In this document: positions 1 through 45,246 of the stretch, piece after piece
Numbering within the stretch: the stretch's first letter is position 1
How the letters are laid out: each line of letters starts with the position of its first letter
DNA from: an uncultured Candidatus Saccharibacteria bacterium
GTDB taxonomy: Bacteria; Patescibacteriota; Saccharimonadia; Saccharimonadales; CAIOMD01
Reading direction: 5' to 3'
NCBI GenBank assembly: GCA_964539035.1
Contig: CAZIHK010000010.1
Location: 1-45,246, forward strand
Length of the DNA stretch: 45,246 bases
The notes under the pieces: generated by a model
What the model was told of the DNA's origin: nothing
Seen by the model: only the letters and a program-made list of their open reading frames with translations
Database searches by the model: none
Made by a program: the position numbers and the translations under genes

Positions 1-132
1 AATTACGGCCTTGCGATGCATGCCCGTAATCTCAACGATAGATGATATGATTTCTGTTTTTCGATTCGCACCTGCCTTTTTATAGGCAGGTAACTTTTCT
101 CGGATAATCTCGCTCATAGTAGCTCTTTTCAT
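1..132 (-). CDS. Partial ORF (C-terminus runs off window start): N-terminal 44 aa of a possible DDE transposase/integrase
   Basis: Minus-strand ATG at 132..130 reads MKRATMSEIIREKLPAYKKAGANRKTEIISSIVEITGMHRKAVI and is still open at position 1. The basic HTH-like leader resembles N-termini of IS481/ISNCY-type rve transposases. Only 44 aa are visible and it is not in the supplied ORF track. Confidence 0.3.
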   Translation of the reverse strand, partial: MKRATMSEIIREKLPAYKKAGANRKTEIISSIVEITGMHRKAVI

Positions 133-489
133 ACCAGAGACAGGGTAACCCAAATTACTATCTAACCGAAGCGCAATGGGTAACTTTTATTATTATCTGA
201 TGCGATTGACTTTCATGTAACGTGGGTGTGTAATTAAAGTACAAAGAGGTTGGAGCGTTGAGATTTACCCCTTATTTGGTCGCTTGGGGTAAAAGTAGCT
301 AGTAGCGAAACCGGGCAACCAAGACCTAAATAGGTACCTAAATAACAGTACCAGCGAAACTTGGCTTCCATAAAGTCGTCGTCAAACTCTTTGCACGCAT
401 AAACCTAAAAAAGGAGGGTATTTTTAGTTTAGTGAAGTGCAAACAAACATAAAACCGACCTTTTAAAGATAATTTAGGAGGGGTATTTT

Positions 490-882
490 ATGAACAACCC
501 AGTGACACGCCATGATTTGCAGTTACTGCTACAACAAACAGTAAGTACGATACTTAATAAGACAATAACTCATGATGAGTTTAATAATATTGCTCAAAGT
601 ATAAATCAGCGTATGTGTTGCAAGCAAGACGCCCAAAATTATATTGAAGCATCAAAACAGAAGATTCTAGAAAGGGTATTAATACCCATAAACGAACAGC
701 AAGTGCTCAACCAACAACTAATTGCGCAGATTGATATATTTGGTAAATACTTAGCCCGTTTAGACCAAAAAATAGATAATTTGCAGAAATCAATTAACAT
801 AGTACAGAGTGAAACCGAAACTACTATGAGCCGTAACCAGAATAATCCGGCACGTACAGTATTAGAGCAACTGTACGCTTAA
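490..882 (+). CDS. Hypothetical protein, coiled-coil-like (130 aa)
   Basis: ORF with AGGAGG at 476..481, 8 nt before the ATG. Q/N/I/L-rich sequence with no recognisable family. Confidence 0.55.
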   Translation: MNNPVTRHDLQLLLQQTVSTILNKTITHDEFNNIAQSINQRMCCKQDAQNYIEASKQKILERVLIPINEQQVLNQQLIAQIDIFGKYLARLDQKIDNLQKSINIVQSETETTMSRNQNNPARTVLEQLYA

Positions 883-890
883 AAACCAAT

Positions 891-936
891 ATCCCTTATA
901 TAAAAGTAGGTATAGTGTACCTAATATATAGGGGAT
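891..936. terminator. Bidirectional hairpin between convergent genes
   Basis: ATCCCTTATATA...(inner TAGGTA-tagtg-TACCTA)...TATATAGGGGAT nested inverted repeat between the stops at 882 (+) and 943 (-). Confidence 0.5.
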
Positions 937-942
937 GTTTGA

Positions 943-1464
943 TTAGCTTTGGGTAAAGTAATTGATTTCGTTTACTACATCTAGCAAGGCTTGCGCTTTG
1001 ACCTTTTCGTCTACTATAGATTGCGCTGATTCGTAAGCACTGGGTAATAACGATTTGTCATCTGAGGCTTGTATCATCATCATGGTGGTGCGAAACTTTT
1101 CTTCGGGAGTTTGATCTAGGTGGCCAACTAAAGGCGATAAATCTTGAAGAACTTTTTGTTTTAAATCTAATAAGTCGGTATCATCTTCTTTATCTACAGC
1201 AGGCTCATTTTTTTTAGGCAAAACAGGCAAGGCATCAGTATGGTCATCGCTTATGGAGCTTGAACTAATCACTGGCACAGCTGGGATTTCACTTAAATTA
1301 TCGATAGTTTTGTCGTCATGTGCGCTATCGTTGTGTGGCTCCGCCATTATAATTTCTGGTGTTGACATAGGGTCATGCATTGGTACTACGCCATTGTCAT
1401 GAACCGGTTGGTTGTCGTCATCTTTATGATTATCATCGTTATGGCCAAACATTTTGCTCCCCAA
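943..1464 (-). CDS. Hypothetical acidic protein with His/Asp-rich N-terminal half (173 aa)
   Basis: Long ORF. The N-terminus is GHNDDNHKDDDNQPVHDNG...HDPM...HNDSAHDD and the C-terminal ~70 aa look helical. No family recognised. Confidence 0.55.
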   Translation of the reverse strand: MGSKMFGHNDDNHKDDDNQPVHDNGVVPMHDPMSTPEIIMAEPHNDSAHDDKTIDNLSEIPAVPVISSSSISDDHTDALPVLPKKNEPAVDKEDDTDLLDLKQKVLQDLSPLVGHLDQTPEEKFRTTMMMIQASDDKSLLPSAYESAQSIVDEKVKAQALLDVVNEINYFTQS

Positions 1465-1594
1465 TTAGTGTATCTTTGCTAGTACAATAGCATAAGCGCT
1501 TAGCTGTTAAAAGGGTAAAAACTAATTTTAAACAACTACATAAGTCGTGTTACTTTATAAATATAATAAAATAAACTTTTACTGGAGATCATTA

Positions 1595-2632
1595 ATGCTA
1601 GACGACCTTAAACTTATACATGAACGTGATGCTCAAGATGCGCTAGGCATAGCCGAAAAACAATGGCAACAACTAGATTACGATTTTAATTTACCAGATT
1701 TAAATTTTGGCGTAGCTGATATTGATAATGTTGTTTTTGCCGGTATGGGCGGTTCTGCACTAGGAGCACTGCTGAGCGTTACTTGGCCAGGATACAGCGT
1801 GCCATTTGAAATATCACGTGATTATAAAATACCAAAATATGTAGACCCAAAAACATTATTTTTTGCATCAAGCTATTCTGGCAACACAGAAGAGACCATA
1901 GAAGCCTTAAACCAAGCCGAAAAAACTGGCGCTAAAATTGTAATCATTGCCTCTGGCGGCAAATTGACCGAAATTGCTGGCCAAAAAGGTTACCCAATTG
2001 CAATATTACCCCAAGTGACCCAGCCAAGATATGCTACGCTTTATAGTTTTAAGGCATTATGTAGCTGGCTGATAAAAGCTGGTTTATTAGACGAAGAATT
2101 TGCTAATGCAGAGATTAATAAGGCCGTTAAGTCTATAAAACAATCTACTGCTGGTTGGCGCCCAGATGTGGCAACAGGCCAAAACTATGCTAAACAAATC
2201 GCCCAAGAGGTCATTGGCAAAAGCGCAGTAATTTATGGCGGACCTTTAATGTACCCAGCTGCCTATAAGTGGAAGATTAGCTTTAACGAAAACGCCAAAA
2301 ACATCGCCTGGTGCAACCAATATCCAGAGTTTAATCACAACGAATTCTTAGGTTGGACTAGTCACCCGCAAGAAAAGCTCTATGCAGTTATCGATTTACG
2401 TTCTAATTTAGAGCACCCGCAGGTGCAAAAACGTTTTGAAGTAAGCGAAAGGCTGCTTAGTGGTCGCAGGCCAGCACCAATTGTTGTACAGACACAAGGC
2501 GAAACATTGCTAGAGCAAATGCTTTGGGCAGTGGCACTTGGTGATTTTGTGACTTTGTATACGGCCATCTTGAATGGATTAAACCCAACACCAGTAGATT
2601 TAATAGAAAAGTTCAAAAAAGAACTAGTGTAA
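1595..2632 (+). CDS. Bifunctional phosphoglucose/phosphomannose isomerase-like SIS-domain protein
   Basis: The track ORF 1547..2632 is trimmed to the ATG at 1595 (MLDDLK...), preceded by GGAG at 1584..1587. VFAGMGGSALGA...ASSYSGNTEET SIS motifs and the C-terminal PGI/PMI-like region are typical of archaeal/CPR-type PGI/PMI. Confidence 0.75.
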   Translation: MLDDLKLIHERDAQDALGIAEKQWQQLDYDFNLPDLNFGVADIDNVVFAGMGGSALGALLSVTWPGYSVPFEISRDYKIPKYVDPKTLFFASSYSGNTEETIEALNQAEKTGAKIVIIASGGKLTEIAGQKGYPIAILPQVTQPRYATLYSFKALCSWLIKAGLLDEEFANAEINKAVKSIKQSTAGWRPDVATGQNYAKQIAQEVIGKSAVIYGGPLMYPAAYKWKISFNENAKNIAWCNQYPEFNHNEFLGWTSHPQEKLYAVIDLRSNLEHPQVQKRFEVSERLLSGRRPAPIVVQTQGETLLEQMLWAVALGDFVTLYTAILNGLNPTPVDLIEKFKKELV

Positions 2633-2949
2633 CCTCATTATTCAGCTGTTTGCTTTAAACAGGCCGCTGATGATGATTTCTAGTGGTACTTGTTCTATGG
2701 TTATGTCTTGTATCGGGTATTCATTAAGCCCCAAAAAAATGATAAATAATAAAACTTCAGTTGATTAGCGAAAAATTTTAGCGACAGTTTCTAAAGGGGA
2801 TGCTTTATGTCTCTGGGCTTCGAACTAGCACATCGCAGCCATAAGTTTTGTTTTTGCATACATTGCTGTTATCTGTACTACTATAGGGGTAAATTTTGTC
2901 TAAATGCTTTATTCGTATCTTAGATCTTCTGTGGAATCTTTGCGGATAG

Positions 2950-3453
2950 CTAATTATTGTTAATCATAAATAGTTCCGAGTATTCAGCAATAGTCATCAT
3001 CTCTACATTGCTTTGGGATTTGTGCTCTAAAATATCTTTATCACCTGTAATGATAAAGGCTTTTTGGGCTATAGCAAGACGCAAAATATCCGTGTCGTTT
3101 ATGTCTCGGATTTCTTCTTTCGACGGTATGTCATAATCATGGCAATATTCTACTAATTTTTGTCTTACTTGGCGTACAAATTTTTGTGATACTTTAGGCC
3201 GGACTATTTTCAAAAAATTTACAAACTCATCTATTGTGTAATCCGACAAAACCATCTCTTGGTGGGCTAGGACGTGCCTTAATGTAATTTCTGGTTCGCC
3301 ACCATATAAAATCGCACTTATAAGAATGTTTGTATCAACTACAATACGGTAACGATTCTTACTTTTGGGTAAACCAGCGGCCTGATTTGCGGCGTGTTTC
3401 TGTAATAGTGTCAGCCACTTGTTTCTCCGGCTGGGTTTTAGTTTGGGCGCCAA
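2950..3453 (-). CDS. PIN-domain toxin (PIN_3 / TIGR00305-like); start uncertain
   Basis: RYRIVVDTNILISAI...IITGDKDIL are PIN acidic motifs. The open frame extends to 3579 but overlaps the upstream RHH gene. There is no in-frame ATG between 3565 and the domain start (~3354). The in-frame TTG at 3453 or GTG at 3468 are the nearest candidate starts. Confidence 0.6.
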   Translation of the reverse strand: MAPKLKPSRRNKWLTLLQKHAANQAAGLPKSKNRYRIVVDTNILISAILYGGEPEITLRHVLAHQEMVLSDYTIDEFVNFLKIVRPKVSQKFVRQVRQKLVEYCHDYDIPSKEEIRDINDTDILRLAIAQKAFIITGDKDILEHKSQSNVEMMTIAEYSELFMINNN

Positions 3454-3625
3454 CTTTTTTGCCTTCACGGAAAATATACTCCCATTCTGTTTCGTTTTTA
3501 AGATATTGCATGGCTGCAGCTCGCAAAAAATCGCTACGGCTGCCAAACTGCTCTGTTGCCTTAGCATCAATTTGTTCAACTAAAGCCCTTGGGAACGAAA
3601 TGTTAAACGTTTGCGCATCTGCCAT
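3359..3625 (-). CDS. Ribbon-helix-helix (CopG/Arc-like) antitoxin
   Basis: Trimmed to the ATG at 3625 (MADAQTFNISFPRALVEQIDAKA...SRSDFLRAAAMQYL), with AAAGGA SD upstream. This is the RHH beta-strand/helix pattern, and the gene lies immediately upstream of the PIN gene. Confidence 0.65.
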   Translation of the reverse strand: MADAQTFNISFPRALVEQIDAKATEQFGSRSDFLRAAAMQYLKNETEWEYIFREGKKVGAQTKTQPEKQVADTITETRRKSGRWFTQK

Positions 3626-3693
3626 ATTATGATCCTTTCTAGCAAAAATTGTATGAAAATTGTATGAATAAGTCAATATTAAAGTCTAGATTA

Positions 3694-3736
3694 CTATCCA
3701 TCATCTATCATCCAGTGTTTATCGTCTATCTTCTAA
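3694..3736 (+). repeat. Heptad-periodic TCYAT repeat tract
   Basis: tccatca tctatca tccagtg tttatcg tctatct tctaact: TC[CT]AT recurs with 7-nt period in the gap between the RHH gene start and the ABC permease stop. Confidence 0.45.
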
Positions 3737-4966
3737 CTACTCGTAGCGGAGAGCTTCTATTGGGTCTTTGCGGGCGGCTTGGATGGCTGGGGCCATACCA
3801 AAAATGATACCAACCATAGTCGATACGCCCGTGGCTATTAAGATTGTTTCAAGTGATAAGGATGGGTGTATAGATGTGGTTATCCGGATAATAAAGCTGG
3901 CAAATAGCGAAAGCAAAACACCCAAAATACCACCAAAAATGCTGATTGTTGTCGCCTCTACCAAAAATTGGCTTAATATTTGATTATTTGTTGCCCCTAC
4001 GGCCTTGCGTACGCCTATCTCACGTGTTCTTTCGCTGACACTGGCGAGCATTATGTTCATGATGCCAATACCGCCTACAAGTAAGGATATCGCTGCGATA
4101 GCTGCTACAAAGTTAGTTAAAATGCCAAAAACTTGATTAGCAGCATTCAAGTATTCACTTTGTTTAATGATAGAAAAATCTTCTTGGCCGCTATGGTTAG
4201 CTAGCAATACTTTTTTAATATTTTCGCTTACAATTTCTACCGATGCGTTTTTAGCAACTTTTATATCTAATTCGCTAATAGGTAAAGTACCACCAACCAA
4301 TTGTTTGCCGGTTTCTATGGGAATATAGATTGCATTATTAAAATTAGTACCTATGTTTAAGGGGTTCTCATTATTTATCGACAATATCCCACGCACCGTG
4401 AACTCTTGGCCCCTAATGGTCATAACACGACCAATTGGGTCACGCACTTTAAATAAATCGGCTGCAATATTGCTACCAATTATCGCTGTAGAACGGGTGG
4501 CATCCCTCTCTGTGAAAAATTCGCCGAACTGTAGTTTTTGGCCTAATACCTCGGGGTTTTGCGGTGTTGTAGCCATAATTACTGCATTTGCATAACTTGG
4601 AGTTTCGTAGGTGCTGGCAATGCCGGTAATCATGGCGCTATAGCTAACGTTACTTACGCCAGAAATTTTTTTAATATCGGCAATATCTTTATCGGTCAAT
4701 GTACTTGTGCCGACTGGGGTACTAATATTGACATGTGTTATGCCTGCTGCCGGGTTAATATCGAATGCCTTACCTGGCCTTATAGCAATTACATTTTTGT
4801 CTATCTGGTTTATTTGGCTTAATACTTGGTTTTTTACACCCTCGCCTATAGATACAATCATTACTACGCTTGTAACACCAATAATTACGCCTAGCATTGT
4901 TAGTAAACTACGTACTCGGGCTACTTTAATGCTGGCAAATGCCATTTTGATGTTAGTTAAAATCAT
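3737..4966 (-). CDS. ABC transporter permease, MacB/FtsX family
   Basis: N-terminal TM helix, large periplasmic domain, and a C-terminal FtsX-like 3-TM region (SERTREIGVRKAVGAT). The ATGA overlaps the upstream ATPase stop. Confidence 0.85.
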   Translation of the reverse strand: MILTNIKMAFASIKVARVRSLLTMLGVIIGVTSVVMIVSIGEGVKNQVLSQINQIDKNVIAIRPGKAFDINPAAGITHVNISTPVGTSTLTDKDIADIKKISGVSNVSYSAMITGIASTYETPSYANAVIMATTPQNPEVLGQKLQFGEFFTERDATRSTAIIGSNIAADLFKVRDPIGRVMTIRGQEFTVRGILSINNENPLNIGTNFNNAIYIPIETGKQLVGGTLPISELDIKVAKNASVEIVSENIKKVLLANHSGQEDFSIIKQSEYLNAANQVFGILTNFVAAIAAISLLVGGIGIMNIMLASVSERTREIGVRKAVGATNNQILSQFLVEATTISIFGGILGVLLSLFASFIIRITTSIHPSLSLETILIATGVSTMVGIIFGMAPAIQAARKDPIEALRYE

Positions 4967-5763
4967 TTGATGGCCGCCTTAGCTAGCTTCTTCTTTTTAG
5001 ATTCGTTGCGGTCGGTAATTAATTGCTCTTCGTCTACGCTTGGCGCGTTATGCAACTGTTTAATATTGGCAGTCTCGTGGGTTTTAAGGTCTTTATCTTG
5101 ATGTATACGGCCGTCGCGCATATAAACAACTCTATTAGCATATGCTGTTAAATCAGGGTTATGGGTGACCATAATAATAGTGTTGTCGCCTCTATGGATT
5201 TCTTTAAGTAGCTCCATGATTACTTCGCTGCTAGTAGTGTCTAGATTGCCAGTTGGCTCGTCGGCAATTATTAGGCTTGGGCGATTTACTAATGCCCTAG
5301 CAATGGCAACTTTTTGGGTCTGCCCGCCACTTAATTGGCGGGGGTAATAATATTCGCGAGATTGCAGGCCGACCTTTTCTAGTATTTGACTAGCACGGTG
5401 TAGGCGGCGTAAATTAGTCATGCCTCTATATGCCAAGGGCAGGGCGACATTATCGATTACCGTCATGCGTGGTAATAAATTAAAACTTTGGAAAACAAAA
5501 CCAATTTTGTCGCGGCGAGCTTTAGCACGTGCATTGCTGCGCAAACGCGAAACAATGCGATTGTCTAATGTGTATACGCCTTGGCTAGATCTATCTAATA
5601 AACCAATAATATTAAGCAAAGTACTTTTGCCAGAACCGCTAGGGCCCATTATTGCTATAAATTCTCCTTTATCTACGGTCAAAGAAACGTCATCAAGAGC
5701 TAGTGTGGTAGCATTGCCAAAGCCGTAAACTTTGCTGATATGGTCTAATTTTATTATCGACAT
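4963..5763 (-). CDS. ABC transporter ATP-binding protein (MacB/LolD-like)
   Basis: Walker A GPSGSGKST, signature LSGGQTQKVAIARAL, Walker B LIIADEPTGNLD. The track ORF begins at the TTG at 5811; I prefer the ATG at 5763 (MSIIKLDHISKVYG), a typical N-terminus. Confidence 0.85.
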   Translation of the reverse strand: MSIIKLDHISKVYGFGNATTLALDDVSLTVDKGEFIAIMGPSGSGKSTLLNIIGLLDRSSQGVYTLDNRIVSRLRSNARAKARRDKIGFVFQSFNLLPRMTVIDNVALPLAYRGMTNLRRLHRASQILEKVGLQSREYYYPRQLSGGQTQKVAIARALVNRPSLIIADEPTGNLDTTSSEVIMELLKEIHRGDNTIIMVTHNPDLTAYANRVVYMRDGRIHQDKDLKTHETANIKQLHNAPSVDEEQLITDRNESKKKKLAKAAIK

Positions 5764-5907
5764 TACACATAGTTTACGAACAGAGGTAGAATATGACAAG
5801 CTTAAGTTCAAACATTTTTGTAAATATATATTATTAACATTAATTTGCTGATAAATAATATATAATCTTATCTGTTGTCTGTGACTAAAATTGCTATTTT
5901 TTGACGA

Positions 5908-5998
5908 GGAGAGGTCGCATAGTTGGTCTAGTGCGCCGCCTTGGAAAGGCGGTATAGGGGCAACTCTATCAAGGGTTCGAATCCCTTCCTCTCCGCCA
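5908..5998 (+). tRNA. tRNA-Ser (anticodon GGA), type II with long variable arm, CCA encoded
   Basis: Hand-folded cloverleaf: acceptor GGAGAGG/CCTCTCC, 3-bp D stem GCA/TGC, anticodon stem CCGCC/GGCGG with loop TTGGAAA, variable arm TATAGGGGCAACTCTATC, T arm AAGGG-TTCGAAT-CCCTT, discriminator G plus CCA. Confidence 0.9.
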
Positions 5999-6038
5999 GG
6001 AGAAAATGACTCACCATTTATGGTGGGTCATTTTCTCC
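5999..6038 (+). terminator. Hairpin immediately after the tRNA
   Basis: GGAGAAAATGACTCACC-atttat-GGTGGGTCATTTTCTCC, a 17-bp stem (one mismatch) followed by TTGTTG. Confidence 0.55.
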
Positions 6039-6164
6039 TTGTTGAAAGAAGTGGGATTCAACATGCACTGCGTAGCAGAGGGTTCGTGTAGCGAGCGGTC
6101 ACGCGCATGAGCTTGCTCAGAGCATAACCCGAGTGGATATAAGGAGCTTAAGCGACTGCTATCG

Positions 6165-6179
6165 CCTTCCTCTCCGCCA
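6165..6179 (+). repeat. Direct repeat of the tRNA-Ser 3' end (att-like)
   Basis: ccttcctctccgcca at 6165..6179 is identical to 5984..5998 (T-arm 3' strand, acceptor 3' strand and CCA). Confidence 0.6.
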
Positions 6180-6250
6180 TGACGTTTATACCTAAAGATA
6201 TTCGAGCTAAAAACCTATATGCTATATTTGGGTCATGGAATACAAAATCG

Positions 6251-6778
6251 TTACCGAATAGTGTCGAGCTCTTGTTTTAATGCTAGCCTTGCAAGGTTTC
6301 TAAATATTCCAGCGTAAACTTGAGATTCGTCATATCCTTCTCTAAATTCTAGCAACCAGCTATCCTCTAGCTCTTCTAGCCTTGACACCTTTAGTTGGGC
6401 ACCGCTTGTTGCGCTTTCCCATTCAAAATATTGGGCATCTTCTGAGCCAAATTCGGCAAAACCAGACATCCCGTTATGTAAATGTCGACGTGGTTCACCA
6501 CTGTATACCCTGCCACCAAAAGAGTTGGTCGCCATGTACACGCAATCGGGTTTGGCTATTTCTTCAAGGTTTGATATCTCATATTGATACATTCTATCTA
6601 TAGTTGGGAGGCCATTGCATAAACTTTGGGATATTTCGCTAACATTTGCAAAACTAATAACTATGCCAGGCCTAACTTTTTCAAAAAGTTCCTCAAAAGC
6701 AAGATCTTCGGTCTTAGCTACTTGGGATTCTCTCAATCCTTCATTTATTGCTTCTTTTTCGCTAATAGTCGTTTTCAT
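6251..6778 (-). CDS. Hypothetical protein, island family C copy 1 (175 aa)
   Basis: Paralog of 23690..24214. Shared motifs: S.SLCN.LP, PD.VY.AT.S.GGR...GEP.RH..HG.S..AEF...DA..FEW.SATSGA, ES.VYAGI..NLAR. Its start overlaps the upstream stop (TAATG). Confidence 0.65.
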   Translation of the reverse strand: MKTTISEKEAINEGLRESQVAKTEDLAFEELFEKVRPGIVISFANVSEISQSLCNGLPTIDRMYQYEISNLEEIAKPDCVYMATNSFGGRVYSGEPRRHLHNGMSGFAEFGSEDAQYFEWESATSGAQLKVSRLEELEDSWLLEFREGYDESQVYAGIFRNLARLALKQELDTIR

Positions 6779-7530
6779 TATTTAGATTCCTCTTTCTCTT
6801 CTTTTTCGCTAATATCCTTAAACATAAGTATGCTAATGTAAGCTATTTCTGGTTCGTCTATTCTGTAAATATCACCGAGCAATGGATTGTCATGTAATTC
6901 TTTGGCATCTACTCTACGGCCAAGCAAAAGCTCTATTGCCTCCAAATGGCTACCTAGGCTATCCCATAACTTCAAAAATACTGGTTCTATATCCGAAAGT
7001 CTTGCATCTGTCTCAAGCCCATGAATTTTACGTGTTACGGCACCATATTCATCTACGACTGGGCACTTTTTGCTAAATTCATTATTTAGTTTTGGGGTCT
7101 CAGTTATGCCTATAGCCTCATCCCTATTGGATAAATTGCTAGTAATATTGTCGGTATTGATATGCTCTAATCCTACAAATCCCAGGTGCCTAAAAATTGC
7201 AGTTTTTTTGGTTTGACCATCTTCACCCTGTTCTTCAATAACTTCGCGTCTAGAAAAAGCATAAACTGGAGCTAGACCCGATTGAGTTAGTTCATACTCC
7301 AGGGGTCTCATAAAATACGGGGCACCACCTATCATTGCCAATTCGCAATTCGACCTAAGTGCAATATCGGCTAATTGCCGTGCCCTAGCGACCATCTCGT
7401 ATATATTTGGTATTTCCTCAAAGGTCAGTAGGGCTTGTATATGGTGCTTGTCTTCTTCGCTTGGCTCAATTACACCTTGAGATATTTGCTCGGCGTTAGC
7501 CTGGTGTTGGGTTAAGTTAAAAATATTCAT
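6778..7530 (-). CDS. Hypothetical protein (250 aa), N-terminal alpha/beta-like domain
   Basis: AAGGAG SD before the ATG. Motifs ELAMIGGAPYFM...YAFSRRE...FRHLGF. No family named. Confidence 0.65.
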   Translation of the reverse strand: MNIFNLTQHQANAEQISQGVIEPSEEDKHHIQALLTFEEIPNIYEMVARARQLADIALRSNCELAMIGGAPYFMRPLEYELTQSGLAPVYAFSRREVIEEQGEDGQTKKTAIFRHLGFVGLEHINTDNITSNLSNRDEAIGITETPKLNNEFSKKCPVVDEYGAVTRKIHGLETDARLSDIEPVFLKLWDSLGSHLEAIELLLGRRVDAKELHDNPLLGDIYRIDEPEIAYISILMFKDISEKEEKEESK

Positions 7531-7557
7531 CTAGTGTCTCTCCTTAGTTATTTTATA

Positions 7558-7625
7558 TTGGGCTTGTTAAAGCTTCATAGGGCAGGTAAGCGTTGCCTAA
7601 CCTATGGAACCTTTAAGTGGTTCCG
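7558..7625. repeat. Conserved imperfect-palindrome element, copy a
   Basis: 68 nt, near-identical in its arms to 9081..9148. Stems CATAGG/CCTATG, GGCA/TGCC and GGAACC/GGTTCC are conserved while the internal loop differs. Confidence 0.6.
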
Positions 7626-7635
7626 GAGTTTTTGA

Positions 7636-7688
7636 TCAATAATCTGTGCTAATGGTCGTTTTCATTATTTAGATTCCTCTTCCTCTTG
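7636..7688 (-). pseudogene. Relic of a duplicated family-C gene start plus the preceding gene end
   Basis: 7648..7688 matches 6761..6801 at 38 of 41 nt. The relic reads ...EEEESK* then ATG (7665) MKTTISTDY* (stop 7638..7636), versus intact MKTTISEKE... at 6778. Confidence 0.5.
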
Positions 7689-7788
7689 TTACTTACCAAA
7701 AACCTTAAATATACAAAGATCGACACAGGCAAATTCAGCTTGATCGACTAGCCACAAACTACCCAATAATTCAGATTTTACTTGCATA

Positions 7789-8514
7789 TTATTCAACAAC
7801 CCCTAGGACTTTTTGCAGTGTTGATTGTCTCTTGCATTCTTCTTCGATTTTGGCCTGATCTTCAAGGGCTTTTTGCTGATCAATTGTTGTCCTGCGTAGC
7901 TGCTCTTCTGCATCCTCTTTGGCCAATCTTTTTTTACGTTTCGCTAAACATTCTTCTTCGTACTCCGACAATCCAGAACGGAATGCTTCAGCGTCTTCAA
8001 TACTTAACTCATTAAAGTTGTAGCTATATTCATTTAATTGATATGTGGAATCTTTATCCCCACTCCTTTTATTGCTGATTGATGCTGGATGCACTTTGCC
8101 TTCCCAGCTTAAAGTAATTTCTGGAGTAATTGGTAACTCTATTGAGCAATGAGCTACAGAGTTGTATCCCTCAATGTGATTGAACCCATAGGGTATCCTT
8201 ATTGTATAAAATCGCCCGGATTCTCTTGCTATTAAGGAAATTGTTTGTACTAACCTATCGATGCTCGCATAGCGTTTTTTTTCGTTTTCGATCTCTATCT
8301 CTTCTAATCGGGTTCTTTCGCTGCACAGATAATTGTCTGCAGCTTTTTCTCCTTGCGCAATTTTACGAGCTGAAGCGCCAAGAATGCCAAAAAGGCGAGT
8401 TGACTCACGATATGGTTTTTCAATATAAGCAGCACCGTAAGCAAGTTCTGCATCGTGAACTGGTTGAGCAAACATATTTATCGGCCTTCTTGTTTGTTTA
8501 TTCTTTTTATACAT
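7789..8514 (-). CDS. Hypothetical protein (241 aa) with charged helical C-terminus
   Basis: TAGGAG SD before the ATG. The C-terminal ~70 aa are E/K/R-rich (coiled-coil-like). No family recognised. Confidence 0.6.
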   Translation of the reverse strand: MYKKNKQTRRPINMFAQPVHDAELAYGAAYIEKPYRESTRLFGILGASARKIAQGEKAADNYLCSERTRLEEIEIENEKKRYASIDRLVQTISLIARESGRFYTIRIPYGFNHIEGYNSVAHCSIELPITPEITLSWEGKVHPASISNKRSGDKDSTYQLNEYSYNFNELSIEDAEAFRSGLSEYEEECLAKRKKRLAKEDAEEQLRRTTIDQQKALEDQAKIEEECKRQSTLQKVLGVVE

Positions 8515-8517
8515 AGT

Positions 8518-9057
8518 TTATCTCCTAAATTTACTTAGATGTTGGAACACGACTGCTGTTTGGGCGGAGTCGTATAACGGATTATGAGTACCTCCAGCAT
8601 AATCTTCTGGGCTAACAGTAATCCCGTATTTTTTGGCGTAGCTGTCTACCGAAGTAGGATCTTCGTTTATTTGTAGCAAGCTTGCCGATAAATCAATAAG
8701 AGGATAGGGGCCATCAAAGTCACCGATATAACCTCTGTCATGCATGTCTTTGATAAGCCCAGACTCTACCGGTGTGGCCATGTGTGCGATAACCAATGAT
8801 CCTAAATTCTTGGCCTTTTCGATGTAATAGTCAGAAAAATCTTTCAATAAGGCATCGTAAGTGCCATGTGATATGTCAATCGACTCCATCTGAGGTAATA
8901 CATTTTGTGCAACCCACTCGTTAACTTCTTCTTCAATTGGGCATCGACCAATAAATCTATCGGTCTCGTCGCAGCCTTCGTAATATATTGCGGCAACCGC
9001 AAATGGTTGGCCCCAAAGACCGTTAGTCTCTGCGTCAAAGCTAAATATTTTTGTCAT
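8518..9057 (-). CDS. DEDDh-type (DnaQ/RNase T-like) 3'-5' exonuclease
   Basis: Exo I FSFDAETNGL (DxE), an internal acidic motif, and Exo III GTHNPLYDSAQTA (Hx4D). AAGGA SD. Stand-alone 179-aa domain. Confidence 0.7.
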   Translation of the reverse strand: MTKIFSFDAETNGLWGQPFAVAAIYYEGCDETDRFIGRCPIEEEVNEWVAQNVLPQMESIDISHGTYDALLKDFSDYYIEKAKNLGSLVIAHMATPVESGLIKDMHDRGYIGDFDGPYPLIDLSASLLQINEDPTSVDSYAKKYGITVSPEDYAGGTHNPLYDSAQTAVVFQHLSKFRR

Positions 9058-9080
9058 TGTTTAAATCCTTTTTTAGTTTA

Positions 9081-9148
9081 TTGGGCTTGTTAAAGCTCCA
9101 TAGGATAGGCAAGTATTGCCAAGCCTATGGAACCTTTAAGTGGTTCCG
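9081..9148. repeat. Conserved imperfect-palindrome element, copy b
   Basis: ttgggcttgttaaagctccatagg...cctatggaacctttaagtggttccg; see 7558..7625. It lies 24 nt upstream of the exonuclease start codon (minus strand). Confidence 0.6.
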
Positions 9149-9225
9149 TTATTTATTTGGTCTGCCAACTGCGCTTTTTGTGAGGATCTTTATCTAGTGA
9201 TCATTATTAATTTTGTATATCTAGA

Positions 9226-9259
9226 CGTAGGCTTTTTGCGATTTAAGCCTACGATTTTT
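9226..9259 (+). terminator. Terminator-like hairpin plus T-run on the + strand, inside the operon-1 leader
   Basis: CGTAGGC-N14-GCCTACG followed by ATTTTTG. There is no upstream + strand gene, so its function is unclear. Confidence 0.3.
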
Positions 9260-9322
9260 GTGCGCTGATTAAAGCAGATTTTATTAGGTGTTTGTCTTTG
9301 GCTCTTTAGATGAGCCTCGGTA

Positions 9323-9351
9323 ATTATGATATAAAATTGATAATATGTCAA
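9323..9351 (-). promoter_or_regulatory. Putative sigma70-type promoter for operon 1 (minus strand)
   Basis: Minus-strand TTGACA (rc of 9346..9351), 17-nt spacer, CATAAT (rc of 9323..9328). The -35 lies within the conserved tATGTCAATa heptamer context. Confidence 0.45.
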
Positions 9352-9402
9352 TATACGATAGTAAATAAATATTATATTAGATAAGATTCATTCAAACAAA
9401 AA

Positions 9403-9431
9403 TTGACAAATTACAAAATTACTGAATAATT
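9403..9431 (+). promoter_or_regulatory. Putative promoter of TrmB paralog 1
   Basis: TTGACA 9403..9408, 17-nt spacer, ATAATT 9426..9431. The ATG follows 6 nt later. Confidence 0.45.
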
Positions 9432-9437
9432 AAGGTT

Positions 9438-10169
9438 ATGGAATTAGACATTTGCCTAAAAGCCGGGTTAAACGAATCGCAAGCTGTTACTTATTTGCAC
9501 TTAATTGACAACGGGCCACTTACACCGCCAGAGATTGCCGAAGACATTAGCGAGTCTAGAACCAATGTTTATAACATTTTGAATCAACTGCAAAAATTTG
9601 GATTAGTAGAGACCTCACCTGGTAAAAAATCTTTATTTATGGCCAAGAACCCTAGCGCACTAAAACAGCTGGCTGTTTTTAGAGCCCAACAAGCCCAAAA
9701 AACATTACAAGAAATAAACGCCTTATTACCAAATATAATGTCGAAATTCCGCCTATCTCATGACCAGGCTGGGGTGGTGCATATGGATGGCGTAGATGCT
9801 TACGAAGACATTTTTGATGATATTTTTAGAGAAAAATCAGAAGTAACGATTATTAGAAGCGCCCAAGAAACTAACGATCCAGCAATACTTATCGAAATCG
9901 AAAAGCAAATCAAAAGATTGAATAAAGCTAAAATAAATTGCAAAATTATTGAGCCAAAACTTTTTGAAAAATACAATCATAATCTGGCCAATAATATATT
10001 CGTAAAATACTCGGACGACAAACCCATGCCATCCCAGTTGATACTTTATGGCAATAATTTAGTTTTTAACACTTTTGTCGATGGGGTTTCTTGTACGGTA
10101 ATAACTGACCCTAACATTGCAGAAACCCATAGATTTATATTTGAGTTTATGTGGAATAATCTAAAATAA
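9438..10169 (+). CDS. TrmB-family wHTH transcriptional regulator, paralog 1
   Basis: N-terminus GLNESQAVTYLHLIDNGPLTPPEIAEDISESRTNVYNILNQLQKFGLVE is the TrmB-type winged helix. ~245 aa, like the three other copies. Confidence 0.75.
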   Translation: MELDICLKAGLNESQAVTYLHLIDNGPLTPPEIAEDISESRTNVYNILNQLQKFGLVETSPGKKSLFMAKNPSALKQLAVFRAQQAQKTLQEINALLPNIMSKFRLSHDQAGVVHMDGVDAYEDIFDDIFREKSEVTIIRSAQETNDPAILIEIEKQIKRLNKAKINCKIIEPKLFEKYNHNLANNIFVKYSDDKPMPSQLILYGNNLVFNTFVDGVSCTVITDPNIAETHRFIFEFMWNNLK

Positions 10170-10295
10170 ACTGACCTAAATCTTGTGTTAGTATTGGCTC
10201 TTGAATGAAACTTTAAAGGCAAACGAAGTGCTTACTTATAGCAGGATGAGTTACAATATTCATGATTAACATATTCAAAAAATGGATATATAGAG

Positions 10296-11117
10296 ATGAC
10301 AGATAGTCACATAATAACCACAGAAAAGCTGCTTCAAGACATAAAACCAGTCATTGATTATTACAAAAAACCGGAGGTGGCTGGTATTTTGTTATATGGT
10401 AGCTGGGGTAGGGGTGAGCAATTGCCGCATTCTGATGTAGATATTGCTGTTATTTGTAACAACAAACATGCGGTCGAAGAAATAGAAGACACTAACTGGG
10501 AAATTAACGATTATTTTGTAGAACCAACTAAGTACGATTACGAATATTTATTTACCCAATCTTTGCCAGAAAGGATGTTTCGTGAATTCGGCCATTTTTG
10601 GACAGAAGATACACGCTTTAATTGGCAACAATCCAAAATTCTTTATGACCAAAACGACATAGTTAAACAATTACTGGCTAAAAAAGCCTACCTACCAGCC
10701 AAAGAAGCAGAAGCTAACCTAAATGTAATTATTATTGTCATAGAAAGGTTGTTGAACTACCACTTGCCGAGATATGTAGATGCTGAAAAATACGTTGAAG
10801 CTCAAATACTATTGAATGGGCTGGTAAATCATGTGGTGCACTACATATACAACAAAAACGGGCTATTATTACCGTATTCATCAGCTTTATTTTATTGGTT
10901 TGATAAAAAAGATTTGCTGGGTAAGCAATCAGTATTGAATCTATTTAGTAATACCGGACTCAACAAAGATGAATGCTTACAGAGAATGAAATTATTTTGG
11001 GAAGTTTGCAATAAACTTGGGATTAAACTAAAAATACGAACCCAAAAAGAATATCTACAATACTTTTTTGAGCTCAACGGCACCAAAAAATGGGAAGATT
11101 ATTATGAAAAACAATAA
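10296..11117 (+). CDS. Nucleotidyltransferase-domain protein (Pol-beta superfamily, KNTase/ANT-like)
   Basis: GILLYGSWGRGEQLPHSDVDIAVI matches the GS-x9-12-DxD minimal NTase motif, followed by a helical C-terminal domain. Confidence 0.65.
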   Translation: MTDSHIITTEKLLQDIKPVIDYYKKPEVAGILLYGSWGRGEQLPHSDVDIAVICNNKHAVEEIEDTNWEINDYFVEPTKYDYEYLFTQSLPERMFREFGHFWTEDTRFNWQQSKILYDQNDIVKQLLAKKAYLPAKEAEANLNVIIIVIERLLNYHLPRYVDAEKYVEAQILLNGLVNHVVHYIYNKNGLLLPYSSALFYWFDKKDLLGKQSVLNLFSNTGLNKDECLQRMKLFWEVCNKLGIKLKIRTQKEYLQYFFELNGTKKWEDYYEKQ

Positions 11118-12027
11118 GGTTTTAATACTTACGGGCCCCGGTGGTTCCGGGAAATCTACAATTGCTGAGCTGTTGAATGATAAATACGGATATACTCTGA
11201 TTGATGGTGACCAATTAGATACCGAATTCTTCCCCGATGGTGGACAGTGGTTGCCGGAGAACAAATTGAGATTAGCGAATGCACATGACAAGATACTTAC
11301 CGCCACCAAAAAAGACTACCTCCTAGGTAAGAATATTGTTCTTGATTATATTATTTTTGGAGATTATTTGAATTTTTTTGATAAGTTTAAAAAAGAGTTT
11401 GGTAGTAATCTTGAGGTGAGAGTTTTACTACCCGGCGAAAAAGAAACCATTTTGCGAGATAAAGATAGGCAATGCTGGACAACTGGTGTCAAGCGCATAA
11501 AAACTGTACGAGAAGAGTTTATTAGTTTAAAGAATGGTATTGGAGAAGAGAACTTCATTGACACGTCAGATCAAACACCACAAGAAACGGCAGAGAATAT
11601 ATTTGAGACAACTACTAATTCGGCTAACCAAATTATGAAAAAGGTTGAATCAGCTGGCGGGGTAATAATTAACGAGTTCAGCGAAGTGGTAGTTGTATTT
11701 ACAGACACAAAAAGCTGGCAACTCCCAAAAGGTACGGTAGAAAAGGATGAAAGTTACTTTGATACTGCAACAAGAAAAATCAAAGAAGAAACGGGTTTAA
11801 AAAACCTTAATTATGTAAAAGAACTGCCTGCATATTCGAGGATATCCACACACGAGGATAACACCATTAGATATATTCATTATTTATTGTTCCGTACTAA
11901 AAAGCAAAATCTAACAGCAAGCGCGGAAGTGACAGAATGTAAGTGGGTACCAATTGAGGAGATCGAACACGAATTAACTCACCCAGAAGATAAACAATTT
12001 GTAAAAAATATTGTTAAAGAAATTTAA
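11104..12027 (+). CDS. Fusion protein: P-loop kinase-like domain plus NUDIX hydrolase domain
   Basis: Trimmed to the ATG at 11104 (MKNNKVLILTGPGGSGKSTIAELL, Walker A). The C-terminal NUDIX box is GTVEKDESYFDTATRKIKEETGL. It overlaps the upstream stop by 14 nt. Confidence 0.7.
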   Translation: MKNNKVLILTGPGGSGKSTIAELLNDKYGYTLIDGDQLDTEFFPDGGQWLPENKLRLANAHDKILTATKKDYLLGKNIVLDYIIFGDYLNFFDKFKKEFGSNLEVRVLLPGEKETILRDKDRQCWTTGVKRIKTVREEFISLKNGIGEENFIDTSDQTPQETAENIFETTTNSANQIMKKVESAGGVIINEFSEVVVVFTDTKSWQLPKGTVEKDESYFDTATRKIKEETGLKNLNYVKELPAYSRISTHEDNTIRYIHYLLFRTKKQNLTASAEVTECKWVPIEEIEHELTHPEDKQFVKNIVKEI

Positions 12028-12038
12028 CAAAATAAATC

Positions 12039-12563
12039 TTATTCCAAATAATCTAATACTTCTGCAATCAGTTTTATGGTTTTGGCATTATGGTCATTTT
12101 CGAACCATTTGTAAGAATAATCTCTTTCTATTAATAGGGCATCAACCTCGATATCTTGGGCCGGTTTGTAGTCCCACTTGTACATATCGCCGACCATTAA
12201 GGCATCGCTCTTTTTAAAACCGTGTGATGCAAGCAGCTCAATTATTCTTTCACTCTTGCCTTCGGGGTATTCTGGTGCAAATTGGATTTCATCCAATACG
12301 TCATCTAGGCCCATGCTGAGCACCATTTGCTTGCGGTTTACCAATGCCTCTTTGGGTGGTAATGGGCTGGTAGATAGCAAAACTCTTTTTATACCTAATT
12401 TGCCTATAGCCTCAAGCGTTTCATGCGCTATAGGTACGGCCTGCATCTCTGTAAAAGGGTCAGCTTCTTCGTCGGCATAGATATGCCAAGGCTCGGCGTA
12501 ATTTTTGTGTTTTGGCGGCTCCCAAAGAGTACCATCGCCATCAAAAAATATTATCTTTTTCAT
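12039..12563 (-). CDS. HAD-superfamily phosphatase
   Basis: Motif I IIFFDGDGTLW (DxDxT), motif II LLSTS, motif IV MVGDMYKWD. AAGGA SD. Confidence 0.7.
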   Translation of the reverse strand: MKKIIFFDGDGTLWEPPKHKNYAEPWHIYADEEADPFTEMQAVPIAHETLEAIGKLGIKRVLLSTSPLPPKEALVNRKQMVLSMGLDDVLDEIQFAPEYPEGKSERIIELLASHGFKKSDALMVGDMYKWDYKPAQDIEVDALLIERDYSYKWFENDHNAKTIKLIAEVLDYLE

Positions 12564-12591
12564 GTATTTATCCTTTTATAAGTAGGTTATA

Positions 12592-13695
12592 TTAGTTTTT
12601 TGCAAGTGCAGATTTATGCGCAGTAATGTACAAATCGCGACGGGCAGGGATACCAAGTTTTTTGTCTTCTTGGTCAGAGGCAAAATGTGGATCGTGCATG
12701 GTATCTATCATATTGCTGTTATCGTACTGGTCTTCTGTTATGCCGAGTCTTTGCATACTTAGATTAATACTATCCTCTACTACACCTCTAAAATCGGCCG
12801 TAAAATGATCTGTTGGTTCAAATGAGTCGCCAGGCTTCCAGTATGGATTGTCTAGATTTTCTACATAACCATCTTGGGCCCAACCAGGTAGTACTTGTTG
12901 CATTTTTTCGCTATCTGTAAAGCTGAATAAAAAATCCTGTTTTTCTATAGCGGATCGTAAAGTTAAACTCATAGTACTTATGTCTACATCACCATAATGT
13001 TCAATGGCTTTGCGTAAGGCATATTCTACGTAAGGCAAGCCATCTTGGCTATCTGGGCATGCAGTGGTGCCATATTGATTTGGCCTAGTAAGATGCATAA
13101 AGCCGATTATTGTTCGGCCATCTTGTGTTTTAAATTCGATATTTAAATCCCCGCAGTCAGCTAAACGGCAGGCTAGCACTGGGCAATCTTCTGCGTCAGA
13201 AAAAAAGGCGTTACAGCCATTTACTTGACGCCAACCTTCTGGGTTTGTAGAAGCACTGCCATTAGCTACATACATATCAAATTCGTCAGAAAAACCGACA
13301 TTATTGCCTGTCACGGCAACAATCATGGTTTGTTCTGGCTGAATGCCTAAGCAAGTAAGTGCATCTAAGGTGTTTTTTTCCGGGCAAAGGTTACCTTTTT
13401 CACGGTTTTGGCTAACGGTTAGATCTCTGCTAGCACATTCACCCAAGCAATAAGTGGTTGCCATTTTGACAGCCTCGGTAGGTGTTAAACCTTCGGTAAT
13501 GTATCGCGATTTAATTTCTTCGAAAGATGGGCAAGTTCTTGTCAGCGTACTACCGACAACATCAACCATGCTGATGGCAGATATAGTTTCGTCACCGACG
13601 GGGTATGTTACTAAGCCGGGCACTTCTATTACATCTCTGGGTTGTTCGTTGTTTGTGTTTTTCATTTTGTTATTTTCTTGGTTAAAGTTACGCAT
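12592..13695 (-). CDS. Hypothetical protein with divergent YfiH/LACC1 (DUF152, Cu-oxidase_4)-like core
   Basis: Trimmed to the ATG at 13695 (AAGGAG SD). CRLADCGDLNIEF...IIGFMHLTRPN resembles tADCxPv...aaHAGWRG, and the C-terminal HFASDQ...ARRDLYI resembles fFSyRRd..tGR. The first conserved His is not evident. Confidence 0.4.
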   Translation of the reverse strand: MRNFNQENNKMKNTNNEQPRDVIEVPGLVTYPVGDETISAISMVDVVGSTLTRTCPSFEEIKSRYITEGLTPTEAVKMATTYCLGECASRDLTVSQNREKGNLCPEKNTLDALTCLGIQPEQTMIVAVTGNNVGFSDEFDMYVANGSASTNPEGWRQVNGCNAFFSDAEDCPVLACRLADCGDLNIEFKTQDGRTIIGFMHLTRPNQYGTTACPDSQDGLPYVEYALRKAIEHYGDVDISTMSLTLRSAIEKQDFLFSFTDSEKMQQVLPGWAQDGYVENLDNPYWKPGDSFEPTDHFTADFRGVVEDSINLSMQRLGITEDQYDNSNMIDTMHDPHFASDQEDKKLGIPARRDLYITAHKSALAKN

Positions 13696-13733
13696 ATAAT
13701 AACTCCTTATGGTAAAAATGTCAATGTTGTTAC

Positions 13734-14465
13734 CTAAATTGATCTTATATAGTTTACGCAATCTGGGCAAAATCCAGCATCCATTTTGCGATGGTGTCGT
13801 AATTCGCTTGAAAGGCCAACAGCTTCTTCTGTGCTAATGGATTGGTGCATAGTACAAAAATTTGCACAGTGTCCTGCATAAATAGGCAAAAATTCACCTC
13901 GTGGGTCAGGGTTGGCTATTGTAGCTTGGTCCAAACCAACCATATGCCCGTACTCGTGTCTCGCGATATGTCTGGTTACATCACATTTTTGCTGTTCTGT
14001 AAGATTGTCTGACATGATGTATTCGTACAGAGACTGTACAGTTGTATTATCTAAATTTGCGCCCAACACGAAGTTATTTAAACCACCTTCGCCATCTGAT
14101 ATGGTCATACCTCTGGCTGTTAAAATAAAGTTATGGAAGTAGCCTTGTGGACCAGTTGAGGTCTGTATTAAGTGATACAAATTATCGAACAAAAGCTGAC
14201 CCTCTTGGACATTTGGGTTAGGATTGTAGATTGTAGAATCATCTAGCAGTTGTTCTAGTGTTGCATCGGTACCAACTATTTGGTCGTAATCGACATTAAC
14301 TTTTGGCATACGGCTCATCATTTGGACTACGTCATCTATGCCAAACATAGCTGCTTGGTATAGGTGAGGGTAGTAAAGTTCTAATTGACTATCAATAATC
14401 AATCTCATTTCTGGCACTTGTGGCTCTTGCTCGTAGTTTTGTGGGTATTTTGGCTCTTTATACAT
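13734..14465 (-). CDS. Zinc metallopeptidase, archaemetzincin (M54)-like
   Basis: ARHEYGHMVGL (HExxHxxG), then GHCANFCTM and CPDC, reminiscent of the archaemetzincin HExxHxxGx3Cx4CxM...CxxC signature with altered spacing. Confidence 0.55.
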   Translation of the reverse strand: MYKEPKYPQNYEQEPQVPEMRLIIDSQLELYYPHLYQAAMFGIDDVVQMMSRMPKVNVDYDQIVGTDATLEQLLDDSTIYNPNPNVQEGQLLFDNLYHLIQTSTGPQGYFHNFILTARGMTISDGEGGLNNFVLGANLDNTTVQSLYEYIMSDNLTEQQKCDVTRHIARHEYGHMVGLDQATIANPDPRGEFLPIYAGHCANFCTMHQSISTEEAVGLSSELRHHRKMDAGFCPDCVNYIRSI

Positions 14466-14467
14466 GC

Positions 14468-14950
14468 TTAATCAGCAATTCTTGATTTTAGATATTCTCT
14501 AATCTGTTCTGTGGTAAGATTTATTGCGCCATCTAATCTTGCCAGACCATTAATTTGATGGCTTACACCAATACCGGTGTCTAGATTGAAAGTCGCCACG
14601 CTTTCAAGCTCACCTTCTGGGGTATCTTTGATCTCCAAGTTAGCTACCTGTTCATTGCTTTCCGTATCTTCATATATAGACAGACACCCTACTGAAGTTT
14701 CACCTCGAAAAAAGGCATGGACTATAGGGCGGTCAAAATCATGCCAACTATGTGGTGTTATGTATAACTCTTCGCTCGTAGTTTTATCCTCTAGTTCAAT
14801 CGAAAAAGATTGAGAACTGTCCACTGAATTTATTAATTTCTCACTTTTTGACTTAATCAATGACAGCAATGTTTGGTAGCTATTATTGATTTTTTCTTCA
14901 TTCGAGACAGTCTTTTTTTCTGCTTTAAATGTATTTCCTAAATTTTCCAT
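14468..14950 (-). CDS. Hypothetical protein (160 aa)
   Basis: ORF tightly packed in operon 2 (2-nt gap to the next gene). No family recognised. Confidence 0.6.
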   Translation of the reverse strand: MENLGNTFKAEKKTVSNEEKINNSYQTLLSLIKSKSEKLINSVDSSQSFSIELEDKTTSEELYITPHSWHDFDRPIVHAFFRGETSVGCLSIYEDTESNEQVANLEIKDTPEGELESVATFNLDTGIGVSHQINGLARLDGAINLTTEQIREYLKSRIAD

Positions 14951-14969
14951 ATTGTTCTCCTTTATATAA

Positions 14970-15455
14970 TTAATTTCTTTTAGCTTGCAGTGAGCTACTT
15001 GCGTAAACTCCGTGAGTTTCTTCGTATTCTCTGGTGAGTATTACATCACCTAATAGTTCAATTTCTTCTATTCTGATAACAGGGAAGTCAACTTCCTCGT
15101 AGCTTGGCTCTCGGACGATTTTTGATGAGCGGCCAACTAAGTCTTCTAGAGCTTGCATTTCGTGGTCAGCAAGAATTGATTCTTGTGGCAGATATACCTG
15201 AGCTGTTTCTGGTATGTGGTCTATTAATCGTTCGGGTAAATCATTTGGAATGGCTATTTGTTCTTGAAGTTTTTGAGCTTGTGCAAAGATGTAGGCTATT
15301 TTAGTACAAAATATTTCGTACATATTGCGGCTAGCAAAGTTTCTCGCATAAAATGTAGACTCAATGCCATTGTCTAATGACTTAAGTTCGTTTTCTAATA
15401 GGGCAAGAATATGCATATCACCATGTTCTGTGCCTTCCTCGTAAGTCGTTTTCAC
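14970..15455 (-). CDS. Hypothetical protein (161 aa), first gene of operon 2
   Basis: GTG start at 15455 with ACGGAG SD. No family recognised. Confidence 0.6.
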   Translation of the reverse strand: MKTTYEEGTEHGDMHILALLENELKSLDNGIESTFYARNFASRNMYEIFCTKIAYIFAQAQKLQEQIAIPNDLPERLIDHIPETAQVYLPQESILADHEMQALEDLVGRSSKIVREPSYEEVDFPVIRIEEIELLGDVILTREYEETHGVYASSSLQAKRN

Positions 15456-15481
15456 TATGTAACTCCGTTTATTACAAAACT

Positions 15482-15510
15482 AATATAGCATATTGTCAAT
15501 TATATGTCAA
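15482..15510 (-). promoter_or_regulatory. Putative promoter for operon 2 (minus strand)
   Basis: Minus-strand TTGACA (rc 15505..15510), 17 nt, TATATT (rc 15482..15487). A second TGTCAAT heptamer lies at 15494..15500. Confidence 0.45.
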
Positions 15511-15563
15511 TACATAATTAACAATAATATTAAACAGTTATAATAATAATTGTAAAAGTAAGA

Positions 15564-15592
15564 TTAACAAATACGATTATATCTGTTAATAT
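15564..15592 (+). promoter_or_regulatory. Putative promoter of TrmB paralog 2
   Basis: TTAACA 15564..15569, 17 nt, TAATAT 15587..15592. The ATG follows 6 nt later. Confidence 0.4.
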
Positions 15593-15598
15593 GCTCAT

Positions 15599-16378
15599 AT
15601 GACTACAGACCAGCTAGTAGAAGTCGGCCTAACTCTGTCGCAGGCAAAAGCTTACCTTGCACTTTTAAAACATGGTGCTATGACCCCCACGGTATTAGCA
15701 GGTTTAATCGACGAAAGTAGAACAAATACCTATGCAGTGCTGGACAGATTGGTGGGTCTTAAGCTAGCAGAGCAAGTAAAAGGAACCAAAAAAGTTTATA
15801 AAGCCGCTAATCCAACGCATCTAGAAGAATATGTTAGACATCAAAAAGAAGTAGCCGAAGAAAAACAAGAAAAAGCTCGCCGACTAATGCCGGGTTTAAT
15901 GGATATGTATTTTAAAACGGATGCAGAGCCAGGAATTAGGTTTTTTAGGGGTAGGGAAGAATTGAAAAAGATTTTTATGGAGCAGTTAGAAACGCGGCAG
16001 ACGATTTACTTAATAAGATCTTCGGCCGACATCAAATACTACGATTTTGATTTTGTTAGCAATATAAGGTTGGCGGCTGCAAAATATGGCATCCAGCGCT
16101 ATGGGATATGCCCAGACATTAAAGAGACAAATCCAACAAGGCAAGACGACAAAAGAAGCAATTTAGATAGAACCTGGGTAGATAAAGACGATTATAATGC
16201 CGAGGTAGAGTGGACTATATTTGGCGATAAAGTATCGGCAATATCGTTTGGCAAAGAAGGGGTGGGGATGATTATTGAGAGCCCACAAATTGCCGAAAGC
16301 ATGCGCCAACTTTTTAATTTAGCCAAGGCCGGGGCAAAGGCTCGTTACCCTAAACCAAAATGGGGATATAAAAGCTAG
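15599..16378 (+). CDS. TrmB-family wHTH transcriptional regulator, paralog 2
   Basis: GLTLSQAKAYLALLKHGAMTPTVLAGLIDESRTNTYAVLDRLVGLKLAE. Confidence 0.75.
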   Translation: MTTDQLVEVGLTLSQAKAYLALLKHGAMTPTVLAGLIDESRTNTYAVLDRLVGLKLAEQVKGTKKVYKAANPTHLEEYVRHQKEVAEEKQEKARRLMPGLMDMYFKTDAEPGIRFFRGREELKKIFMEQLETRQTIYLIRSSADIKYYDFDFVSNIRLAAAKYGIQRYGICPDIKETNPTRQDDKRSNLDRTWVDKDDYNAEVEWTIFGDKVSAISFGKEGVGMIIESPQIAESMRQLFNLAKAGAKARYPKPKWGYKS

Positions 16379-16386
16379 AACTATAG

Positions 16387-17292
16387 CTAAAGAGCTTTGA
16401 ACAAAAGCTCTGTTTTAGTAATTATCGGTTTATTTAACCATTCTATACCAATATCAAAGTCTTTTTGATAGCTTTTGTCGTAAAGTTCAGTGATCTCTTT
16501 TTTCAAATTCACTAAATTACGGTCTCTCGCTTGCCACTTACTGTTCTCGAATATTTTATATCCCTTAGAGGCAAAAACATCCAATTGCAGATTTCGTAGT
16601 TTTGAAATAACAATAGATTCTATTGTCGTAACAATAAGTTGATGGCTTAAGACTTCTAAATCATCTATAGTTTTATCATTTTGCTGTAATTTTAGAATTC
16701 TTGCCAATTCTTGAGAATAACTATCAATGCTGATTCTTTCTAGTCTCTTAGTCTTTTCGCTTAAATCCTCGACGAATTCTAACAACTCTTTAGTTGGCTC
16801 AATCACTAGCTCTATCTGTTCTGCAGAGATTATAAGTTTATCTCGCTGGTCTTTGGCTAAATTGGCTAACTCATCCTTTTGAGCCCCCAATTTGTAAAAA
16901 GCAAGTTGTTTGCGCCCTGCAACATATTTTAGCGGGAAGCCAGTAATCTCGTCGCCACTGATAATAGCGTCAGTATACAAACCATAATCGACTCGGTAAT
17001 CTAAGGGCTTTTTTATTATAAAAATTTTACCTACCTCTTCTTTGTTTCGTGATGTTTCGCTTTCGCTAAAATGTTTATTTTCGCCCATAGCCCACCTTAA
17101 TGAATGGGCTAAGTCTGTAGAAATAGTGGCTCTACCTTCTCGAGCCGTAAAACCTGCATCTTTTATGTTTTCGGCGTTTGCTAAAGAGGCTGTACCATGT
17201 AGGAAATACTTAACACTGGCTAGAGATTCATCCCCATCGGATGAAATCAATCGTTCGTCATAAAGTATTTCGTGATTTTTAGATTGCTCCAT
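16387..17292 (-). CDS. Hypothetical protein (301 aa); N-terminal domain with HGT motif (possible ART-fold), helical C-terminus
   Basis: YFLHGTASLANAENIKDAGFTAREGRATISTDLAHSLRWA resembles the hHGT....I...GF...R..v.lS motif of Tpt1/KptA- and PARP-type NAD-binding folds. By-eye only. Confidence 0.3.
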   Translation of the reverse strand: MEQSKNHEILYDERLISSDGDESLASVKYFLHGTASLANAENIKDAGFTAREGRATISTDLAHSLRWAMGENKHFSESETSRNKEEVGKIFIIKKPLDYRVDYGLYTDAIISGDEITGFPLKYVAGRKQLAFYKLGAQKDELANLAKDQRDKLIISAEQIELVIEPTKELLEFVEDLSEKTKRLERISIDSYSQELARILKLQQNDKTIDDLEVLSHQLIVTTIESIVISKLRNLQLDVFASKGYKIFENSKWQARDRNLVNLKKEITELYDKSYQKDFDIGIEWLNKPIITKTELLFKAL

Positions 17293-17342
17293 ACAAGTTA
17301 GCTCTTACGATATTTAACAGTTTAATTTAATATTTTATTTAT

Positions 17343-17585
17343 CTAAATTATCTTGATTTTTTGTATAGCCAAAGTAGATAGCAAAAGCGTACTTGGCAGG
17401 ATCAAAGCGCTAAACCAAGGTTTGCTGGCATTTAGCCAGGCAAGAAATAGTCCTGCAAACAGATAGGTAATCACAAAAATTATTGATTTTCGGGTTTTAC
17501 TAAGCTCCCATGCCTTATCGGCAGTAACTTTTTTGTTGCGCAATTCTATTTTTGCTATGCGCTTTTCGAGCTCAATATTATTCAT
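17343..17585 (-). CDS. Small membrane protein (80 aa): N-terminal helix plus two TM segments
   Basis: ELEKRIAKIELRNKKVTADKAWE followed by two hydrophobic stretches. Confidence 0.55.
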   Translation of the reverse strand: MNNIELEKRIAKIELRNKKVTADKAWELSKTRKSIIFVITYLFAGLFLAWLNASKPWFSALILPSTLLLSTLAIQKIKII

Positions 17586-17603
17586 ACTATAATGTTTTGT
17601 CTG

Positions 17604-18320
17604 TTAACTGTTATTAAAAAAATTGGAATAGTCTGATTCAATATCAATTTCTTGTAATTTTAGATTAGATGTTTTAACCCCAAAAACATCATCATAAGAG
17701 TTGTCATAACAACCATCCAATAAATTATCCATACTAAATAAGTAGCAAGATAATTTTTTGCAAATTTCATATTGTTTTTGTTCGTAATCTATACTAGAAT
17801 CGTTTTTTTCATCAATGATTGGTGGTCCCATTGTGAAATCAGAAAAATCATTGTAAGCAGAAAAATCATGGTAAGCTATAAACATATTAGCTATATCTGG
17901 GTCGCAAAAACCTACGGGCTGGCTAAGCTGGCTAAAAAAGACTGGCCCACCAAAGACTGTTGATATCATTAAATCAAATGGGGTTCTGGTTTCTTGTGGA
18001 GCTAGAATTATGTCCTGATTGGTGGCCATATTAGTGTTTGGCGAAACTAAACACACATTAGCTTCACAATATTCTTCATCAGCAAACGTTACCAAAGCTA
18101 ACTGCTTTAAGATGTTTCGTTTGTCCACCGAGCAATTTTTACAATCGGGGTGTACGTCAACATAGCAAATATCTCCAAAAATAGGAGGATGCAAAAGGGG
18201 CGAAGGATTTAAATCTAGCGACTGCCAACTGTCATTGGCGGGAGTAAACAAACCATCTTGCTTAACCCATCTATAGCCGTCTAGCTCCCATTTCTCATTT
18301 GCGTTAAATTGTTCTTTCAT
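17604..18320 (-). CDS. Hypothetical protein, island family A copy 1 (238 aa)
   Basis: Shares WELDGYRW..QdG.F.PA...WQSLDL.P, GD.CY...HPDC, AN..LVS, IIL.P.ETR.PFD, VFF.QLS.PVGF with 18329..19000 and 19734..20564. Confidence 0.65.
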   Translation of the reverse strand: MKEQFNANEKWELDGYRWVKQDGLFTPANDSWQSLDLNPSPLLHPPIFGDICYVDVHPDCKNCSVDKRNILKQLALVTFADEEYCEANVCLVSPNTNMATNQDIILAPQETRTPFDLMISTVFGGPVFFSQLSQPVGFCDPDIANMFIAYHDFSAYNDFSDFTMGPPIIDEKNDSSIDYEQKQYEICKKLSCYLFSMDNLLDGCYDNSYDDVFGVKTSNLKLQEIDIESDYSNFFNNS

Positions 18321-18328
18321 AAAAGAGG

Positions 18329-19000
18329 CTATATTCCATTATCATCGTTAAATATTTGTTTGCTAACACAATAACAACTTAGTTTACTTACAATATCGCA
18401 ATGCTTTGATATTAGTTCTTGTCGCGAGTCCTTATGGTCTAGAATAGGGTTGCTTCTTTTTTCTTTAGGAAAGTCAGGTGCAAATCCTAGAGTACTTAGG
18501 GCCAATTTATCAATATTTTCTTGATCAATATATCCGACTGGCATACTTAGTTGATTATAATAAACTGTTCCACAACTTATCAGTTCGATTGCAATATCAA
18601 AAGGAATTCTTGCATCTTTTGAGTCTAGAATTACATCTCGGGAAACAGCCATATCTGTTTGATTAGTGGCTAGCATGAAGTTTGCCAAACCTTCTTCTTC
18701 ATAAACCATAAGAACACAACCAAGTTGTTTTTCGCTGACTTGGCACTTACTTAATAAGCAATCTGGGTGTTGGCTCAGATAGCAAAAATCACCCGGCCAG
18801 GGGACTTCTGTAATTGATACTGGCGATAAATCCAAGGGTTGCCATTCTTTGTCGGCTGGTACAAAAATACCGTTTTGGCGCATCCAGCGGTAGCCGTCTT
18901 CTGGCTCCCATCTCTCTATTAATTCATGATTATTATTTTTCGCTACATCATCGTTGTTTATATTGTAATTTTCCAAATTATTAGCATTATATTTTTCCAT
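18329..19000 (-). CDS. Hypothetical protein, island family A copy 2 (223 aa)
   Basis: Family A motifs as above. AAGGA SD. Confidence 0.65.
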   Translation of the reverse strand: MEKYNANNLENYNINNDDVAKNNNHELIERWEPEDGYRWMRQNGIFVPADKEWQPLDLSPVSITEVPWPGDFCYLSQHPDCLLSKCQVSEKQLGCVLMVYEEEGLANFMLATNQTDMAVSRDVILDSKDARIPFDIAIELISCGTVYYNQLSMPVGYIDQENIDKLALSTLGFAPDFPKEKRSNPILDHKDSRQELISKHCDIVSKLSCYCVSKQIFNDDNGI

Positions 19001-19014
19001 GGCTAAGTCCTTAA

Positions 19015-19722
19015 TTATTTAGCAGAATCGTTTTCATTTTCGATAATGATTTTGGGGTGTGGTAAATCCCAACCAGTGTGGCCTGTCCAATCCATATCGA
19101 TTCGATGAGAGTGCGTGTTTTTAGGTTCTATAAGTGTATTTATCCATGATACTTTTTCACATAAATCATGTGCGCAATCATGGCAAATAATAGCTGTACA
19201 TTGATCTAGCCTGCCTTTTTTAACCCAATCGCTGGTATCTAATCTGTCTTCTTCGAATAACCATTCTTGTGGAAACGGATCGACGAACATGCTATAACCA
19301 CCAGCCATGTTAACTATCAAAGCGTTATTGTACTGTACGCTACCTTTTTTAAACTGATTGGGAAATACAGGCTCTAGCTCTTTTTGACAAACAAAACATT
19401 GGTGAATATTTTCGTTTATCAATTCCGGGTTTTCTTGGTGGTGTTCATGTTCACAACCACAATAACTACCAGTAATGGCGTCAATTCTTTTTTCATCAAG
19501 TTCTTCGCGATAGGCGTTACTTTGTTCGTTGTAGATTCCTACCACAGTACTCCAAAACAATTCATTTTCTTTCGTGTCTTCCATCAACGTATCGCTATTC
19601 CACATTTCTTCGGCGGCATCGTAATCAGGGGCTAAATCACCGTCAATAATACATTTTAGCCAAAAAGCTTCACTCTCGGCTTCTATATAGTCATATCTTT
19701 GACTGTCTTTAAATTGTTCCAT
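19015..19722 (-). CDS. Hypothetical Cys/His-rich protein, island family B copy 1 (235 aa)
   Basis: Paralog of 20579..21289. Motifs: PDY..A.EMW.SD, HQCFVCQKELEPVFP, QYNNALI..GGY.MF.DP, AIICHDCAHDLC. AAGGAG SD. Confidence 0.65.
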   Translation of the reverse strand: MEQFKDSQRYDYIEAESEAFWLKCIIDGDLAPDYDAAEEMWNSDTLMEDTKENELFWSTVVGIYNEQSNAYREELDEKRIDAITGSYCGCEHEHHQENPELINENIHQCFVCQKELEPVFPNQFKKGSVQYNNALIVNMAGGYSMFVDPFPQEWLFEEDRLDTSDWVKKGRLDQCTAIICHDCAHDLCEKVSWINTLIEPKNTHSHRIDMDWTGHTGWDLPHPKIIIENENDSAK

Positions 19723-19733
19723 CTCTTATCTCC

Positions 19734-20564
19734 TTATTCTATTATCGATTTATTATCAATTTCGTTGTCGGCATCAAACAAAGTTCTGTTTAAACAGTAG
19801 CAGTATAACTTTTTCATTACATCCATTCGATGCAGTATTCTATCCCGTCGTGGATCTTCGTGGTCTATTATGGGTTCACCTCTTTTTTCTTTCGGAAAAT
19901 CAAGCTCACCACCCATGTAAGTGCTCTCATTTATTTTGTCGATAATATCTTGATTGGTATATCCTACTGGTTTACTCAGTTGATCAAAAAATACAGGGCC
20001 GCAAACTTGTTCAATCATCACATCAAAAGGTATTCTGGTTTCGTCGGGGCTAAGGATAACATCATCCGGACCCGCCATATCAAGTTTTCTTGACACAAGC
20101 ATAACATTTGCAAACTCTCCTTCCTCATCAACTAGATGTAAATAGGCAAGTTGCTTTTCATCGGTATGGCAATCTGGCATTTTACAACCCGGGTGCTGGG
20201 AAAGGTAACAAAAATCACCAGGCCAAGGGGTTTCCGTGGGTGAAAGAGGTGATAAATCTAATGATTGCCAATACTCATCGGCCGGTACAAACCTGCCATT
20301 TTGAAGCACCCACTTATAACCGTCATCTGCTTGCCATTTGTCTAGCGAATCAAGTTCTACTGTTTTTTTTGGTTTAAGCCTAAAGTTGGGCAACATATCC
20401 TCGGGTTTTTCTAGCAATTGCTCAGCTCTCTCTAGCATACCCAAATATTGATGCGCATCCTTGTAACCTTCGGCTTCGCCAGTTGCGATGAAACCTTTCA
20501 ATCTATCAGATTCTGTTTGAGCTTCATCCAAACTGTATCTTTGAATATCGTTATTATTTTCCAT
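19734..20564 (-). CDS. Hypothetical protein, island family A copy 3 with extra N-terminal module (276 aa)
   Basis: Family A core plus an N-terminal ~45 aa (QRYSLDEAQTESDRLKGFIATGEAEGYKDAH) shared with family B and the 117-aa ORF. AAGGAG SD. Confidence 0.65.
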   Translation of the reverse strand: MENNNDIQRYSLDEAQTESDRLKGFIATGEAEGYKDAHQYLGMLERAEQLLEKPEDMLPNFRLKPKKTVELDSLDKWQADDGYKWVLQNGRFVPADEYWQSLDLSPLSPTETPWPGDFCYLSQHPGCKMPDCHTDEKQLAYLHLVDEEGEFANVMLVSRKLDMAGPDDVILSPDETRIPFDVMIEQVCGPVFFDQLSKPVGYTNQDIIDKINESTYMGGELDFPKEKRGEPIIDHEDPRRDRILHRMDVMKKLYCYCLNRTLFDADNEIDNKSIIE

Positions 20565-20578
20565 AATTTTCTCCTTAA

Positions 20579-21289
20579 TTATTCTTCTGGAGAACCATCA
20601 AAAATTTCATATTCACCGTCAATCTCATCATTGTTCGATAGACCACAACCCTTATGTTCATCCAAATTATTTTCGTATCCAAAAGTATCCGAATAATCAG
20701 GGTTTATGAATCTGTCCATCCATGGTATTTGTTTGCAAAGATCATGCGCACAGTCCTGGCATATGATTGCCGAATACTCGTTTTCTATCAAGCCATTATT
20801 TAAGATTTCCTTGGGTTCCATATCTTCTATCAATATTGGATCAATATACATGCCATAACCTCCATCGATGTCGATTATTAAAGCATTTTCGTATTGTGTG
20901 CACTTTTTATTGAAATGAAAAACATCAGGAAACACAGGTATGAGCTCTGTGTGGCAAGCAAAACAATGGTGATAACTTTCATGCAGTTTATCACGATGTT
21001 CCTTAAGCCAATTAGCCTGATACTCATTTATATATTTATCACGTAGGTCAATGACTGTTCTCCAAAAAAATGCATTTTGATCGGTATCTTCTAGTAGTCG
21101 ATCACTGCCCCACATTTCATCAGCTGATTCGTAGTCAGGTGAAAAACCACTGTCAACCATACTCCTTAGCAATACTGCTTCATCTTCGGCTTGCTCTTTG
21201 CCAAGTCTGGCCGGATACTTATTTTCTTTCTGAGGGCTTTTAATATTGTTAATATCGTTATCCCAATTGTCTTCATAATTCTTTTTCAT
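20579..21289 (-). CDS. Hypothetical Cys/His-rich protein, island family B copy 2 (236 aa)
   Basis: HHCFACHTELIPVFP, QYENALI..GGYGMY.DP, AIICQDCAHDLC. AAGGAG SD. Confidence 0.65.
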   Translation of the reverse strand: MKKNYEDNWDNDINNIKSPQKENKYPARLGKEQAEDEAVLLRSMVDSGFSPDYESADEMWGSDRLLEDTDQNAFFWRTVIDLRDKYINEYQANWLKEHRDKLHESYHHCFACHTELIPVFPDVFHFNKKCTQYENALIIDIDGGYGMYIDPILIEDMEPKEILNNGLIENEYSAIICQDCAHDLCKQIPWMDRFINPDYSDTFGYENNLDEHKGCGLSNNDEIDGEYEIFDGSPEE

Positions 21290-21342
21290 CTTATCGTCTC
21301 CTTGTATTTAAAAAATTTGCGATAATTAGCGCTACTGTTCTC

Positions 21343-21696
21343 TTAGCCTTCTGGGCCATAATCAATTTGGAACTCTTTTCCGATACCGTGGTGTTGAATA
21401 TCGATTTTTTCCCAAATACCAAGATCATCTTGCTCTGGTGCTGGGGTTTCTATTACGCCAGTGAAAACGTCCCAGTCGTATTCATTCCAGTTCCATTCTT
21501 TCCACATGTGCTTATCCATTTCTTGCATCACTTTTTCGAAGCAAGAAGCCCAGCCGGCATCAACGATTCTTAAAAATTTAGCATGTGCTGATTTATAATC
21601 TTCGGCATAGTTATTCTTTACACAATCTTTAATTGCTTCAGCTTCTAGCTGTGCGGCTTCTATCCCTAATCTTTGGCAATCTATATATTCTTTCAT
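21343..21696 (-). CDS. Hypothetical protein (117 aa) carrying the shared N-terminal module
   Basis: CQRLGIEAAQLEAEAIKDCVKNNYAEDYKSAH aligns with the N-termini of 19015..19722, 19734..20564 and 20579..21289. W-rich C-terminus. Confidence 0.6.
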   Translation of the reverse strand: MKEYIDCQRLGIEAAQLEAEAIKDCVKNNYAEDYKSAHAKFLRIVDAGWASCFEKVMQEMDKHMWKEWNWNEYDWDVFTGVIETPAPEQDDLGIWEKIDIQHHGIGKEFQIDYGPEG

Positions 21697-21717
21697 TTTA
21701 ATTAACCTCTCGTGGCC

Positions 21718-22542
21718 TTAATTATTATTTAAAAATCGGTGTAATTTTTGTTCGGTTTCACTGTCAACCAAATTATCTTTAATGATTATGTATTCTGCCT
21801 TAAAGCCATAGCCTCTTAAAATATCCAGTACTTCTTCTTGTGAATCCTTGTTATTTTGCAGGTCTTCTTGCAATAGCTCGAATATTTCAGACTTATTATC
21901 GTCCAACCAAAGAATTGGACTGTTTCCTATATATTGAACGAGTAGCATTGTTTTAATACTTTTGTTAAATGTTGATTCACCTATCACGCTAACGGGTTGG
22001 ACGTCGGTAAGCGGAACTTTTGAAATTTTTGTTCCATTTTCATTGTCTTCCATGCAATCTGATTCATAAATATAGTCGTCATCTAGGTCATGAAATACCT
22101 CTGCCCTAGTGAATCTAGCTGAACTATTAATTACTAAATCATTTGCTGAAGGTACAATTATAGGTAGTTGAACCATAGCGCTTCTGGCCTCGGGATCTCG
22201 TGGTGAAAATAGATAGTTAAATAAATAGCTTGGGTGAAAATGTATGTCTATCACAACATCAAAATTATCTGGATCTATGTCATTATCGTATAAGTCTGAT
22301 TGATAAATACTACCTAAAAACATTCCTTTGATATGATTGGTACCACAAGCACTAATACTTTCAGTATTTCCGCTTTTTCTATCTTTTACAACGAAAAAAC
22401 CACTCTCATTACCTTCTTCTTTGTCAGTGAAGTTTGTACAAAAATCCCAACTACGAATAAATTCTCTCGAAGTAATTATTTGCTTTAACTCCTCAGCTGT
22501 TAGTTCCTCGTTGTTGTGAGATAACATCTCATGATTTCCCAT
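21718..22542 (-). CDS. Hypothetical protein (274 aa) with possible JAB/MPN (JAMM)-like motif; first gene of operon 3
   Basis: NESGFFVV ... IDIHFHPSYLFNYLFSPRD approximates E...HxH-x(7-10)-SxxD of JAMM/RadC-type metallopeptidases (spacing is 9, not 7). AAGGA SD. Confidence 0.35.
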   Translation of the reverse strand: MGNHEMLSHNNEELTAEELKQIITSREFIRSWDFCTNFTDKEEGNESGFFVVKDRKSGNTESISACGTNHIKGMFLGSIYQSDLYDNDIDPDNFDVVIDIHFHPSYLFNYLFSPRDPEARSAMVQLPIIVPSANDLVINSSARFTRAEVFHDLDDDYIYESDCMEDNENGTKISKVPLTDVQPVSVIGESTFNKSIKTMLLVQYIGNSPILWLDDNKSEIFELLQEDLQNNKDSQEEVLDILRGYGFKAEYIIIKDNLVDSETEQKLHRFLNNN

Positions 22543-22726
22543 AATTATATCCTTAAATTATCCCTTTCGCTCTTAAATTGAGCTCATCGGTACAGCAAAG
22601 TAGCTGTAGAGGGAGGCGCAAAGCGCTTTGGGTGATAAACCCTAAGTGCTTTTACGTGCTCTTACATTTGTTGATGGCTAAAACTATTGCCCCAAAGGTA
22701 CTTGTCCAAAATTGGACACGGCCATA

Positions 22727-22755
22727 ATAATATTACATAATTGTATTAATGTCAA
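22727..22755 (-). promoter_or_regulatory. Putative promoter for operon 3 (minus strand)
   Basis: Minus-strand TTGACA (rc 22750..22755), 17 nt, TATTAT (rc 22727..22732). Confidence 0.45.
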
Positions 22756-22818
22756 TGATGAGTTATAATAAATATTAGTTAATAAATAGATATAGAATCT
22801 AATAATGACAAAACAAAT

Positions 22819-22847
22819 TTGACATATTAAGATAGATATGTAATCAT
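22819..22847 (+). promoter_or_regulatory. Putative promoter of TrmB paralog 3
   Basis: TTGACA 22819..22824, a 16-17 nt spacer, TAATCA/AATCAT. The ATG at 22855 follows 7 nt later. Confidence 0.4.
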
Positions 22848-22854
22848 TAAATCT

Positions 22855-23601
22855 ATGATAAAAGAAGCTTTATTAGAACAAGCAGGTCTTAACCAGAGCG
22901 AAGTAAAGGTATATAAACGACTGCTAGAATATGGCGAGCTTGCCCCACCTAGATTATCTGAACTAACAGGCCTGGCACGCCAAAACACCTATGCAGCACT
23001 AAAAACATTAACAAAAAAAGAGCTGATTGAGGTCGTATCACGCAGGAAAAAGCTTGCCTATCAGGTGCAACATCCCAATAAACTGGTCGAACTGGTCGAT
23101 AAACAGATAGATGAGTCTAAAATGGTCCAAAAATCCCTAAAAGCCAACATGCCAGAATTAATAAGTTTATTTAGTTTGGCTAGCAGCAAGCCCGGCATTA
23201 TTTATTTTGATGGGCTGGAAAGTATTAAAAATATATATTTAGATGGCTTAAGGTCTAAACCAGAAGAAGTATTGGTATTTAGGTCTACGCACGACGATGA
23301 TAAACTCGGGGTTTTTTTGACAAGTTTTAAGAAGCGCAGAGCTCTTAACGGCACAAAAACTAAAATGATTTCGCAAACGATACCCACCAAAGAGAAAATA
23401 GAAGAAGATAAACAACTACTCATACAACGAAAGTACGTACCTGACGATATTTTTCACCTAGATACTGAAATTGCAATTGCAGATAATCAAGTTTCTTTTA
23501 TAACTTTCGATAAGCAAATTAAAGGGTTTGTTATAACAAGTAAAGAGGTGGCACAGACTCTGCGAACAATTTTTGAGAGTCTCTGGGTAGCTGAATTTTA
23601 A
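22855..23601 (+). CDS. TrmB-family wHTH transcriptional regulator, paralog 3
   Basis: GLNQSEVKVYKRLLEYGELAPPRLSELTGLARQNTYAALKTLTKKELIE. Confidence 0.75.
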   Translation: MIKEALLEQAGLNQSEVKVYKRLLEYGELAPPRLSELTGLARQNTYAALKTLTKKELIEVVSRRKKLAYQVQHPNKLVELVDKQIDESKMVQKSLKANMPELISLFSLASSKPGIIYFDGLESIKNIYLDGLRSKPEEVLVFRSTHDDDKLGVFLTSFKKRRALNGTKTKMISQTIPTKEKIEEDKQLLIQRKYVPDDIFHLDTEIAIADNQVSFITFDKQIKGFVITSKEVAQTLRTIFESLWVAEF

Positions 23602-23608
23602 TAATATT

Positions 23609-23649
23609 AAAAACCCTCTGCAAATTTTGTAAAAATGCAGAGGGTTTTT
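23609..23649. terminator. Bidirectional intrinsic terminator
   Basis: AAAAACCCTCTGCA-N13-TGCAGAGGGTTTTT, a perfect 14-bp stem flanked by A and T runs, between convergent genes ending at 23601 (+) and 23690 (-). Confidence 0.75.
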
Positions 23650-23689
23650 ATTGCTTAATTGTCAGTTAAGCCAAAGCCACAAGTATGGC

Positions 23690-24214
23690 TTAGACTTCTA
23701 AGCTTACTTCTTGGCTAACAACCCATCTTGCAAGGTTAGCATAGATACCTGCATATACATTTGATTCATGCTCACCTTCTGCGAACTGAATCCTCCAGGT
23801 ACCGTCACTATTCTTTGTGGCTCTTATGGTTGCACCACTAGTGGCACTTTGCCATTCGAAAGATTCAGCATCATCAGGACTAAACTCGGCATAGGTAGAA
23901 ATACCATGGCCAATATGACGTGTTGGCTCACCAACCCAATCTCTTCCACCCATAGAATGAGTTGCAATATATACTCTGTCTGGCGATGCTATCTGATCTG
24001 GGTTTGTTATACCGTAATCTCTGGCTCTTTCTTCTTGTAGCGGCAAAGAATTGCATAAGCTATGAGATATCGTTACAACGTTTTGCCAATTTACGTCCAA
24101 TCCGTCTGGATGCATTTGTTGAGCGAATAAAAATGGTGATTCATATTCCTCACTTTCGTCACGGTATTCACCCAACCCTTCGGCGATTACAGTTTGTTTA
24201 TCTAAGTAATTCAT
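23690..24214 (-). CDS. Hypothetical protein, island family C copy 2 (174 aa)
   Basis: Paralog of 6251..6778 (motifs listed there). AAGGAG SD. Monocistronic, between the terminator and the divergent promoter region. Confidence 0.65.
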   Translation of the reverse strand: MNYLDKQTVIAEGLGEYRDESEEYESPFLFAQQMHPDGLDVNWQNVVTISHSLCNSLPLQEERARDYGITNPDQIASPDRVYIATHSMGGRDWVGEPTRHIGHGISTYAEFSPDDAESFEWQSATSGATIRATKNSDGTWRIQFAEGEHESNVYAGIYANLARWVVSQEVSLEV

Positions 24215-24259
24215 TATTACTTTTCTCCTTATTTGGTATTACTCTATAAATTATTTTAT

Positions 24260-24332
24260 AAAGCTCCTTAGGGCGGATCAGTCGGCTCCGACCTAAGGAG
24301 CTTTATACGGGTTAGAGCATGCCCAACCCGTA
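24260..24332. repeat. Hairpin element related to 7558..7625 and 9081..9148, plus a second hairpin
   Basis: AAAGCTCCTTAGG-N19-CCTAAGGAGCTTT (24260..24304). It begins with the same aaagctcc[a/t]tagg as the other copies and is followed by TACGGGTT-N11-AACCCGTA (24306..24332). Confidence 0.55.
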
Positions 24333-24449
24333 TATCGCATATATTCTTTTTAATGTTCACTAAGCGTTGTTGGTACCAGCTCAATTGTTTTTTGTTTTAA
24401 TGTTTTGTTTTTCCCGCTCGAGTTCTATGTGCTCGTTCGGGACAAATGC

Positions 24450-24478
24450 AGTATGCCATAAAATATATTATATGTCAA
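24450..24478 (-). promoter_or_regulatory. Putative promoter for family C copy 2 (minus strand)
   Basis: Minus-strand TTGACA (rc 24473..24478) within tATGTCAATa, 17 nt, CATACT (rc 24450..24455). Confidence 0.4.
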
Positions 24479-24517
24479 TACTTATCAGGATATAGTAACT
24501 AGTAACAGATGATATAA

Positions 24518-24537
24518 TGTCAATAAAGGATTGACAA
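24518..24537. promoter_or_regulatory. Perfect inverted repeat TGTCAAT-N6-ATTGACA (candidate operator)
   Basis: tgtcaat aaagga attgaca. The right arm is the -35 of the TrmB paralog 4 promoter. Confidence 0.45.
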
Positions 24538-24559
24538 TTATATTAATATAACATATAAT
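24531..24559 (+). promoter_or_regulatory. Putative promoter of TrmB paralog 4
   Basis: TTGACA 24531..24536, 17 nt, TATAAT 24554..24559. The ATG at 24567 follows 7 nt later. Confidence 0.55.
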
Positions 24560-24566
24560 GTGTGAG

Positions 24567-25316
24567 ATGGATTATATAGAAATACTAAAAAAACTCGGCC
24601 TCAATGAATCTCAAGCAAAAGCCTATTTAGCGCTAGTAGGTAACGATAACTTGACCCCGCCAGACTTAGCAGTAGAGATAGGAGAAAAAAGAACAGCTAC
24701 ATATATGATATTGGCTCGATTAGAAGAGCTGGGTTTGGCAAGTAAAGCAGAGGGTAGTAGAGCAAGATATATCGCCGAAAGCCCGACAAAATTAAAAGAA
24801 ATACTTGTAGCAAAACAGTCTGAGCATCAACAGCTCCAGCGTTCCTTGATATCGATCATGCCAGCACTAAATGCAGAATATAACATTGCATATCAAAAAC
24901 CCGGGGTTGTGTACATGGAGGGGATCCAGGGCTTGAAGTATGTTTATAACGAAATAATTGATAATGGAGAGGATATAATGTTATTACCAAGCCAAGACGT
25001 ATTTGATAATAGCGAATTAGTGAAACTTATCGAAGGCAATGTAGAAAAACAAAGAAAAAGGGGTATCAATACAAGAACCATATATCCCAAAACCGATAAA
25101 GCCTATCTGGAGGCAAAAAAGCATACAGACGCCAATGTATCTGTTAGGTACTTCGGTAACTCGTCAATGCAGACGGCACAGATAATCCTATACGCCAATA
25201 CGGTTGCAATCACCACATTCCAGCCTGGGATATTTAATACAGTTATTACAAATCCATTATTAGCGAACACATTTAAGGGCTATTTTGAAGATATGTGGGC
25301 AGCAGGCGAATGCTAA
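24567..25316 (+). CDS. TrmB-family wHTH transcriptional regulator, paralog 4
   Basis: The track ORF starts at 24558, but that ATG overlaps the consensus -10 box. MDYIEILKKLGLNESQAKAYLALVGNDNLTPPDLAVEIGEKRTATYMILARLEELGLAS aligns with the other paralogs starting from the ATG at 24567. Confidence 0.75.
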   Translation: MDYIEILKKLGLNESQAKAYLALVGNDNLTPPDLAVEIGEKRTATYMILARLEELGLASKAEGSRARYIAESPTKLKEILVAKQSEHQQLQRSLISIMPALNAEYNIAYQKPGVVYMEGIQGLKYVYNEIIDNGEDIMLLPSQDVFDNSELVKLIEGNVEKQRKRGINTRTIYPKTDKAYLEAKKHTDANVSVRYFGNSSMQTAQIILYANTVAITTFQPGIFNTVITNPLLANTFKGYFEDMWAAGEC

Positions 25317-25409
25317 AATATTTATTAATAGTAGCAAAAAACAGACACGAGCTAAAAATTTGCCTAGCAATTTTATGATGATACGAATAATGATAGTAGA
25401 ATAGTGCTT

Positions 25410-26081
25410 ATGAATATATTGTCTGTTTACGCTCATCACGAGCCGTCTTCTTTTACTGGAGCGCTTAAAAACACCGCAACAAGCATTTTGTCGAACCAAG
25501 GCCACATTATTGTCGAAAGCGATCTGTATGCAAGTGGTTTTAGCGCTAAAGCCGAAAAATATGACTTTAATGTTTATAGTGGTGGCCATTTTAACTATAT
25601 GTTAGAACAAAGATTTGCAGCGGATCGCGAAATGGCTTTTGCAGCCGATATAACAGCCGAGATAGAGAAGATAAAACAGGCCGAAATCATTATTTTTCAT
25701 ACTCCAATTTGGTGGTTCAGTGTACCGGCAGTTTTAAAAGGCTGGTTTGATAGAACGTTAGCTATGGGTGTGGCTTGGGATGGTGGAAAAATATATGAGA
25801 AAGGTTTACTTAGGGGTAAAACGGCTTTTATTTGTGCTGTTGCTGGTGGCCCAAAAGACTTTTACCGCCCTGACGGTATGCATAAAGCTACAATCGAGCA
25901 AATGTTACACCCAATACACCATGGTACGTTAGCTTTTTGCGGTATGGATGTGTTGGAACCATTTGTGGTATTTAATTTACTTGGTCTAGGTAGCGAAGAC
26001 AGGGCTCGGGTTTTGAAGGAATATCAGTTTAAAATAGAGCACCTAATCGATAGCCCATCTTATATAAGCAAGTACGATTGA
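25410..26081 (+). CDS. NAD(P)H:quinone oxidoreductase, NQO1/Flavodoxin_2 family
   Basis: ILSVYAHHEPSSFTGALKN...IVESDLYASGF...IIFHTPIWWFSVPAVLKGWFDR closely follows the NQO1/DT-diaphorase pattern. The ATG at 25410 is preferred over the GTG at 25404. Confidence 0.8.
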   Translation: MNILSVYAHHEPSSFTGALKNTATSILSNQGHIIVESDLYASGFSAKAEKYDFNVYSGGHFNYMLEQRFAADREMAFAADITAEIEKIKQAEIIIFHTPIWWFSVPAVLKGWFDRTLAMGVAWDGGKIYEKGLLRGKTAFICAVAGGPKDFYRPDGMHKATIEQMLHPIHHGTLAFCGMDVLEPFVVFNLLGLGSEDRARVLKEYQFKIEHLIDSPSYISKYD

Positions 26082-26110
26082 ATAGATAATAGAAGATGGA
26101 CATTGGACTT
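26081..26110 (-). repeat. Heptad-periodic TCYAT repeat tract (minus-strand orientation)
   Basis: The reverse complement reads tccaatg tccatct tctatta tctatt, the same motif as 3694..3736 and 31019..31046. Confidence 0.4.
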
Positions 26111-26176
26111 TGGGGCTCAATCGAGTATCGCCAAAATCAATAAACGTCCAACATCTAACCTAGGTATAATAGCTTT

Positions 26177-26854
26177 ATGAATATGAGGCGGCTAAAACTA
26201 AATAGTTTTGTTTGGTCACTGCTTGCATTGAGTGCTTTTGCACTTATTTTGAGTGTTTTTAGAATTACTTATACTGATACTAACAGATACTGGTTTCTAA
26301 TTTGGAACTTGGTTTTGGCTTGGCTTCCACTTATATTTGCTTGGTTGTTATACAAAAGAACACCCAAAGGCCTGATTTGGTCATGGCAAAATTTTGGATA
26401 TTTTATTTTATGGTTAGTATTTTTACCAAATGCTTTTTATTTGGTTAGTGATTTTATTCATATCCATATAACTGGTGAAATTAACTTAATGTACGATGTG
26501 ATTTTATTTAGCACCTATGCTTGGTGTGGTTTTATTTTGGGTTATTATTCGCTTTATTTGGTCCACAAAAAGGCATTGCAAAGATTTGGCCAAAAAGCTC
26601 ATTGGTTAATTATTGGTAGCTTGCTTTTAAGCGGCTTTGCGATTTATCTAGGGCGATATTTAAGATGGAACAGCTGGGATATAATATTTAACCCAATTGG
26701 CTTGATATTTGACGTAACTGATCGATTGATAAACCCTACGGAACATATTCTGACTTTTGGAGCTACACTTTTGTTTTTTGGCTTTTTGTCGATGATATAT
26801 TTTGTAGTCTGGAATGCAATAAAGGTTATCCAAAACCCTAAACAATCGAAATGA
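26177..26854 (+). CDS. Integral membrane protein, DUF1361-like
   Basis: About 6 hydrophobic segments. WNLVLAWLPLIFAWLL and NAFYLVSDFIH are typical of DUF1361. Confidence 0.5.
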   Translation: MNMRRLKLNSFVWSLLALSAFALILSVFRITYTDTNRYWFLIWNLVLAWLPLIFAWLLYKRTPKGLIWSWQNFGYFILWLVFLPNAFYLVSDFIHIHITGEINLMYDVILFSTYAWCGFILGYYSLYLVHKKALQRFGQKAHWLIIGSLLLSGFAIYLGRYLRWNSWDIIFNPIGLIFDVTDRLINPTEHILTFGATLLFFGFLSMIYFVVWNAIKVIQNPKQSK

Positions 26855-26867
26855 TACAATAACAGAT

Positions 26868-28547
26868 ATGTATGACGTAAAAACCAGCCTAGAATCAGCC
26901 ATCCAAGAGCTGTTTGCGGTAAACATTGATGCCGAGCTTAACCGACCTGACCTGCAATTTGGTGATTGGTCAACAAACGTGGCGATGCAGTTAGCCAAAA
27001 TAATAGGTAAAAACCCGCATGAGATTGCCCAGACAATTGCAGAATATATGAATCAAAAATCTTTTAGTTGGTTAGACAGAGTTGAGGTTGCCGGCCCTGG
27101 ATTTATAAATATTATTTTAAAAGATGATTTATTTATAAATATGGTTAACCAAATTAACTTGCAAAAAGAACTTTACGGCCAGCTAGATATTTTTAAAGGC
27201 CAAACAATTATTGTTGAGTATTTGGATCCAAATCCGTTTAAAGAAATTCACATTGGGCATGCTTATACAGGCACAGTTGGTGATGCAGTTGCGTCTTTGT
27301 TTGAAACTGCTGGTGGGCAAGTACACCGCGTGACTTACCAGGGCGATGTAGGTCTGCATGTTGCCAAAGCTATCTACGGTATTTTACGACGCATAAATAA
27401 TGACGTGGCAGGGATAGATGACATCGCTGTGGCAGATCGCCCGATATTTTTGGGCAAGACCTACGCCGAGGGTGCCAACGCCTACGAAAATGACGAGCAA
27501 GCCAAAAGCGAAATTATAATATTAAATAAAAAAATATACGACCAAAGTGACCCACTTGTTAATAAAATCCACGAAATTGGTAAAAGCTTGAGCATGGATT
27601 ATTTTGATGATGTATATGCGAAGTTCGAATTCACGCCGTTCGAAAAAAACTACATGGAACGCATGGTAGCCGAGGAGGGTCTAAAAATTGTTAAAGAAAA
27701 CATAAGTGACGGTATTTTTAAAGAAAGCGACGGGGCAGTAATTTTTGAAGGCGAACAATATGGCCTGCATACCCGCGTTTTTATTAATTCTCAAGGGCTT
27801 CCAACTTACGAATCTAAAGACTTAGGCAATGCCATGCTCAAATGGAAAGATTACGCTTACGATAAATCAATAATAATAACCGGCCAAGAACAAGCCGAAT
27901 ATTTTAAGGTAATGCTAAAGGCTTTAGAGCAGTTTGCCAAAGTGCAATCCGAAAGGACAACGCATATCCCGCATGGTATGGTAAAACTAAATACCGGTAA
28001 AATGAGTAGTAGAAGTGGGCAAGTGGTCAGGGCTTTAGATTTGCTAGAAACGGCCGAAGAAGCAGCCAGGAGCCTTGCCAAAAGTGATAATGAACCAGTG
28101 AGGGACATCACCTTGGCTGCTATTAAGTACGCTTTTTTAAAAAATCGTATTGGCGGCGATATAGTTTACGATGTCGATGAATCATTAAGCCTAGAAGGCA
28201 ATAGCGGACCCTATTTGCAATATGCACATGTTCGAGCCCATAGCATTATAGAAAAGGCCAATACTAAAATCACCGAAATTAAAGATTTGGACGCACAAGA
28301 GCGAATTTTGGCTGATAAGCTAGATGAATTCCCAGAAATAATCCTATCGGCGACAACACAACTGTACCCACATATTGTTTGTACCTATTTGTTTGAACTT
28401 GCCCAATCTTTTAATCGATTTTACGAGCATAATCGTATAATTGGTGACGCAAGGCAAGCCCAGAGGCTGGCGTTAGTGAATGCCTACAAAACTGTTCTAA
28501 AAAACGGCTTAAGCATTTTAAAGATACCTGTCCCAAATCATATGTAG
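26868..28547 (+). CDS. argS: Arginine--tRNA ligase
   Basis: Class I HIGH motif (EIHIGHAYTG), GKMSSRSG (KMSKS-like), an anticodon-binding C-terminal domain ending in ...NHM, and a length of 559 aa. Confidence 0.85.
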   Translation: MYDVKTSLESAIQELFAVNIDAELNRPDLQFGDWSTNVAMQLAKIIGKNPHEIAQTIAEYMNQKSFSWLDRVEVAGPGFINIILKDDLFINMVNQINLQKELYGQLDIFKGQTIIVEYLDPNPFKEIHIGHAYTGTVGDAVASLFETAGGQVHRVTYQGDVGLHVAKAIYGILRRINNDVAGIDDIAVADRPIFLGKTYAEGANAYENDEQAKSEIIILNKKIYDQSDPLVNKIHEIGKSLSMDYFDDVYAKFEFTPFEKNYMERMVAEEGLKIVKENISDGIFKESDGAVIFEGEQYGLHTRVFINSQGLPTYESKDLGNAMLKWKDYAYDKSIIITGQEQAEYFKVMLKALEQFAKVQSERTTHIPHGMVKLNTGKMSSRSGQVVRALDLLETAEEAARSLAKSDNEPVRDITLAAIKYAFLKNRIGGDIVYDVDESLSLEGNSGPYLQYAHVRAHSIIEKANTKITEIKDLDAQERILADKLDEFPEIILSATTQLYPHIVCTYLFELAQSFNRFYEHNRIIGDARQAQRLALVNAYKTVLKNGLSILKIPVPNHM

Positions 28548-28590
28548 AACAAAATAAGCATAAGCGGTACAATAAACAGTAATAAAACCT

Positions 28591-30093
28591 ATGGAACATA
28601 CCAAAACAGCACTAATTTTGTATCCAAACCAACTTTTTGCCCCAGAGCTATTGCCAAAAGTAGATGTGATTTTTGTAGTAGAAGAACCATATTACTTTGG
28701 TGCGGACAACCAACAACCAGCCGATTTGCATAAGCAAAAATTAATTTTACATCGATCTTGCATGCGGCGTTATGTCGAAGAAACCCTATGGCAAAAAGAT
28801 TTAAATGTCGAATATATCGAACTGAAAGATATTGAATATACGGCTGATGTTTTAGTCAGGGCCCAAAAAGTTGGTGCCGAACTAGTAATGATATTTGACC
28901 CAACAGATCATTTGATTGAAAGCAGGCTCAAAAAAGCGCTAGACAACACTGTAGAAACACCTTTTGAGCTAAAAATATTGCCCAATCCTAGCTTTATGCT
29001 TAAGCGCAGCGAGGTAAGGGACTATTTTGCATCTAAAACTAAGCACAAATTTAGTGACTTTTACCAATGGCAACGTGAGAGATTTAATATCCTCATCGAT
29101 AGTGATTACAGACCCATCGGCGGTAAATGGATGTTTGACATGACCAAACCAATGAGTTTGCCAGCTGGCCAAGTAGCACCGGGTTTTAGGGGTTTTGGCG
29201 ATAATGATTATGTTAACGAAGCTAAAAAATGGGTAAATGATAATTTTACAGGGAATCCTGGCACGAGCGACAACTTCTTTTGGCCGACTAGTCACGAAGA
29301 GGCTAAAGAATGGCTAGATGATTTTATCCATCATCGGCTTGAGTCTTTTAGTAGTTACAGCCAAGCTATTGATGGGCAGGCTTTGTTTTTATATCACAGC
29401 GGCATCTCTGCTGCCCTAAATTGCGGGTTACTAACTCCAAAGCAGGTAGTTGGTGCAGTTCTTGCATATCACTCCAAACATCCCTTTACTATGGCCAACC
29501 TAGAAAGTTTTATAAGACAAATAATAGGCTGGCGAGAATATATTCGCGGGATTTATGTTACCCAAAATTATACCCAAAAAGCTTTTAGCCCATCGTCTAC
29601 AAAAGCCTTGCACCCTAAATGGTGGGATGGCACCACAGATATACCCCCGTTGGATGACATAGTAAAAACAGTCTTAAATCATGCCTACGCTGATAGCACA
29701 GAACGCCTTAATATAGTGGCAAATCTAATGATATTGTGCGAAATCCACCCCGGGGAGGCGTATAGATGGTTTTATACATTATTTATTGATGCTTACGATT
29801 GGGTGGTGGCACCTAATGTATATAATGCTATGCAACTATCCGAAATGGGGGGCATTTGGCCCAAACTAAATATAGGCGCTAGCGATTATATCCTATCGAT
29901 GAGTCATTATAAAAGAGATGTCTGGTGTGACACCTGGGACGGTTTGTATTGGGAATTTCTAGATAGACACAAAGCAGTTCTTGCAAAAAATCCACATGCT
30001 AAAATCTCGTTAAAACAGCTAGAATCAGTTAGTCCAGAACATCGACGTATTGCCAATTATAGAGCGCAAGATTTTGTTACTTCGATTAGCTAA
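28591..30093 (+). CDS. Cryptochrome/photolyase-family protein (COG3046, FeS-BCP/PhrB-like)
   Basis: N-terminal ALILYPNQLF and C-terminal FIDAYDWVVAPNVYNM...YILSMSHY...LYWEFLDRH are characteristic of photolyase-related proteins. Confidence 0.75.
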   Translation: MEHTKTALILYPNQLFAPELLPKVDVIFVVEEPYYFGADNQQPADLHKQKLILHRSCMRRYVEETLWQKDLNVEYIELKDIEYTADVLVRAQKVGAELVMIFDPTDHLIESRLKKALDNTVETPFELKILPNPSFMLKRSEVRDYFASKTKHKFSDFYQWQRERFNILIDSDYRPIGGKWMFDMTKPMSLPAGQVAPGFRGFGDNDYVNEAKKWVNDNFTGNPGTSDNFFWPTSHEEAKEWLDDFIHHRLESFSSYSQAIDGQALFLYHSGISAALNCGLLTPKQVVGAVLAYHSKHPFTMANLESFIRQIIGWREYIRGIYVTQNYTQKAFSPSSTKALHPKWWDGTTDIPPLDDIVKTVLNHAYADSTERLNIVANLMILCEIHPGEAYRWFYTLFIDAYDWVVAPNVYNAMQLSEMGGIWPKLNIGASDYILSMSHYKRDVWCDTWDGLYWEFLDRHKAVLAKNPHAKISLKQLESVSPEHRRIANYRAQDFVTSIS

Positions 30094-30155
30094 AAAGACA
30101 ACATTATTTAATCTCATATTCATATTTTTACGTTATAAGAGCGTAAAATGTACTT

Positions 30156-30578
30156 ATGAGGCTTAGTGAAAAAGATTGGAAGCAGCAGCTTAGCCCAGAG
30201 CAATATGAAGTGCTTAGGCAAAAACTAACAGAGGCGCCATTTAGTGGCGCTTTTTTGTATAACGAGGCTATGGGCACTTATGTTTGTGCGGCTTGTGGCC
30301 AACGGTTATTTTCTAGTGAACAAAAATTTGATGCAAATAGCGGATGGCCAAGTTTTTACGATGTTATAAACAAGGGTGCTGTAAATTTGAAAGAAGATTT
30401 ATCGCATGGCTTACGCAGGGTAGAAGTATTATGCAAAAACTGCGGTAGTCACTTAGGGCACGTATTTAATGATGCTCACGGACAGCCCACAAAAATGCGT
30501 TTTTGCATAAACTCGCGTAGCTTAGATTTTAGACCGATAAATAATAGTAAAACTAAATTTAAGGAGGGCAAATCATGA
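30156..30578 (+). CDS. msrB: Peptide-methionine (R)-S-oxide reductase
   Basis: CAACGQRLF...GWPSF...CKNCGSHLGHVFNDG...RFCINS: two CxxC zinc motifs plus the catalytic Cys. Confidence 0.9.
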   Translation: MRLSEKDWKQQLSPEQYEVLRQKLTEAPFSGAFLYNEAMGTYVCAACGQRLFSSEQKFDANSGWPSFYDVINKGAVNLKEDLSHGLRRVEVLCKNCGSHLGHVFNDAHGQPTKMRFCINSRSLDFRPINNSKTKFKEGKS

Positions 30579-30952
30579 AGTTTGTGACAGATAAAAAGGC
30601 TCTCGTCATTGAACTGCACGGACGTGAACAGGTATGGGCGCTAAAGGCCAAAATTAGTGTATATAAAAAAGATATTATTAATGTGGAATATAAAGATGTA
30701 TTTAATGATTGGCGTAAATGGGAGGTAAGATTGCCTGGCACTGGAATGCCAGGTAAGTTAGTGGCAGGGTCTTTTTGGACAGAAGACGGCTGGGACTTTT
30801 TATACCTCACAAATCCGCATGGTTGGCTTAACCCTTTTGTACATAATGTGTTATTCATTGAAACTAAATTACAGAAGTTTCACCGCATAGTTATTAGTTG
30901 CAACGAGGACGAAGCCAAAAAGGTCGTTAGATGGGCTAAAAATAGACGTTAG
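30575..30952 (+). CDS. Hypothetical protein (125 aa)
   Basis: ATGA overlap with the msrB stop, and GGAGGG SD. No family recognised. Confidence 0.55.
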   Translation: MKFVTDKKALVIELHGREQVWALKAKISVYKKDIINVEYKDVFNDWRKWEVRLPGTGMPGKLVAGSFWTEDGWDFLYLTNPHGWLNPFVHNVLFIETKLQKFHRIVISCNEDEAKKVVRWAKNRR

Positions 30953-31018
30953 TAGTTTGGCAATCGATTCTAGAGAATAGTCGTTAATAAGTTATTCAAG
31001 TCCATTTTTGTTTAAATT

Positions 31019-31046
31019 CCATTGTCCATTGTCTATTGTCTATCTG
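31019..31046 (+). repeat. Tandem heptamer repeat (ccattgt x2, ctattgt, ctatctg)
   Basis: Four consecutive 7-nt units directly upstream of the orn -10 box. Confidence 0.55.
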
Positions 31047-31053
31047 ATATAAT
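31045..31053 (+). promoter_or_regulatory. Extended -10 promoter element for orn
   Basis: TGaTATAAT, 11 nt before the ATG at 31065. Confidence 0.4.
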
Positions 31054-31064
31054 CTTAACTTGTA

Positions 31065-31604
31065 ATGAATGACTTAAAACACAACTCGTCCTCTAGGTTG
31101 CTCTGGGTTGATTTAGAAATGACTGGCCTTGACGTAAAAAAAGACCGGATTATTGAAGTCGCAGCTATTGTGACTGATTTTGAATTTAAGGAAATTGCAA
31201 CATATGAGTCTGTTATTTATCAAAACCCTAAAGTAATTGCCAGTATGAATGATTGGTCTAAAGAGCATCATAAAGCCAGCGGGTTAACTGCAAAAATTAA
31301 TGATGCCCCTAAAGAAGAACGGGCAAAAAAAGAGATTATCTCATTTATAAAACACAATTTTAAAGAGCCAGCCGTTTTGGCCGGTAATAGTGTGCATAAC
31401 GATATGCGTTTTATTAAAGAGTGGTGGCCGATAGTCGAGCCTCTTCTGCATTATCGAATGCTAGACGTTAGCGCTTTTAAAATAGTAATGCAAAACAAGT
31501 ACCATATTATTTATAACAAAAAAGAGACTCACCGTGCACTAGAAGATATTCGCGAATCAATTACTGAGCTTAAATTTTATTTATCTTATTTTAAGAAAAA
31601 GTAG
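31065..31604 (+). CDS. orn: Oligoribonuclease
   Basis: LLWVDLEMTGLD...IIEVAAIVTD...GNSVHNDMRFI...HRALEDIRESI DEDDh motifs in the Orn arrangement; 179 aa. Confidence 0.85.
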   Translation: MNDLKHNSSSRLLWVDLEMTGLDVKKDRIIEVAAIVTDFEFKEIATYESVIYQNPKVIASMNDWSKEHHKASGLTAKINDAPKEERAKKEIISFIKHNFKEPAVLAGNSVHNDMRFIKEWWPIVEPLLHYRMLDVSAFKIVMQNKYHIIYNKKETHRALEDIRESITELKFYLSYFKKK

Positions 31605-31925
31605 ATGCACCACAAACAAGTTGAAGATTACATATTAAGTATGCCGAAAGCTAGATTAGATTATCCATTTGGCAAAGCCGTTGCAGTTTATAGAGCGGAC
31701 AACAAGATGTTCGCTCTTATAGCCGAAGACACTGATCCTTTAAGGCTAAGCCTAAAATGTGATCCGCAACTAGCAGAAATATTAAGAGAAAAATACGAAA
31801 CTATACTACCTGGTTACCATTTAAATAAAAAACACTGGAATACCATTATTCTTACCGGCCAGCTACCTTGGGAAGAAATCCAAGGTTTTATCCGACACAG
31901 TTATGAGCTAGTGAAGCTAGACTAA
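31605..31925 (+). CDS. MmcQ/YjbR family DNA-binding protein
   Basis: YPFG..VAVYR...KMFAL...LSLKCDP..A..LRE.Y..I.PGYHLNKKHWNTI. Confidence 0.75.
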   Translation: MHHKQVEDYILSMPKARLDYPFGKAVAVYRADNKMFALIAEDTDPLRLSLKCDPQLAEILREKYETILPGYHLNKKHWNTIILTGQLPWEEIQGFIRHSYELVKLD

Positions 31926-32521
31926 TTGTCTGTAGTGGAGTTAGGATCTATGGAATTTAGTTGAGAAGAATATTTCCGCATCATATCTTTTAGCTTTTGG
32001 ATGCTAGTAGATGCGTAGGTTTGATTGAGTAGAGAACTGTAGCTGTTAAATCGGTCAGTATATAACGCCTTATATACTTCATTATAATTGCCGTTACTAC
32101 GTGCTGTTTCTAACTTTGCTTTGTAGCTGCTGTTAACGTATGCGGCAATTTGTTTGCCGTAACCTTTAATTTTTAGACTGGCAATATAAGCGTTTGTATC
32201 TTTATTCTGGCCAGTTATTATTATGCTAGCTGTTGTTGATTGGCTTATTACGTATCTGTCGCGTACATTGTTTACGCCTAAAGATGTTAAACCAATCATG
32301 TCTTGTTGCGCTGCAGCAACTTTAAAAGCCAATACTTGGTCTTTTTTACCGGCATTACCTATGATACTAATTAAAATCCATGCAATTATTATTAGTATTA
32401 ATGCCCCAGCGCCAACAATAATTAAGCGTTGTTTTTTACCACTAGCATCAAACGTAAAACCCTGTTTTGCAGGAGGTTCGGCTAGCATAAAATCGTATGG
32501 GTTTTGTTGTTCTGGTTGCAT
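31922..32521 (-). CDS. Hypothetical single-pass membrane protein (199 aa)
   Basis: TM helix LIIVGAGALILIIIAWILISII after a short N-terminal tail. No family recognised. Confidence 0.55.
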   Translation of the reverse strand: MQPEQQNPYDFMLAEPPAKQGFTFDASGKKQRLIIVGAGALILIIIAWILISIIGNAGKKDQVLAFKVAAAQQDMIGLTSLGVNNVRDRYVISQSTTASIIITGQNKDTNAYIASLKIKGYGKQIAAYVNSSYKAKLETARSNGNYNEVYKALYTDRFNSYSSLLNQTYASTSIQKLKDMMRKYSSQLNSIDPNSTTDN

Positions 32522-32610
32522 AATTTACTGGCTTTAAGCATAACTGATAATGCTATAAGTCTCAACGCTTGTGCATGAAATGATCTTATCAGTGTACAAT
32601 TACCATAACA

Positions 32611-34356
32611 ATGGATGCTTTAGAAGATATTAAAAATCGTCTTTCTATAGAGGATGTAGTTGGCGAATATGTAGAGCTAAAAAGGGCAGGCCGAAATTTT
32701 AGGGGGCTTTCGCCATTTAATTCCGAACGAACACCAAGCTTTATGGTAAGCCCTGAGAAACAAATATGGCATGATTTTAGCAGTGGCAAGGGCGGAAACA
32801 TGTTTGGTTTTATTATGGAAATGGAAGGTGTCGATTTTAGGGGTGCAATGGAGATTTTGGCCCGTAAAGCGGGAGTAGATTTGAGTCTTTATCAAAAGGG
32901 CGATGGTCAGGTCCGCCAAAAAAAGGATAAAGCTCTCGAAATAACTGAACTGGCCGCAAAATATTACCAGCAAAACTTGGTAAAAAATAAAGCTGCGCTA
33001 GATTATGTAATCAAAAAGCGACACCTTAACAGGCAGACACTTGCAGATTTTCGCTTGGGTTACGCACCAAATAATGGTAGTGCTCTAATTGACTTTTTAA
33101 AACGCCGAAAATTCACTGAATCAGACATACAGTTAGCAGGTCTTGGAGCTAAAAGATATAACGGGTTGGGCGATATGTTTAGAGAGCGGATTGTCATACC
33201 CTTAATGGATGCACAGGGCTCACCGATTGGTTTTACGGCTCGTTTGTTGTTTGACGAACCAAATGCGCCAAAATACATTAACACGCCTCAAACCGTACTC
33301 TATGATAAGAGCAGAAATGTTTTTGGGTTGCACCTGGCCAAAGAACCAATCAGGCGATCTGGGTTTGCTGTAATTGTAGAGGGAAATCTTGACGTTATTG
33401 CCAGCCATCAAGCAGGTTATGCAAATGTTGTGGCCACTGGAGGCACAGCCATGACAACCTTCCATCTTAAAGCGATCCAACGCTTTACTGAAGATATTCG
33501 TTTGAGTTTCGATCAAGATAGGGCAGGTATCGCTGCGGCTGAGCGGGCTATTAATGTAGCCCAAGGCATTGGTGTCAAATTATCAATAATTACTGTTAAA
33601 GGCTGTAAAGACCCTGACGAGCTTATCCAAAAAGACTCTAATTTATGGAAAAAGGCAATCCATAACTCGCAATATGCTATGGATTGGCTGCTAGAACGCT
33701 ATCAGCAGGTTTACGATATCACTACCGCTCACGGTAAAAGAGCTTTTACGGATGTTTTATTGCAAACTATCGCCAATCTCGAAGACAGCGTCGAGCAAGA
33801 TCATTATTTATTAGAGCTTGCCCGAATGTCTGAAGTTAGCGAAGCAGCAATGCGAAGCAAACTAAAAACTATCAAGGGCGGTGGCAAATCGCCCGCAAGA
33901 CAATCTAAGGCTCATATGGTAGAACACGTATCTGCCGATCCCTATATGTATCAAGACCAACTACTAAGCTTATTGGTTGCTTATCCAAGCTCGCGCCGGT
34001 TATTAGAAACCGAAACAACAAGATTAGTGTTTAGCACGCCAGAGCGCCAACGAGTGTATGAATTTGTAGAGGCAAATCCGCACCTTTCTTTTGCCGATAA
34101 CATACCCGAAGACTTGAAAGATGTTGATGATTATGTAAAAATATTACTATTCAAAGCAGAAGAGCTCTATAACGGCTTCGATACTAACGAACGGCTGAGG
34201 GAGCTCCGAGATTTAATCCATAAACTAACACTTAAATACAAAAAGGAACAAAAACAAGAATTAACGGAGGCTATTCGTAGCGCCGAACTAAGTGGCAACG
34301 AAGAGCTAGTCGATCAACTTCTAACTCAATTCAACAATTTGTTAAAGAAAGAATAG
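32611..34356 (+). CDS. dnaG: DNA primase
   Basis: SPFNSERTPSFMVSPEKQIWHDF (zinc-ribbon-region homolog), RNA-polymerase core, TOPRIM (VIVEGNLDVIA...DQDRAGIAAA). Located upstream of rpoD. Confidence 0.85.
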   Translation: MDALEDIKNRLSIEDVVGEYVELKRAGRNFRGLSPFNSERTPSFMVSPEKQIWHDFSSGKGGNMFGFIMEMEGVDFRGAMEILARKAGVDLSLYQKGDGQVRQKKDKALEITELAAKYYQQNLVKNKAALDYVIKKRHLNRQTLADFRLGYAPNNGSALIDFLKRRKFTESDIQLAGLGAKRYNGLGDMFRERIVIPLMDAQGSPIGFTARLLFDEPNAPKYINTPQTVLYDKSRNVFGLHLAKEPIRRSGFAVIVEGNLDVIASHQAGYANVVATGGTAMTTFHLKAIQRFTEDIRLSFDQDRAGIAAAERAINVAQGIGVKLSIITVKGCKDPDELIQKDSNLWKKAIHNSQYAMDWLLERYQQVYDITTAHGKRAFTDVLLQTIANLEDSVEQDHYLLELARMSEVSEAAMRSKLKTIKGGGKSPARQSKAHMVEHVSADPYMYQDQLLSLLVAYPSSRRLLETETTRLVFSTPERQRVYEFVEANPHLSFADNIPEDLKDVDDYVKILLFKAEELYNGFDTNERLRELRDLIHKLTLKYKKEQKQELTEAIRSAELSGNEELVDQLLTQFNNLLKKE

Positions 34357-34365
34357 GAATATCTA

Positions 34366-35481
34366 GTGGCAGACGAAGAGGCAAAGACGCAGGCTGATTT
34401 ATTATTGGCCAAAGAAAAATTATTAGAACAGGGTAAAAAAGATGGCAAATTAGAACAAAAGGATATCTTTAAAGAAATTGCCGATACACCCGAGAACCTA
34501 GATTTACTAGATGCTTTGTATGGCGAAATGACCGAAGCAAGTGTCGAGCTGGTGATGGCCGACGAGCCAACAAAAGATGATTTTAGTGACGAATGGGTTA
34601 CTGAAGACGAAGAGGCAATATTTGTACCACCAGCAGCTTATTTAGATGACGTATCAGACGATTCGGTGCGTCTGTATTTGCGCGAAATTGGTAAAATACC
34701 TTTACTTACGGCTACGGAAGAGCTAGAACTAGCCCATCGTGTTGTAGCAGGCGAAAAAAGGGCTAAAGATAAGATGGCCGAGGCTAATATGCGTTTGGTA
34801 GTGTCTATCGCTAAGCGATATGTTGGCCGAGGATTAGATTTGCTTGATTTAATCCAAGAGGGGAACACTGGGCTGCTTAGGGCTGTAGAAAAATTTGACC
34901 CAGATAAAGGTTTTAAATTTAGCACCTATGCCACATGGTGGATACGCCAAGCTATAACAAGGGCAATTGCCGACCAAGCTCGCACTATCCGCATACCAGT
35001 TCATATGGTTGAAACAATAAATAAATTACTCAGGACCCAGCGTCGTTTAACTCAAGAGCTCAATCGTGAACCTACAAACGAAGAAATTGCCAAAGAGATG
35101 GAAATTGAAGTAGAAAAGGTTGAACATATTATGAAAATTAAGCAAGATATTCATAGCCTTGACCAGAGTGTGCGAGACGACGAAGAAGATAGCGTGCTTG
35201 GTGATTTTGTTGAAGACGAAGACACCATTAGCCCAGAAGAATCAGCCGCAAATCAGTTGCTTAAAGAGCAAGTCAAAGATTTGTTGGGTAGTTTGAGCGA
35301 ACGTGAACAAAAAATAATACGTCTTCGTTTTGGGCTAGAAGATGGCAAAAGCCACACTTTAGAAGAAGTGGGCCAAGAGTTCAGTGTTACTCGCGAACGT
35401 ATTCGCCAAATAGAAGCCAAGGCTTTAGCTAAACTTCGCAAACACAAAGACTCTAAAAGATTGATGGACTATATAAAATAA
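34366..35481 (+). CDS. rpoD: RNA polymerase primary sigma factor
   Basis: GTG start. Region 1.2 [11 protein letters not shown], region 2 [18 protein letters not shown]...[17 protein letters not shown], region 4 [24 protein letters not shown]. Confidence 0.9.
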
Positions 35482-35482
35482 G

Positions 35483-35950
35483 ATGTTGCATAATCTTTTT
35501 GCAAAAAAAGACTTACCGATTACAATACCCAAGTCATTGCAGGAGCAAATTGATACTGTAGCTAGAGCTAGGGATAAATTAGAAGCGACAAAACTTGCGT
35601 ACGATATTATTACTTCTAAATATCGTGGCCATCGGGTAAAAACGTATTTGCACCTAAAAAAGTTGCTTAATACAGATATAGATAAAATTTGGTCCCAGAG
35701 TGGGTTCTACCAATGCACCACCCAAAATTATCTAATTCGGTTATTGCTAGTTAAAAGTGGCAAGTTTACTAATAAAGAAGTGAAACAAAAGTTTACATTG
35801 ATTTGGTATATTGGACCACACCAATATCTGAAGATAGAAATTCAAGAAAACCAGTATATATATCTCGACCCTTGGTCGAAAACCTATGGTGTGGAATTTG
35901 GACAATATGCTCATGGTTTTAAATCTGGCAAAATAACAAAAATAAAATGA
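35483..35950 (+). CDS. Hypothetical protein (155 aa)
   Basis: ORF starting 2 nt after the rpoD stop. No family recognised. Confidence 0.5.
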   Translation: MLHNLFAKKDLPITIPKSLQEQIDTVARARDKLEATKLAYDIITSKYRGHRVKTYLHLKKLLNTDIDKIWSQSGFYQCTTQNYLIRLLLVKSGKFTNKEVKQKFTLIWYIGPHQYLKIEIQENQYIYLDPWSKTYGVEFGQYAHGFKSGKITKIK

Positions 35951-36069
35951 TTATTTTTTATAGTCGTATTTTGGTATAGGATAGCTGGTTTATGGCCTCA
36001 GCTTTGGCAAGCTCAAGAATTTAGGGTGTGCTATTAGCAATTCAAGGATAATTTATGTTTATACCAAAA

Positions 36070-36098
36070 TTGACAAGTAGTAAATATAATGCTATATT
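36070..36098 (+). promoter_or_regulatory. Putative sigma70-type promoter
   Basis: TTGACA 36070..36075, 17-nt spacer, TATATT 36093..36098, ~28 nt before the ATG at 36126. Confidence 0.45.
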
Positions 36099-36125
36099 GT
36101 ACAAAGATAATAAAACAAATAAATT

Positions 36126-36782
36126 ATGCAAGAAACACAAACAATAGCGCAACCACAGATAGCTACTAAGGCTATAACTTCAGAACCGATACAGTTTACT
36201 ACTTCAGTAGCTACAACCCCATTGGATGAGGATAAAGCTCGCACTGAACTTAATAATCTTGGTGTCTGGGCAGACGATGATATCAATCCAAAAGACGATT
36301 TTATGGACAATAAAGAATACAGAAGCCGCATCGAAAATATTGTAGTTAATGTTAAATTTTTAAGAAAAGTAACTGTAGATGGCGTCAGTTTTTTGAGTAA
36401 TATTTACGTAGACCAAAACAAAATAGACCCAAAATTAATAAATTTGCAGATTTCAATTGCTTTTGATGAGTTTGCTATAGATGGTGTCTATGATGTATCT
36501 GTTCTTAAAAAGTCTTTATTCGATATAAGCCACAACCTACCTCAAAGCACGTTAGATGACCCATATAAAAACGTTCGCCAAAAAGCCGAACAATTACTTA
36601 TTGAAGAGAATCTGATAGAAAACTTAAGTGGTGTTAAAAAAACGGACGATAAAGCTGCATTATTAGAACAAGGTGAGCTAGTAGAGGAATTTATTAAGCA
36701 AGCTAACCCAAAACACAAAAAATTCTCTAAATTCAAAAAGTTTAGTGATGGCATCAAAAGAGGCATAGAATTACTAACTTAA
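36126..36782 (+). CDS. Hypothetical protein (218 aa)
   Basis: Long ORF with no family recognised. Confidence 0.5.
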   Translation: MQETQTIAQPQIATKAITSEPIQFTTSVATTPLDEDKARTELNNLGVWADDDINPKDDFMDNKEYRSRIENIVVNVKFLRKVTVDGVSFLSNIYVDQNKIDPKLINLQISIAFDEFAIDGVYDVSVLKKSLFDISHNLPQSTLDDPYKNVRQKAEQLLIEENLIENLSGVKKTDDKAALLEQGELVEEFIKQANPKHKKFSKFKKFSDGIKRGIELLT

Positions 36783-36796
36783 ATAATTGTTAGTTA

Positions 36797-37381
36797 ATGA
36801 TGGCGCTGTTCAACTACAATAGAGCAATGGACCAATATAAGGTGAGTATTATTGAAAAATCGGCAAGGATTGCTACTTTGGCACATAATGACCAGATGCG
36901 AAAAGATGGTAATGTGCCATATATTGTTCACCCGTTTATGGTGGCATTAAAGTTACAAAAATATGACTTTGGCGAAGAAACTATTGCGGCGGCACTTTGC
37001 CATGATGTTTTAGAGGATACAGACTATCCTCCTGACCAATTACGTACAAATATCGGAGAGAAAGCCTACAAAATAGTTAAAACAGTCAGCTATAACTACA
37101 GCCTAGAATGGCACGATAGAAAAATGGCATACATAGAATCCGTTCGTAAAGGCCCCATAGGTGCAAAAGCGGTATGTGTTGCAGATAAAATCCATAATTT
37201 AGAGAGCATATTTATTGCCTACGAAGTACAGGGCCCAGCACTATGGAATAAATTTAATAAGGGTAAAGAAGATAAATTGTGGTTCGAAGAATCTGTTTTA
37301 AAAATGCTAAAAGTGACTTGGGATCATCCTTTGATAAAAGAATATGAATCGCTAATCAAAAAAGAAAAGTCCTTAAAATAA
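36797..37381 (+). CDS. HD-domain phosphohydrolase, (p)ppGpp-hydrolase (SAH/Mesh1)-like
   Basis: AHNDQMRKDGNVPYIVHPFMVA...ALCHDVLEDT: HD motif in the RelA/SpoT hydrolase-domain pattern. Confidence 0.65.
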   Translation: MMALFNYNRAMDQYKVSIIEKSARIATLAHNDQMRKDGNVPYIVHPFMVALKLQKYDFGEETIAAALCHDVLEDTDYPPDQLRTNIGEKAYKIVKTVSYNYSLEWHDRKMAYIESVRKGPIGAKAVCVADKIHNLESIFIAYEVQGPALWNKFNKGKEDKLWFEESVLKMLKVTWDHPLIKEYESLIKKEKSLK

Positions 37382-37404
37382 TCAAGTTCATATACAATTA
37401 ATTT

Positions 37405-37986
37405 ATGCAAAAGCCATCGCTTATTGGGATAGGTGGAACAAATGCTAGTGGTAAAGATACGTTGGCACTGTATTTAGTAGAAAAACATGGTTACTTGTTT
37501 GTCTCTACAAGCGATATGATTAGAGAAGTAGCAACGAAGCGTGAGGGTAATATTTTGCGCCCAACGCTTGTAAAAGTATCTAACGAAATGCGCACTGAGA
37601 GTGGTGCTGGTGTGTTGGTGAAATTATGTATCGAGCATTATAAGAAATCAGGCAATAAAGTAGGTCTGGTAGCATCTAGTATCCGAACTAAGGGCGAGGT
37701 AGAGGAGATTAAAAAGCAGGGTGGCATACTAGTATTTACAGACGCTGATGCCAAAATAAGATACGAGAGGTTAAAATCACGCAAAAGGGCAGATGATTTT
37801 ATAAGTTACAAACAGTTTTTAGCCGAACAACAAGCCGAATGGCATCAATCGGATGATCCAGGCGTACATAGTATTAAATCTGTTAAAGAAGCAGCCGACT
37901 ACATATTTACCAATAATAGTGATGAAGCCAGCTTTACCAAACAACTAGAAACGGCCCTTTTTGTTAAAAAACGAAGATTATTATAG
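37405..37986 (+). CDS. P-loop nucleoside/nucleotide kinase-like protein (CoaE/dNMP-kinase-like)
   Basis: IGIGGTNASGKDT Walker A at the N-terminus; ~190 aa. Confidence 0.5.
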   Translation: MQKPSLIGIGGTNASGKDTLALYLVEKHGYLFVSTSDMIREVATKREGNILRPTLVKVSNEMRTESGAGVLVKLCIEHYKKSGNKVGLVASSIRTKGEVEEIKKQGGILVFTDADAKIRYERLKSRKRADDFISYKQFLAEQQAEWHQSDDPGVHSIKSVKEAADYIFTNNSDEASFTKQLETALFVKKRRLL

Positions 37987-38093
37987 AATTTTGTTGACAG
38001 GTAAGCATATGAGGTTATACAGTTAAACATAAGAAGCTTTAATAAACAGCTTTGCACCAAATAGAGACAAATATTAAAAAATAGAGGATATAA

Positions 38094-39368
38094 GTGGACA
38101 TAAATTTAGTACGTCCACGCTGTCGTCACGTGTCTAGGATCAATCTCGCAGTTGATTCTAAATTAGTGACAAGTGCTGATATAGAGCAATCTGTTAGTGC
38201 TATAGCCGAAGACGTACCAATCACAACTAACAAGTACTTTACGCCCAAAAAACTGGATTATACTAGTGGTGCTAAAGCTCACAAAAAAAAGCGCAGGCTT
38301 GGTACGCTGTATGGCAGTTTGAGCAAGGCTTTGTTTGTCATGGCTGTATTTGCATTAATTATTATGGTGGCTGGTTTTTTTGTTAATCGTAAGTACCAAG
38401 GGCTAGCTTTACCCTTAACTTATGTTGGTGATGTGGCAATTGGCGGGATGAACCAAGATCAAATTAAAAAGACTCTAGATGAACATTATAATAATATGGC
38501 CATTACTTTTGTTGATGGTGGTTTGGTGCGTAAAGCGACATTAGAGCAACTAGATATTAAAGCTGATACAAAAGCTATCAGCGAGCAAGCAGTACCTAAA
38601 CGGTTTAACCCGTTTTCGTATCTTAACTGGCAAAGATACGAGGTCCCCATACAAGTTAATGACCGCATAGTAGCCGGATACATGCAAACCAAATTCAACT
38701 CCAGTAAAACAAAAAGTGAAGATGCCTCAATTGGTATAGACAAGAACAAGTTAAAAGTATATGGTGAGCTCGTAGGGTTCCAGGCAGACAGCAAAAATAT
38801 TGTTCAGCAAATAAAGAATTCACTGGCAAAAGCAACCGAACCGCGCATAAATGTTAATGCAGTTACAGTAAAGCCTAAAGTTGGTGCAATAGACTTAACA
38901 GATGACTTTAATAGAGCCAATACAATGCTGCAAACAGCTATAACTATTAAGTATGGTTATGCCAACATAAAACCCACGCTACAACAAAAAATCGCTTGGA
39001 TGCAAATACGTCAAGAGCCGGGTTCGACATATGTAAATGTAGAATTTTCTAAAGGCTTAATAAGGGCTTATATATTAGAACAAGTCCAAAAAATGCAGGC
39101 TTATCAAACAGCTAAAAAAGTCGAGCAAGTTGCTGCTACTGCTAGCGCTACTCTAACTACCACCCCAATGCCAGAAGATAAAACCGATCAAAATATTATG
39201 ATTATAGAAAATATAGATGAGGCGGCAGATGCGGTAGTCGCTTCGCTTAAAAGTGCCAGCGCATTGAACCAGCAGCTGACTATCAAGCAAATAAATAGTG
39301 ATAAATCTATAGGTGCAAATACAACTATTGGTGGTAATACCGTTGCCTCAGTGCAGTCGATTCGTTAA
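38094..39368 (+). CDS. Hypothetical membrane-anchored protein (424 aa)
   Basis: GTG start. TM helix ALFVMAVFALIIMVAGFFV. YVGDVAIGGMNQDQIKKTLDEHY resembles the N-terminal domain of YoaR/VanW-type proteins (weak). Confidence 0.5.
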   Translation: MDINLVRPRCRHVSRINLAVDSKLVTSADIEQSVSAIAEDVPITTNKYFTPKKLDYTSGAKAHKKKRRLGTLYGSLSKALFVMAVFALIIMVAGFFVNRKYQGLALPLTYVGDVAIGGMNQDQIKKTLDEHYNNMAITFVDGGLVRKATLEQLDIKADTKAISEQAVPKRFNPFSYLNWQRYEVPIQVNDRIVAGYMQTKFNSSKTKSEDASIGIDKNKLKVYGELVGFQADSKNIVQQIKNSLAKATEPRINVNAVTVKPKVGAIDLTDDFNRANTMLQTAITIKYGYANIKPTLQQKIAWMQIRQEPGSTYVNVEFSKGLIRAYILEQVQKMQAYQTAKKVEQVAATASATLTTTPMPEDKTDQNIMIIENIDEAADAVVASLKSASALNQQLTIKQINSDKSIGANTTIGGNTVASVQSIR

Positions 39369-39448
39369 CAATACTTAGACTTAACACCTCTAAAGAGTAT
39401 AATATTTGTATACAACCAAAGGGGTGTGCCATAGCTGCGAACAAACGA

Positions 39449-42049
39449 TTGGTAATTATTGACGGTAAAAGCGTTTTTTACCGTGGTTATTATGCTATGC
39501 CGGGGCTGTCTACAAAAGATGGCACCCCTACGGGTGGTGTATTTGGTTTTACCACGCTTAGCTTAGAGGTTATAAAGCGGTTACAGCCAGATTATGTTGC
39601 CGTTGCCTGGGATAAAGCTAAAACTAATATTCGCTCAAGGCTTAAGATATATCCGCAATATAAAGCAGGACGCAAGCCACCTCCACCAGATTTTTATGCC
39701 CAAATACCAATATTGCACGAACTGTTAAATTCTTTAGGCTGGCCGATGTATGAGTTAGACGATTATGAGGCCGACGATATTATGGCAGCCCTAGCCGTAC
39801 AAGCCAAAGATAAAGACATCGAAACTATATTGATTACAAGTGATTTAGACGCTTTGCAATGCATTAGCAGCCACACAAAAGTTTATGCCTTAAAAAAAGG
39901 TCTCAGTAATATTGAAGAGTTTCATCCGGAAAGTTTTGTGGCTAAGTATGGTATCCAGCCGCATCAGTTTTTAGATTTAAAATCACTTATGGGTGACTCA
40001 TCCGACAATATTCCAGGTGTACCAGGAATTGGCGAAAAAACTGCCCTAGAATTACTTAAAAAGCATGGTACTCTAGACGAAATATATGACAATATCGAGC
40101 TGATTAGTGGCAGTGCTAAAGACAAGTTAAAAAACGGCCGCGAATTAGCTTATATGAGCAAAAAACTTGCTACGCTGTTCACTGATGCACCAATTAAGCT
40201 AGATTTAAAAGCCATGGATGTCACTAAATTTGATGGCGCTAAACTAAAAGCCAATCTAGAAAAGTTGGAGTTTAGGAGCCTGCTGCGCCAAATGCCCGAA
40301 GTTATGGAGGTAGAGACTGAAATTGCAGAAGGTATCGCTCCAAGAGGCAATTTAAAAATGCCTAGAGCTGTATTGCCGAGTTTGTTCCAAATTGATTCTA
40401 AAGATGTTTTATATGTACATTGTTTTGGGCGAGGCGCCCATGGTGCCGACCCATATGCAATAGTAATAGGTACAAAAGAACAAGCAACAACTTATGAGTT
40501 GCCACGTGATAGAGCCCTGCTTAATAAAATTAAACCCGATTTAGAATCTACACCACTAGTTGGATATGACGTTAAGCATCATATTAAAAGCTTGCTTAGT
40601 CTTAGCATAAATACTGTGTATGTAGGTCACGATGTACAAGTTGCTGCATTTTTGTTAGATAGTTTGCATCTAGCCAAGACATTGCACGATTTAGCCGAAC
40701 ATGAAATTGGTTACCAACATGTGAATATAAACGAAATACCGCCAGAAGATATTGCCCACCACGCAGTAGAGCTTGTGGGTGTTTTACATGCACTGCACAT
40801 AAAACAATTCAAAGATTTTGAACAATATCCAAAAATGACAGATTTAGCCCATAAAATAGAATGGCCGGTAATACCGGTACTGGCACGTATGGAATACAAG
40901 GGTATTGGCATCGATAACTTGTATCTTGGTAAAATGGGCAAGCGACTAGCTAAGCAAATTAGCGATCTTGAGCAAACGATTTATGGTCTTGCAGAACAAG
41001 AATTTAATATTGCCAGCCCCCAGCAGTTAGCAGTAGTACTTTTTGATGACATGGGTTTGCCTACGCAGGGTATAAAAAAGGGTAAAACTGGTTATTCTAC
41101 GGCAGCTGGCGAGCTTGATAAATTGCGAGGCCTGCATCCAATCATTAATAGCATTAGCCAGTTCCGGGAGTTCACCAAATTAAAAAATACTTATGTAGAC
41201 GCCTTGCCAAAACTATCTACTAAAGACAATCGCATACATACTACGTTTAATTTGACTGTAGCTCAAACTGGTCGCTTAAGCTCTAGTGATCCAAACTTGC
41301 AAAATATCCCTGTTCGTAGCGAGCTTGGCAAATCTATAAGACGGGCATTTGTAGCTGGTAAGAATAATGTATTTATATCGGCCGATTATAGTCAGTTTGA
41401 GCTGCGCTTAGCCGCTGTAATGGCTGGCGACACTGATATGATGGAGGTGTTTAATAGTGGCGAAGACATCCACACCCGAACGGCAAGTGAAGTTTATGGT
41501 GTAGCCCTAGAAGACGTAACCAAAGAACAACGCAGCAATGCTAAAACGATTAATTTTGGTGTGCTTTACGGTATGAGCCCCCACGGGCTTGCCGCTGCAA
41601 CGGGCATGTCTTACGGTGATGCCCAGGAATTTATTGATAGATATTTTGCAACCCGCCAACCTTTAGTTGATTACATTGCAATTTTAAAAGAGCATGCTCA
41701 AAACCGAGGTTTTGTAGCTACAGTTTTTGGGCGCAGACGTCCAACTCCGGATGTAAAATCACCAAACTTTATTGTCCGCGAGGCGGCACTTCGCCAAGCG
41801 GTTAATATGCCAATACAAGGCACCGAAGCCGATTTGATGAAGTTGGCTATGGTAGCTGTAGAAAATATATTACCAAATGACTCAGACCAACTTTTGCAGA
41901 TACATGATTCAATATTGGTTGAATGCCCAGTTGGCAAAGCCGAAAAGCTAGCAGGTCAAATAAAAGACACTATGGAAAATATCTATCCAGGTCTAGGTAT
42001 TGTATTGGCAGTTGATATACATATTGGCCAAAACTGGGGCGAACTATGA
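39449..42049 (+). CDS. polA: DNA polymerase I
   Basis: 5' nuclease N-terminus (IIDGKSVFYRGYYA), H3TH (GDSSDNIPGVPGIGEKTA), pol motif A DYSQFELR, motif B RSNAKTINFGVLYG, motif C QIHDSILVE. The TTG start at 39449 is uncertain. Confidence 0.9.
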   Translation: MVIIDGKSVFYRGYYAMPGLSTKDGTPTGGVFGFTTLSLEVIKRLQPDYVAVAWDKAKTNIRSRLKIYPQYKAGRKPPPPDFYAQIPILHELLNSLGWPMYELDDYEADDIMAALAVQAKDKDIETILITSDLDALQCISSHTKVYALKKGLSNIEEFHPESFVAKYGIQPHQFLDLKSLMGDSSDNIPGVPGIGEKTALELLKKHGTLDEIYDNIELISGSAKDKLKNGRELAYMSKKLATLFTDAPIKLDLKAMDVTKFDGAKLKANLEKLEFRSLLRQMPEVMEVETEIAEGIAPRGNLKMPRAVLPSLFQIDSKDVLYVHCFGRGAHGADPYAIVIGTKEQATTYELPRDRALLNKIKPDLESTPLVGYDVKHHIKSLLSLSINTVYVGHDVQVAAFLLDSLHLAKTLHDLAEHEIGYQHVNINEIPPEDIAHHAVELVGVLHALHIKQFKDFEQYPKMTDLAHKIEWPVIPVLARMEYKGIGIDNLYLGKMGKRLAKQISDLEQTIYGLAEQEFNIASPQQLAVVLFDDMGLPTQGIKKGKTGYSTAAGELDKLRGLHPIINSISQFREFTKLKNTYVDALPKLSTKDNRIHTTFNLTVAQTGRLSSSDPNLQNIPVRSELGKSIRRAFVAGKNNVFISADYSQFELRLAAVMAGDTDMMEVFNSGEDIHTRTASEVYGVALEDVTKEQRSNAKTINFGVLYGMSPHGLAAATGMSYGDAQEFIDRYFATRQPLVDYIAILKEHAQNRGFVATVFGRRRPTPDVKSPNFIVREAALRQAVNMPIQGTEADLMKLAMVAVENILPNDSDQLLQIHDSILVECPVGKAEKLAGQIKDTMENIYPGLGIVLAVDIHIGQNWGEL

Positions 42050-42624
42050 GATATCTGCGCGAAAGTTCAGAACAAGAAATGGTTGCCGAGTTTTTAAAAG
42101 GCGAATTTAAATCACCGCGTTATGCAACCAAGATTAAAGCACTAGCCCACCAGCTAAATATACCCGTAGAAATCATACATAACCCAAATCTAGAAGACAC
42201 AACCCAGAATAATCAACGCGCCCAAATACTTACAAAATATAGGGGTTACGGTGATAAAAGGGGTGTATTTAGTATTGTGCCAGACAATACCAAATGGCAG
42301 CTGCAAGAACTTAATAAAATCGATATTTTAAGTCTTTATCATATTGGTTTGCCGTATTGGCACAAATTGAGCCAGCTAACCAATAAAGTTAAAGTTAGCG
42401 TAGAAACAGTGATGGAAGACGAAGAGGTACAAGGCCAATCTAACCAGCAGTTTTATAAAATAGCGACAGATATAGAGCAAGGTGCAAAATTGCCACCAGT
42501 TATATTGGTTAAAAATGAAAAAATTGGGCACTCAGTAATCATCGAAGGCAATGTTAGGGCAGTGGCTATTGGCATAGCTCGTGTTAACGATTTTAAAATA
42601 AAAGCAATAATTGGGATGGAATAA
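42046..42624 (+). CDS. Hypothetical protein (192 aa)
   Basis: ATGA overlap with the polA stop. C-terminal PPVILV...VIIEGNVRAVAIG is faintly ParB/Srx-like (weak). Confidence 0.5.
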   Translation: MRYLRESSEQEMVAEFLKGEFKSPRYATKIKALAHQLNIPVEIIHNPNLEDTTQNNQRAQILTKYRGYGDKRGVFSIVPDNTKWQLQELNKIDILSLYHIGLPYWHKLSQLTNKVKVSVETVMEDEEVQGQSNQQFYKIATDIEQGAKLPPVILVKNEKIGHSVIIEGNVRAVAIGIARVNDFKIKAIIGME

Positions 42625-42632
42625 GATAAAGT

Positions 42633-43163
42633 ATGAAGATTGTAGATTTAGAAGAGCCGCTTTTTGTAGTAGATAAAAATAATAAACCCTTTAAGCCACT
42701 AAAGCGTGGCGAGGTACATGGTTTTGGTATTTGGCATAGGACTGCACACGTTTGGGTTTTTGATGGTAGGGGCAATATTCTTTGTCACCAGCGATCTTTA
42801 AATAAAGATTCGTCACTCGGCCAATGGGCGGCGATTTTTGGTGGTCATCTTGACCCATCCGAGACTAATGAGCATGCTGCAATCAGAGAGTTGTTTGAAG
42901 AAGCTAGCATAAAAGTTGCGATAAGTGATTTAAAACCTGAACTTATATATAGAATGCATACGTCCAACGATTACAATAATGAGTTTCAGGCAGTTTTTTC
43001 GACCACATGGGTCGGTGATGAATCTAAATTAGTTTTTGATACAAATGAGGTTAGCTTTATAGAATGGCTACCGATTGAAGAAGTTCTTGAACATTTCGAG
43101 CAAAACGATGCAAACTGGTCGATTTGTGGTTATGAAGCAGATTTATTAAAAAGCAAATTATGA
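42633..43163 (+). CDS. NUDIX hydrolase (IDI-like subgroup)
   Basis: HRTAHVWVF...GGHLDPSETNEHAAIRELFEEASI NUDIX box. Confidence 0.75.
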   Translation: MKIVDLEEPLFVVDKNNKPFKPLKRGEVHGFGIWHRTAHVWVFDGRGNILCHQRSLNKDSSLGQWAAIFGGHLDPSETNEHAAIRELFEEASIKVAISDLKPELIYRMHTSNDYNNEFQAVFSTTWVGDESKLVFDTNEVSFIEWLPIEEVLEHFEQNDANWSICGYEADLLKSKL

Positions 43164-43576
43164 AAATTAAACAAAAAGTTTGGGTGGCGATTTATAAAAA
43201 AGTGGACGAAAAAGTAATGTATTTGGCATTAAAACCGACACCAGGGCCAGATTATATGTATGATTATTATGTTGTTACGGGCAGCGTAGAAAAGGGCGAA
43301 AGCGTAGAAGATGGCGCCAAAAGAGAAGTAAAAGAAGAAACGGGTTTGGATGTTAAAAAGTTAATAAATTTAAAACATCAATTAAAGTTCGATGATAGGC
43401 GGGGCAGCAATATTGAATATTGTTTTGGAGCGCTCGTTGATGAAGGCGAGATTATATTAAACGAAGAACATATTGGGTATAAATGGATGCCAAAAGATGA
43501 GTTTATAAAACAACTTTGGTGGTTTGGTGGCGATAAACAAGTTCTGGCTAAGTTAATCGATAGGATAGATGCGTAA
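43160..43576 (+). CDS. NUDIX hydrolase
   Basis: GSVEKGESVEDGAKREVKEETGL NUDIX box. ATGA overlap with the upstream gene. Confidence 0.8.
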   Translation: MKIKQKVWVAIYKKVDEKVMYLALKPTPGPDYMYDYYVVTGSVEKGESVEDGAKREVKEETGLDVKKLINLKHQLKFDDRRGSNIEYCFGALVDEGEIILNEEHIGYKWMPKDEFIKQLWWFGGDKQVLAKLIDRIDA

Positions 43577-44114
43577 AATGTTTATAAAAGAATTAATATG
43601 TTCGGACGAAATAAAGTTGGTTAAGCCAGATGCCGAAAGGGATGTCCCCTTGAGTATCAAATGGCTTAATAATACAGATGGTATTAAAACTCTACTTTTG
43701 ATGGGCAATGCAGTGCAAGACGATTACAAGACAAATAAAAAAGAAGAATCAAATCGTATTAAAGATTTTGTAAGCAAAAAAGATCAACTAAATTGGATGA
43801 TTGAGTATAAAGGCAAGGTGATCGGTGCGGTATGGGCAGATTTGGCTCTCAAAAATGGCCTAAAATCTCCGTCTGTACATATTATGATTGGCGATGAATC
43901 TGCTCGTGGTAGGGGCATTGGCACAATAGCAGAACTGACCGTGATAGATTATTTATTCGAACAAAATTATAAGACAGTTTACTCTCGTGCTTTAACCGAT
44001 AATAAAAGAATGATACACATTGCAATAAATAAACTTGGTTTTAAAAAAGACGAAAAAGTATATATGGGCGAGGATGGTCTAATTTGGCAAAATCTTAAGA
44101 TGGATAAACCATGA
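43569..44114 (+). CDS. GNAT-family N-acetyltransferase
   Basis: ARGRGIGTIAEL (Q/RxxGxG/A acetyl-CoA loop) and NKRMIHIAINKLGFKK. Confidence 0.7.
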   Translation: MRKMFIKELICSDEIKLVKPDAERDVPLSIKWLNNTDGIKTLLLMGNAVQDDYKTNKKEESNRIKDFVSKKDQLNWMIEYKGKVIGAVWADLALKNGLKSPSVHIMIGDESARGRGIGTIAELTVIDYLFEQNYKTVYSRALTDNKRMIHIAINKLGFKKDEKVYMGEDGLIWQNLKMDKP

Positions 44115-44713
44115 CAGAAGAAACAACTCGAAAAACTTATGATAAATCAGCTCAGATATTCTCTGACTATTTTGCCACTCACGGTGCTAGAACCGTTGAC
44201 ATAGAAAAGGCCATTATGTATTTAAACAATAAAGTAGAGATAAGCGCGCTAGAACTTGGTTGTGGGGATGGCCGTGATGGGGTAGGTATTAATAAAAGTG
44301 TCACAAATTATGAGGGTATAGATTATTCAAAAGGTATGATTGCTATTGCCAACAAAAAACACCCTGAGCTAAATTGTCGAGTTGCAAATATGCTAAATTT
44401 TGAATATCCACAAGACCAAGATATTATTTTCGCTTTTGCCTCACTACTTCACCTAAACAAAGATCAGGTAAAAGAAGTTATAAATAAATGTAGCTATAGT
44501 TTAAAGCCGGGTGGTATCTTGGCCGTTTCTTTAAAATACCGTCCGAAATACAGTAGCGATATTAAGGTAGACAGAGCTGGAGACAGACAGTTTTTTTTCT
44601 ATACTCCGGAATTAATACTTGAATTATGTGGCGGAAAGTATGTTGAGCTATATAAAGACTTCCGTTCAAAAACTGACACAAAATGGTTTTTTCAGATTCT
44701 TCAAAAGAAATAG
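44111..44713 (+). CDS. Class I SAM-dependent methyltransferase
   Basis: Motif I LELGCGDGRDG, post-I IDYSKGM, and motif II region IIFAFASLLHL. Confidence 0.75.
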   Translation: MTEETTRKTYDKSAQIFSDYFATHGARTVDIEKAIMYLNNKVEISALELGCGDGRDGVGINKSVTNYEGIDYSKGMIAIANKKHPELNCRVANMLNFEYPQDQDIIFAFASLLHLNKDQVKEVINKCSYSLKPGGILAVSLKYRPKYSSDIKVDRAGDRQFFFYTPELILELCGGKYVELYKDFRSKTDTKWFFQILQKK

Positions 44714-44791
44714 TGTTAGGTTGGTATACAAATTAAAGTATTAGTATTTCTGAAATAATTTTAGATTGTTAATTGTACTATAGTTAAGGTT

Positions 44792-45211
44792 ATGGTCGCA
44801 GATACAAGTAAAACAGATGAGCAAATTGTTGCGTTAGTCCAAAAAGGTGACCGCGATATGTATGCTTTGATTGTTGAGCGATACGAACGGAAACTGCTTA
44901 GATATGGTGTCTATTTATTAAAAGACCACGATATAGCCGCCGATATTGTGCAAGATACATTTATCAAAGCATATATAAATTTGCAGAGTTTTAATACGCA
45001 TAAAAAATTTAGTAGCTGGATTTATCGCATTGCCCATAACGAGGCCATAAACTATATAAAACGCAGCAAAAAATCACATACTTTTACAGAATTAGATACA
45101 GACGAAGATGATTACTTGGCAGAATACACTCTAGAAAAAGTTATAGATAAAAATTTGATGAAAGCTAACGTGCAAAAATGCTTAAAAAATGTAGATATTA
45201 AACACCAAGAG
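44792..45211 (+). CDS. ECF-type sigma-70 family factor, 3'-truncated (contig end)
   Basis: The ATG at 44792 reads MVADTSKTDEQIVALVQKGDRDMYALIVERYERKLLRYGVYLL...DIVQDTFIKAY...FSSWIYRIAHNEAINYIK (region 2). It is open until the adapter junction and is not in the ORF track because it has no stop. Confidence 0.75.
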
Positions 45212-45246
45212 CTGTCTCTTATACACATCTCCGAGCCCACGAGACT
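45212..45246. other. Illumina Nextera/Tn5 mosaic-end adapter (non-biological)
   Basis: CTGTCTCTTATACACATCTCCGAGCCCACGAGAC is the Nextera transposase adapter read-through sequence, exact over 34 nt. Confidence 0.95.

Follow-up and report, generated by a model that had tools for sequence, protein, structure and literature searches.

Organization of the locus

The window, a 45,246-nt stretch of the chromosome of an uncultured Saccharibacteria (TM7) bacterium, contains a 19-kb insertion in which one regulatory unit is present in four copies (Table 1). Each copy (module) consists of a plus-strand TrmB regulator and a divergent minus-strand operon, with 4, 5, 9, and 1 genes in modules 1 to 4, respectively. 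The open reading frames were found at the coordinates given in the first-pass annotation, whose fourfold architecture is upheld by Pfam TrmB matches for all four regulators; its impression that most minus-strand genes belong to no nameable family is likewise borne out, as 18 of the 19 lack a Pfam family above threshold.

At this site the block is accessory: PGI and DUF1361/argS are 23.5 kb apart here vs. 0.14–5.1 kb in 50 relatives, none of which carries the block between the same flanks, and comparison of the tRNA-Ser locus in relatives revealed an island-free layout in L032, with tRNA-Ser(GGA) located ~1 kb from the NQO gene. Block and flanks have the same G+C content. As first reported, no gene for an integrase, for conjugation, or for phage structure was found (Pfam, PHROG); nor does the locus have a tRNA-att signature to back the earlier emphasis on the tRNA-adjacent position. 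Amino acid identity to the close relative L084 amounts to 71–88% for the block vs. 90–97% for the backbone, hence the block evolves faster, and cargo genes have been replaced relative to L084 even though its ArgS is 90% identical.

Table 1. Features of the island and their coordinates in the window (promoters, operators, and RNA elements are predictions)
Feature	Position	Strand	Remarks
tRNA-Ser(GGA)	5908..5998	+	Left landmark of insertion; ARAGORN; Rfam tRNA 58.5 bits
g6251, family A protein, 175 aa	6251..6778	-	Module 1 cargo
g6778	6778..7530	-	Module 1 cargo; N-terminal MJ1673/Csx20-like (CARF-like) domain
Duplication scar in operon 1	7531..7788	-	3' end of g6778-like gene, truncated family A start (about 7642-7671), second leader-hairpin copy (7556-7625)
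241-aa protein, no family	7789..8514	-	Module 1 cargo
Possible DEDD/RNase H-like exonuclease (weak)	8518..9057	-	Module 1 cargo
Long leader hairpin, module 1	9079..9148	-	~35-45 nt upstream of RBS; 89% repeat of 7556-7625
Module 1 cargo promoter	9323..9351	-	TTGACA-17-CATAAT; 11/12 consensus
IG1 degenerate operator	9390-9408		2 mismatches; overlaps TrmB1 promoter
Control region around operator and TrmB1 promoter	9390..9430	+	
TrmB1 promoter	9403-9430	+	Predicted TSS at or adjoining ATG
TrmB1	9438..10169	+	TrmBL2-type; PF01978 E 4e-13
Minimal nucleotidyltransferase (Pol-beta/MNT/ANT(4')-like)	10296..11117	+	Co-directional with TrmB1; PF18765 E 6.5e-9, PF01909 E 2e-8
P-loop kinase fused to NUDIX hydrolase	11104..12027	+	PF00293 E 7.7e-18; AAA_17/CoaE-like N-terminus
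g12039, HAD-family hydrolase	12039..12563	-	Module 2 cargo; PF00702 26.7 bits, PF13419 25.2 bits, both above cutoff
g12592, 367 aa	12592..13695	-	Family repeatedly paired with TrmB2-type regulators
g13734 (HEYGH motif), g14468, g14970	13734..15455	-	Three genes, no family
IG2 control region	15482..15592		Cargo promoter 15510..15482, inverted repeats, TrmB2 promoter
IG2 inverted repeat	15505-15523		1 mismatch
IG2 inverted repeat	15551-15569		2 mismatches; end 29 nt before ATG
TrmB2	15599..16378	+	PF01978 E 9e-12; most widely conserved subfamily
Conserved tail: g16387 (301 aa), g17343 (80-aa membrane protein)	16387..17585	-	Module 3 cargo
Family B trio with one family C gene interleaved	17604..20564	-	B: 17604-18320, 18329-19000, 19734-20564; C: 19015-19722
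Variable head: family C g20579, g21343, g21718	20579..22542	-	Not in L084, L087 operon versions
Type III hammerhead ribozyme, U4C core variant	22558..22616	-	Module 3 leader; descriptor match
IG3 control region	22727..22847		Cargo promoter 22755..22727; operator 22806-22824; TrmB3 promoter 22819-22847
TrmB3	22855..23601	+	PF01978 E 3.8e-11
Bidirectional terminator-like hairpin	23608..23650		Separates TrmB3 from the convergent family A gene; arms of 20 nt, 90% (inverted repeat I11)
g23690, family A protein, 174 aa	23690..24214	-	Sole cargo gene of module 4
Long leader hairpin, module 4	24257..24307	-	Inverted repeat I8, 95%
IG4 control region	24450..24559		Cargo promoter 24478..24450; TrmB4 promoter 24531-24559
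TrmB4	24567..25316	+	PF01978 E 6e-12

Regulators and control regions

All four regulators (~250 aa) pass the Pfam TrmB model PF01978 (43–49.5 bits against a cutoff of 25.6; E 1e-11 to 4e-13 overall), and their full-length pairwise identity of 26–32% corroborates the paralogy proposed earlier. They resemble TrmBL2, which has no sugar-binding domain; the TrmB1 profile matches it (5BPD/5BOX) over residues 7-246 (E 3e-11). The start of TrmB4 is 24567 rather than 24558, a choice backed both by its ortholog in L084 and by the spacing of the operator.

The TGTCAAT/ATTGACA heptamers, already singled out as common to the intergenic regions, are indeed non-randomly placed: 8 of the 14 in 45 kb fall inside the 1.2 kb that make up these four regions. 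They appear to play two roles: one supplies the -35 box to a cargo promoter close to consensus (TTGACA being the -35 consensus), and the others make up an inverted repeat, TGTCA-N9-TGACA. This repeat ends 29–30 nt before the TrmB ATG and recurs at that position in 12–14 of 15 TrmB upstream regions, distant Saccharibacteria included; it is probably the operator. Its exact form occurs five times in ~1.5 Mb, four times directly upstream of a TrmB gene. The IG4 copy (24518-24536) is exact, TGTCAATAAAGGATTGACA, and its L084 counterpart keeps the half-sites with a changed spacer, while the IG3 copy has one mismatch and a swapped half-site. In L089 and L090, TGTGA-N9-TCACA occupies the same position, with the cargo-side TGTCAA box unchanged. 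The degeneracy of the operator in IG1 and IG2 (2 mismatches) and the swapped half-site in IG3 weigh against the operator reading. Since the right arm doubles as the -35 box of the TrmB promoter, operator conservation could partly be promoter conservation.

Over 19.6 kb, the top-ranking sigma-70-like sites all lie within the four intergenic regions and point in both directions, the TrmB4 promoter matching the consensus at 12/12 positions. Spacing between the operator and the cargo -35 box groups into two classes that differ by one helical turn, as judged by our own promoter-picking heuristic, which mis-picked two loci or left them as outliers.

Leader RNAs

The first-pass annotation mentions neither the hammerhead ribozyme, nor the conserved leader hairpin, nor the fold of family B described below. 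Cleavage by the module 3 hammerhead is predicted to follow C at 22609, which would give a 5' UTR of 66 nt; the L087 version has U4 in place of U4C. In the alignment, 98.9% of cells are paired vs. 37–53% in slid controls, and 12 of 15 pairs show compensatory changes (0/500 shuffles); a count over nine sequences gave 97% paired and 13 of 15 pairs compensatory. The covariance model score is 81.5 bits, and an independent copy is found in a TrmB2-type operon of L092. The module 3 sequence is below every Rfam threshold, and hammerheads with C at core position 4 are less active in vitro (PMC3088659); both points weigh against this part of the reading.

A different leader hairpin, matching no Rfam family, is common to module 1, IG4, L084, and L086, with a consensus of 17 pairs, four of them compensatory; the whole module 4 leader has a folding z-score of -6.3. 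The terminator-like hairpin at the TrmB3 end gives weak leader- and terminator-type Rfam alignments.

Cargo genes

In modules 1 and 4, the family A proteins g6251 and g23690 are 43% identical, and g23690 is 86% identical to its L084 ortholog, which has the same position. For family A, a set of 5.8e9 proteins contains only four close relatives, and a set of 1.84e9 representatives contains 38 distant ones; the family has no Pfam or PDB match, and its poor AF2 model yielded no fold match. The g6778 protein matches Csx20 in PADLOC (E 2.3e-6) and, below the cutoff of 70, NCBIfam CAS_Csx20 (E 5.6e-7, 30 bits); its homologs carry precomputed PF27247 MJ1673, and it is 53% identical to an L095 MJ1673 protein. 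The internal duplication scars noted at the outset are real: 7556-7625 repeats 9079-9148 at 89%, and 7648-7713, which takes in the truncated family A start, repeats 6761-6826 at 83%. The 241-aa protein has no significant match in Pfam, NCBIfam, PADLOC, or PHROG. The co-directional nucleotidyltransferase has sub-threshold NCBIfam matches (MntA-like, E 1.4e-7; ANT(4')-I, E 3.9e-4), and homologs of the kinase-NUDIX protein, whose start follows the L001 gene call, adjoin family B/C genes in L087 and L088.

In module 2, g12592 has no Pfam or PDB match and is 62% and 30% identical to genes of L092 and L090, respectively, both in operons divergent from TrmB2-type regulators; g13734, g14468, and g14970 gave no matches in searches that included Pfam, PADLOC, PHROG, and NCBIfam.

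In module 3, no family was found for the tail proteins g16387 and g17343 (79% and 72% identical to L084 genes; g17343 has a counterpart also in L087) nor any family match for g20579, g21343, and g21718. The assignment of paralogs stands, with 40–53% identity among family B proteins g17604, g18329, and g19734 and 35% between family C proteins g19015 and g20579; a ~40-aa N-terminal segment is common to g19734, g21343, g20579, and g19015. Family B numbers 12 members in 5.8e9 proteins, several with long acidic C-terminal tails. One AF2 model from these 12 sequences (pLDDT 73, pTM 0.71) suggests a MazF/PemK fold: every one of the best 50 Foldseek matches listed from PDB is a MazF (TM by target 0.6–0.74, E from 5e-5), and BFVD returned PemK-like proteins.

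Among the enzyme calls of the first-pass annotation, HAD holds for g12039 (26.7 bits vs. a PF00702 cutoff of 26.4). The DEDDh exonuclease (8518..9057) retains one weak match, PHROG 2259 'RNase H' (E 3.7e-4), and FDAETNGL and H-x4-D motifs read from its sequence, with no Pfam, NCBIfam, or PDB match, whereas the metzincin, YfiH, JAB, and ART calls, based on short motifs, found no Pfam, NCBIfam, or PDB-sequence support.

Co-inheritance across Saccharibacteria

Three regulator-cargo pairs are co-inherited in distant genomes, linking the regulators to their cargo as had been suspected: family B accompanies TrmB3 in L084 and L087 (orthologs 82% and 79% identical, respectively), the g12592 family accompanies TrmB2 in L092 and L090, and MJ1673 together with family A accompanies TrmB1/4 in L084 and L095/L096. 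TrmB4 is 87.5% identical to its L084 ortholog and 39% identical to the L095 TrmB of the last pairing. TrmB2 homologs (36–59% identity) extend to L092, L089, L090, L091, L066, L022, and L073; the TrmB2-g12592 pairing, located near a dnaG-rpoD-polA block, is phylum-wide and no lineage novelty. Modules 1, 3, and 4 are confined to a very narrow clade, with gene content differing between 90%-identical relatives. Modules occur singly in other genomes, with separate evolutionary histories; they belong to distinct TrmB subfamilies that diverged long ago and that each have a cargo and a distribution of their own. All six further TrmB genes sampled are head-to-head with genes lacking a Pfam family, i.e., this is a general arrangement in Saccharibacteria, with NUDIX, P-loop kinases, HAD, RNase_T, HhH-GPD, and M15 peptidases as recurrent neighbours.

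Discussion

The best explanation, with a confidence of about 0.62, is that a regulatory unit common in Saccharibacteria has built up to four copies in this lineage, in a variable part of the chromosome flanked by tRNA-Ser and NQO-DUF1361-argS, giving four separate regulons of one design. Each unit comprises (i) a TrmBL2-type winged-helix regulator, with a predicted leaderless mRNA and the right operator arm as the -35 box of its promoter; (ii) a predicted, near-consensus sigma-70 promoter placed back-to-back 44–47 or 54–57 bp away and driving the divergent cargo operon; and (iii) a long structured cargo leader, with the hammerhead in module 3 and the 17-bp hairpin in modules 1 and 4. A TrmB dimer may bind the inverted repeat and block its own -35 box (autorepression), and may control the cargo promoter from the same helix face until a signal acts on its C-terminal domain. 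An operator at approximately -85 to -95 relative to the cargo start does not fit a simple steric block of the cargo promoter, so that regulation of the cargo could have either sign. In module 3, the hammerhead would cut away the first ~110 nt of the leader, giving a structured 5'-OH mRNA end.

A rather doubtful alternative, limited to module 3, is that of toxin-antitoxin (addiction) cassettes, in which family B would provide RNA-cleaving toxins, the antitoxins would be either the zinc-ribbon-like family C proteins upstream or family B's own extensions (N-terminal, and acidic at the C-terminus), and TrmB3 would add an outer control layer. The MazF fold, the alternating C-B-C-B-B gene order (B then C in L088), the resemblance of the acidic tails to MazE-type groove binders, and the tandem duplication and rapid turnover typical of such loci all point this way. 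However, family B has no sequence similarity to MazF and its catalytic residues are not mappable, family C matches no antitoxin family, and in L084 and L087 family B occurs without family C, preceded instead by an unrelated 'family D.' Moreover, known type II pairs are autoregulated by their own antitoxin and not by a separate TrmB.

It is unlikely that these are ordinary metabolite-responsive regulons (e.g., nucleotide salvage/sanitation or cell-wall editing), with TrmBs sensing host-derived small molecules and the orphans being housekeeping enzymes that look unfamiliar because they have diverged in a phylum with sparse sampling. A response to metabolites is classical for TrmB-family regulators, and the phylum-wide TrmB2-g12592 pair near dnaG-rpoD-polA, the enzymatic neighbours, and the unchanged G+C content would fit; nevertheless, HAD is the sole cargo protein matching a metabolic family, the regulators resemble a TrmB type without a sugar-binding domain, three modules are clade-restricted and unstable in content, and neither a MazF-fold triplet nor a Csx20-like domain is typical of metabolism.

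We consider improbable a new anti-phage/conflict system, extending over all 19 kb or, at the minimum, over modules 1 and 3, in which the nucleotidyltransferase, kinase-NUDIX, Csx20-like, exonuclease, and MazF-fold proteins would work together as sensor, signal, and effector, with TrmB in control. For Csx20, cA4 ring nuclease activity is proven (bioRxiv 10.1101/2024.09.24.614671), the nucleotidyltransferase gives MntA-, HalB-, and PDC-S09-like matches and the NUDIX a PDC-S07 match, and the MazF fold, the extremely narrow families, the fast cargo turnover, and the accessory status are in keeping with this idea. Yet PADLOC detects no known system, all matches being to generic domains below family thresholds; most 'conflict-type' domains of the initial defence reading could not be verified; no Cas10 or cyclase partner was found in the window, no relatives in viral contigs, and no other defence genes in the flanks. 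With module 2 phylum-wide, modules single elsewhere, and three regulator-cargo pairings inherited independently, the island is not one system, nor does it look like a single new defence system; the earlier picture of a modular accessory system keeps its accessory and fast-evolving character, while its unity gives way to separate TrmB subfamilies, cargo, and distributions.

Annotation coincidence, i.e., unrelated HTH genes beside AT-rich intergenic regions with promoter-like words, might appeal to an overall count of promoter-like sites close to that of shuffled sequence (69 found vs. 67 expected) and to TTGACA being merely a consensus box, but is refuted by full-length regulator paralogy, identical operator geometry in four intergenic regions and distant genomes, and regulator-cargo co-inheritance.

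Under the four-regulon reading, TrmB1 and TrmB4 would govern a Csx20/MJ1673-like protein and family A, TrmB2 the phylum-wide g12592 family, and TrmB3 the MazF-fold family B together with a small membrane protein, and around these regulator-cargo cores genes are rapidly duplicated, swapped, and lost.

Regulators and their cargo pairings

The island to the right of tRNA-Ser(GGA) appears to consist of four separate regulons, not a single undescribed system, each comprising a TrmB-type regulator on the plus strand (TrmB1-TrmB4, for modules 1-4) and a divergent cargo operon on the minus strand. The window is a 45,246-bp contig from a Saccharibacteria (TM7) MAG. Its ORF map (window genes bear NCBI locus tags WCP03_*) and the position of the tRNA gene agree with the first-pass annotation, as do the assignment of all four regulators to TrmB (PF01978, 43-49.5 bits vs. 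a cutoff of 25.6) and their head-to-head arrangement with operons of 4, 5, 9 and 1 genes.

The regulators share 26-32% identity over their full length. Residues 7-246 of the TrmB profile align to residues 12-261 of TrmBL2 (PDB 5BPD, 5BOX; E 3.1e-11), whereas the match to TrmB proper (3QPH) is confined to the N-terminal half (residues 5-142), so that the regulators have a short TrmBL2-type architecture without the sugar-binding domain; PF11495 is absent from all four proteins, in which Pfam found nothing beyond the wHTH. They resemble TrmBL2/TrmB of Thermococcales in the N-terminal wHTH and the full-length architecture of ~260 aa, and differ in being bacterial (the E value of 3e-11 implies ~20-30% identity) and in their probable role as dedicated local regulators facing cargo, whereas TrmBL2 is a global chromatin-like protein. 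The family itself is common (at least 117 clusters), and all six further examples sampled stand head-to-head with genes without a Pfam family, often near dnaG-rpoD-polA. Multi-TrmB clusters are not unique to the window, as another Saccharibacteria contig (L091) has two TrmB genes at most 5 kb apart, the stretch that separates them holding NUDIX, HhH-GPD and RNase_T genes as well as unknown ones.

Regulators and cargo are co-inherited, and three pairings define candidate regulons. First, TrmB3 goes with family B (g17604, g18329 and g19734, genes being named by left coordinate): a TrmB3 ortholog (79% identity) in L087 faces an operon that contains family B together with the small membrane protein also seen in module 3. 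Second, TrmB2 goes with the family of g12592, a module 2 cargo gene: in L092 a TrmB2 ortholog (59%) faces an operon with a g12592 ortholog (62%), and in L090 a TrmB2-type regulator (40%) is head-to-head with a g12592-family gene (30%). Third, in L095 and L096 a TrmB1/4-type regulator (39%) faces an operon in which an MJ1673/Csx20-like gene (53% to g6778) is followed by a relative (38%) of family A (g6251 and g23690), the same pair as g6778-g6251 of module 1. The earlier suggestion of an undescribed system therefore stands insofar as the island is accessory, modular, fast-evolving and regulator-linked, and fails as to its being one system; direct evidence of defence was not found.

Cargo turnover is evident even at short distance. 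In L084, a close relative (ArgS 90% identical), TrmB4 (88%), family A (86%) and TrmB3 (82%) occupy the same positions as in the window, and operon 3 begins with two unrelated genes, has one family B gene and lacks family C (g19015 and g20579). Backbone genes of the two loci are 90-97% identical vs. 71-88% for island genes, and the gene content differs. Family C lies ahead of two of the three family B genes of the window, comes after family B in L088 and is missing from L084 and L087. Another orphan family, D (members 27-30% identical), precedes family B in L084, L087 and L088; the window lacks it and has family C, g21343 and g21718 in that place.

Promoters and a candidate operator

The arrangement in which a regulator and a candidate operator are combined with two promoters set back to back and a structured leader is conserved. 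The best-scoring sigma-70-like sites of the whole 19.6 kb lie within the four intergenic regions between regulators and cargo operons (IG1-IG4), in both orientations. Next to the cargo, the heptamer TGTCAAT reads ATTGACA on the opposite strand, which is the -35 box of a cargo promoter close to consensus; next to the regulator, the heptamers combine into an inverted repeat (TGTCA-N9-TGACA), whose right arm doubles as the -35 box of the TrmB promoter. The repeat ends 29-30 nt ahead of the TrmB ATG, a distance that puts the transcription start on the start codon or right beside it (within 1-2 nt); TrmB mRNAs are accordingly predicted to be leaderless. Transcription of the cargo operons is predicted to begin near 9316, 15475, 22720 and 24443.

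The same repeat is found at equal distance upstream of TrmB homologs in five distant loci (L022, L044, L091, L092 and L095). In L089 and L090 the operator position holds TGTGA-N9-TCACA and the cargo -35 box is still TGTCAA, a contrast that tells the operator, which varies with the regulator, apart from the invariant promoter box. The exact repeat occurs five times in the ~1.5 Mb searched, in four cases directly upstream of a TrmB gene; its occurrence in L048, within a MurE-like coding region, was dismissed as a chance match. Between the cargo -35 box and the operator lie either 44-47 or 54-57 bp, spacings that differ by one helical turn, suggesting a need for the bound regulator to face the cargo promoter. 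The TrmBs would bind DNA sequence-specifically at this conserved candidate operator.

The TGM site of TrmB/TrmBL1 is TATCAC-N5-GTGATA. The candidate site of the window regulators is likewise an inverted repeat with arms at fixed spacing, and differs from the Thermococcales TGM in its half-sites (TGTCA/TGACA). Within operon 2, a promoter-like site at 13724-13696 was rejected as an internal promoter of g12592, since its spacer holds the AAGGAG RBS directly before the ATG at 13695.

Structured leaders and a predicted hammerhead ribozyme

Operons 1, 3 and 4 have leaders of 180-260 nt. A 17-pair hairpin with four compensatory pairs is common to modules 1 and 4 and to a duplication scar inside the island, and lies 35-45 nt upstream of the RBS within a strongly structured leader (z -6.3); it is absent from Rfam. 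The TrmB-MJ1673-like gap of L095 has an exact operator, a consensus promoter, a doubtful call of a 37-aa ORF and, just before the RBS, a long hairpin (CUAUGGAUCUUCU...AGAAGAUCGAUAG) that is similar in position to the IG1/IG4 leader hairpins and not clearly so in sequence.

The leader of module 3 contains a predicted type III hammerhead (see table). Read 5' to 3', its elements are stem III (UCCCU/AGGGA), C17, a first hairpin (stem I), CCGAUGA, a second hairpin (stem II) and GAAA; the RBS comes next. Site-specific self-cleavage is predicted after the C at 22609, which would give a 5'-OH end at 22608. Orthologs are present in L084, L088 and L087, the last with two more canonical copies between small genes, and a pattern scan detected two further copies in unrelated metagenome contigs. 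All three helices covary, with loops capping stems I and II: across six sequences 98.9% of cells are paired (37-53% in slid controls) and 12 of 15 pairs are compensatory, values that none of 500 shuffles reached, and across nine sequences the figures are 97% and 13 of 15, as compared with 36-53% paired in the slid controls of these tests. A covariance model from the hammerhead sequences picks up an independent copy in L092, inside its TrmB2-type operon; 1.4 Mb of argS neighbourhoods yielded no copy.

The conserved core (C3 U4 G5 A6 N7 G8 A9...G12 A13 A14, the A15.1-U16.1 pair and H17) is present in all but U4. At position 4 the copies of the window, L084, L088 and L094 have C, and those of L087 (three copies), L092 and L093 are canonical. 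The U4C form persists, with covarying stems, in four or more different sequences. It is a natural variant already on record, slow in vitro and functional in vivo (PMC3088659). The L094 copy, with a covarying stem I, lies ~85 nt upstream of a gene starting MEKILFALGWG in an unrelated, more GC-rich organism, which indicates that the C4 variant is maintained outside this clade.

At the gathering threshold, Rfam reports only the tRNA in the window; the hammerhead goes unreported even at E<=5, and permissive leader scans are at chance level, so that neither leader element is assignable to an Rfam family. No hammerhead copy reaches an Rfam threshold, those of L087 scoring 19.3 and 23.6 bits vs. cutoffs of 52 and 34. 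The elements share with the type III hammerheads of Perreault et al. 2011 (PMC3088659) the three-helix junction, the CUGAUGA...GAAA core, the A15.1-U16.1 pair, H17 and a location between or upstream of varying genes, bacterial hammerheads being known to flank genes of varying identity; they differ in being chromosomal without prophage context and in their place immediately before the RBS, in operons that diverge from a TrmB regulator. The two extra L087 copies, with CUGAUGA/CUGACGA cores, 6-bp stems I and III and a UA cleavage site, lie among small unknown genes downstream of the TrmB3 ortholog and flank single genes as prophage hammerheads do. Literature searches returned no paper linking TrmB or hammerheads to Saccharibacteria, and engineering papers only for hammerheads combined with toxin-antitoxin.

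Cargo proteins

The cargo is as orphan as first described, 18 of the 19 minus-strand genes being without a Pfam family above threshold, and the paralogy within it is real (family A 43%, B 40-53% and C 35% identity), as are the duplication scars inside the island. The enzymatic calls fared less well: HAD (g12039) passes, DEDDh comes down to one weak PHROG match, and for metzincin, YfiH, JAB and ART neither Pfam and NCBIfam nor searches of PDB sequences gave any support. PDB searches were empty or at chance level both with single sequences (g8518, g13734, g12592, g21718, g16387 and g6778) and with profiles of family A, family B and the g12592 family. Nor does the supposed affinity to defence loci extend to a known defence system, as PADLOC returned no complete set and only generic Csx20-like, PDC-S09 NTase and PDC-S07 NUDIX matches. 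Viral-contig scans with family A, family B and the hammerhead pattern gave no matches.

Family B is rare (12 members in 5.8 billion proteins, and no matches in a pattern scan of 185,579 reference genomes) and is predicted to adopt the SH3-like barrel fold of the MazF/CcdB type. The AF2 model has a pLDDT of 73, its top 50 Foldseek matches in PDB are all MazF/PemK toxins (E from 5e-5), its core fold matches MazF of M. tuberculosis, B. subtilis and S. aureus with a TM of 0.6-0.74 by target, and a BFVD search leads to PemK-like proteins. Sequence membership in MazF is not apparent from Pfam (no PF02452 or other match) or from the PDB profile search, which was empty; hhalign against B. subtilis MazF (approximate MazF sequence) gave a probability of 3.9%, and the catalytic residues therefore could not be mapped. 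Family B would thus resemble MazF/PemK in its predicted fold and in its multi-copy, tandemly duplicated occurrence in an accessory region, and differs in size (220-350 aa vs. ~115 for MazF), in added N-terminal beta-hairpin/helical segments and C-terminal helices or acidic tails, and in having no recognisable MazE/PemI partner, with control by a separate divergent TrmB instead. Five members (P0009, P0010, P0012, P0013 and P0015) have highly acidic C-terminal tails of 40-70 aa with a conserved YKIRHxxNQW end, which the window copies lack; such tails might inhibit the MazF-like groove from within the same molecule.

Searches found four close relatives of family A and, among 1.84 billion representatives, 38 distant ones, which have the motifs LCN, VYMAT-S-GGR and W-SATSGA in common; the family has no Pfam or PDB relative. 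Its AF2 model is poor (pLDDT 58), and the fold search based on it (best E 0.2, TM <0.3) is meaningless. The gene preceding it in module 1, g6778, aligns over its N-terminal ~120 aa to models of Csx20, which experiments have confirmed to be a cA4 ring nuclease and which has a CARF-like fold (bioRxiv 10.1101/2024.09.24.614671). A likeness to Csx20/MJ1673 ring nucleases is suggested by this alignment and by the precomputed PF27247 of its homologs; g6778 itself has no local Pfam match. It differs from them in a score far below the cutoff (NCBIfam, 30 vs. [quoted passage not shown]

Accessory status and borders

Comparison of the tRNA-Ser locus bore out the proposal that the island is accessory, being absent at the same site in relatives. 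The distance from PGI to DUF1361-argS is 140-5,113 bp in the 50 relatives having both in the fetched locus, vs. 23.5 kb in the window, and none of 80 relatives has cargo genes near argS. L032 shows the frame PGI-MacB-ABC-tRNA-Ser-NQO-argS free of the island, the ABC gene and NQO being separated by 2.9 kb vs. 19.6 kb in the window. The best match of ArgS among 185,579 reference species is ~50% identical, the top matches being nearly all Saccharimonadales, and the island itself recurs in three or more independent metagenomes. Lake samples with this genome include ERZ27300155, JGI 3300021473 and SRR7053317.

Insertion at the tRNA in one integrase-mediated event was rejected: the window has no integrase (Pfam, PHROGs) or phage structural genes (PHROGs), there is no att direct repeat at the far border of the island, and G+C does not shift between island and flanks. 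The island resembles tRNA-adjacent genomic islands in its position, its absence in relatives, its variability and its many unknown genes, and differs from them in lacking an integrase, a far-border att repeat and a G+C shift. Its content looks like an assembly of native, anciently diverged regulatory modules, not one imported element. The only repeat of the tRNA 3' end is a 15-nt copy near the tRNA, not at the far border, which may be a remnant of a small past integration or due to chance; an inverted repeat over the tRNA 3' end could be a terminator or processing hairpin.

The flavodoxin-like NQO gene right of TrmB4 is also variable (near argS only in L032 and L084), as is a 500-aa gene after argS (in 4 of 80 relatives), so that the variable zone reaches past the coordinates first reported. 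To the left, the MacB/ABC genes and gene 2950-3579 occur in 8 of 80 relatives; given this rarity, the insertion relative to the PGI...DUF1361 backbone begins near 2633, not at the tRNA.

Coordinates of features in the window and in the comparison loci
Feature	Sequence	Coordinates	Strand	Remarks
MacB-like permease/ABC ATPase pair and gene 2950-3579	window	2633-5811		left of tRNA-Ser
tRNA-Ser(GGA)	window	5908-5998
29-nt inverted repeat (83%)	window	5989-6048		tRNA 3' end and sequence just after
15-nt exact direct repeat	window	6165-6179		copy of tRNA 3' end (5984-5998), 167 nt past tRNA; E 0.005
Duplication scar with leader hairpin	window	7531-7788
MNT/ANT(4')-like nucleotidyltransferase, then P-loop-kinase-NUDIX fusion	window			downstream of TrmB1
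Type III hammerhead	window	22558-22616	-	module-3 leader
Flavodoxin-like NQO gene	window	25404-26081		right of TrmB4
500-aa gene	window	28591-30093		no NCBIfam match
Family D gene	L084	8114-9001
Family D gene	L087	3460-4626
Family D gene	L088	72-1319
Canonical type III hammerhead	L087	197-253	-
Canonical type III hammerhead	L087	1126-1181	-
U4C hammerhead	L094	4081-4139	-	contig Ga0208789_1000014 (443 kb)
Two-TrmB cluster	L091	6001-11252
TrmB-MJ1673-like gap, ~490 nt	L095	3088-3574

Discussion

Overall, the locus brings together known kinds of components (TrmB-type local regulons, proteins of predicted MazF fold and type III hammerheads) and several new, testable pieces. In the mechanism that we propose, each TrmB would bind the inverted repeat, repressing transcription from its own -35 box and controlling the cargo promoter from the same helical face, with a ligand or signal acting on its C-terminal domain. 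The hammerhead would remove ~110 nt of the leader, leaving a structured 5'-OH mRNA end, and the cargo would include at least one RNA-targeting toxin-like family.

On a broader and rather unlikely joint reading, to which we assign a probability of roughly one in eight, the locus would be a dedicated Saccharibacteria expression chassis for swapping in fast-evolving toxin/effector genes that serve in conflict with phages or actinobacterial hosts. This chassis would combine a TrmBL2-type repressor, an operator of the form TGTCA-N9-TGACA, a consensus promoter and a leader, either self-cleaving or hairpin-forming, that ends just before the RBS. The hammerhead would then decouple the cargo mRNA from the regulatory leader and mark the cassette junction, and the Csx20-like gene together with family A would make a new CRISPR-independent module tied to oligonucleotide signalling.

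To our knowledge, almost nothing is known of gene regulation in Saccharibacteria or other CPR bacteria. The locus offers a regulator family of phylum-wide occurrence whose operator is predicted and whose promoter geometry is fixed, as well as a chromosomal 5' leader in which a U4C hammerhead is maintained naturally. It also contributes two protein families with no relatives of known structure (family A and the g12592 family) and a third, family B, tied to MazF by structure prediction only. If the cargo acts in episymbiont-host or phage conflict, the four-fold array would show a reduced genome diversifying these functions without mobile-element machinery; if the modules are metabolite-responsive regulons, they would provide a first handle on what obligate epibionts sense.

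Follow-up and report, generated by a model that had tools for sequence, protein, structure and literature searches.

The window, that is, the whole 45,246-nt stretch of DNA analyzed here, is a contig of a metagenome-assembled genome (MAG) of an uncultured Candidatus Saccharibacteria bacterium and encodes ArgRS, DnaG, RpoD, Pol I and PGI, together with a MacB-type ABC transporter and a tRNA-Ser. These housekeeping genes and the absence of any match to phage records led to the rejection of a phage origin, which gene density and A+T content had suggested; a circular replicon was likewise rejected, the contig being without a terminal overlap and the window ending in adapter sequence. The three copies of the element described below all lie within an island of ∼19 kb beside the tRNA-Ser gene (∼6.0–25.4 kb of the window). 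The distance from this tRNA gene to a flavodoxin-like gene is ∼19.4 kb in the window as against ∼2.2 kb in locus L032, which is without the island, synteny with locus L026 likewise stops at the tRNA, and the 14-nt 3′ end of the tRNA is repeated at 6166–6179; taken together, these comparisons and the repeat identify the region as a strain-variable island at a tRNA gene. It is composed of four modules, each with a plus-strand TrmB-like HTH gene (starting at 9438, 15599, 22855, and 24558) that faces a divergent minus-strand operon whose proteins contain no Pfam domain. Adjacent genes of the island overlap, with no element between them. The features relevant to the element are as follows.

6251–6778, minus strand: family C gene, following the 250-aa gene
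6778–7530, minus strand: 250-aa gene downstream of copy 1, with a weak Csx20 match at its N-terminus
7556–7625, minus strand: copy 1, in sense order CGGAACCACTT / AAGGTTCCATAGG / 19-nt centre / CCTATGAAGCTTT / AACAAGCCCAATA
7636–7665, minus strand: remnant of a family C gene start, nine codons long (MKTTISTDY*), with a stop codon that ends 10 nt before copy 1
7666–7788, minus strand: 3′ end, now decayed, of a 250-aa gene paralogue, a sign of old duplication or rearrangement
8518–9057, minus strand: DEDDh-type exonuclease of 179 aa, downstream of copy 2
9079–9148, minus strand: copy 2, detected as a repeat, by its fold and by covariance model (76 bits), with an orthologue in L021
9323–9351, minus strand: predicted sigma-70-like promoter, TTGACA-17-CATAAT (11 of 12 positions, a consensus match only), predicted leader start ∼9316
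9438–10169, plus strand: TrmB-like HTH regulator, divergent from the copy 2 operon
22620–22653, minus strand: doubtful degenerate relative (AAAGCACTTAGGG..CCCAAAGCGCTTT), found in the third of the TrmB-paired operons, within its leader
23690–24214, minus strand: family C copy 2, encoding 174 aa, downstream of copy 3
24257–24307, minus strand: copy 3 (hairpin B), detected as an inverted repeat, by its fold and by covariance model (72.7 bits), with an orthologue in L008
24305–24334, minus strand: hairpin A, directly 5′ (in the sense direction) of copy 3
24450–24478, minus strand: predicted sigma-70-like promoter, TTGACA-17-CATACT (10 of 12 positions, with TG), predicted leader start ∼24443
24558–25316, plus strand: TrmB-like HTH regulator, divergent from the copy 3 gene

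A repeat-finder search of the window defines copies 1 and 2 as a 70-nt direct repeat with 89% identity, which agrees with a first-pass annotation of the sequence that had recorded the two as near-identical in their arms, except that the unit extends 2 nt further to the left (to 7556 and 9079) than was noted there; the central segments quoted for both copies were correct. Seven of the eight differences between them fall inside the 19-nt centre (hypergeometric p = 2.8e-4), with 50 of 51 non-loop positions identical and the loops 37% diverged. In the window, the 25-nt right arm (CCTATGGAACCTTTAAGTGGTTCCG) is found at these two sites alone, the expectation from 100 shuffles being 0.00, flanks of 11 nt and 13 nt beside the outer stem are also conserved, and the similarity forms a sharp unit that starts abruptly at CGGAACC. 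The third, more diverged copy that had been proposed was also recovered, as a palindrome at 24257–24307 with 21-nt arms that are 95% complementary and a perfect 13-bp stem. This copy shares the arm AAAGCTCC[A/T]TAGG with copies 1 and 2, and its 13-nt arm AAAGCTCCTTAGG aligns on both strands to that of copy 2, AAAGCTCCATAGG, with a single mismatch. A covariance model derived from the copies assigns 74 bits to copy 1, does not match the degenerate relative at 22620–22653, and finds no fourth copy in the 45-kb window. Loop inversion or hypermutation was considered as the cause of the variable loops and rejected, since the loops are not mutual reverse complements and loop divergence from L021 equals the rate at fourfold-degenerate sites.

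All three copies end 34–45 nt upstream of a minus-strand ATG, in agreement with the earlier placement of each just before a gene start. Copy 1 lies within the first operon, 38 nt from the ATG at 7530 and with gene remnants upstream, copy 2 is separated by 34 nt from the ATG at 9057 and occupies the 3′ end of the predicted leader (∼260 nt) of the exonuclease operon, and copy 3, at a distance of 45 nt from the ATG at 24214, occupies the 3′ end of a predicted leader of ∼230 nt. There is no upstream gene at copies 2 and 3. The predicted promoters are located 170–190 nt upstream of copies 2 and 3, both hexamers of the copy 3 promoter are retained in L008, and none is predicted between any of the hairpins and its gene. 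A family C protein is encoded on every predicted transcript that bears the element, the family C copy 2 product being 43% identical to that of the gene at 6251–6778. The possibility that family C proteins are RNA-binding proteins or nucleases was examined and rejected, given a predicted model with a pLDDT of 71 and no PDB fold or sequence match.

Minus-strand folds of the three copies are more stable than those of shuffled sequence (z = -3.0, -3.2, and -6.8 for copies 1, 2, and 3, respectively), and no other 70-mer of the whole window folds as stably as the copy 3 region. In copy 2, a 13-bp outer helix that includes two G-U pairs is followed by an inner GGCAA/UUGCC helix, whereas copy 3 has a perfect 13-bp outer stem (17 bp when its TATA extension is counted) and a centre in which a 1 × 1 U·C mismatch is followed by an inner stem of 4 bp that closes a 9-nt loop; the helices thus stack to 18–21 steps (13 bp + 5 bp in copy 2, 17 bp + 4 bp in copy 3). 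The inner 4-bp stem keeps a constant position with differing sequences (UAGG/CCUG, UUGG/CCUA, and CGGA/UCCG), and a 1 × 1 pyrimidine mismatch is kept at the same place in the otherwise variable centre. When the three paralogues are aligned with two orthologues, 92.9% of cells pair and four pairs are altered on both sides, although with only five sequences the covariation is thin; shifting the partner by one column lowers pairing in this alignment to 53–54%.

An inverted pair of 13-bp arms could also be a double-stranded DNA operator, bound by a dimeric or tetrameric regulator such as a TrmB-like protein that acts as a roadblock. The conserved arms with their variable spacer, the perfect palindrome of copy 3, and the presence of a divergent TrmB-like gene 250–290 bp from copies 2 and 3 would all suit such a site. 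Its geometry, however, is poorly suited, as the arms are spaced 19 nt apart in the window but 23 nt apart in L021, the centres of the half-sites are ∼32 bp apart, and the arms of copies 1 and 2, read as DNA, are unequal by one mismatch and a 1-nt indel. Read as minus-strand RNA, the same arms form an unbroken 13-bp helix by way of one G-U and one U-G pair. Furthermore, the spacer contains covarying internal pairing for which a double-stranded DNA site has no need, no regulator gene is found near copy 1, and the element is positioned 170–190 nt downstream of the promoter. A better operator candidate is the palindrome TTGTCAAT-N5-7-ATTGACA, which lies between the divergent promoters (24514–24538 in the window) and is kept in L008 and in the distant loci L028, L031, and L033. 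An operator function for the element itself is therefore considered improbable, and these sequence features favor a stem-loop formed by the copies in gene-sense RNA rather than a double-stranded DNA site.

The choice of strand is addressed by the distribution of wobble pairs. The sense strand pairs 79 of 85 cells in the alignment and the antisense strand 73 of 85, with G-U pairs in eight and two cells, respectively. Counted as independent events, a tally of our own that takes in neighboring hairpins and locus L023, wobbles number ∼8 on the sense strand to 2 on the antisense strand, which is not significant (one-sided p ∼0.055); the apparent bias toward the gene-sense strand is suggestive, not conclusive. 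Were the plus strand the functional one, the element could terminate antisense transcripts, encode a small peptide or act as a cis-antisense small RNA. Plus-strand folds are in fact slightly more stable than minus-strand folds, and a C·A mismatch on the sense strand of copy 1 corresponds to a U-G pair on the opposite strand. In copies 1 and 2 the plus strand also reads GGAACC-N7-GGTTCC followed by a T-rich tail, and similar small ORFs (33 aa and 48 aa) overlap both. Against this reading, no plus-strand promoter is predicted nearby, the terminator-like stem is mismatched in L021 and is without an equivalent at copy 3, and the wobble bias points to the sense strand; the peptide was rejected outright, stop codons interrupting the ORF in L021. 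A plus-strand function is accordingly regarded as very unlikely.

Two diverged orthologous copies, that of copy 3 in L008 (JGI) and that of copy 2 in L021, are all that was recovered for an estimate of selection. In L008, whose family C protein is 86% identical, copy 3 differs at 1 of 45 sites (2%) as compared with 15 of 60 fourfold-degenerate sites (25%; p = 0.0009), its 19-nt loop is identical, and the leader further upstream is 37.5% different. Each of the two L008 substitutions replaces Watson-Crick pairing by G-U pairing on the sense strand, and the adjoining hairpin A is likewise kept, with a U-A to U-G change. In L021, which carries copy 2 before an exonuclease gene whose product is 95% identical, the arms and the stretch from arm to ATG are 2–8% different (2% for the arm-to-ATG stretch) as against 18% at fourfold sites; the upstream leader is 4.3% different, and the loop has changed at 5 of 19 positions (26%) and gained a 4-nt insertion, which is the neutral rate. 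Loop length is thus free to vary; in L021 the inner stem is lost and the fold is weak (z = -1.7). Judged from these substitution rates, the arms are under purifying selection in both orthologue comparisons, and the loop is constrained at copy 3 and free at copy 2. Selection of this strength would suffice to account for the identity of the copy 1 and copy 2 arms, such that gene conversion or recent transfer need not be invoked. That the copies are functionless relics of a segmental duplication has some appeal in an island that holds duplicated modules and gene remnants, but it is disfavored and indeed highly improbable given that the element is far more conserved than fourfold sites in two independent orthologue comparisons, that copies 1 and 2 differ almost solely within the loop, and that their similarity is restricted to the 70-nt unit.

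A leader attenuator or terminator, in which the hairpin stops or pauses transcription ahead of the gene and is relieved under some condition, would fit the location of the element between promoter and gene, its strong stem, whose AAAGC...GCUUU ends are followed by UUUA, and the presence in copies 1 and 2 of a small upstream hairpin (GGAACC/GGUUCC) that overlaps the 5′ arm in the manner of an antiterminator. What follows the stem on the sense strand (UUUAACAAGCCC or UUUAUAAAAUAA) is, however, not a U-tract but just three U residues, and no minus-strand terminator is called at any copy, in line with the earlier view that these are not classic terminators for want of a U-run. Classical terminators with long U-runs do exist in this genome, for example at 23608–23650 and 30231–30256. 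Nor is the competing hairpin a constant companion of the element: no such overlap exists on the copy 3 stem, and in L021 a G-to-C change weakens GGAACC/GGUUCC (through a C·C mismatch) and improves the long hairpin, which marks the latter as the conserved fold. Attenuation thus appears unlikely. Rfam 15 is of no help in assigning the element, as only the tRNA reaches threshold in the window and permissive scans of the three regions returned only weak, chance-level matches.

The element had also been proposed as a recombination site that delimits mobile cassettes, and several features of the locus lend themselves to a site or homology anchor between shufflable modules, either of the attC kind, which recombines site-specifically as a folded single strand, or of the PeSL kind, in which repeated regulatory motifs undergo homologous recombination. 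All copies are in the strain-variable island beside tRNA-Ser, a truncated gene remnant lies 10 nt from copy 1, the conserved arms with a variable, still-paired centre recall attC architecture, and synteny with L008 is lost precisely at the first start codon that follows the third module's leader. Nevertheless, domain searches of the ORFs in the 45-kb window detected neither an integrase nor a transposase or other recombinase, the island is not a cassette array, with three copies distributed among some 20 genes, and neither terminal inverted repeats nor a target-site duplication are present. Copies 2 and 3, moreover, are collinear on both sides with L021 and L008, respectively, and hence are not breakpoints, so that the description of the copies as marking cassette boundaries is borne out only to the extent that copy 1 sits beside the gene remnants at 7636–7788. 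The scar at this position is explained by an old tandem duplication as well as by site-specific recombination; in the simplest history, such a duplication would have copied the element, the 250-aa gene and the first 18 nt of family C, with the upstream copy then mostly lost or replaced, and would also account for the abrupt start of the copy 1/2 similarity at CGGAACC. Recombination through the element is thus judged rather improbable, and the conserved leaders are at most possible recombination anchors.

The cores of integron attC sites read 5′-RYYYAAC ... GTTRRRY-3′ (PMC5027507). The plus strand of the element reads 5′-GTTAAAG...CTTTAAG-3′ and its minus strand 5′-CTTAAAG...CTTTAAC-3′, such that the order of the boxes is inverted, GTTAAAG departs from the consensus at the final Y and CTTTAAC at the first R; the loose attC resemblance suggested earlier therefore has the wrong polarity and the wrong consensus. 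Likeness to attC is otherwise found in the imperfect palindrome, the conserved outer arms, the variable but paired terminal structure and a bulged or mismatched base, whereas the element lies upstream of genes, in leaders, and attC at the 3′ ends of cassettes (PMC5027507). In a comparison of single-stranded folds, the variable terminal structure and the 1 × 1 mismatch are present in the element without a clear R-box and L-box with spacer. As had been stated, there is no intI gene in the 45-kb window, its ORFs containing no integrase domain, and no promoterless cassette array.

PeSLs (promoter-early stem-loops) are composite elements in which a terminator stem-loop adjoins a consensus sigma-70 promoter (PMC2839356). 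The PeSL cassettes of T4-type phages (PMC2839356, PMC4122927) resemble the island in combining a repeated regulatory stem-loop with a hypervariable region and many genes of unassigned function, and one copy of the element adjoins a rearrangement scar. However, the copies have no adjoining promoter match, their hairpin does not resemble a terminator, they are set in a bacterial chromosome, and no recombinant junctions are seen within copies; in terms of breakpoints, copy 1 is next to remnants and copies 2 and 3 are collinear, a comparison that involves two relatives only. A miniature transposable element (MITE) is not indicated either, as the ends of the unit (CGGAACCAC... and ...AAGCCCAATA) are not inverted repeats and no duplication flanks copy 1. 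Palindromic repeats such as REP/BIME, ERIC, Neisseria Correia/NEMIS and pneumococcal BOX/RUP are present in tens to hundreds of copies, many of them with terminal inverted repeats, target-site duplications or a cognate transposase. The element shares with them a short, sharp-bordered palindromic unit that is co-transcribed (as predicted here), forming RNA hairpins of the kind that affect mRNA processing, but differs in having three copies in 45 kb and neither terminal inverted repeats nor a target-site duplication; no Y1 transposase of the REP/RAYT kind is encoded in the 45-kb window, which is one contig of the genome.

A search with a covariance model, which the first-pass annotation had put forward as a check, recovered the copies and their orthologues but no further copies: across ∼100 kb of related loci the model (R1) found only the orthologues, and none in L023–L032. 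Exact-arm pattern scans gave no matches in viral contigs, ten in the GTDB genomes of 185,579 species (596 Gb), all of them unrelated palindromes, and one in JGI metagenome contigs, which was within a coding region; plasmid and phage records yielded no match. These scans and searches suggest that the element is, as far as can be seen, confined to one narrowly sampled lineage. The associated proteins are similarly restricted, with no homologues found for the 241-aa protein and one close relative for family C. Relatives of the exonuclease other than that in L021 are at most 65% identical and are without the element, the closest named homologues being from Candidatus Jorgensenbacteria and Paceibacterota MAGs. 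In distant TrmB-divergent operons (L023, L028, L031, and L033), leaders also end with a long hairpin before the ribosome-binding site, which amounts to 23 bp in L023, yet these are unrelated in sequence; this suggests that the architecture rather than the sequence is conserved.

The reading we favor, to which we give about an even chance, is that of an RNA stem-loop, placed in leaders or between cistrons, that works in cis and affects how the transcript is processed, stabilized or translated. It corresponds to functions listed in the first-pass annotation (a cis-regulatory leader or a processing or stability RNA) and is supported by the predicted leaders, selection, loop tolerance, compensation in the inner stem and the G-U bias. 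Transcribed from the predicted promoters, the minus-strand RNA would form a stem-loop, which at copies 2 and 3 occupies the 3′ end of the leader and at copy 1 the spacer between two cistrons. The outer helix (∼13 bp) is conserved in sequence, whereas the short inner helix and loop on top of it vary, and the whole gives ∼18–21 stacked steps. Its action would be post-transcriptional and in cis, most probably as a processing or stability determinant. A helix of 18–21 steps, the size of an RNase III substrate, at a constant distance of 34–45 nt from the start codon would be consistent with either an entry site for a double-strand-specific (RNase III-type) enzyme or a protective 5′ hairpin left by cleavage; either would set the fate and translation of the next cistron independently of the upstream RNA. 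Around two turns of imperfect double-stranded RNA, as expected of an RNase III substrate, are provided by the predicted helices, in a transcript that is itself predicted. The 45-kb window contains no rnc gene. Pairing that involves an anti-SD or SD mimic in the stem was found in copy 3 and set aside, as it is not general across the copies or related leaders.

The closest known counterparts are leader and intercistronic processing hairpins such as the RNase III sites of phage T7 (R0.3–R1.3) and the 5′ stabilizer stem-loops of the ompA and aprE leaders. Like them, the element has an imperfect helix of ∼20 bp with internal mismatches, located in (predicted) leader or intercistronic RNA shortly before the ribosome-binding site; it recurs in front of several genes and conserves the stem while leaving the loop free. 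It differs in its host, an uncultivated bacterium probably of the Patescibacteria, in having an outer stem that is conserved in sequence across old paralogues and in bearing no sequence similarity to known sites. Purely structural RNA elements seldom conserve a stem in sequence as well as in pairing. As such conservation implies a partner that reads sequence, a bound regulatory protein is a serious alternative, and a protein-bound translational operator would be the next most likely variant of the stem-loop. With regard to origin, the copies are probably paralogous parts of duplicated TrmB-regulator/operon modules that have been kept by purifying selection, and not products of mobile spread.

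A leader or intercistronic stem-loop is a known kind of element, for which the evidence of selection is good, and the conclusion is well supported but narrow, with no new kind of system implied. To our knowledge, hardly any work has addressed post-transcriptional control in Patescibacteria (the candidate phyla radiation), and we know of very few recognizable regulators and few described regulatory RNAs in this group. A small, clearly selected element before genes of unassigned function offers a testable handle on the expression of island modules. A more ambitious interpretation, which we consider a doubtful one, is that the element is the lineage-specific 3′ module of a new family of long structured leader RNAs (230–540 nt) in Patescibacteria that would form a ligand- or protein-responsive switch over strain-variable, TrmB-paired modules, its conserved sequence serving in addition as a homology anchor for module swapping in the tRNA-Ser island; if real, the wider leader family would add a class of structured RNA, not described before, that is linked to TrmB-like regulators. 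The modules concerned encode the DEDDh exonuclease, the Csx20-like protein and the family C protein. Hints in this direction are the synteny break of L008 at the end of one leader and the leader common to L031 and L033, which has no Rfam match and is a multi-helix structure with ten compensatory pairs.

The stretch from ~6.0 to 25.4 kb, which follows tRNA-Ser(GGA) (5908-5998), represents a hot spot of integration or a variable island. The interval between this tRNA and a flavodoxin-like gene occupies ~19.4 kb in the window and ~2.2 kb in the related locus L032, and in another related locus, L026, different genes replace the window's interval after the tRNA. The final 14 nt of the tRNA recur 168 nt downstream (6166-6179), and L026 possesses a separate 25-nt repeat of its own tRNA end; no integrase is encoded in the window.

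Four paralogous TrmB-like regulators are encoded in the window, each of which faces a divergent minus-strand operon:

9438-10169, first TrmB-like regulator
15599-16378, second TrmB-like regulator
22855-23601, third TrmB-like regulator
24558-25316, fourth TrmB-like regulator

The intergenic regions upstream of these genes have in common a palindrome, TTGTCAAT-N5-7-ATTGACA (e.g., 24514-24538), which overlaps back-to-back -35 boxes and is kept in the distant relatives L008, L028, L031, and L033. The palindrome is the likely operator.

Downstream of the TrmB-divergent promoter, distant loci that encode family C, a protein family of the island operons, contain long G+C-rich leaders of 350-540 nt:

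L031, 196-556, long leader
L033, 1524-2063, long leader
L033, 2408-3000, long leader
L028, 3210-3576, long leader

Several conserved blocks are common to the L031 and L033 leaders, and their consensus fold is a multi-helix structure of 60 pairs, 10 of which exhibit compensatory double changes. No Rfam family was matched by the long leaders, which may represent a new structured leader RNA, a candidate based on three distinct sequences. The sequence CAGCTACTT..GTACCGA.GAGC is common to L031 and the leader of the window's third TrmB-paired operon, which also contains a hairpin:

22620-22653, minus strand, hairpin AAAGCACTTAGGG-loop-CCCAAAGCGCTTT

The arms of this hairpin are similar to those of the conserved stem-loop element found elsewhere in the island, and it was not detected by the covariance model built from the copies of that element. 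In L008, which carries the orthologue of the element's third copy, the hairpin has a different loop, the remaining leader shows 88% identity, and homology ends exactly at the first start codon of the third operon (16387-22542). The gene content of this operon differs from that of L008 and includes tandem paralogues of unknown function; 18410-19019 and 19836-20583, for instance, are 70-74% identical over the segments reported by a repeat finder.

Around copies 1 and 2 of the element, the N-terminus of the 250-aa protein (6778-7530) weakly matches the Csx20 domain, which is CRISPR-associated (E = 6e-7, ~36 residues), and the 179-aa protein (8518-9057) matches a DEDDh exonuclease model that is cas-associated in the PADLOC listing; neither a CRISPR array nor a cas gene was found in the window. 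Gene remnants and small ORFs lie close to the copies:

7636-7788, two pseudogene fragments, flanked by the 241-aa gene and copy 1
7534-7635, plus strand, 33-aa ORF antisense to copy 1
9051-9197, plus strand, 48-aa ORF antisense to copy 2

One fragment corresponds to the 3′ end of a gene paralogous to that for the 250-aa protein, and the other retains nine codons from the start of a family C gene, followed by a stop. The two ORFs look alike (..LLGLLKLHR.GK.C..YGTFKWFR..), but were rejected as genes and regarded as by-products of the repeat because the frame is interrupted by stop codons in the L021 orthologue of copy 2.

Adjoining the first TrmB-like gene are a nucleotidyltransferase with a Pol-beta fold and then a P-loop kinase-NUDIX fusion (10296-12027), both weak matches to PADLOC candidate defence families, and a PIN-domain protein (2950-3579) adjoins an ABC transporter. 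The contig end (45200-45246) carries Illumina Nextera adapter sequence (CTGTCTCTTATACACATCTCCGAGCCCACGAGAC), a non-biological artefact of assembly.

Follow-up and report, generated by a model that had tools for sequence, protein, structure and literature searches.

The window, a stretch of 45,246 nt analysed here at its full length, is contig C10 of a Saccharibacteria genome assembly (G000) of 918 kb, with 38.7% G+C and 128 contigs. The arginyl-tRNA synthetase of this genome shares 44-51% identity with those of 80 genomes, nearly all of them labelled as Candidatus Saccharibacteria or Saccharimonadales, which places the organism among the Saccharimonadales of the CPR/Patescibacteria. Four genes for TrmB-like regulators lie on its + strand, starting at 9438, 15599, 22855 and 24567, and opposite each of them is a divergent operon on the minus strand. 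The intergenic spacers between paralogs 1 to 4 and their divergent operons are numbered here as regions 1 to 4. Paralog 1 (9438..10169) is 243 aa long and has the recognition helix RTNVYN. The corresponding helices are RTNTYA in paralog 2 (15599..16378), which is a member of a widespread core clade, RQNTYA in paralog 3 (22855..23601), and RTATYM in paralog 4 (24567..25316), for which there is an orthologue in the related genome G007 that is 50% identical. The start of paralog 4 is placed at the ATG at 24567 because the ATG at 24558 falls inside the -10 hexamer TATAAT. A Pfam search matched no family in the products of the four divergent operons.

All four paralogs match the N-terminal winged helix-turn-helix family PF01978 at 43.1-49.5 bits, with a Pfam gathering threshold of 25.6; the highest score is that of paralog 1. 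The pairwise identity among them is just 25-31%. In its AlphaFold model (pLDDT 90.9), paralog 1 shows a winged helix, with the recognition helix at residues 41-53, a long helix at residues 73-107, and a C-terminal alpha/beta domain. This is the full-length TrmBL2 arrangement of winged helix-turn-helix, coiled coil, and C-terminal domain, and the top Foldseek matches of the model are all TrmBL2 chains (E from 6.6e-13, 247-259 aligned columns), followed by TrmB. TrmBL2 is likewise the best sequence-profile match of the window proteins (E = 1e-10). They fall outside the NCBIfam equivalogs of the family, scoring 18-21 bits against cut-offs of 600-650 for TrmB and TrmBL1 and 21-25 bits against a cut-off of 530 for TrmBL2 (NF041141). 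The Pfam matches in the paralogs are to N-terminal helix-turn-helix families only, and the TrmB/TrmBL1 sugar-binding domain PF11495 was not detected. A search with paralog 1 among 5.8 billion proteins returned the query alone, with no close relative, and a search of the genome contigs for loci related to paralog 4 alone found nothing. No paper joining TrmB with Saccharibacteria or Patescibacteria was found in the literature.

Promoters of the four intergenic regions

The sequence TGTCAA occurs at 9346-9351, 15494-15499, 15505-15510, 22750-22755, 24473-24478, and 24518-24523. The four main copies, one per region, each lie within the context [at]ATGTCAAT[ag], and on the minus strand each reads as TTGACA followed, after exactly 17 nt, by a -10-like hexamer. 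The operon-side promoter of region 1 (9323..9351, minus strand) thus has its -35 TTGACA at 9351-9346 and its -10 CATAAT at 9328-9323. The ATG at 9057 follows after a leader of about 260 nt. Region 2 has two operon-side promoters on the minus strand, a main one with a -35 at 15510-15505 and a -10 TATATT at 15487-15482, and a second with a -35 at 15499-15494 and a -10 TGTAAT at 15476-15471; together with a palindrome described below they occupy 15471..15523. In region 3 the operon-side promoter (22727..22755, minus strand) has a -35 at 22755-22750 and a -10 TATTAT at 22732-22727, and in region 4 (24450..24478, minus strand) these are at 24478-24473 and 24455-24450, where the -10 is CATACT. A search of the whole window against Rfam at the gathering threshold found a tRNA-Ser only, with no match in the long operon leaders.

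Facing these, on the + strand, are the regulator-side promoters. That of region 1 (9390..9430, including the adjoining weak palindrome) has a -35 TTGACA at 9403-9408 and, 16 nt on, a -10 AATAAT at 9425-9430. The spacing is 17 nt in the other three: TTAACA at 15564-15569 with TAATAT at 15587-15592 in region 2 (15551..15592), TTGACA at 22819-22824 with AATCAT at 22842-22847 in region 3 (22806..22847), and TTGACA at 24531-24536 with TATAAT at 24554-24559 in region 4 (24518..24559), the last being a full 12/12 match to consensus. The initial annotation had listed minus-strand TTGACA at 17 nt from CATAAT, TATATT, TATTAT, and CATACT in regions 1 to 4, and + strand TTGACA or TTAACA at 9403, 15564, 22819, and 24531 with a -10 16-17 nt downstream. 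Direct reading bears out all of these hexamer positions, spacings, and -10 boxes, and an independent consensus scan gives the same pairs.

The sites in regions 1 to 4 have the TTGACA-like and TATAAT-like hexamers, 16-18 nt apart, of sigma-70-type promoters, and score 9-12 out of 12. Between 6000 and 25600 (19.6 kb), 5 of the 6 promoter-like sites that score at least 11/12 in the independent scan are among those first annotated, and the total of promoter-like sites is 69, against 67.2 in shuffled sequence. On the operon side, 4/4 regions have a perfect TTGACA together with a usable -10, compared to 21/420 (5%) of other upstream regions in the genome, the genes of this control having been called by a simple ORF heuristic (Fisher p = 1e-5). 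The window contains 8 copies of the octamer ATGTCAAT, compared to 2.24 +/- 1.5 in shuffles, 0/100 of which reach 8, and the octamer ATTGACAT is identical at 4/4 operon-side promoters. Each region can be read as two back-to-back sigma-70-type promoters, with a consensus TTGACA -35 in the usual tATTGACA context of the genome. In regions 2 and 4, the TATAAT immediately following TTGACA was considered as a -10 and rejected, having no -35 upstream. A DNA-inversion switch between the inverted heptamers was also rejected, as both the arms of 7 bp and the segment of 45-57 bp are too short and nothing else supports it.

The regulator genes of the window have their -10 hexamers ending 7, 6, 7, and 7 nt before the ATG. 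Among relatives, 37/41 loci have a -10 that ends 6-7 nt short of the ATG, and 0/41 have a Shine-Dalgarno-like motif. A -10 lying 6-8 nt from the start codon, together with the lack of a Shine-Dalgarno sequence, is the mark of a leaderless gene. On this basis all four regulator mRNAs look leaderless, with transcripts that would start at the ATG.

According to the initial annotation, the heptamer ATTGACA exceeds the length that a -35 requires. This did not withstand a check that had been set in advance, using as control promoters 37 intergenic TTGACA sites outside the island that have a usable -10: TTGACA is preceded by A in 62% of these, and is followed by A in 62% and by T in 19%. The sequence tATTGACA(T) is also present at the groES promoter (C3:2882), beside a CIRCE-like repeat. 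At another gene pair (C125:3333/3382), which encodes a non-TrmB wHTH-PRTase and an AAA_14 protein (DUF4143 ATPase), ATGTCAAT ... ATTGACAT are back to back at a distance of 49 nt; this pair has a different palindrome of its own, across the spacer and -10. Since A generally precedes TTGACA and the heptamer is used at groES and at the C125 pair, ATTGACA is the normal -35 context of this organism, and the heptamer on its own is largely the ordinary -35 box of the strong promoters of this genome. The T that follows TTGACA in the window, as in ATTGACAT, is not conserved in relatives and is treated here as unexplained or due to chance.

A palindrome at the regulator-side -35

A larger element includes the heptamer on the regulator side. 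This is the 19 bp palindrome TGTSAAT-N5-ATTSACA, the right half of which is the -35 of the regulator gene; it is designated O1 at the regulator-side -35 and O2 at the operon-side -35 of region 2. In region 4, O1 (24518-24536, + strand) is TGTCAAT-aaagg-ATTGACA, with 7/7 paired positions, and is the best match in the whole genome. The inverted repeat reported initially for this region is therefore perfect in its two halves, although its spacer is N5 rather than N6 and it ends at 24536, not 24537. In region 3, O1 (22806-22824, +) is TGACAAA-acaaa-TTTGACA (6/7), and in region 2 (15551-15569, +) it is TGTAAAA-gtaag-ATTAACA (5/7). Region 1 has a weak palindrome (9390-9408, +), ATTCAAA-caaaa-ATTGACA (4/7). 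O2 (15505-15523, minus strand) is TGTCAAT-acata-ATTAACA (6/7). When the whole G000 genome was scanned with TGTSAAT-N5-ATTSACA, the sole 14/14 match was that at 24518 and the sole 13/14 match was that at 15505.

Palindromes were scored by comparing the 7-mer five bases upstream of the -35 heptamer with the reverse complement of the heptamer. Among TTGACA promoters the left-half scores are 7/7 at 24531(+), 6/7 at 22819(+) and 15505(-), and 4/7 at 9403(+). A left half of at least 6/7 is present at 0/37 control promoters and 1/429 other TTGACA sites. The possibility that the left half of O1 supplies the -35 for a further promoter on the minus strand was rejected, as no acceptable -10 follows it. 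Region 2 has a third half-site, TGTTAAT, at 15584-15590, so that there are 3 copies of ATTAACA/TGTTAAT within its 143 bp, compared to 14 in the whole 45 kb window. These three copies suggest that A is the central base recognised by paralog 2, whose half-site seems to have shifted to ATTAACA.

TrmB-like genes are present in 24/41 close relatives and in 59/151 genomes sampled over the whole order Saccharimonadales. A comparative set of 68 upstream regions of TrmB-like loci was assembled from this order. A 7-N5-7 inverted repeat of at least 6/7, located at -53 to -45 from the ATG, is found at 31/68 of these loci and in 3.2% of control blocks. Of the 41 loci with a right half of the form xxT[G/C]AC, 38 have the repeat starting at -48 (27) or -49 (11). 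The fixed distance from palindrome to ATG follows from the short gap between the -10 and the ATG of genes predicted to be leaderless.

Two versions of the palindrome are found, TGTCAAT-N5-ATTGACA and TGTGAAT-N5-ATTCACA. The second belongs to regulators with Lys at a particular position of the recognition helix, defined below and referred to as the Lys clade; here the -35 is the non-consensus TTCACA, for which a TGn extended -10 compensates. Although the left half is outside the promoter, on its upstream side, and plays no part in it, it covaries with the right half, which points to the need of a dimeric DNA-binding protein and not to that of a promoter. In five Lys-clade genomes (0.7-1.0 Mb) the palindrome, with up to one mismatch, is confined to the locus of the regulator itself, and the control with the pattern reversed gave 0. 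As far as sequence can indicate, this is a palindromic site over core promoter elements, as is characteristic of the TrmB family, conserved and unique in the genomes that were tested.

Only four blocks are kept between the spacer of region 4 and the orthologous spacer of G007: the operon-side -10, TATATGTCAATAC, TAACAG, and the O1 palindrome. At the operon-side promoter of region 4 both CAGTATGnCATAAAA and TATATGTCAATAC are conserved in this orthologous spacer. A third conserved element, an AACAG box, is located about 10 nt upstream of O1, at 24504..24508 in region 4 and at 15533-15537 in region 2, and CTGTT or AACAG is present at 27/52 TrmB-like loci and in 6% of control windows.

The operator base is associated with a residue of the adjacent regulator, at the position one after the invariant Tyr of the recognition helix (Y+1; helix at residues 41-53). 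Over 41 loci, Lys at Y+1 goes with C as the central base in 21/21 and any other residue with G in 20/20, the residues paired with G being Ala, Met, Asp, or Glu, or unassigned. Window paralogs 1 to 4 are all non-Lys (Asn, Ala, Ala, and Met) and all have half-sites of the TGAC or TAAC type. In the protein tree the Lys group needs up to four changes, of which the well-supported branches force only one, and a single Lys clade is compatible with the AU test (p = 0.135). That leaves one secure independent contrast, and the view that several independent Lys/non-Lys events are needed was not upheld, as one clade was not rejected. The association may thus possibly go back to one evolutionary event; it is consistent with direct read-out of the base by the residue, and is no statistical proof of it.

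Proposed repression at one or both promoters

It is probable, though well short of certain, that the heptamer is ordinary -35 context and the regulator-side palindrome an autorepression operator for a dimer of the adjacent TrmBL2-like protein. The palindrome, TGT(C/G)AAT-N5-ATT(G/C)ACA, is centred about 39 nt before the start codon, with the -35 as its promoter-proximal half. A dimer of the adjacent TrmBL2-like winged-helix regulator would bind O1, cover the -35, and repress its own, apparently leaderless, transcript. A second site would extend the repression to the divergent gene in region 2 and, more generally, in the Lys clade. The case for such an autoregulatory operator is clear in paralog 4; it is good in paralog 3 and moderate in paralog 2, and for paralog 1 it is doubtful. 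The TrmB-like protein is the likely binder, and repression is preferred over activation because the promoters are near consensus; against this, a site centred near -39 could also suit an activator of the class II type.

The initial annotation had gone further, proposing that the -35 heptamers double as operators of the TrmB paralogs and make all four regions autoregulated bidirectional switches. Double use of the -35 is supported on the regulator side, where the heptamer forms half of the 19 bp palindrome, and not for the heptamer alone. In its full form, with the heptamer at both -35s of every region as a common operator of the four paralogs, giving autoregulated two-way switches and possible cross-talk, the proposal is unlikely. 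The operon-side promoters do have features that fit it, as all four share ATTGACAT, with a T found after TTGACA in 19% of promoters elsewhere, and all have the perfect -35 that is found in 5% of upstream regions elsewhere. The upstream TGTCAA is also kept at 40/52 TrmB-like genes, even though the neighbouring cargo genes vary. In the Lys clade it is the -35 of the divergent gene in 23/24 loci, and in 17 of these TTCAC follows after 4-6 nt, forming a hybrid operator with the geometry of O1; the promoter-proximal half presumably stays TGTCAA because it must remain a -35. The two operators of the Lys clade are separated by 52-56 or 63-64 bp, distances near those of five or six turns of the helix. 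These hybrid operators (17/23) suggest that regulators of this family can occupy the divergent -35, and in the window the operon-side site of region 2 pairs at 6/7.

The other three regions do not follow this pattern, with operon-side partner halves that match at only 4/7, 3/7, and 1/7 in regions 1, 3, and 4. In the non-Lys group, which includes all of the window paralogs, the upstream TGTCAA is present in 17/28 loci, and only that of window region 2 has a partner; in 0/16 non-Lys relatives with an upstream TGTCAA is there a TTGAC or TTAAC partner. The T after TTGACA varies in relatives and ATTGACA(T) is found at unrelated promoters too. Strong consensus promoters are in any case expected where a repressor or a long leader exerts control, so that a perfect -35 does not by itself imply an operator. 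A full operator on both promoters is present in region 2 only, and as the operon-side palindrome is confined to it the sequence supports a two-way switch there alone. The operon-side heptamer of regions 1, 3, and 4 is best read as a very strong -35 and, if it touches a regulator at all, at most as a lone half-site. The output of these operons may be governed instead by their structured 200-260 nt leaders.

Autorepression through the palindrome also has to be weighed against a role for promoter context only, in which heptamers and palindromes are by-products of back-to-back -35s in AT-rich DNA that no regulator reads. The ATTGACA context is generic, opposed TTGACA-type hexamers form inverted repeats automatically, and the total of promoter-like sites is that of shuffles, but this does not account for a left half of O1 that lacks a good -10 and so makes no second promoter. 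Nor does promoter function require the off-consensus TTCACA of the Lys clade, or a left half that follows it as TGTGAAT. With the constant offset from the ATG, a site unique in the tested genomes, and 0 control promoters at 6/7, promoter context on its own is highly improbable. Another reading accepts a real protein site and changes its mode or its binder, with the TrmB-like protein activating its own gene in a class II-like manner or with another conserved DNA-binding protein at the site. With its centre about 39 nt ahead of the presumed transcription start, the site resembles those of class II activators, archaeal members of the TrmB family can activate as well as repress (PMC4158304), and a further partner is hinted at by the conserved AACAG/CTGTT box, about 10 nt upstream. 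However, promoters that come so close to consensus (12/12 in region 4; an extended -10 in the Lys clade) should need no activation, the operator base tracks the recognition-helix residue of the adjacent regulator, and the site is found only beside that regulator's gene. Such a mode or binder is improbable.

Relation to known regulators

Divergent regulator and operon, back-to-back promoters, and a palindromic operator over the -35 are familiar from TetR-tetA and MarR-type systems, in which autoregulation is expected. The window regions have the same divergent layout and back-to-back promoters, and a predicted palindromic operator over the -35. They differ in the protein family, in that the half-site is the consensus -35 itself and the regulator mRNA is predicted to be leaderless, and in that no operon-side operator is visible in 3/4 of the regions.

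The nearest structural relative, TrmBL2 of Thermococcales (PDB 5box, 5bpd, 5bpi, 5bqt), is of the same length class, about 250-260 aa, and has the same N-terminal winged helix, long coiled-coil helix, and C-terminal alpha/beta domain. As in TrmBL2, there is no match to the TrmB sugar-binding domain family in the window proteins either. They are only about 16% identical to it, however, and their host is bacterial, with promoters of the sigma-70 type. TrmBL2 is described as an abundant chromatin-type protein on coding and intergenic DNA (PMC4158304), whereas the window-type proteins each appear to be associated with one palindrome at their own promoter. A single specific palindrome per regulator suggests something other than the largely sequence-independent coating of DNA reported for TrmBL2.

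Sites of the archaeal TrmB family are palindromes at core promoter elements, such as TACT-N3-AGTA, TATCAC-N5-GTGATA (TGM), and TACT-N7-8-GAGTA, and autoregulation has been described or proposed for some members (PMC4158304). The window proteins share with the TrmB/TrmBL1/Tgr group the PF01978 DNA-binding domain, palindromic sites over core promoter elements, and, with the TGM, a 6-N5-6 geometry. The half-sites are different, GTSAAT...ATTSAC as against TATCAC...GTGATA, no sugar-binding effector domain was detected, and the window-type regulators appear to be local, with one site each and not a large regulon.

Put most broadly, there would be a Saccharimonadales-wide set of TrmBL2-like, leaderless self-repressors, with 19 bp operators of which one half is the -35 and with a single residue of the recognition helix, Lys versus Ala, Met, or Asn, specifying C versus G at the centre, that locally gate swappable cassettes of orphan genes; the chances of this being correct are about even. 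If so, the four copies of this island would be parallel switches with specificities that are starting to diverge (ATTGACA, TTTGACA, ATTAACA). Almost nothing is known of gene control in the ultra-small and mostly uncultured Saccharibacteria. A leaderless, autoregulated regulator whose operator can be read and for which a specificity residue can be proposed would be a concrete piece of their regulatory code; synthetic DNA and purified protein would suffice to test it, with no need to culture the organism. It would also show which of the orphan-gene cassettes in variable islands have dedicated control, and it corrects the simpler idea of the heptamer alone as operator. More distant subfamilies of the TrmB-like regulators have other repeats at their promoters, GACGAC...GTCGTC and TTGGCAAC...TTGACAA.

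Regulator gene starts and operon-side leaders

At all four TrmB-like regulator genes of the window (9438, 15599, 22855 and 24567), the -10 box lies 6 to 7 nt upstream of the ATG, as it does in 37 of 41 homologues from relatives. A Shine-Dalgarno motif is absent from the four window genes and from those 37 homologues, unlike the first operon genes, where Shine-Dalgarno-like sequences are present. Judged from sequence, the regulator mRNAs are probably leaderless. Paralog 4 begins at 24567 rather than at 24558.

The leaders of window regions 1, 3 and 4 are 200 to 260 nt and hairpin-rich, with no match in Rfam. In the genomes of two relatives, G007 and G008, roughly 60 nt (ataaggtgcgaycgat...cctctcattcattcgatcttgcatacagtatg) are conserved between the leaders downstream of operon-side promoters (L004 2300-2480, minus strand; L009 upstream region). 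Operon 3 opens with a gene (21718-22542, minus strand) for which Pfam returned no match; it contains HFHPSYLFNYLFSPRD, which by eye resembles a JAB/MPN metalloprotease motif (HxH...SxxD).

Half-sites, spacing of predicted operators and a third box

There are three copies of ATTAACA/TGTTAAT within 143 bp in region 2 (15517-15523, 15563-15569 and 15584-15590), compared to 14 in the whole 45-kb window; the third overlaps the -10. The half-site of paralog 2 may have shifted from TGAC to TAAC. Among the Lys-clade relatives (loci L012-L049), which carry Lys after the invariant Tyr of the recognition helix, the operon-side and regulator-side predicted operators are separated by 52-56 or 63-64 bp. This is approximately five or six helical turns and suggests that the regulator binds both on the same face, possibly with looping or tetramer formation.

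The O1 palindrome (TGTSAAT-N5-ATTSACA), the proposed TrmB-like operator, is preceded at a distance of about 10 nt by a third conserved element, a box reading CTGTT or, in the complement, AACAG (aTCTGTTa / tAACAGAt). The box occurs in either orientation among loci L004-L059, with its position constant whichever the orientation. Of 52 TrmB-like loci, 27 have it, whereas the control windows have it in 6% of cases (p about 3e-19). In the window, AACAG is at 24504-24508 and 15533-15537; the box was not found in regions 1 and 3.

The -35 context at other promoters

The ATTGACA -35 context of the TrmB-like loci is also used at non-TrmB promoters of this genome. On contig C125 (3333-3440), back-to-back ATGTCAAT/ATTGACAT -35 boxes separate a wHTH-phosphoribosyltransferase-like regulator gene, apparently leaderless, from an AAA_14/DUF4143 ATPase gene. 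A distinct palindrome at this locus, GTTTACAG-TTTA-CTGTAAAC, spans the spacer and -10. At groES (contig C3, 2783-2934) the promoter has tATTGACA, and a CIRCE-like inverted repeat, TTAGCACTC-N9-AAGTGCTAA, lies downstream of it. In this reduced genome the repeat would serve as a heat-shock operator of the conventional HrcA type.

Within the window, a further ATGTCAAT forms a promoter-like site, TTGACA-17-TATTAT (11/12), at 13696-13724 on the minus strand, where ORFs 13734-14465 and 12592-13770 overlap. Since AGGAG and an in-frame ATG are immediately downstream, the site is possibly an internal promoter, and the true gene may start there and be shorter.

Distant subfamilies and divergent neighbours

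Other promoter repeats are seen in more distant TrmB-like subfamilies (loci L023, L025, L031, L032, L057, L058 and L068-L072). GACGAC...GTCGTC pairs with the helix RSSVYE and TTGGCAAC-N-TTGACAA with RG(T/S)TY(E/D), while RTKVYR is accompanied by a TGCTAAACTGTTCAC block. Across loci L004-L072, the divergent neighbour genes vary among genomes; most encode acidic orphan proteins, and a few are kept within subclades. The constant part is the TrmB-like regulator with its promoter design, and the cargo genes are swappable.

Follow-up and report, generated by a model that had tools for sequence, protein, structure and literature searches.

A divergent, putative YfiH/PgeF-fold hydrolase and a rare kinase-NUDIX fusion in two convergent gene units of a Patescibacteria chromosome

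The window, by which we mean the whole 45,246-nt stretch of Candidatus Saccharibacteria DNA analyzed here, comes from one of the tiny-celled Patescibacteria and holds a plus-strand unit (unit A) and a minus-strand unit (unit B) that converge, with 11 nt separating their stop codons. Unit A opens with a TrmB-family regulator, paralogue 1 (TrmB1; 9438..10169, +; Pfam TrmB, 4e-13), which shares 26 to 32% identity with the window's three further TrmB paralogues and lies 126 nt upstream of, and on the same strand as, a Pol-beta-superfamily nucleotidyltransferase (NTase; 10296..11117, +), whose open reading frame overlaps by 14 nt that of a 307-aa kinase-NUDIX fusion (11104..12027, +). Unit B begins with a 161-aa orphan (14970..15455, −) and a 160-aa orphan (14468..14950, −), neither of which matched anything in Pfam, NCBIfam, PADLOC, or PHROGs, and the 160-aa frame had no homologue in related loci either. 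It continues with a 243-aa protein (13734..14465, −) and a 367-aa protein (12592..13695, −; the NCBI start call is 13665), and it ends with a small HAD-family phosphatase (12039..12563, −). A second TrmB-family regulator (TrmB2; 15599..16378, +; Pfam TrmB, 9e-12) is divergent from this operon. All of the open reading frames named in the original prediction were recovered at their coordinates, including the two orphans upstream of the 243-aa gene, and the NTase and the fusion do lie downstream of TrmB1 with the second operon converging on them, as it had described. Promoter-like sites with 11 of 12 matches occur near TrmB1 (9403-9430) and near the 161-aa frame (15510-15482, −, with TG); such sites are not enriched relative to shuffled sequence. 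The locus adjoins a tRNA with an att-like repeat, in a stretch that is rich in orphans.

The fusion is a single uninterrupted open reading frame in which a Walker-A kinase domain (11104..11619, +) precedes a NUDIX domain (11620..12027, +; Pfam, 7e-18). The identical 307-aa protein is present on seven contigs, in four places shown (an NCBI MAG, Logan, ENA, and JGI), and its occurrence in four independent data sets therefore excludes an assembly artefact. It was predicted to be uncommon and proved to be so: a search of 5.8 billion protein clusters gave 139 matches, of which the window's own protein alone spans both domains. Among the 119 listed of the 139 matches, the kinase homologues are 52 to 71% identical and all but four are stand-alone. 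The kinase domain is orthologous to this stand-alone form, of about 170 aa, which occurs throughout Patescibacteria, and among the matches listed this species is the only one in which it has captured a NUDIX domain. The closest homologue (P0002, 71% identity) is itself stand-alone and is flanked by Fpg, holA, and rpsT. Across 26 loci the neighbors of the kinase vary, the commonest being SecA, found upstream in six; the gene is ubiquitous and highly conserved in Patescibacteria and sits in housekeeping surroundings. A NUDIX gene lies directly downstream of the kinase in two loci, at a distance of 75 nt (L022) and 15 nt (L019).

The kinase domain belongs with the T4-PNK-like P-loop hydroxyl kinases. 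Searches of the PDB returned BH3686 (2e-12) and T4 PNK (8e-5), and its profile aligned with T4 PseT (hhalign probability, 95%; E value, 3.4e-8) such that D36 pairs with D35 and R122 with R126; the predicted working residues would be the Walker A motif, Asp36 as general base, and Arg122 in the lid. The NUDIX domain is closest to Ap4A hydrolase and RNA-decapping Nudix enzymes (Ap4A-hydrolase/RppH-like), with a full-length match to the Ap4A hydrolase 3i7u (9.4e-14), matches to Dcp2-type enzymes at about 1e-6, and an NCBIfam RNA pyrophosphohydrolase match (9e-8). Its Nudix box is GTVEKDESYFDTATRKIKEETGL, in which the RE position reads RK, and its activity is uncertain because a lysine replaces the first glutamate of REUXEE. 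Most plausibly, the fusion would couple a kinase step on a hydroxyl, such as a 5′-OH, to a pyrophosphohydrolase step on a nucleotide or 5′ end.

These similarities raise the possibility of an RNA/DNA end-healing tool kit, in which the PNK-like kinase would convert 5′-OH to 5′-phosphate, the NUDIX domain would convert 5′-triphosphate or capped ends to 5′-phosphate, the HAD protein would remove 3′-phosphates like the T4 PNK phosphatase domain, and the Pol-beta NTase would add nucleotides. The conserved Asp and Arg of the T4 PNK kinase domain, the resemblance of the NUDIX domain to decapping enzymes, the prediction that two 5′-monophosphate-generating activities share one polypeptide, and the translational coupling of the NTase frame to the fusion are all consistent with such a role. 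However, small-molecule hydroxyl kinases share the kinase architecture (there are weak CPT, gluconokinase, and APS-kinase matches, that to CPT being full length), the HAD protein resembles the T4 PNK phosphatase domain only in generic motifs (probability, 12.8%), is encoded in unit B, and in a relative is again found beside the 243-aa protein, a ligase or Hen1-like partner is not present, and the NTase-kinase pairing is not conserved. We therefore consider end healing rather unlikely.

The NTase carries the GS...DVD motif that had been ascribed to it (Pfam Polbeta, 6.5e-9; NTP_transf_2, 2.1e-8). Its family, in which DUF4037 is found in six of nine members, has a KNTase-like architecture with a C-terminal helical DUF4037-like domain and is nearly orphan; among 1.84 billion representative proteins, only three relatives match at full length. 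The nearest homologue (P0142) has a methyltransferase and an unrelated open reading frame as neighbors and no kinase. Unit A might be thought to provide xenobiotic or antibiotic resistance, with a KNTase-like NTase and a CPT-like kinase under a TrmB-type sensor, since the NTase family finds its best PDB matches among NTases for kanamycin, aminoglycosides, and lincosamides, the combination of NTP_transf_2 with a helical domain is like that of ANT(4′), and the kinase matches CPT weakly over its full length. The match to kanamycin NTase, the best of these (2.5e-6), nevertheless spans the N-terminal NTase domain only, the NCBIfam ANT score is 20 bits against a cutoff of 350, and the kinase is a conserved core gene of Patescibacteria and not an accessory resistance gene. 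The NTase does not group firmly with resistance enzymes, being only weakly ANT(4′)-like, and we regard a resistance function as quite improbable.

In our view the only notable part of the locus is the 367-aa protein of unit B. Sequence-family searches gave no match for it, and its fold emerged from an AF2 model (pLDDT, 89.6), for which the best 18 Foldseek matches were all YfiH/DUF152/YlmD/PgeF structures (E values, 1e-10 to 6e-7), and from a profile alignment with PgeF (hhalign E value, 4.8e-5; probability, 68%). These two results bear out the earlier reading of its ADC...H...RRD pattern as YfiH/LACC1-like. The alignment pairs D180-C181 with D106-C107, H201 with H124, I250 with I157, and S340 with S226, a mapping of catalytic residues made from profile alignment and motif spacing, without superposition. 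Residues C55, C83, C87, C104, C181, and H201 are invariant among the 18 family members, and the first four lie in a helical domain of about 120 aa that is added at the N terminus. PgeF itself uses a C107/H124/D89 triad plus D106 and contacts UDP through Y227, R228, W127, and R128 (PMC8844914; PMC12280929). The new family shares the D-C...H core with PgeF but lacks its first His and its UDP-binding Tyr-Arg and has added the four-Cys domain; because of these missing residues, its substrate probably differs from UDP-MurNAc-aminoacyl. We conclude that this is a previously unclassified family, very distantly related to the cell wall proofreading enzyme PgeF/YfiH, and that the protein is a putative, divergent Cys-His hydrolase of the YfiH/PgeF/LACC1 fold, as modeled. 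It would most likely work as a Cys181-His201 amidohydrolase, with the A179-D180 turn forming the oxyanion hole as in PgeF.

Genes for this family keep characteristic company. In seven of seven neighborhoods, a small sample and all from one clade, a TrmB2 orthologue adjoins the YfiH-like gene, and the TrmB protein beside every homologue examined matches TrmB2 best (identity of 59% in L005, 41% in L006, 33% in L007 and L009, 40% in L049, and 44% in L051). In four of the seven (L005, L006, L049, and L051), a gene for an M15_4 zinc peptidase lies downstream. Synteny near dnaG-rpoD...polA may mean that the TrmB2 linkage partly reflects ancestry and not selection.

The original prediction had joined the NTase, the kinase-NUDIX fusion, the HAD phosphatase, and the YfiH-like protein into one system that could make, modify, and degrade a molecule derived from a nucleotide, such as a signal or an adduct, in the manner of nucleotide-based conflict or signaling systems. 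Four enzyme classes do lie inside 4 kb, in an orphan-rich region beside the tRNA with its att-like repeat, and PADLOC gives weak matches for the NTase (PDC-S09, 9.6e-9) and the NUDIX domain (PDC-S07, 1.2e-7). These matches, however, like those from PHROGs, reflect no more than a generic, minimal fold of the NTase or NUDIX kind; an effector or sensor was not found, and neither phages nor plasmids gave a match. Gene pairs that cross the two units are conserved nowhere: in 26 kinase-bearing genomes, no homologue of the NTase, the HAD protein, the 367-aa or 243-aa protein, or TrmB1 lies within 10 kb of the ubiquitous, housekeeping-associated kinase; the nearest NTase homologue has no kinase beside it; and the 367-aa homologues keep the different neighborhood of TrmB2 and M15_4. 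A joint nucleotide system, whether for anti-phage conflict or for signaling, thus has very little chance of being the right reading. We favor, with moderate confidence, two independent convergent units and not one pathway, in a variable part of a Patescibacteria (CPR) chromosome that is rich in orphans and regulators. Unit A would then run from TrmB1 through a near-orphan KNTase-like nucleotidyltransferase to the fusion, and unit B would be an operon divergent from TrmB2 with the YfiH/PgeF-fold enzyme as its conserved core; we infer that the TrmB proteins regulate these genes. The two units may still be functionally related in this organism despite having no conserved linkage.

For unit B, the constant presence of a TrmB2-type regulator and the usual presence of a zinc peptidase without an N-terminal hydrophobic signal (none was seen on inspection of the M15_4 proteins and the window proteins) suggest that the YfiH-like enzyme and the peptidase would process a peptide-bearing metabolite in the cytoplasm, for example a muropeptide or peptidoglycan precursor, with the HAD phosphatase possibly performing an accessory step. 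A broader version would assign the whole cluster to the salvage or editing of peptidoglycan sugars. In the Pseudomonas recycling pathway, these tasks fall to the kinase AmgK, the nucleotidyltransferase MurU, and the HAD phosphatase MupP, and the locus does encode a kinase, an NTase, a HAD protein, a PgeF-fold enzyme that would act as amidase, and a zinc peptidase, with YfiH-like homologues pairing with M15_4, a peptidase of cell wall type. Yet the kinase and NTase folds differ from those of AmgK (APH type) and MurU (sugar-nucleotidyltransferase), conservation across the units is lacking, and the YfiH-like family is without the Tyr-Arg UDP-binding residues of PgeF, making salvage by the whole cluster very improbable.

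The peptidase partner of unit B differs in family between genomes, being M15_4 in the relatives and archaemetzincin-like here. The 243-aa protein carries HEYGHMVGL-x20-HCx3CxM-x26-CxxC, and HExxHxxG...HCx3-4CxM...CxxC is kept in all three known members of its family; the published consensus for archaemetzincins is HEXXHXXGXXHCX4CXMX17CXXC (PMC3427221). The proposal of a metzincin-like protease holds for the HExxH/Cys signature; database matches all stayed below threshold (Peptidase_M54, 0.0097, and Zincin_1, 0.0033, for one homologue; 3zvs, an archaemetzincin, E value 0.48), and the AF2 model is unusable (pLDDT, 38). We regard the protein, at motif level, as a putative archaemetzincin-like zinc metallopeptidase. 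The assignment of the last gene of the operon as a HAD phosphatase stood up, with matches to Pfam Hydrolase, just above the cutoff (26.7 versus 26.4 bits), and HAD_2 and with motifs I to IV all present (DGDGT, LLSTS, K, and GDMYKWD). In one relative (L011), the orthologue (53% identity) keeps these motifs and adjoins a homologue of the 243-aa protein, as in the window.

Our best description of the locus at 10296-14465 is a pair of independent units, each associated with a TrmB regulator, within a variable part of the chromosome. Every ORF named in the original prediction exists at the locus, with the regulator TrmB1, a nucleotidyltransferase (NTase), and a kinase-NUDIX fusion on the plus strand and a HAD phosphatase, a 367-aa YfiH-like protein, a 243-aa protein, and two orphan ORFs on the minus strand. 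The proposal that these genes together form a single nucleotide-based signaling or conflict system is not supported, as the gene neighborhood, whose conservation was the test that the proposal had set for itself, is not conserved for the whole cluster. In none of the 26 genomes with a close kinase homolog, searched by tblastn over flanks of up to 10 kb, does a homolog of the NTase, the HAD phosphatase, the 367-aa protein, the 243-aa protein, or TrmB1 lie near the kinase gene. The neighbors of the kinase vary by genome, with SecA upstream in six loci and fpg, holA, and rpsT flanking the closest homolog (71% identity), and the closest relative of the NTase is flanked by a methyltransferase gene and an unrelated small ORF. 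PADLOC identified no component set of a nucleotide-based anti-phage or signaling system (CBASS-like, Hailong, and others) and returned generic PDC-S09 and PDC-S07 matches only, PHROGs gave only generic NTase and NUDIX domain matches, and the NCBIfam HalB model scored 22.5 bits against a cutoff of 190. As a system the finding dissolves, and the locus is not a candidate nucleotide-signaling or defense locus to carry forward.

The minus-strand operon is itself a composite of two modules, TrmB2 with the YfiH-like gene and the 243-aa gene with the HAD phosphatase gene, as each of these is conserved separately in relatives. A TrmB gene adjoins the YfiH-like gene in all seven independent neighborhoods (the window and the relatives' loci L005, L006, L007, L009/L010, L049/L050, and L051), and in the relatives this gene is divergent and closest to TrmB2 of the window (15599-16378, plus strand; 33 to 59% identity). 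A gene for a Peptidase_M15_4 protein of ~200 aa with no visible signal peptide directly follows the YfiH-like gene in four of the seven neighborhoods; no M15_4 peptidase gene is present in the window. The TrmB2 and YfiH-like module lies between dnaG-rpoD and polA in the relatives and ~17 kb upstream of dnaG in the window. A further relative's locus, L011, again has the 243-aa gene beside the HAD phosphatase gene (51% and 53% identity), under a regulator that is 79% identical to TrmB3, and the YfiH-like gene is absent from that locus. The plus-strand unit of TrmB1, NTase, and kinase-NUDIX fusion is unrelated to the minus-strand operon. In two of the relatives (L006, 1944-6082; L049, 790-4937), a carotenoid gene set consisting of polyprenyl synthase, CrtI-like desaturase, phytoene synthase, and lycopene cyclase is found directly beside the TrmB/YfiH-like module. 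Such a gene set is unusual in reduced CPR genomes.

The 367-aa YfiH-like protein (12592-13695, minus strand) matched nothing in Pfam, NCBIfam (E <= 0.1), PADLOC, PHROGs, a phmmer search of the PDB, or a family-profile search of PDB sequences, so neither the DUF152 model of Pfam (Cu-oxidase_4, PF02578) nor the PgeF model of NCBIfam recognizes it, and an hhalign comparison with E. coli YfiH alone gave no significant result (0.17% probability). An AlphaFold2 model was built from an alignment of 18 family members (pLDDT 89.6, pTM 0.87), and its best 18 PDB matches in Foldseek are all DUF152/YfiH/YlmD/PgeF structures (E of 1e-10 to 6e-7, probability 1.00, TM-score normalized to the target 0.55 to 0.68), followed in rank by the remoter Cys-His amidohydrolases CheD and NTAN1. 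Profile-profile comparison of the family with a nine-member PgeF alignment assembled from plasmid records (hhalign E of 4.8e-5, 68% probability) pairs RLAD180-C181 with TAD106-C107, GFxH201 with AAH124, AI250 with AI157, and S340 with S226. Given the matches to DUF152 structures and the core motifs aligned to the PgeF profile, the guess that this protein resembles the YfiH/LACC1 family was correct for both the fold and the core motif.

Residues A179, D180, C181, and H201, which are invariant in the 18-member YfiH-like family, align to A105, D106, C107, and H124 of PgeF. In PgeF, the nucleophile Cys107 and the oxyanion hole (A105/D106) are located in this turn, and His124 is also catalytic (PMC8844914, PMC12280929). 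Since this turn and the His124 equivalent are kept, the YfiH-like protein is most likely a Cys-His amidohydrolase. H201 is the sole invariant His of the family, and the Q69-x-H71 segment of PgeF stands opposite a gap in the query, so that the His-Cys-His signature is incomplete and the equivalent of E. coli H71 is absent. D89 of PgeF, the third triad residue and one needed for editing, falls near G146 in the hhalign alignment, whereas the motif spacing would favor the invariant N162. The substrate probably differs from that of PgeF, because the residues in the S-Y-R-R and W-R motifs that hold UDP-MurNAc are absent: W127, R128, Y227, R228, and R235 are not kept in the family, the S-Y-R-R motif of PgeF reads S-S-x-[EQ]-x, no Trp follows H201, and, unlike in PgeF, the Y227-R228-R229 and W127 positions are unconserved. 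The invariant R204 and R353 might act as stand-ins for the UDP-MurNAc-binding residues.

Also unlike PgeF, the YfiH-like protein has an added N-terminal helical domain of ~120 aa with invariant C55, C83, C87, and C104, as well as internal insertions (NPEGW..GFNAFF and PGW..NPxW), while both proteins appear by inspection to have no signal peptide. Their partners differ too, with the YfiH-like gene accompanied by a TrmB regulator and a zinc peptidase and pgeF accompanied by rluD in the Gammaproteobacteria examined. The substrate may be a peptide-bearing metabolite, possibly one related to muropeptides, as suggested by the repeated presence of a cytoplasmic zinc peptidase as partner. The YfiH-like proteins are a divergent YfiH/PgeF-fold family outside current models, which we regard as moderately novel.

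We further speculate, while considering it unlikely, that the conserved trio of TrmB2-type regulator, YfiH-fold hydrolase with four Cys, and zinc peptidase lacking a signal constitutes an unrecognized cytoplasmic pathway of episymbiotic Patescibacteria that edits or salvages peptide-bearing cell wall building blocks. The substrates of such a pathway would be, for example, host-derived muropeptides, which would be processed by an active site of the Cys-His(-Asn) type, divergent from that of PgeF, and the N-terminal Cys4 domain of the YfiH-like protein would sense redox or metal. In the window species, the operon would also have gained genes for a HAD phosphatase and an archaemetzincin-like peptidase.

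The chemistry of the PgeF/LACC1 superfamily is debated, with amidase, purine nucleoside phosphorylase, and citrulline-cleaving activities under discussion. The YfiH-like family defines an unannotated branch of this superfamily which, because of its incomplete His-Cys-His triad and added Cys4 domain, could help to show which residue serves which activity; it could also help in understanding the handling of cell wall precursors in reduced-genome symbionts.

The 243-aa protein (13734-14465, minus strand) had been described as a metzincin-like protease, and its motif makes it a putative archaemetzincin-like one. Two homologs are known, and all three family members share the pattern HE[YF]GHMxGL...GHCx3-4CTM...GFCxxC, a stretched form of the archaemetzincin consensus HEXXHXXGXXHCX4CXMX17CXXC (PMC3427221), but the window protein has no significant match to family HMMs. 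Like archaemetzincin (M54), the family contains HExxHxxG, H-C-x(3-4)-C-x-M, and C-x-x-C elements with four Cys; unlike archaemetzincin, it has a ~20-residue insert between the Gly and the third His and 24 to 26 residues before CxxC, instead of 17. One homolog matches the M54 HMM at 0.0097, a PDB archaemetzincin scored an E of 0.48, and an AlphaFold2 model built from the three sequences was unusable (pLDDT 37.7). The HAD phosphatase (12039-12563, minus strand) scores 26.7 against the Pfam Hydrolase cutoff of 26.4, and its motifs (D8, D10, T12; S64/T65; K103; and G125-D126...D131) are all conserved with its ortholog. A relationship of this protein to the phosphatase domain of T4 PNK was rejected, with only the generic DxDxT region in common (12.8% probability). 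The 160-aa and 161-aa ORFs upstream gave no match in any family library used.

The window holds four TrmB paralogs (9438-10169, 15599-16378, 22855-23601, and 24558-25316) with 26 to 32% mutual identity within 16 kb, and each of them either lies at the head of an operon of family-less ORFs or is divergent from one. Like TrmB-family regulators, these paralogs have an N-terminal TrmB winged-helix domain and genes divergent from their presumed target operons; unlike them, they are ~245 to 260 aa long and have a C-terminal domain that fits no library model. Literature searches turned up no publication about TrmB in Patescibacteria or Saccharibacteria. Intergenic inverted repeats with the half-site TATTGACA / TGTCAATA occur beside TrmB2 in the window (15491-15526) and beside its ortholog in L005 (7544-7591), and this repeat could be a candidate operator, although it coincides in part with -35-like hexamers in the divergent promoters. 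A promoter-like site on the minus strand at 13696-13724 (11 of 12 matches) runs up to the ATG (13695) of the YfiH-like ORF and would fit the start annotated by NCBI at 13665, 10 codons downstream, with a 357-aa product. Its position suggests a putative internal promoter of the minus-strand operon.

On the plus strand, the NTase (10296-11117) has significant Polbeta and NTP_transf_2 matches with a GS...DVD motif and an NTP_transf_2 plus DUF4037 architecture, and only three full-length relatives were found among 1.84 billion representative proteins. As in the kanamycin NTase ANT(4') and in NTP_transf_2 plus DUF4037 proteins, an N-terminal Pol-beta domain (hG[GS], DxD) is followed by a helical C-terminal domain, and only the N-terminal domain resembles the kanamycin and lincosamide nucleotidyltransferases. 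Unlike members of the resistance families, the protein scores 20 bits against a cutoff of 350 for ANT_4p_I and 17 against 340 for ANT_9 in NCBIfam. An aminoglycoside or lincosamide resistance enzyme is an unlikely identity for this protein, which lies far under these cutoffs and aligns to the kanamycin NTase through its N-terminal part only. A metagenome scan with the NTase alignment gave generic NTase-domain matches only and no neighborhood information.

The kinase-NUDIX protein (11104-12027, plus strand) is a single ORF that shares 14 nt with the NTase ORF and joins a Walker-A kinase domain to a NUDIX domain (7e-18). An identical 307-aa fusion is encoded on seven contigs, and the four places shown come from independent data sets, one each from NCBI, Logan, ENA, and JGI, so that the fusion is real. 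It is also uncommon, as had been proposed: among 139 kinase-domain matches, the window protein alone also has a NUDIX domain. We consider the fusion species specific and moderately novel.

The kinase itself belongs to a stand-alone family of ~170 aa found across Patescibacteria, with 52 to 71% identity among the matches listed. G11-K17, D36, and R122, corresponding to the Walker A motif, a general-base Asp ~20 residues past the P-loop Lys, and a lid Arg, are invariant. The whole length of the domain aligns to the kinase domain of T4 PNK (PseT; hhalign 95% probability, E of 3.4e-8), with D36 paired to D35 and R122 to R126, and the best solved relative is the uncharacterized protein BH3686 (PDB 2bdt). 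The fusion's kinase is thus like T4 PNK in its full kinase-domain alignment, Walker A motif, general-base Asp, and lid Arg, and unlike T4 PNK in having no attached HAD phosphatase domain and being joined to a NUDIX domain instead. This NUDIX domain (Pfam 65 bits against a cutoff of 21.1), in which the box GX5EX7REUXEEXGU is recognizable, is closest to the Aquifex Ap4A hydrolase (PDB 3i7u; 9.4e-14 over the full fold) and then to decapping-type Nudix enzymes. Unlike in Ap4A hydrolase and the RppH/Dcp2-type Nudix enzymes, the first Glu of REUXEE is a Lys (RKIKEE) and the domain is C-terminal to a kinase in one polypeptide. It is a plausible hypothesis, and only that, that the kinase and NUDIX domains both generate 5'-monophosphate ends.

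A NUDIX gene lies directly 3' of the kinase gene in two relatives' loci (L022 and L019) and farther off in two others (L013 and L029), which mildly supports the idea that the kinase and a NUDIX enzyme are functionally linked. The partners of the kinase are varied, as elsewhere it is fused to GrpB at the N terminus (3e-38), to SET at the C terminus, or to another P-loop kinase (P0034 at L053, P0069, and P0051), and these fusions may hint at its function. A relationship between the NTase and the GrpB domain of P0034 was rejected when no similarity between the two was found, which leaves the GrpB-kinase fusion as no more than a loose hint that NTase and kinase are coupled. This PNK-like kinase is probably essential in Patescibacteria, and the interest of such a highly conserved, uncharacterized protein lies in the hints to function offered by its lineage-specific fusions (NUDIX, GrpB, SET, and second kinase). 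Neither the YfiH-like family nor the kinase-NUDIX fusion overturns existing knowledge.

The window sequence is identical to that of an NCBI MAG (GCA_037129745.1, contig JBAXUI010000001.1) and is chromosomal DNA of Patescibacteria (CPR), with housekeeping genes for phosphoglucose isomerase, a MacB-type ABC transporter, ArgRS, DnaG, sigma-70, and PolA. Both units lie inside a region of ~6.2 to 26.9 kb that consists mostly of family-less ORFs and the four TrmB paralogs. The last 15 nt of a tRNA-Ser(GGA) gene at 5908-5998, CCTTCCTCTCCGCCA, are repeated exactly at 6165-6179, 167 nt downstream (chance expectation, 0.03 matches), which resembles an att-site footprint left by integration or excision at the left boundary of this orphan-rich region. 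No integrase was seen, and searches for a phage or plasmid origin of the region gave no matches. Promoter-like sites in the window were not enriched over shuffles in a promoter scan, and terminator-like sites were enriched (13 versus 4.7 in shuffles), with none of the latter found between the convergent stop codons of the two units.

Several further features of the region were observed. A 179-aa ORF at 8518-9057 (minus strand) carries DEDDh-exonuclease-like motifs (FDAETNGL ... HNPLYDS) and has weak PHROG matches to RNase H and a polymerase exonuclease subunit and no Pfam match; BLAST detected no similarity between it and the 179-aa ORF at 31065-31604, the position where relatives have RNase_T. 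A nine-gene operon of ORFs without family assignment (16387-22542, minus strand) diverges from TrmB3 and holds two groups of paralogs, one of 238, 223, and 276 aa (40 to 53% identity) and one of 235 and 236 aa (35%). The 174-aa ORF at 23690-24214 and the 175-aa ORF at 6251-6778 are likewise paralogs (43%). Two hairpins, at 24257-24307 (21 nt, 95% complementary) and 9092-9136 (21 nt, 81% complementary), have the motif AAAGCTCC-TAGG in common and are located just 5' of the minus-strand 174-aa ORF and the 179-aa ORF, respectively.

What the first reader, a model, noticed from the sequence alone, without database searches (positions are those of the whole stretch)
17604..21289. Tandem alternating array (B-A-B-A-A) of two unnamed families; family A core resembles the MazF/PemK/CcdB toxin signature
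Five consecutive minus-strand genes alternate between two families: B2 20579..21289, A3 19734..20564, B1 19015..19722, A2 18329..19000, A1 17604..18320. The intergenic gaps are only 8-14 nt, and four of the five genes have AAGGA(G) SD sites. Family A shares W..DGY[RK]W..Q.G.F.PA...WQ.LDL.P ... GD.CY...HP.C ... AN..LVS ... [IV]IL....R.PFD..I ... V[FY][FY].QLS.PVG. Family B shares PDY..A.EMW.SD.L.EDT..N..FW.TV plus a Cys/His cluster, H.CF.C..EL.PVFP ... QY.NALI....GGY.M..DP ... AIIC.DCAHDLC, which is probably Zn-binding. The order of family A elements is GD-h-x-h, h-LVS, PF[DE]V-h-I, DQ-h-[SK], then G plus a helix. This matches E. coli MazF (GDLIWVDF ... RPAVVLS ... PFEVVL ... ADQVKSI ... G...). 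With a Zn-binding partner encoded immediately upstream, the pairs would look like duplicated antitoxin-toxin cassettes of a new type. The similarity is remote and judged by eye.
Basis: partly seen in the sequence, partly recalled or inferred. Interest (0 to 1): 0.8.

Follow-up and report, generated by a model that had tools for sequence, protein, structure and literature searches.

The report
Divergent MazF-fold and zinc-domain gene cassettes
A Saccharibacteria operon carries three copies of a previously unrecognised, very divergent relative of the MazF toxin fold and two copies of a zinc-type Cys/His protein; they look like a new toxin/defence-type cassette set, but they are not a proven or obligatory toxin-antitoxin pair.

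Summary
Gaps are 8-14 nt and four genes have AAGGA(G) SD sites.

**Family A.** The MazF guess holds at fold level.
- An AlphaFold2 model of A3 has only MazF structures among its top 50 PDB matches (E 2.5e-5).
- An exhaustive HMMER search links A to 197 relatives. Their profile hits M. tuberculosis MazF6/MazF9 (E 0.005), and hhalign against MazF gives 71-73%.
- A is atypical. No Pfam match, acidic core (pI ~4.2), a Cys/His insert in the β1-β2 loop, and invariant Gln where MazF has its catalytic Arg.

**Family B.** It has six invariant Cys/His residues and no PDB fold match. The domain recurs in Gordonia phages.

A3 and both B proteins share an N-terminal helical module.

**Linkage is partial.** At the same syntenic locus, other Saccharibacteria carry B+A, A alone or B alone. 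In near-identical strains A is disrupted twice while B stays intact.

**Distant relatives.** In all three contexts examined, A relatives sit beside an NsnB-like ATPase in defence islands.

**Verdict.** A new variant of a MazF-fold conflict module. B as antitoxin is plausible but unproven.

The parts
17604..18320 (-). A1, family A protein (238 aa). It has no N-module and a 40-aa acidic C-terminal tail. The MazF-like core is about residues 46-152 (17865-18185).
   Evidence: ORF; alignment; HMM E 6e-101; coordinates. Its orthologue P0012 (71% identical) follows a B1-type gene in L021.
18329..19000 (-). A2, family A protein (223 aa). It has no N-module and no acidic tail. The MazF-like core is about residues 67-171 (18488-18802).
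19015..19722 (-). B1, family B protein (235 aa). The N-terminal helical part, which includes the shared N-module, covers 19405-19722. The Cys/His (probably Zn-binding) domain covers 19123-19404, followed by the SH[AS]H...DWTGHTGWDLPH motif.
   Evidence: invariant C109, C112, C180, C183, H185, C188; AF2 model; coordinates
19734..20564 (-). A3, family A protein (276 aa). Order of parts: N-module (about residues 5-60), a small β-meander (residues 76-95), then the MazF-like core (residues 113-216, 19917-20228) with a C119/H124/C127/C132 insert in the β1-β2 loop.
   Evidence: AF2 model; Foldseek; hhalign; coordinates
20579..21289 (-). B2, family B protein (236 aa). The N-terminal helical part covers 20972-21289 and the Cys/His domain covers 20699-20971. 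It lacks the C-terminal His-rich motif that B1 has.
21343..21696 (-). 117-aa acidic protein that carries the shared N-module alone, with a different C-terminal part.
   Evidence: BLASTP to A3 and B2; N-module HMM E 4.7e-5. Analogous stand-alone N-module genes exist in L006 and L023.
21718..22542 (-). 274-aa acidic protein of unknown function. It is the first gene of the co-directional run and occupies the position that the unrelated 'X' protein (295-392 aa) holds in other genomes.
17343..17585 (-). 80-aa basic protein whose sequence reads as an N-terminal helix plus two hydrophobic segments. It directly follows the cassette region in every related locus that extends that far.
   Evidence: 56-75% identity in L001-L007 and L021-L023
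16387..17292 (-). 301-aa protein of unknown function and last gene of the run. It is conserved downstream of the 80-aa protein in L002-L005.
22727..22755 (-). Best σ70-like promoter match for the run (TTGACA-17-TATTAT, 11 of 12). It is a consensus match only.
22855..23601 (+). Divergently transcribed TrmB-family regulator. It is the conserved left border of the locus in related genomes.
   Evidence: Pfam TrmB E 3.8e-11; synteny

Best explanation
The array is an expanded cassette region of a Saccharibacteria-specific operon. The operon runs from a divergent TrmB regulator, through a variable set of genes, to an 80-aa membrane protein and a 301-aa protein.

Family A proteins are highly divergent members of the MazF/PemK/CcdB barrel fold. 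They carry a Cys/His insert in the β1-β2 loop.

Family B proteins combine a helical N-module, also found on A3, with a Cys/His (probably Zn) domain. That domain also occurs in actinophages and in other bacteria.

Most likely mechanism (inferred). This is a conflict-type (toxin or defence) module. A is the growth-inhibiting or target-binding effector. It is kept inactive either in trans by the B protein encoded just upstream, or in cis by a long acidic C-terminal tail in the genomes that lack B.

Shown here: the fold of A, the conservation of B's metal ligands, the shared N-module, the variable locus content, the repeated inactivation of A, and the defence-island context of A's distant relatives.

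Inferred only: toxicity of A, its target (RNA, as for MazF, or a protein, as for CcdB), and neutralisation by B or by the tail.
For: Fold of A:
- The AF2 model core has pLDDT 70-89.
- The top 50 Foldseek PDB hits are all MazF, E from 2.5e-5.
- An exhaustive HMMER search links A to 197 representatives.
- Eight of the nine PDB hits of their profile are MazF6/MazF9, E 0.005-0.18.
- hhalign against MazF gives 71% and 73%.

Gene arrangement:
- B lies upstream of A with 11-14 nt gaps and SD sites.
- B-then-A adjacency recurs in the window (twice), in L008/L020 and in L021.

Toxin-like behaviour:
- In three strains that are 99.2-99.7% identical and encode the identical B protein, A is intact once. 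It is disrupted by a 10-bp deletion in one strain and by an 85-bp deletion in another.

Cis/trans alternative:
- All four A genes without B (L002, L022, L001, L023) carry a long acidic tail.
- A3, A2 and the L020 A, which directly follow a B gene, lack it.

Fusion and fission:
- The N-module is fused to the A core in A3.
- It is a separate upstream gene in L023.
- It is fused to the Zn domain in B.

Conflict context:
- Distant A relatives sit between an HTH protein and an NsnB-like ABC ATPase, next to CBASS, BREX and type I R-M genes.
- The B domain occurs in Gordonia phages.
- Gene content at the locus differs between related genomes whose flanks are syntenic.
Against: - A occurs without B in four lineages and B occurs without A in two, at the same locus. 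B is therefore not an obligatory partner.
- B1-type proteins pair with three different A subtypes, which argues against tight cognate co-evolution.
- The MazF catalytic Arg column is Gln in all 12 A proteins, and the Thr equivalent cannot be placed.
- The A core is very acidic (pI 4.2, against 8.5-10.6 for E. coli MazF and Kid), which is unusual for an RNA-binding toxin.
- B matches no known antitoxin family or solved fold.
- The anticorrelation between tail and B rests on about seven non-independent cases. There is one possible counter-example: P0009 (with tail) and P0020 (B2-type) both come from a 2008-bp contig.
- The A model rests on only 12 sequences (mean pLDDT 64).
Confidence: 0.42

Rival explanations
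1. A and B are parallel, interchangeable cassettes rather than a toxin and its antitoxin. A common N-terminal adaptor module carries alternative C-terminal 'heads': the MazF-fold, the Zn domain, or small Cys-rich domains. All of them work with the conserved operon core (X protein, 80-aa membrane protein, 301-aa protein). The MazF-like barrel is catalytically dead and serves as a binding domain, much as inactive PIN domains do in Menshen NsnC.
For: - The N-module is shared by A3, B1, B2, the 117-aa ORF and the stand-alone genes in L006 and L023.
- Either A or B alone can fill the same slot before the 80-aa gene.
- Arg is replaced by Gln and the core is acidic.
- All proteins of the run have similar acidic composition.
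- There is a precedent for inactive RNase folds used as adaptor domains in Menshen (PMC12065111).
Against: - A1, A2 and several homologues lack the N-module entirely.
- No secretion or trafficking domain was found, and the N-termini show no obvious signal peptide (reading of the sequences; not tested with a predictor).
- The order B-then-A is constant wherever both occur.
- A was independently disrupted while B stayed identical. That looks more like selection against A than like equivalence of the two.
Confidence: 0.33
2. This is a canonical type II MazEF-like system. A is an mRNA interferase and B is its dedicated Zn-binding antitoxin, duplicated in tandem.
For: MazF fold. The presumed antitoxin lies upstream, with tight spacing and SD sites. 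Multiple paralogous copies are typical of TA families.
Against: - The pair is not conserved as a unit.
- A1 has no B of its own.
- The catalytic Arg is absent.
- A is two to three times the size of MazF and acidic.
- The genes are embedded in a nine-gene run rather than forming autonomous bicistrons.
- No PF02452 hit, even at E <= 1.
Confidence: 0.1
3. The cassettes are remnants or a reduced form of the three-gene defence system in which A's distant relatives occur (LuxR-type HTH protein, MazF-like protein, NsnB-like ABC ATPase). They would act in anti-phage defence of the Saccharibacterium.
For: All three contexts examined for distant relatives show this operon inside defence islands. The Saccharibacteria locus is strain-variable, as defence hot spots are.
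Against: No ATPase and no Y-like gene lies in the window's run or in any related Saccharibacteria locus. PADLOC gives no hit for any window protein. Family A lacks the roughly 150-aa C-terminal domain of the distant relatives.
Confidence: 0.1

Closest known systems
MazF/PemK/Kid endoribonuclease toxins (Pfam PF02452; e.g. M. tuberculosis MazF6/MazF9, B. subtilis MazF/YdcE)
   Same: Same predicted barrel plus C-terminal helix. The strands follow the same order: GD strand, β2, β3, a P[FY]-containing strand, then Gly plus helix. There is remote but detectable profile similarity through the wider family. A partner gene lies upstream.
   Different: - No Pfam match.
- 223-276 aa instead of about 110.
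- An extra N-terminal β-meander and a C-terminal DPRW-motif region.
- A Cys/His insert in the β1-β2 loop.
- Gln at the catalytic Arg position.
- pI about 4.2.
- The partner is not a MazE/AbrB, RHH or other known antitoxin.
CcdB (gyrase poison with the same fold)
   Same: It has the same superfold, is acidic, and acts by binding a protein rather than cleaving RNA. That would be compatible with A lacking the catalytic Arg.
   Different: All of the top 50 structural hits are MazF, not CcdB. No sequence signal to CcdB was obtained. The partner is unrelated to CcdA.
Menshen (NsnABC) and other ABC-ATPase defence systems (Septu, PARIS, Gabija)
   Same: Distant relatives of A lie next to an ATPase that matches PADLOC NsnB at E 1e-66 to 1e-70 and carries DUF3696. 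A DNA-binding protein is encoded upstream. These operons sit in defence islands. As in Menshen, an RNase-fold protein occupies the effector position (PMC12065111).
   Different: NsnA (ParB-DUF262) and NsnC (inPIN plus BECR) are not present. The HTH protein and the MazF-like protein match no PADLOC model. The window itself has no ATPase.
MqsA-type Zn-containing antitoxins (comparison from general knowledge, not tested here)
   Same: A Cys-coordinated metal site in a protein encoded next to a toxin-fold gene.
   Different: No sequence or fold similarity of B to any PDB entry. B is 235 aa and has a different architecture.

Membership tests
MazF/PemK toxin family (PF02452) | Significant match to the family HMM | tested here: not met
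   No Pfam, NCBIfam, PADLOC or PHROG hit for A1-A3, even at E <= 1. The A profile gives no PDB sequence hit at E <= 10. hhalign of A against MazF gives 1.6%.
MazF/PemK toxin family (PF02452) | SH3-like barrel fold of the CcdB/MazF superfamily | tested here: met
   AF2 core pLDDT 70-89. The top 50 Foldseek PDB hits are all MazF, E 2.5e-5 to 1.5e-3, TM 0.58-0.73 relative to target. The wider family profile hits MazF6/MazF9. hhalign gives 71-73%.
MazF/PemK toxin family (PF02452) | Catalytic Arg (E. coli R29) and Thr (T52); the residue roles are taken from established knowledge of MazF | tested here: not met
   The column that aligns with R29 is Arg in 78% of the wider family but Gln in all 12 family A proteins, with Lys or Arg one residue earlier. 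The Thr52 equivalent differs between alignments (V157, S158 or L161) and is unresolved.
MazF/PemK toxin family (PF02452) | Endoribonuclease activity and growth inhibition | not testable with these tools
   Needs expression and RNA-cleavage assays. The acidic pI argues for caution.
Type II toxin-antitoxin system | Adjacent co-directional genes with the antitoxin first and a short gap | tested here: met
   B2-A3 gap 14 nt and B1-A2 gap 14 nt, with SD sites. The same order is seen in L008/L020 and L021.
Type II toxin-antitoxin system | Toxin and antitoxin inherited as a unit (toxin not found without its antitoxin) | tested here: not met
   A without B in L001, L002/L003, L022 and L023. B without A in L004/L005 and L006/L007. 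A1 follows A2 rather than a B gene. No linkage among distant homologues.
Type II toxin-antitoxin system | Antitoxin binds and neutralises the toxin, and usually autoregulates through a DNA-binding domain | not testable with these tools
   No complex prediction was available. B has no recognisable DNA-binding or antitoxin domain.
Zn-binding protein (B) | Conserved set of four or more Cys/His ligands in CxxC-type spacing | tested here: met
   C109, C112, C180, C183, H185 and C188 are invariant in 23 sequences and are kept in Gordonia phage Kenna gp90. Metal content itself was not tested.
Polymorphic toxin / cassette systems | Shared N-terminal module with variable C-terminal domains, plus a secretion or trafficking domain and downstream immunity genes | tested here: inconclusive
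   The shared N-module is shown. No secretion-associated domain is recognisable, and the N-termini show no obvious signal peptide by reading of the sequences. Several A proteins lack the module.
Menshen-like ABC-ATPase defence system | Adjacent NsnB-type ABC ATPase with DUF3696 | tested here: not met
   Present next to distant relatives. Absent from the window's run and from all related Saccharibacteria loci.

The most novel reading that the evidence does not exclude
A and its relatives form a previously unrecognised branch of the MazF/CcdB superfamily that serves as the effector in two new kinds of conflict system.
- The first is a Menshen-like three-gene defence system: a LuxR-type HTH sensor, a MazF-fold effector and an NsnB-like ATPase.
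- The second is a reduced Saccharibacteria version. There the effector is restrained either in trans by a phage-type Zn-domain protein (B) or in cis by an RNA- or DNA-mimicking acidic tail.
- The B-type Zn domain found in actinophages (Kenna gp90) would then be a phage-encoded inhibitor of such MazF-fold effectors, captured by the episymbiont as an antitoxin.
Probability: 0.15. Interest if true: 0.8.

Novelty: new variant of a known kind. Interest (0 to 1): 0.6.

Why it matters
- It adds a branch to the MazF/CcdB toxin superfamily that Pfam, NCBIfam, PADLOC and PHROG models all miss. The branch has unusual features: a Cys/His loop insert, a missing catalytic Arg and an acidic surface.
- It connects that branch to an undescribed three-gene operon with an NsnB-like ATPase in defence islands.
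- It gives a first functional handle on a strain-variable locus of otherwise unannotated genes in Saccharibacteria. These bacteria have very small genomes and poorly understood immunity and host-interaction genes.
- If B or the acidic tail really neutralises A, this would be a new antitoxin type, and an example of alternative trans and cis control of one toxin fold.

Tried and rejected
- Pfam, NCBIfam, PADLOC and PHROG scans of all nine proteins of the run gave nothing meaningful.
- Direct profile comparison of the 12-sequence A family with MazF was at chance level, and its PDB sequence search returned nothing. The link appeared only through the model and the wider family.
- B against PDB: by sequence only weak HPV E6 zinc-domain hits (E 0.08); by fold nothing below E 2.
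- The idea that the upstream 'X' proteins of Saccharibacteria loci correspond to the HTH 'Y' proteins of the distant operons was rejected (hhalign 0.3%).
- A recent tandem duplication of a B-A unit was rejected. The paralogues are only 35-53% identical, and each has closer orthologues elsewhere.
- A phage or plasmid origin of A found no support: no tblastn hits.
- The search for related loci with the wide family alignments failed because no stretch was conserved enough.
- The third word-indexed homologue search recovered only 4 proteins.
- Literature searches for Saccharibacteria MazF, for DUF3696 with MazF, and for TrmB hypervariable loci found nothing relevant.
- A JAB/MPN-like motif seen by eye in the 274-aa protein has no HMM support.


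Full report
**Observation**

They are A1 17604-18320, A2 18329-19000, B1 19015-19722, A3 19734-20564 and B2 20579-21289.
- Gaps between them are 14, 11, 14 and 8 nt. B2, A3, B1 and A2 have AAGGAG or AAGGA upstream, and A1 does not.
- In the MAFFT alignments the A paralogues are 42-48% identical to A1 and the B paralogues are 39% identical to each other. A2/A3 reach 53% by BLASTP. All quoted motifs are present.
- A six-frame HMM scan finds exactly three A and two B copies in the window.
- The window is a Candidatus Saccharibacteria MAG contig, with NCBI locus tags WCP03_00150-00165 on the A and B genes.
- Ordinary chromosomal genes lie on both sides: ArgRS, DnaG, a σ70 factor, Pol I and an ABC transporter.
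- The five genes belong to a longer co-directional run from 22542 to 16387. The order is a 274-aa protein, a 117-aa protein, B2, A3, B1, A2, A1, an 80-aa protein that reads as a two-segment membrane protein, and a 301-aa protein.
- The run is transcribed divergently from a TrmB-family regulator (22855-23601). The best σ70-like promoter match lies at 22755-22727.

**What family A is**

No Pfam, NCBIfam, PADLOC or PHROG model matches any A protein. The word-indexed search of 5.8 billion proteins returned only 12 family members, all unannotated. GTDB and JGI scans added very few loci.

Structural evidence:
- An AlphaFold2 model of A3 was built on those 12 sequences. Its mean pLDDT is only 64, but the core (about residues 70-215) scores 70-89 and is β-rich with a C-terminal helix.
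- Foldseek against the PDB gave 40 hits at E <= 1e-3. All of the top 50 hits are MazF toxins: M. tuberculosis MazF-mt1 and MazF-mt3, B. subtilis YdcE/MazF, S. aureus MazF, B. anthracis MoxT and E. coli MazF.
- These hits have probability 1.0, TM 0.58-0.73 normalised to MazF, and about 105-120 aligned columns.

Sequence evidence is only transitive:
- The A profile against a small MazF alignment is at chance (1.6%), and the A profile finds no PDB sequence.
- The exhaustive HMMER search of 1.84 billion representatives found 197 relatives at E <= 1e-3. Many are about 330 aa, with the match at residues ~45-170.
- A profile of 117 of them hits M. tuberculosis MazF6 at E 0.005 and MazF9 at about 0.05. 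Eight of its nine PDB hits are MazF.
- hhalign of that profile against MazF gives 71% (E 3.7e-5). An A3-anchored profile gives 73%, aligning A3 113-215 with E. coli MazF 7-106.

I therefore take the fold assignment as well supported. It is off register for 'LVS', which lies on β3 rather than on the RPAVVLS strand, and for 'DQLS'.

**How A differs from MazF**
- The column aligned with the catalytic Arg (E. coli R29) is Arg in 78% of the wider family. It is Gln in all 12 Saccharibacteria proteins, preceded by Lys or Arg.
- The Thr52 equivalent cannot be placed reliably.
- The β1-β2 loop carries a conserved Cys/His insert (GD[FI]CY...H..C....C). In the L020 and L024 subtype this insert has four Cys.
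- The core is strongly acidic: pI 4.2 and net charge -9 to -13 over 108 residues. E. coli MazF has pI 8.5 and Kid 10.6.
- A small β-meander precedes the barrel (W..DGY[RK]W..Q.G.F.PA).
- A conserved G.P..G..DPR[WY] motif with a helix and a CYC motif follows it. That motif is shared with the wider family.

**What family B is**
- 22 homologues were found. The close ones are from Saccharibacteria or Patescibacteria.
- The distant ones (130-250 aa, on contigs of 44-66% GC) share only the C-terminal domain.
- C109, C112, C180, C183, H185 and C188 are invariant across 23 sequences, and the GGYGMF.D and SHAH...DWTGHTGWDLPH motifs are also conserved.
- The AF2 model (pLDDT 73) has a confident N-terminal helical domain followed by the Cys/His domain. 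It has no PDB fold match.
- In BFVD it matches an uncharacterised protein of Gordonia phage Kenna (E 8.7e-4).
- tblastn and an HMM confirm that Kenna gp90 and Lutum gp96 carry the domain with all ligands.
- One distant homologue lies on a phage-like contig (L014). Others lie in chromosomal contexts.

- The N-terminus of A3-type proteins and the N-terminus of all Saccharibacteria B proteins are homologous. hhalign gives 91.7%, E 7.6e-7, 33% identity over 52 columns.
- The same module stands alone in the 117-aa ORF upstream of B2 and in small genes of L006 and L023.
- In L023 a stand-alone N-module gene abuts an A gene that lacks the module. The module and the MazF-like core are thus found both fused and split.

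**Linkage**

The locus is syntenic in several related genomes. The conserved flank reads ArgRS, DUF1361, flavodoxin-like protein, then TrmB. After the variable part come the 80-aa protein and then the 301-aa protein. The variable part differs between genomes:

| Locus | Content of the variable part |
|---|---|
| L002/L003, L022, L001 | X protein, then A only |
| L023 | X, N-module protein, A |
| L004/L005 | X, then B only |
| L006/L007 | three small genes, then B only |
| L008=L020, L009, L010 | X, B, A |
| L021 | B (91% identical to B1), then an A1-type protein (71%) |

- B-then-A is therefore recurrent but not obligatory.
- B1-type proteins pair with three different A subtypes.
- No A-like gene lies next to distant B homologues, and no B-like gene lies next to distant A relatives.

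**Two further observations that bear on function**
1. L008, L009 and L010 are 99.2-99.7% identical in DNA and encode the identical B protein. A is intact in L008. It carries a 10-bp deletion in L009 and an 85-bp deletion in L010. A has thus been knocked out twice independently while B was kept.
2. All four A genes that lack an upstream B carry a 40-80-aa acidic C-terminal tail (DDLAAEA...YKIRH..NQW). A3, A2 and the L020 A, which follow a B gene, lack it. Contig-length coincidences suggest one more supporting case (P0004 with P0190) and one possible counter-example (P0009 with P0020). The sample is small and not phylogenetically independent.

**Context of the distant relatives**
- All three contexts that could be retrieved show the same arrangement. 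It is a 317-376-aa protein, then the MazF-like protein, then a 605-616-aa ABC ATPase.
- The first protein has a LuxR/FixJ-type HTH at its C-terminus (PDB profile E 0.005).
- The ATPase matches PADLOC NsnB at E 1e-66 to 1e-70.
- Neighbouring genes are CBASS (bacHORMA, Cap17-like), BREX (BrxA, BrxC/PglY) or type I R-M genes.
- Menshen proper has ParB-DUF262 NsnA and inPIN-BECR NsnC (PMC12065111). Neither is present here, and the first two proteins match no PADLOC model.
- This looks like an undescribed Menshen-like system with a MazF-fold component. The window has no such ATPase.

**Interpretation**

The best-supported reading is a conflict-type cassette set. A is a divergent MazF/CcdB-fold effector. 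B, or an acidic tail in cis, may restrain it.
- In favour: the fold, the gene order, the repeated inactivation of A, the variability of the locus, and the defence context of the relatives.
- Against a classical MazEF system: the non-obligatory pairing, the missing Arg, the acidity, the size, and the position inside a nine-gene run.
- The main rival has nearly comparable weight. In it, A and B are parallel alternative 'heads' on a shared adaptor module, and the MazF barrel is an inactive binding domain.
- Neither reading can be settled without complex prediction or experiments.

**Novelty**

This is a new, very divergent variant of a known fold and system type, not a categorically new entity. 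It is also not an annotated member of PF02452.

Noticed in passing
window 12039-24214 (also 6251-9057): A block of unannotated genes encodes unusually acidic proteins (pI 4.1-4.8, -5 to -13 charges per 100 aa). Three TrmB-family regulators are interleaved with them (15599-16378, 22855-23601, 24558-25316). Housekeeping proteins in the same window have ordinary pI values.
   Followed up: partly
L017 4039-7942; L018 4051-7884; L019 3745-7592: Distant relatives of family A lie in a conserved three-gene operon. It encodes a LuxR-type HTH protein, a MazF-like protein of about 330 aa, and an NsnB-like ABC ATPase with DUF3696. The operon sits next to CBASS, BREX or type I R-M genes. The first two proteins match no PADLOC model, so this is a candidate undescribed Menshen-like defence system.
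   Followed up: partly
L025 2950-3306 (Gordonia phage Kenna gp90); also Gordonia phage Lutum gp96: The family B Cys/His domain occurs as a stand-alone 118-aa hypothetical protein among the small right-arm genes of Gordonia phages. All metal ligands are conserved.
   Followed up: yes
L009 around 1635; L010 around 933-942 (compared with L008 8804-9634): In strains with 99.2-99.7% identical DNA and an identical B protein, the A gene carries a 10-bp deletion in one and an 85-bp deletion in another. Both disrupt the reading frame.
   Followed up: yes
L001 3460-4626; L002 7111-7998; L004 6820-7998; L008 7111-7998; L022 4817-5998: A family of acidic 295-393-aa proteins ('X') precedes the A and/or B genes in most related loci. 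These proteins have no Pfam or PDB match and end in ...EW[CN] or ...GW. The family is absent from the window, where an unrelated 274-aa protein holds that position.
   Followed up: partly
window 21718-22542 (274-aa protein, residues ~101-116): The sequence HFHPSYLFNYLFSPRD resembles, by eye, the HxHPS...SxxD metal motif of JAB/MPN (RadC-like) proteins. No Pfam hit supports this. A PDB sequence search gives only weak RES-toxin matches (E 0.4).
   Followed up: partly
window 17343-17585 and 16387-17292: An 80-aa basic protein, which reads as an N-terminal helix plus two hydrophobic segments, follows the variable cassettes in every related locus that extends that far. A 301-aa protein follows it where the contig continues. 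Neither has any family or PDB match.
   Followed up: partly
L002 6512-7081; L006 6134-6703; L022 4222-4776: A conserved protein of about 189 aa with a lipoprotein-like N-terminus (LAGC lipobox, by eye) lies between TrmB and the cassettes in three related genomes. It is missing from the window.
   Followed up: no
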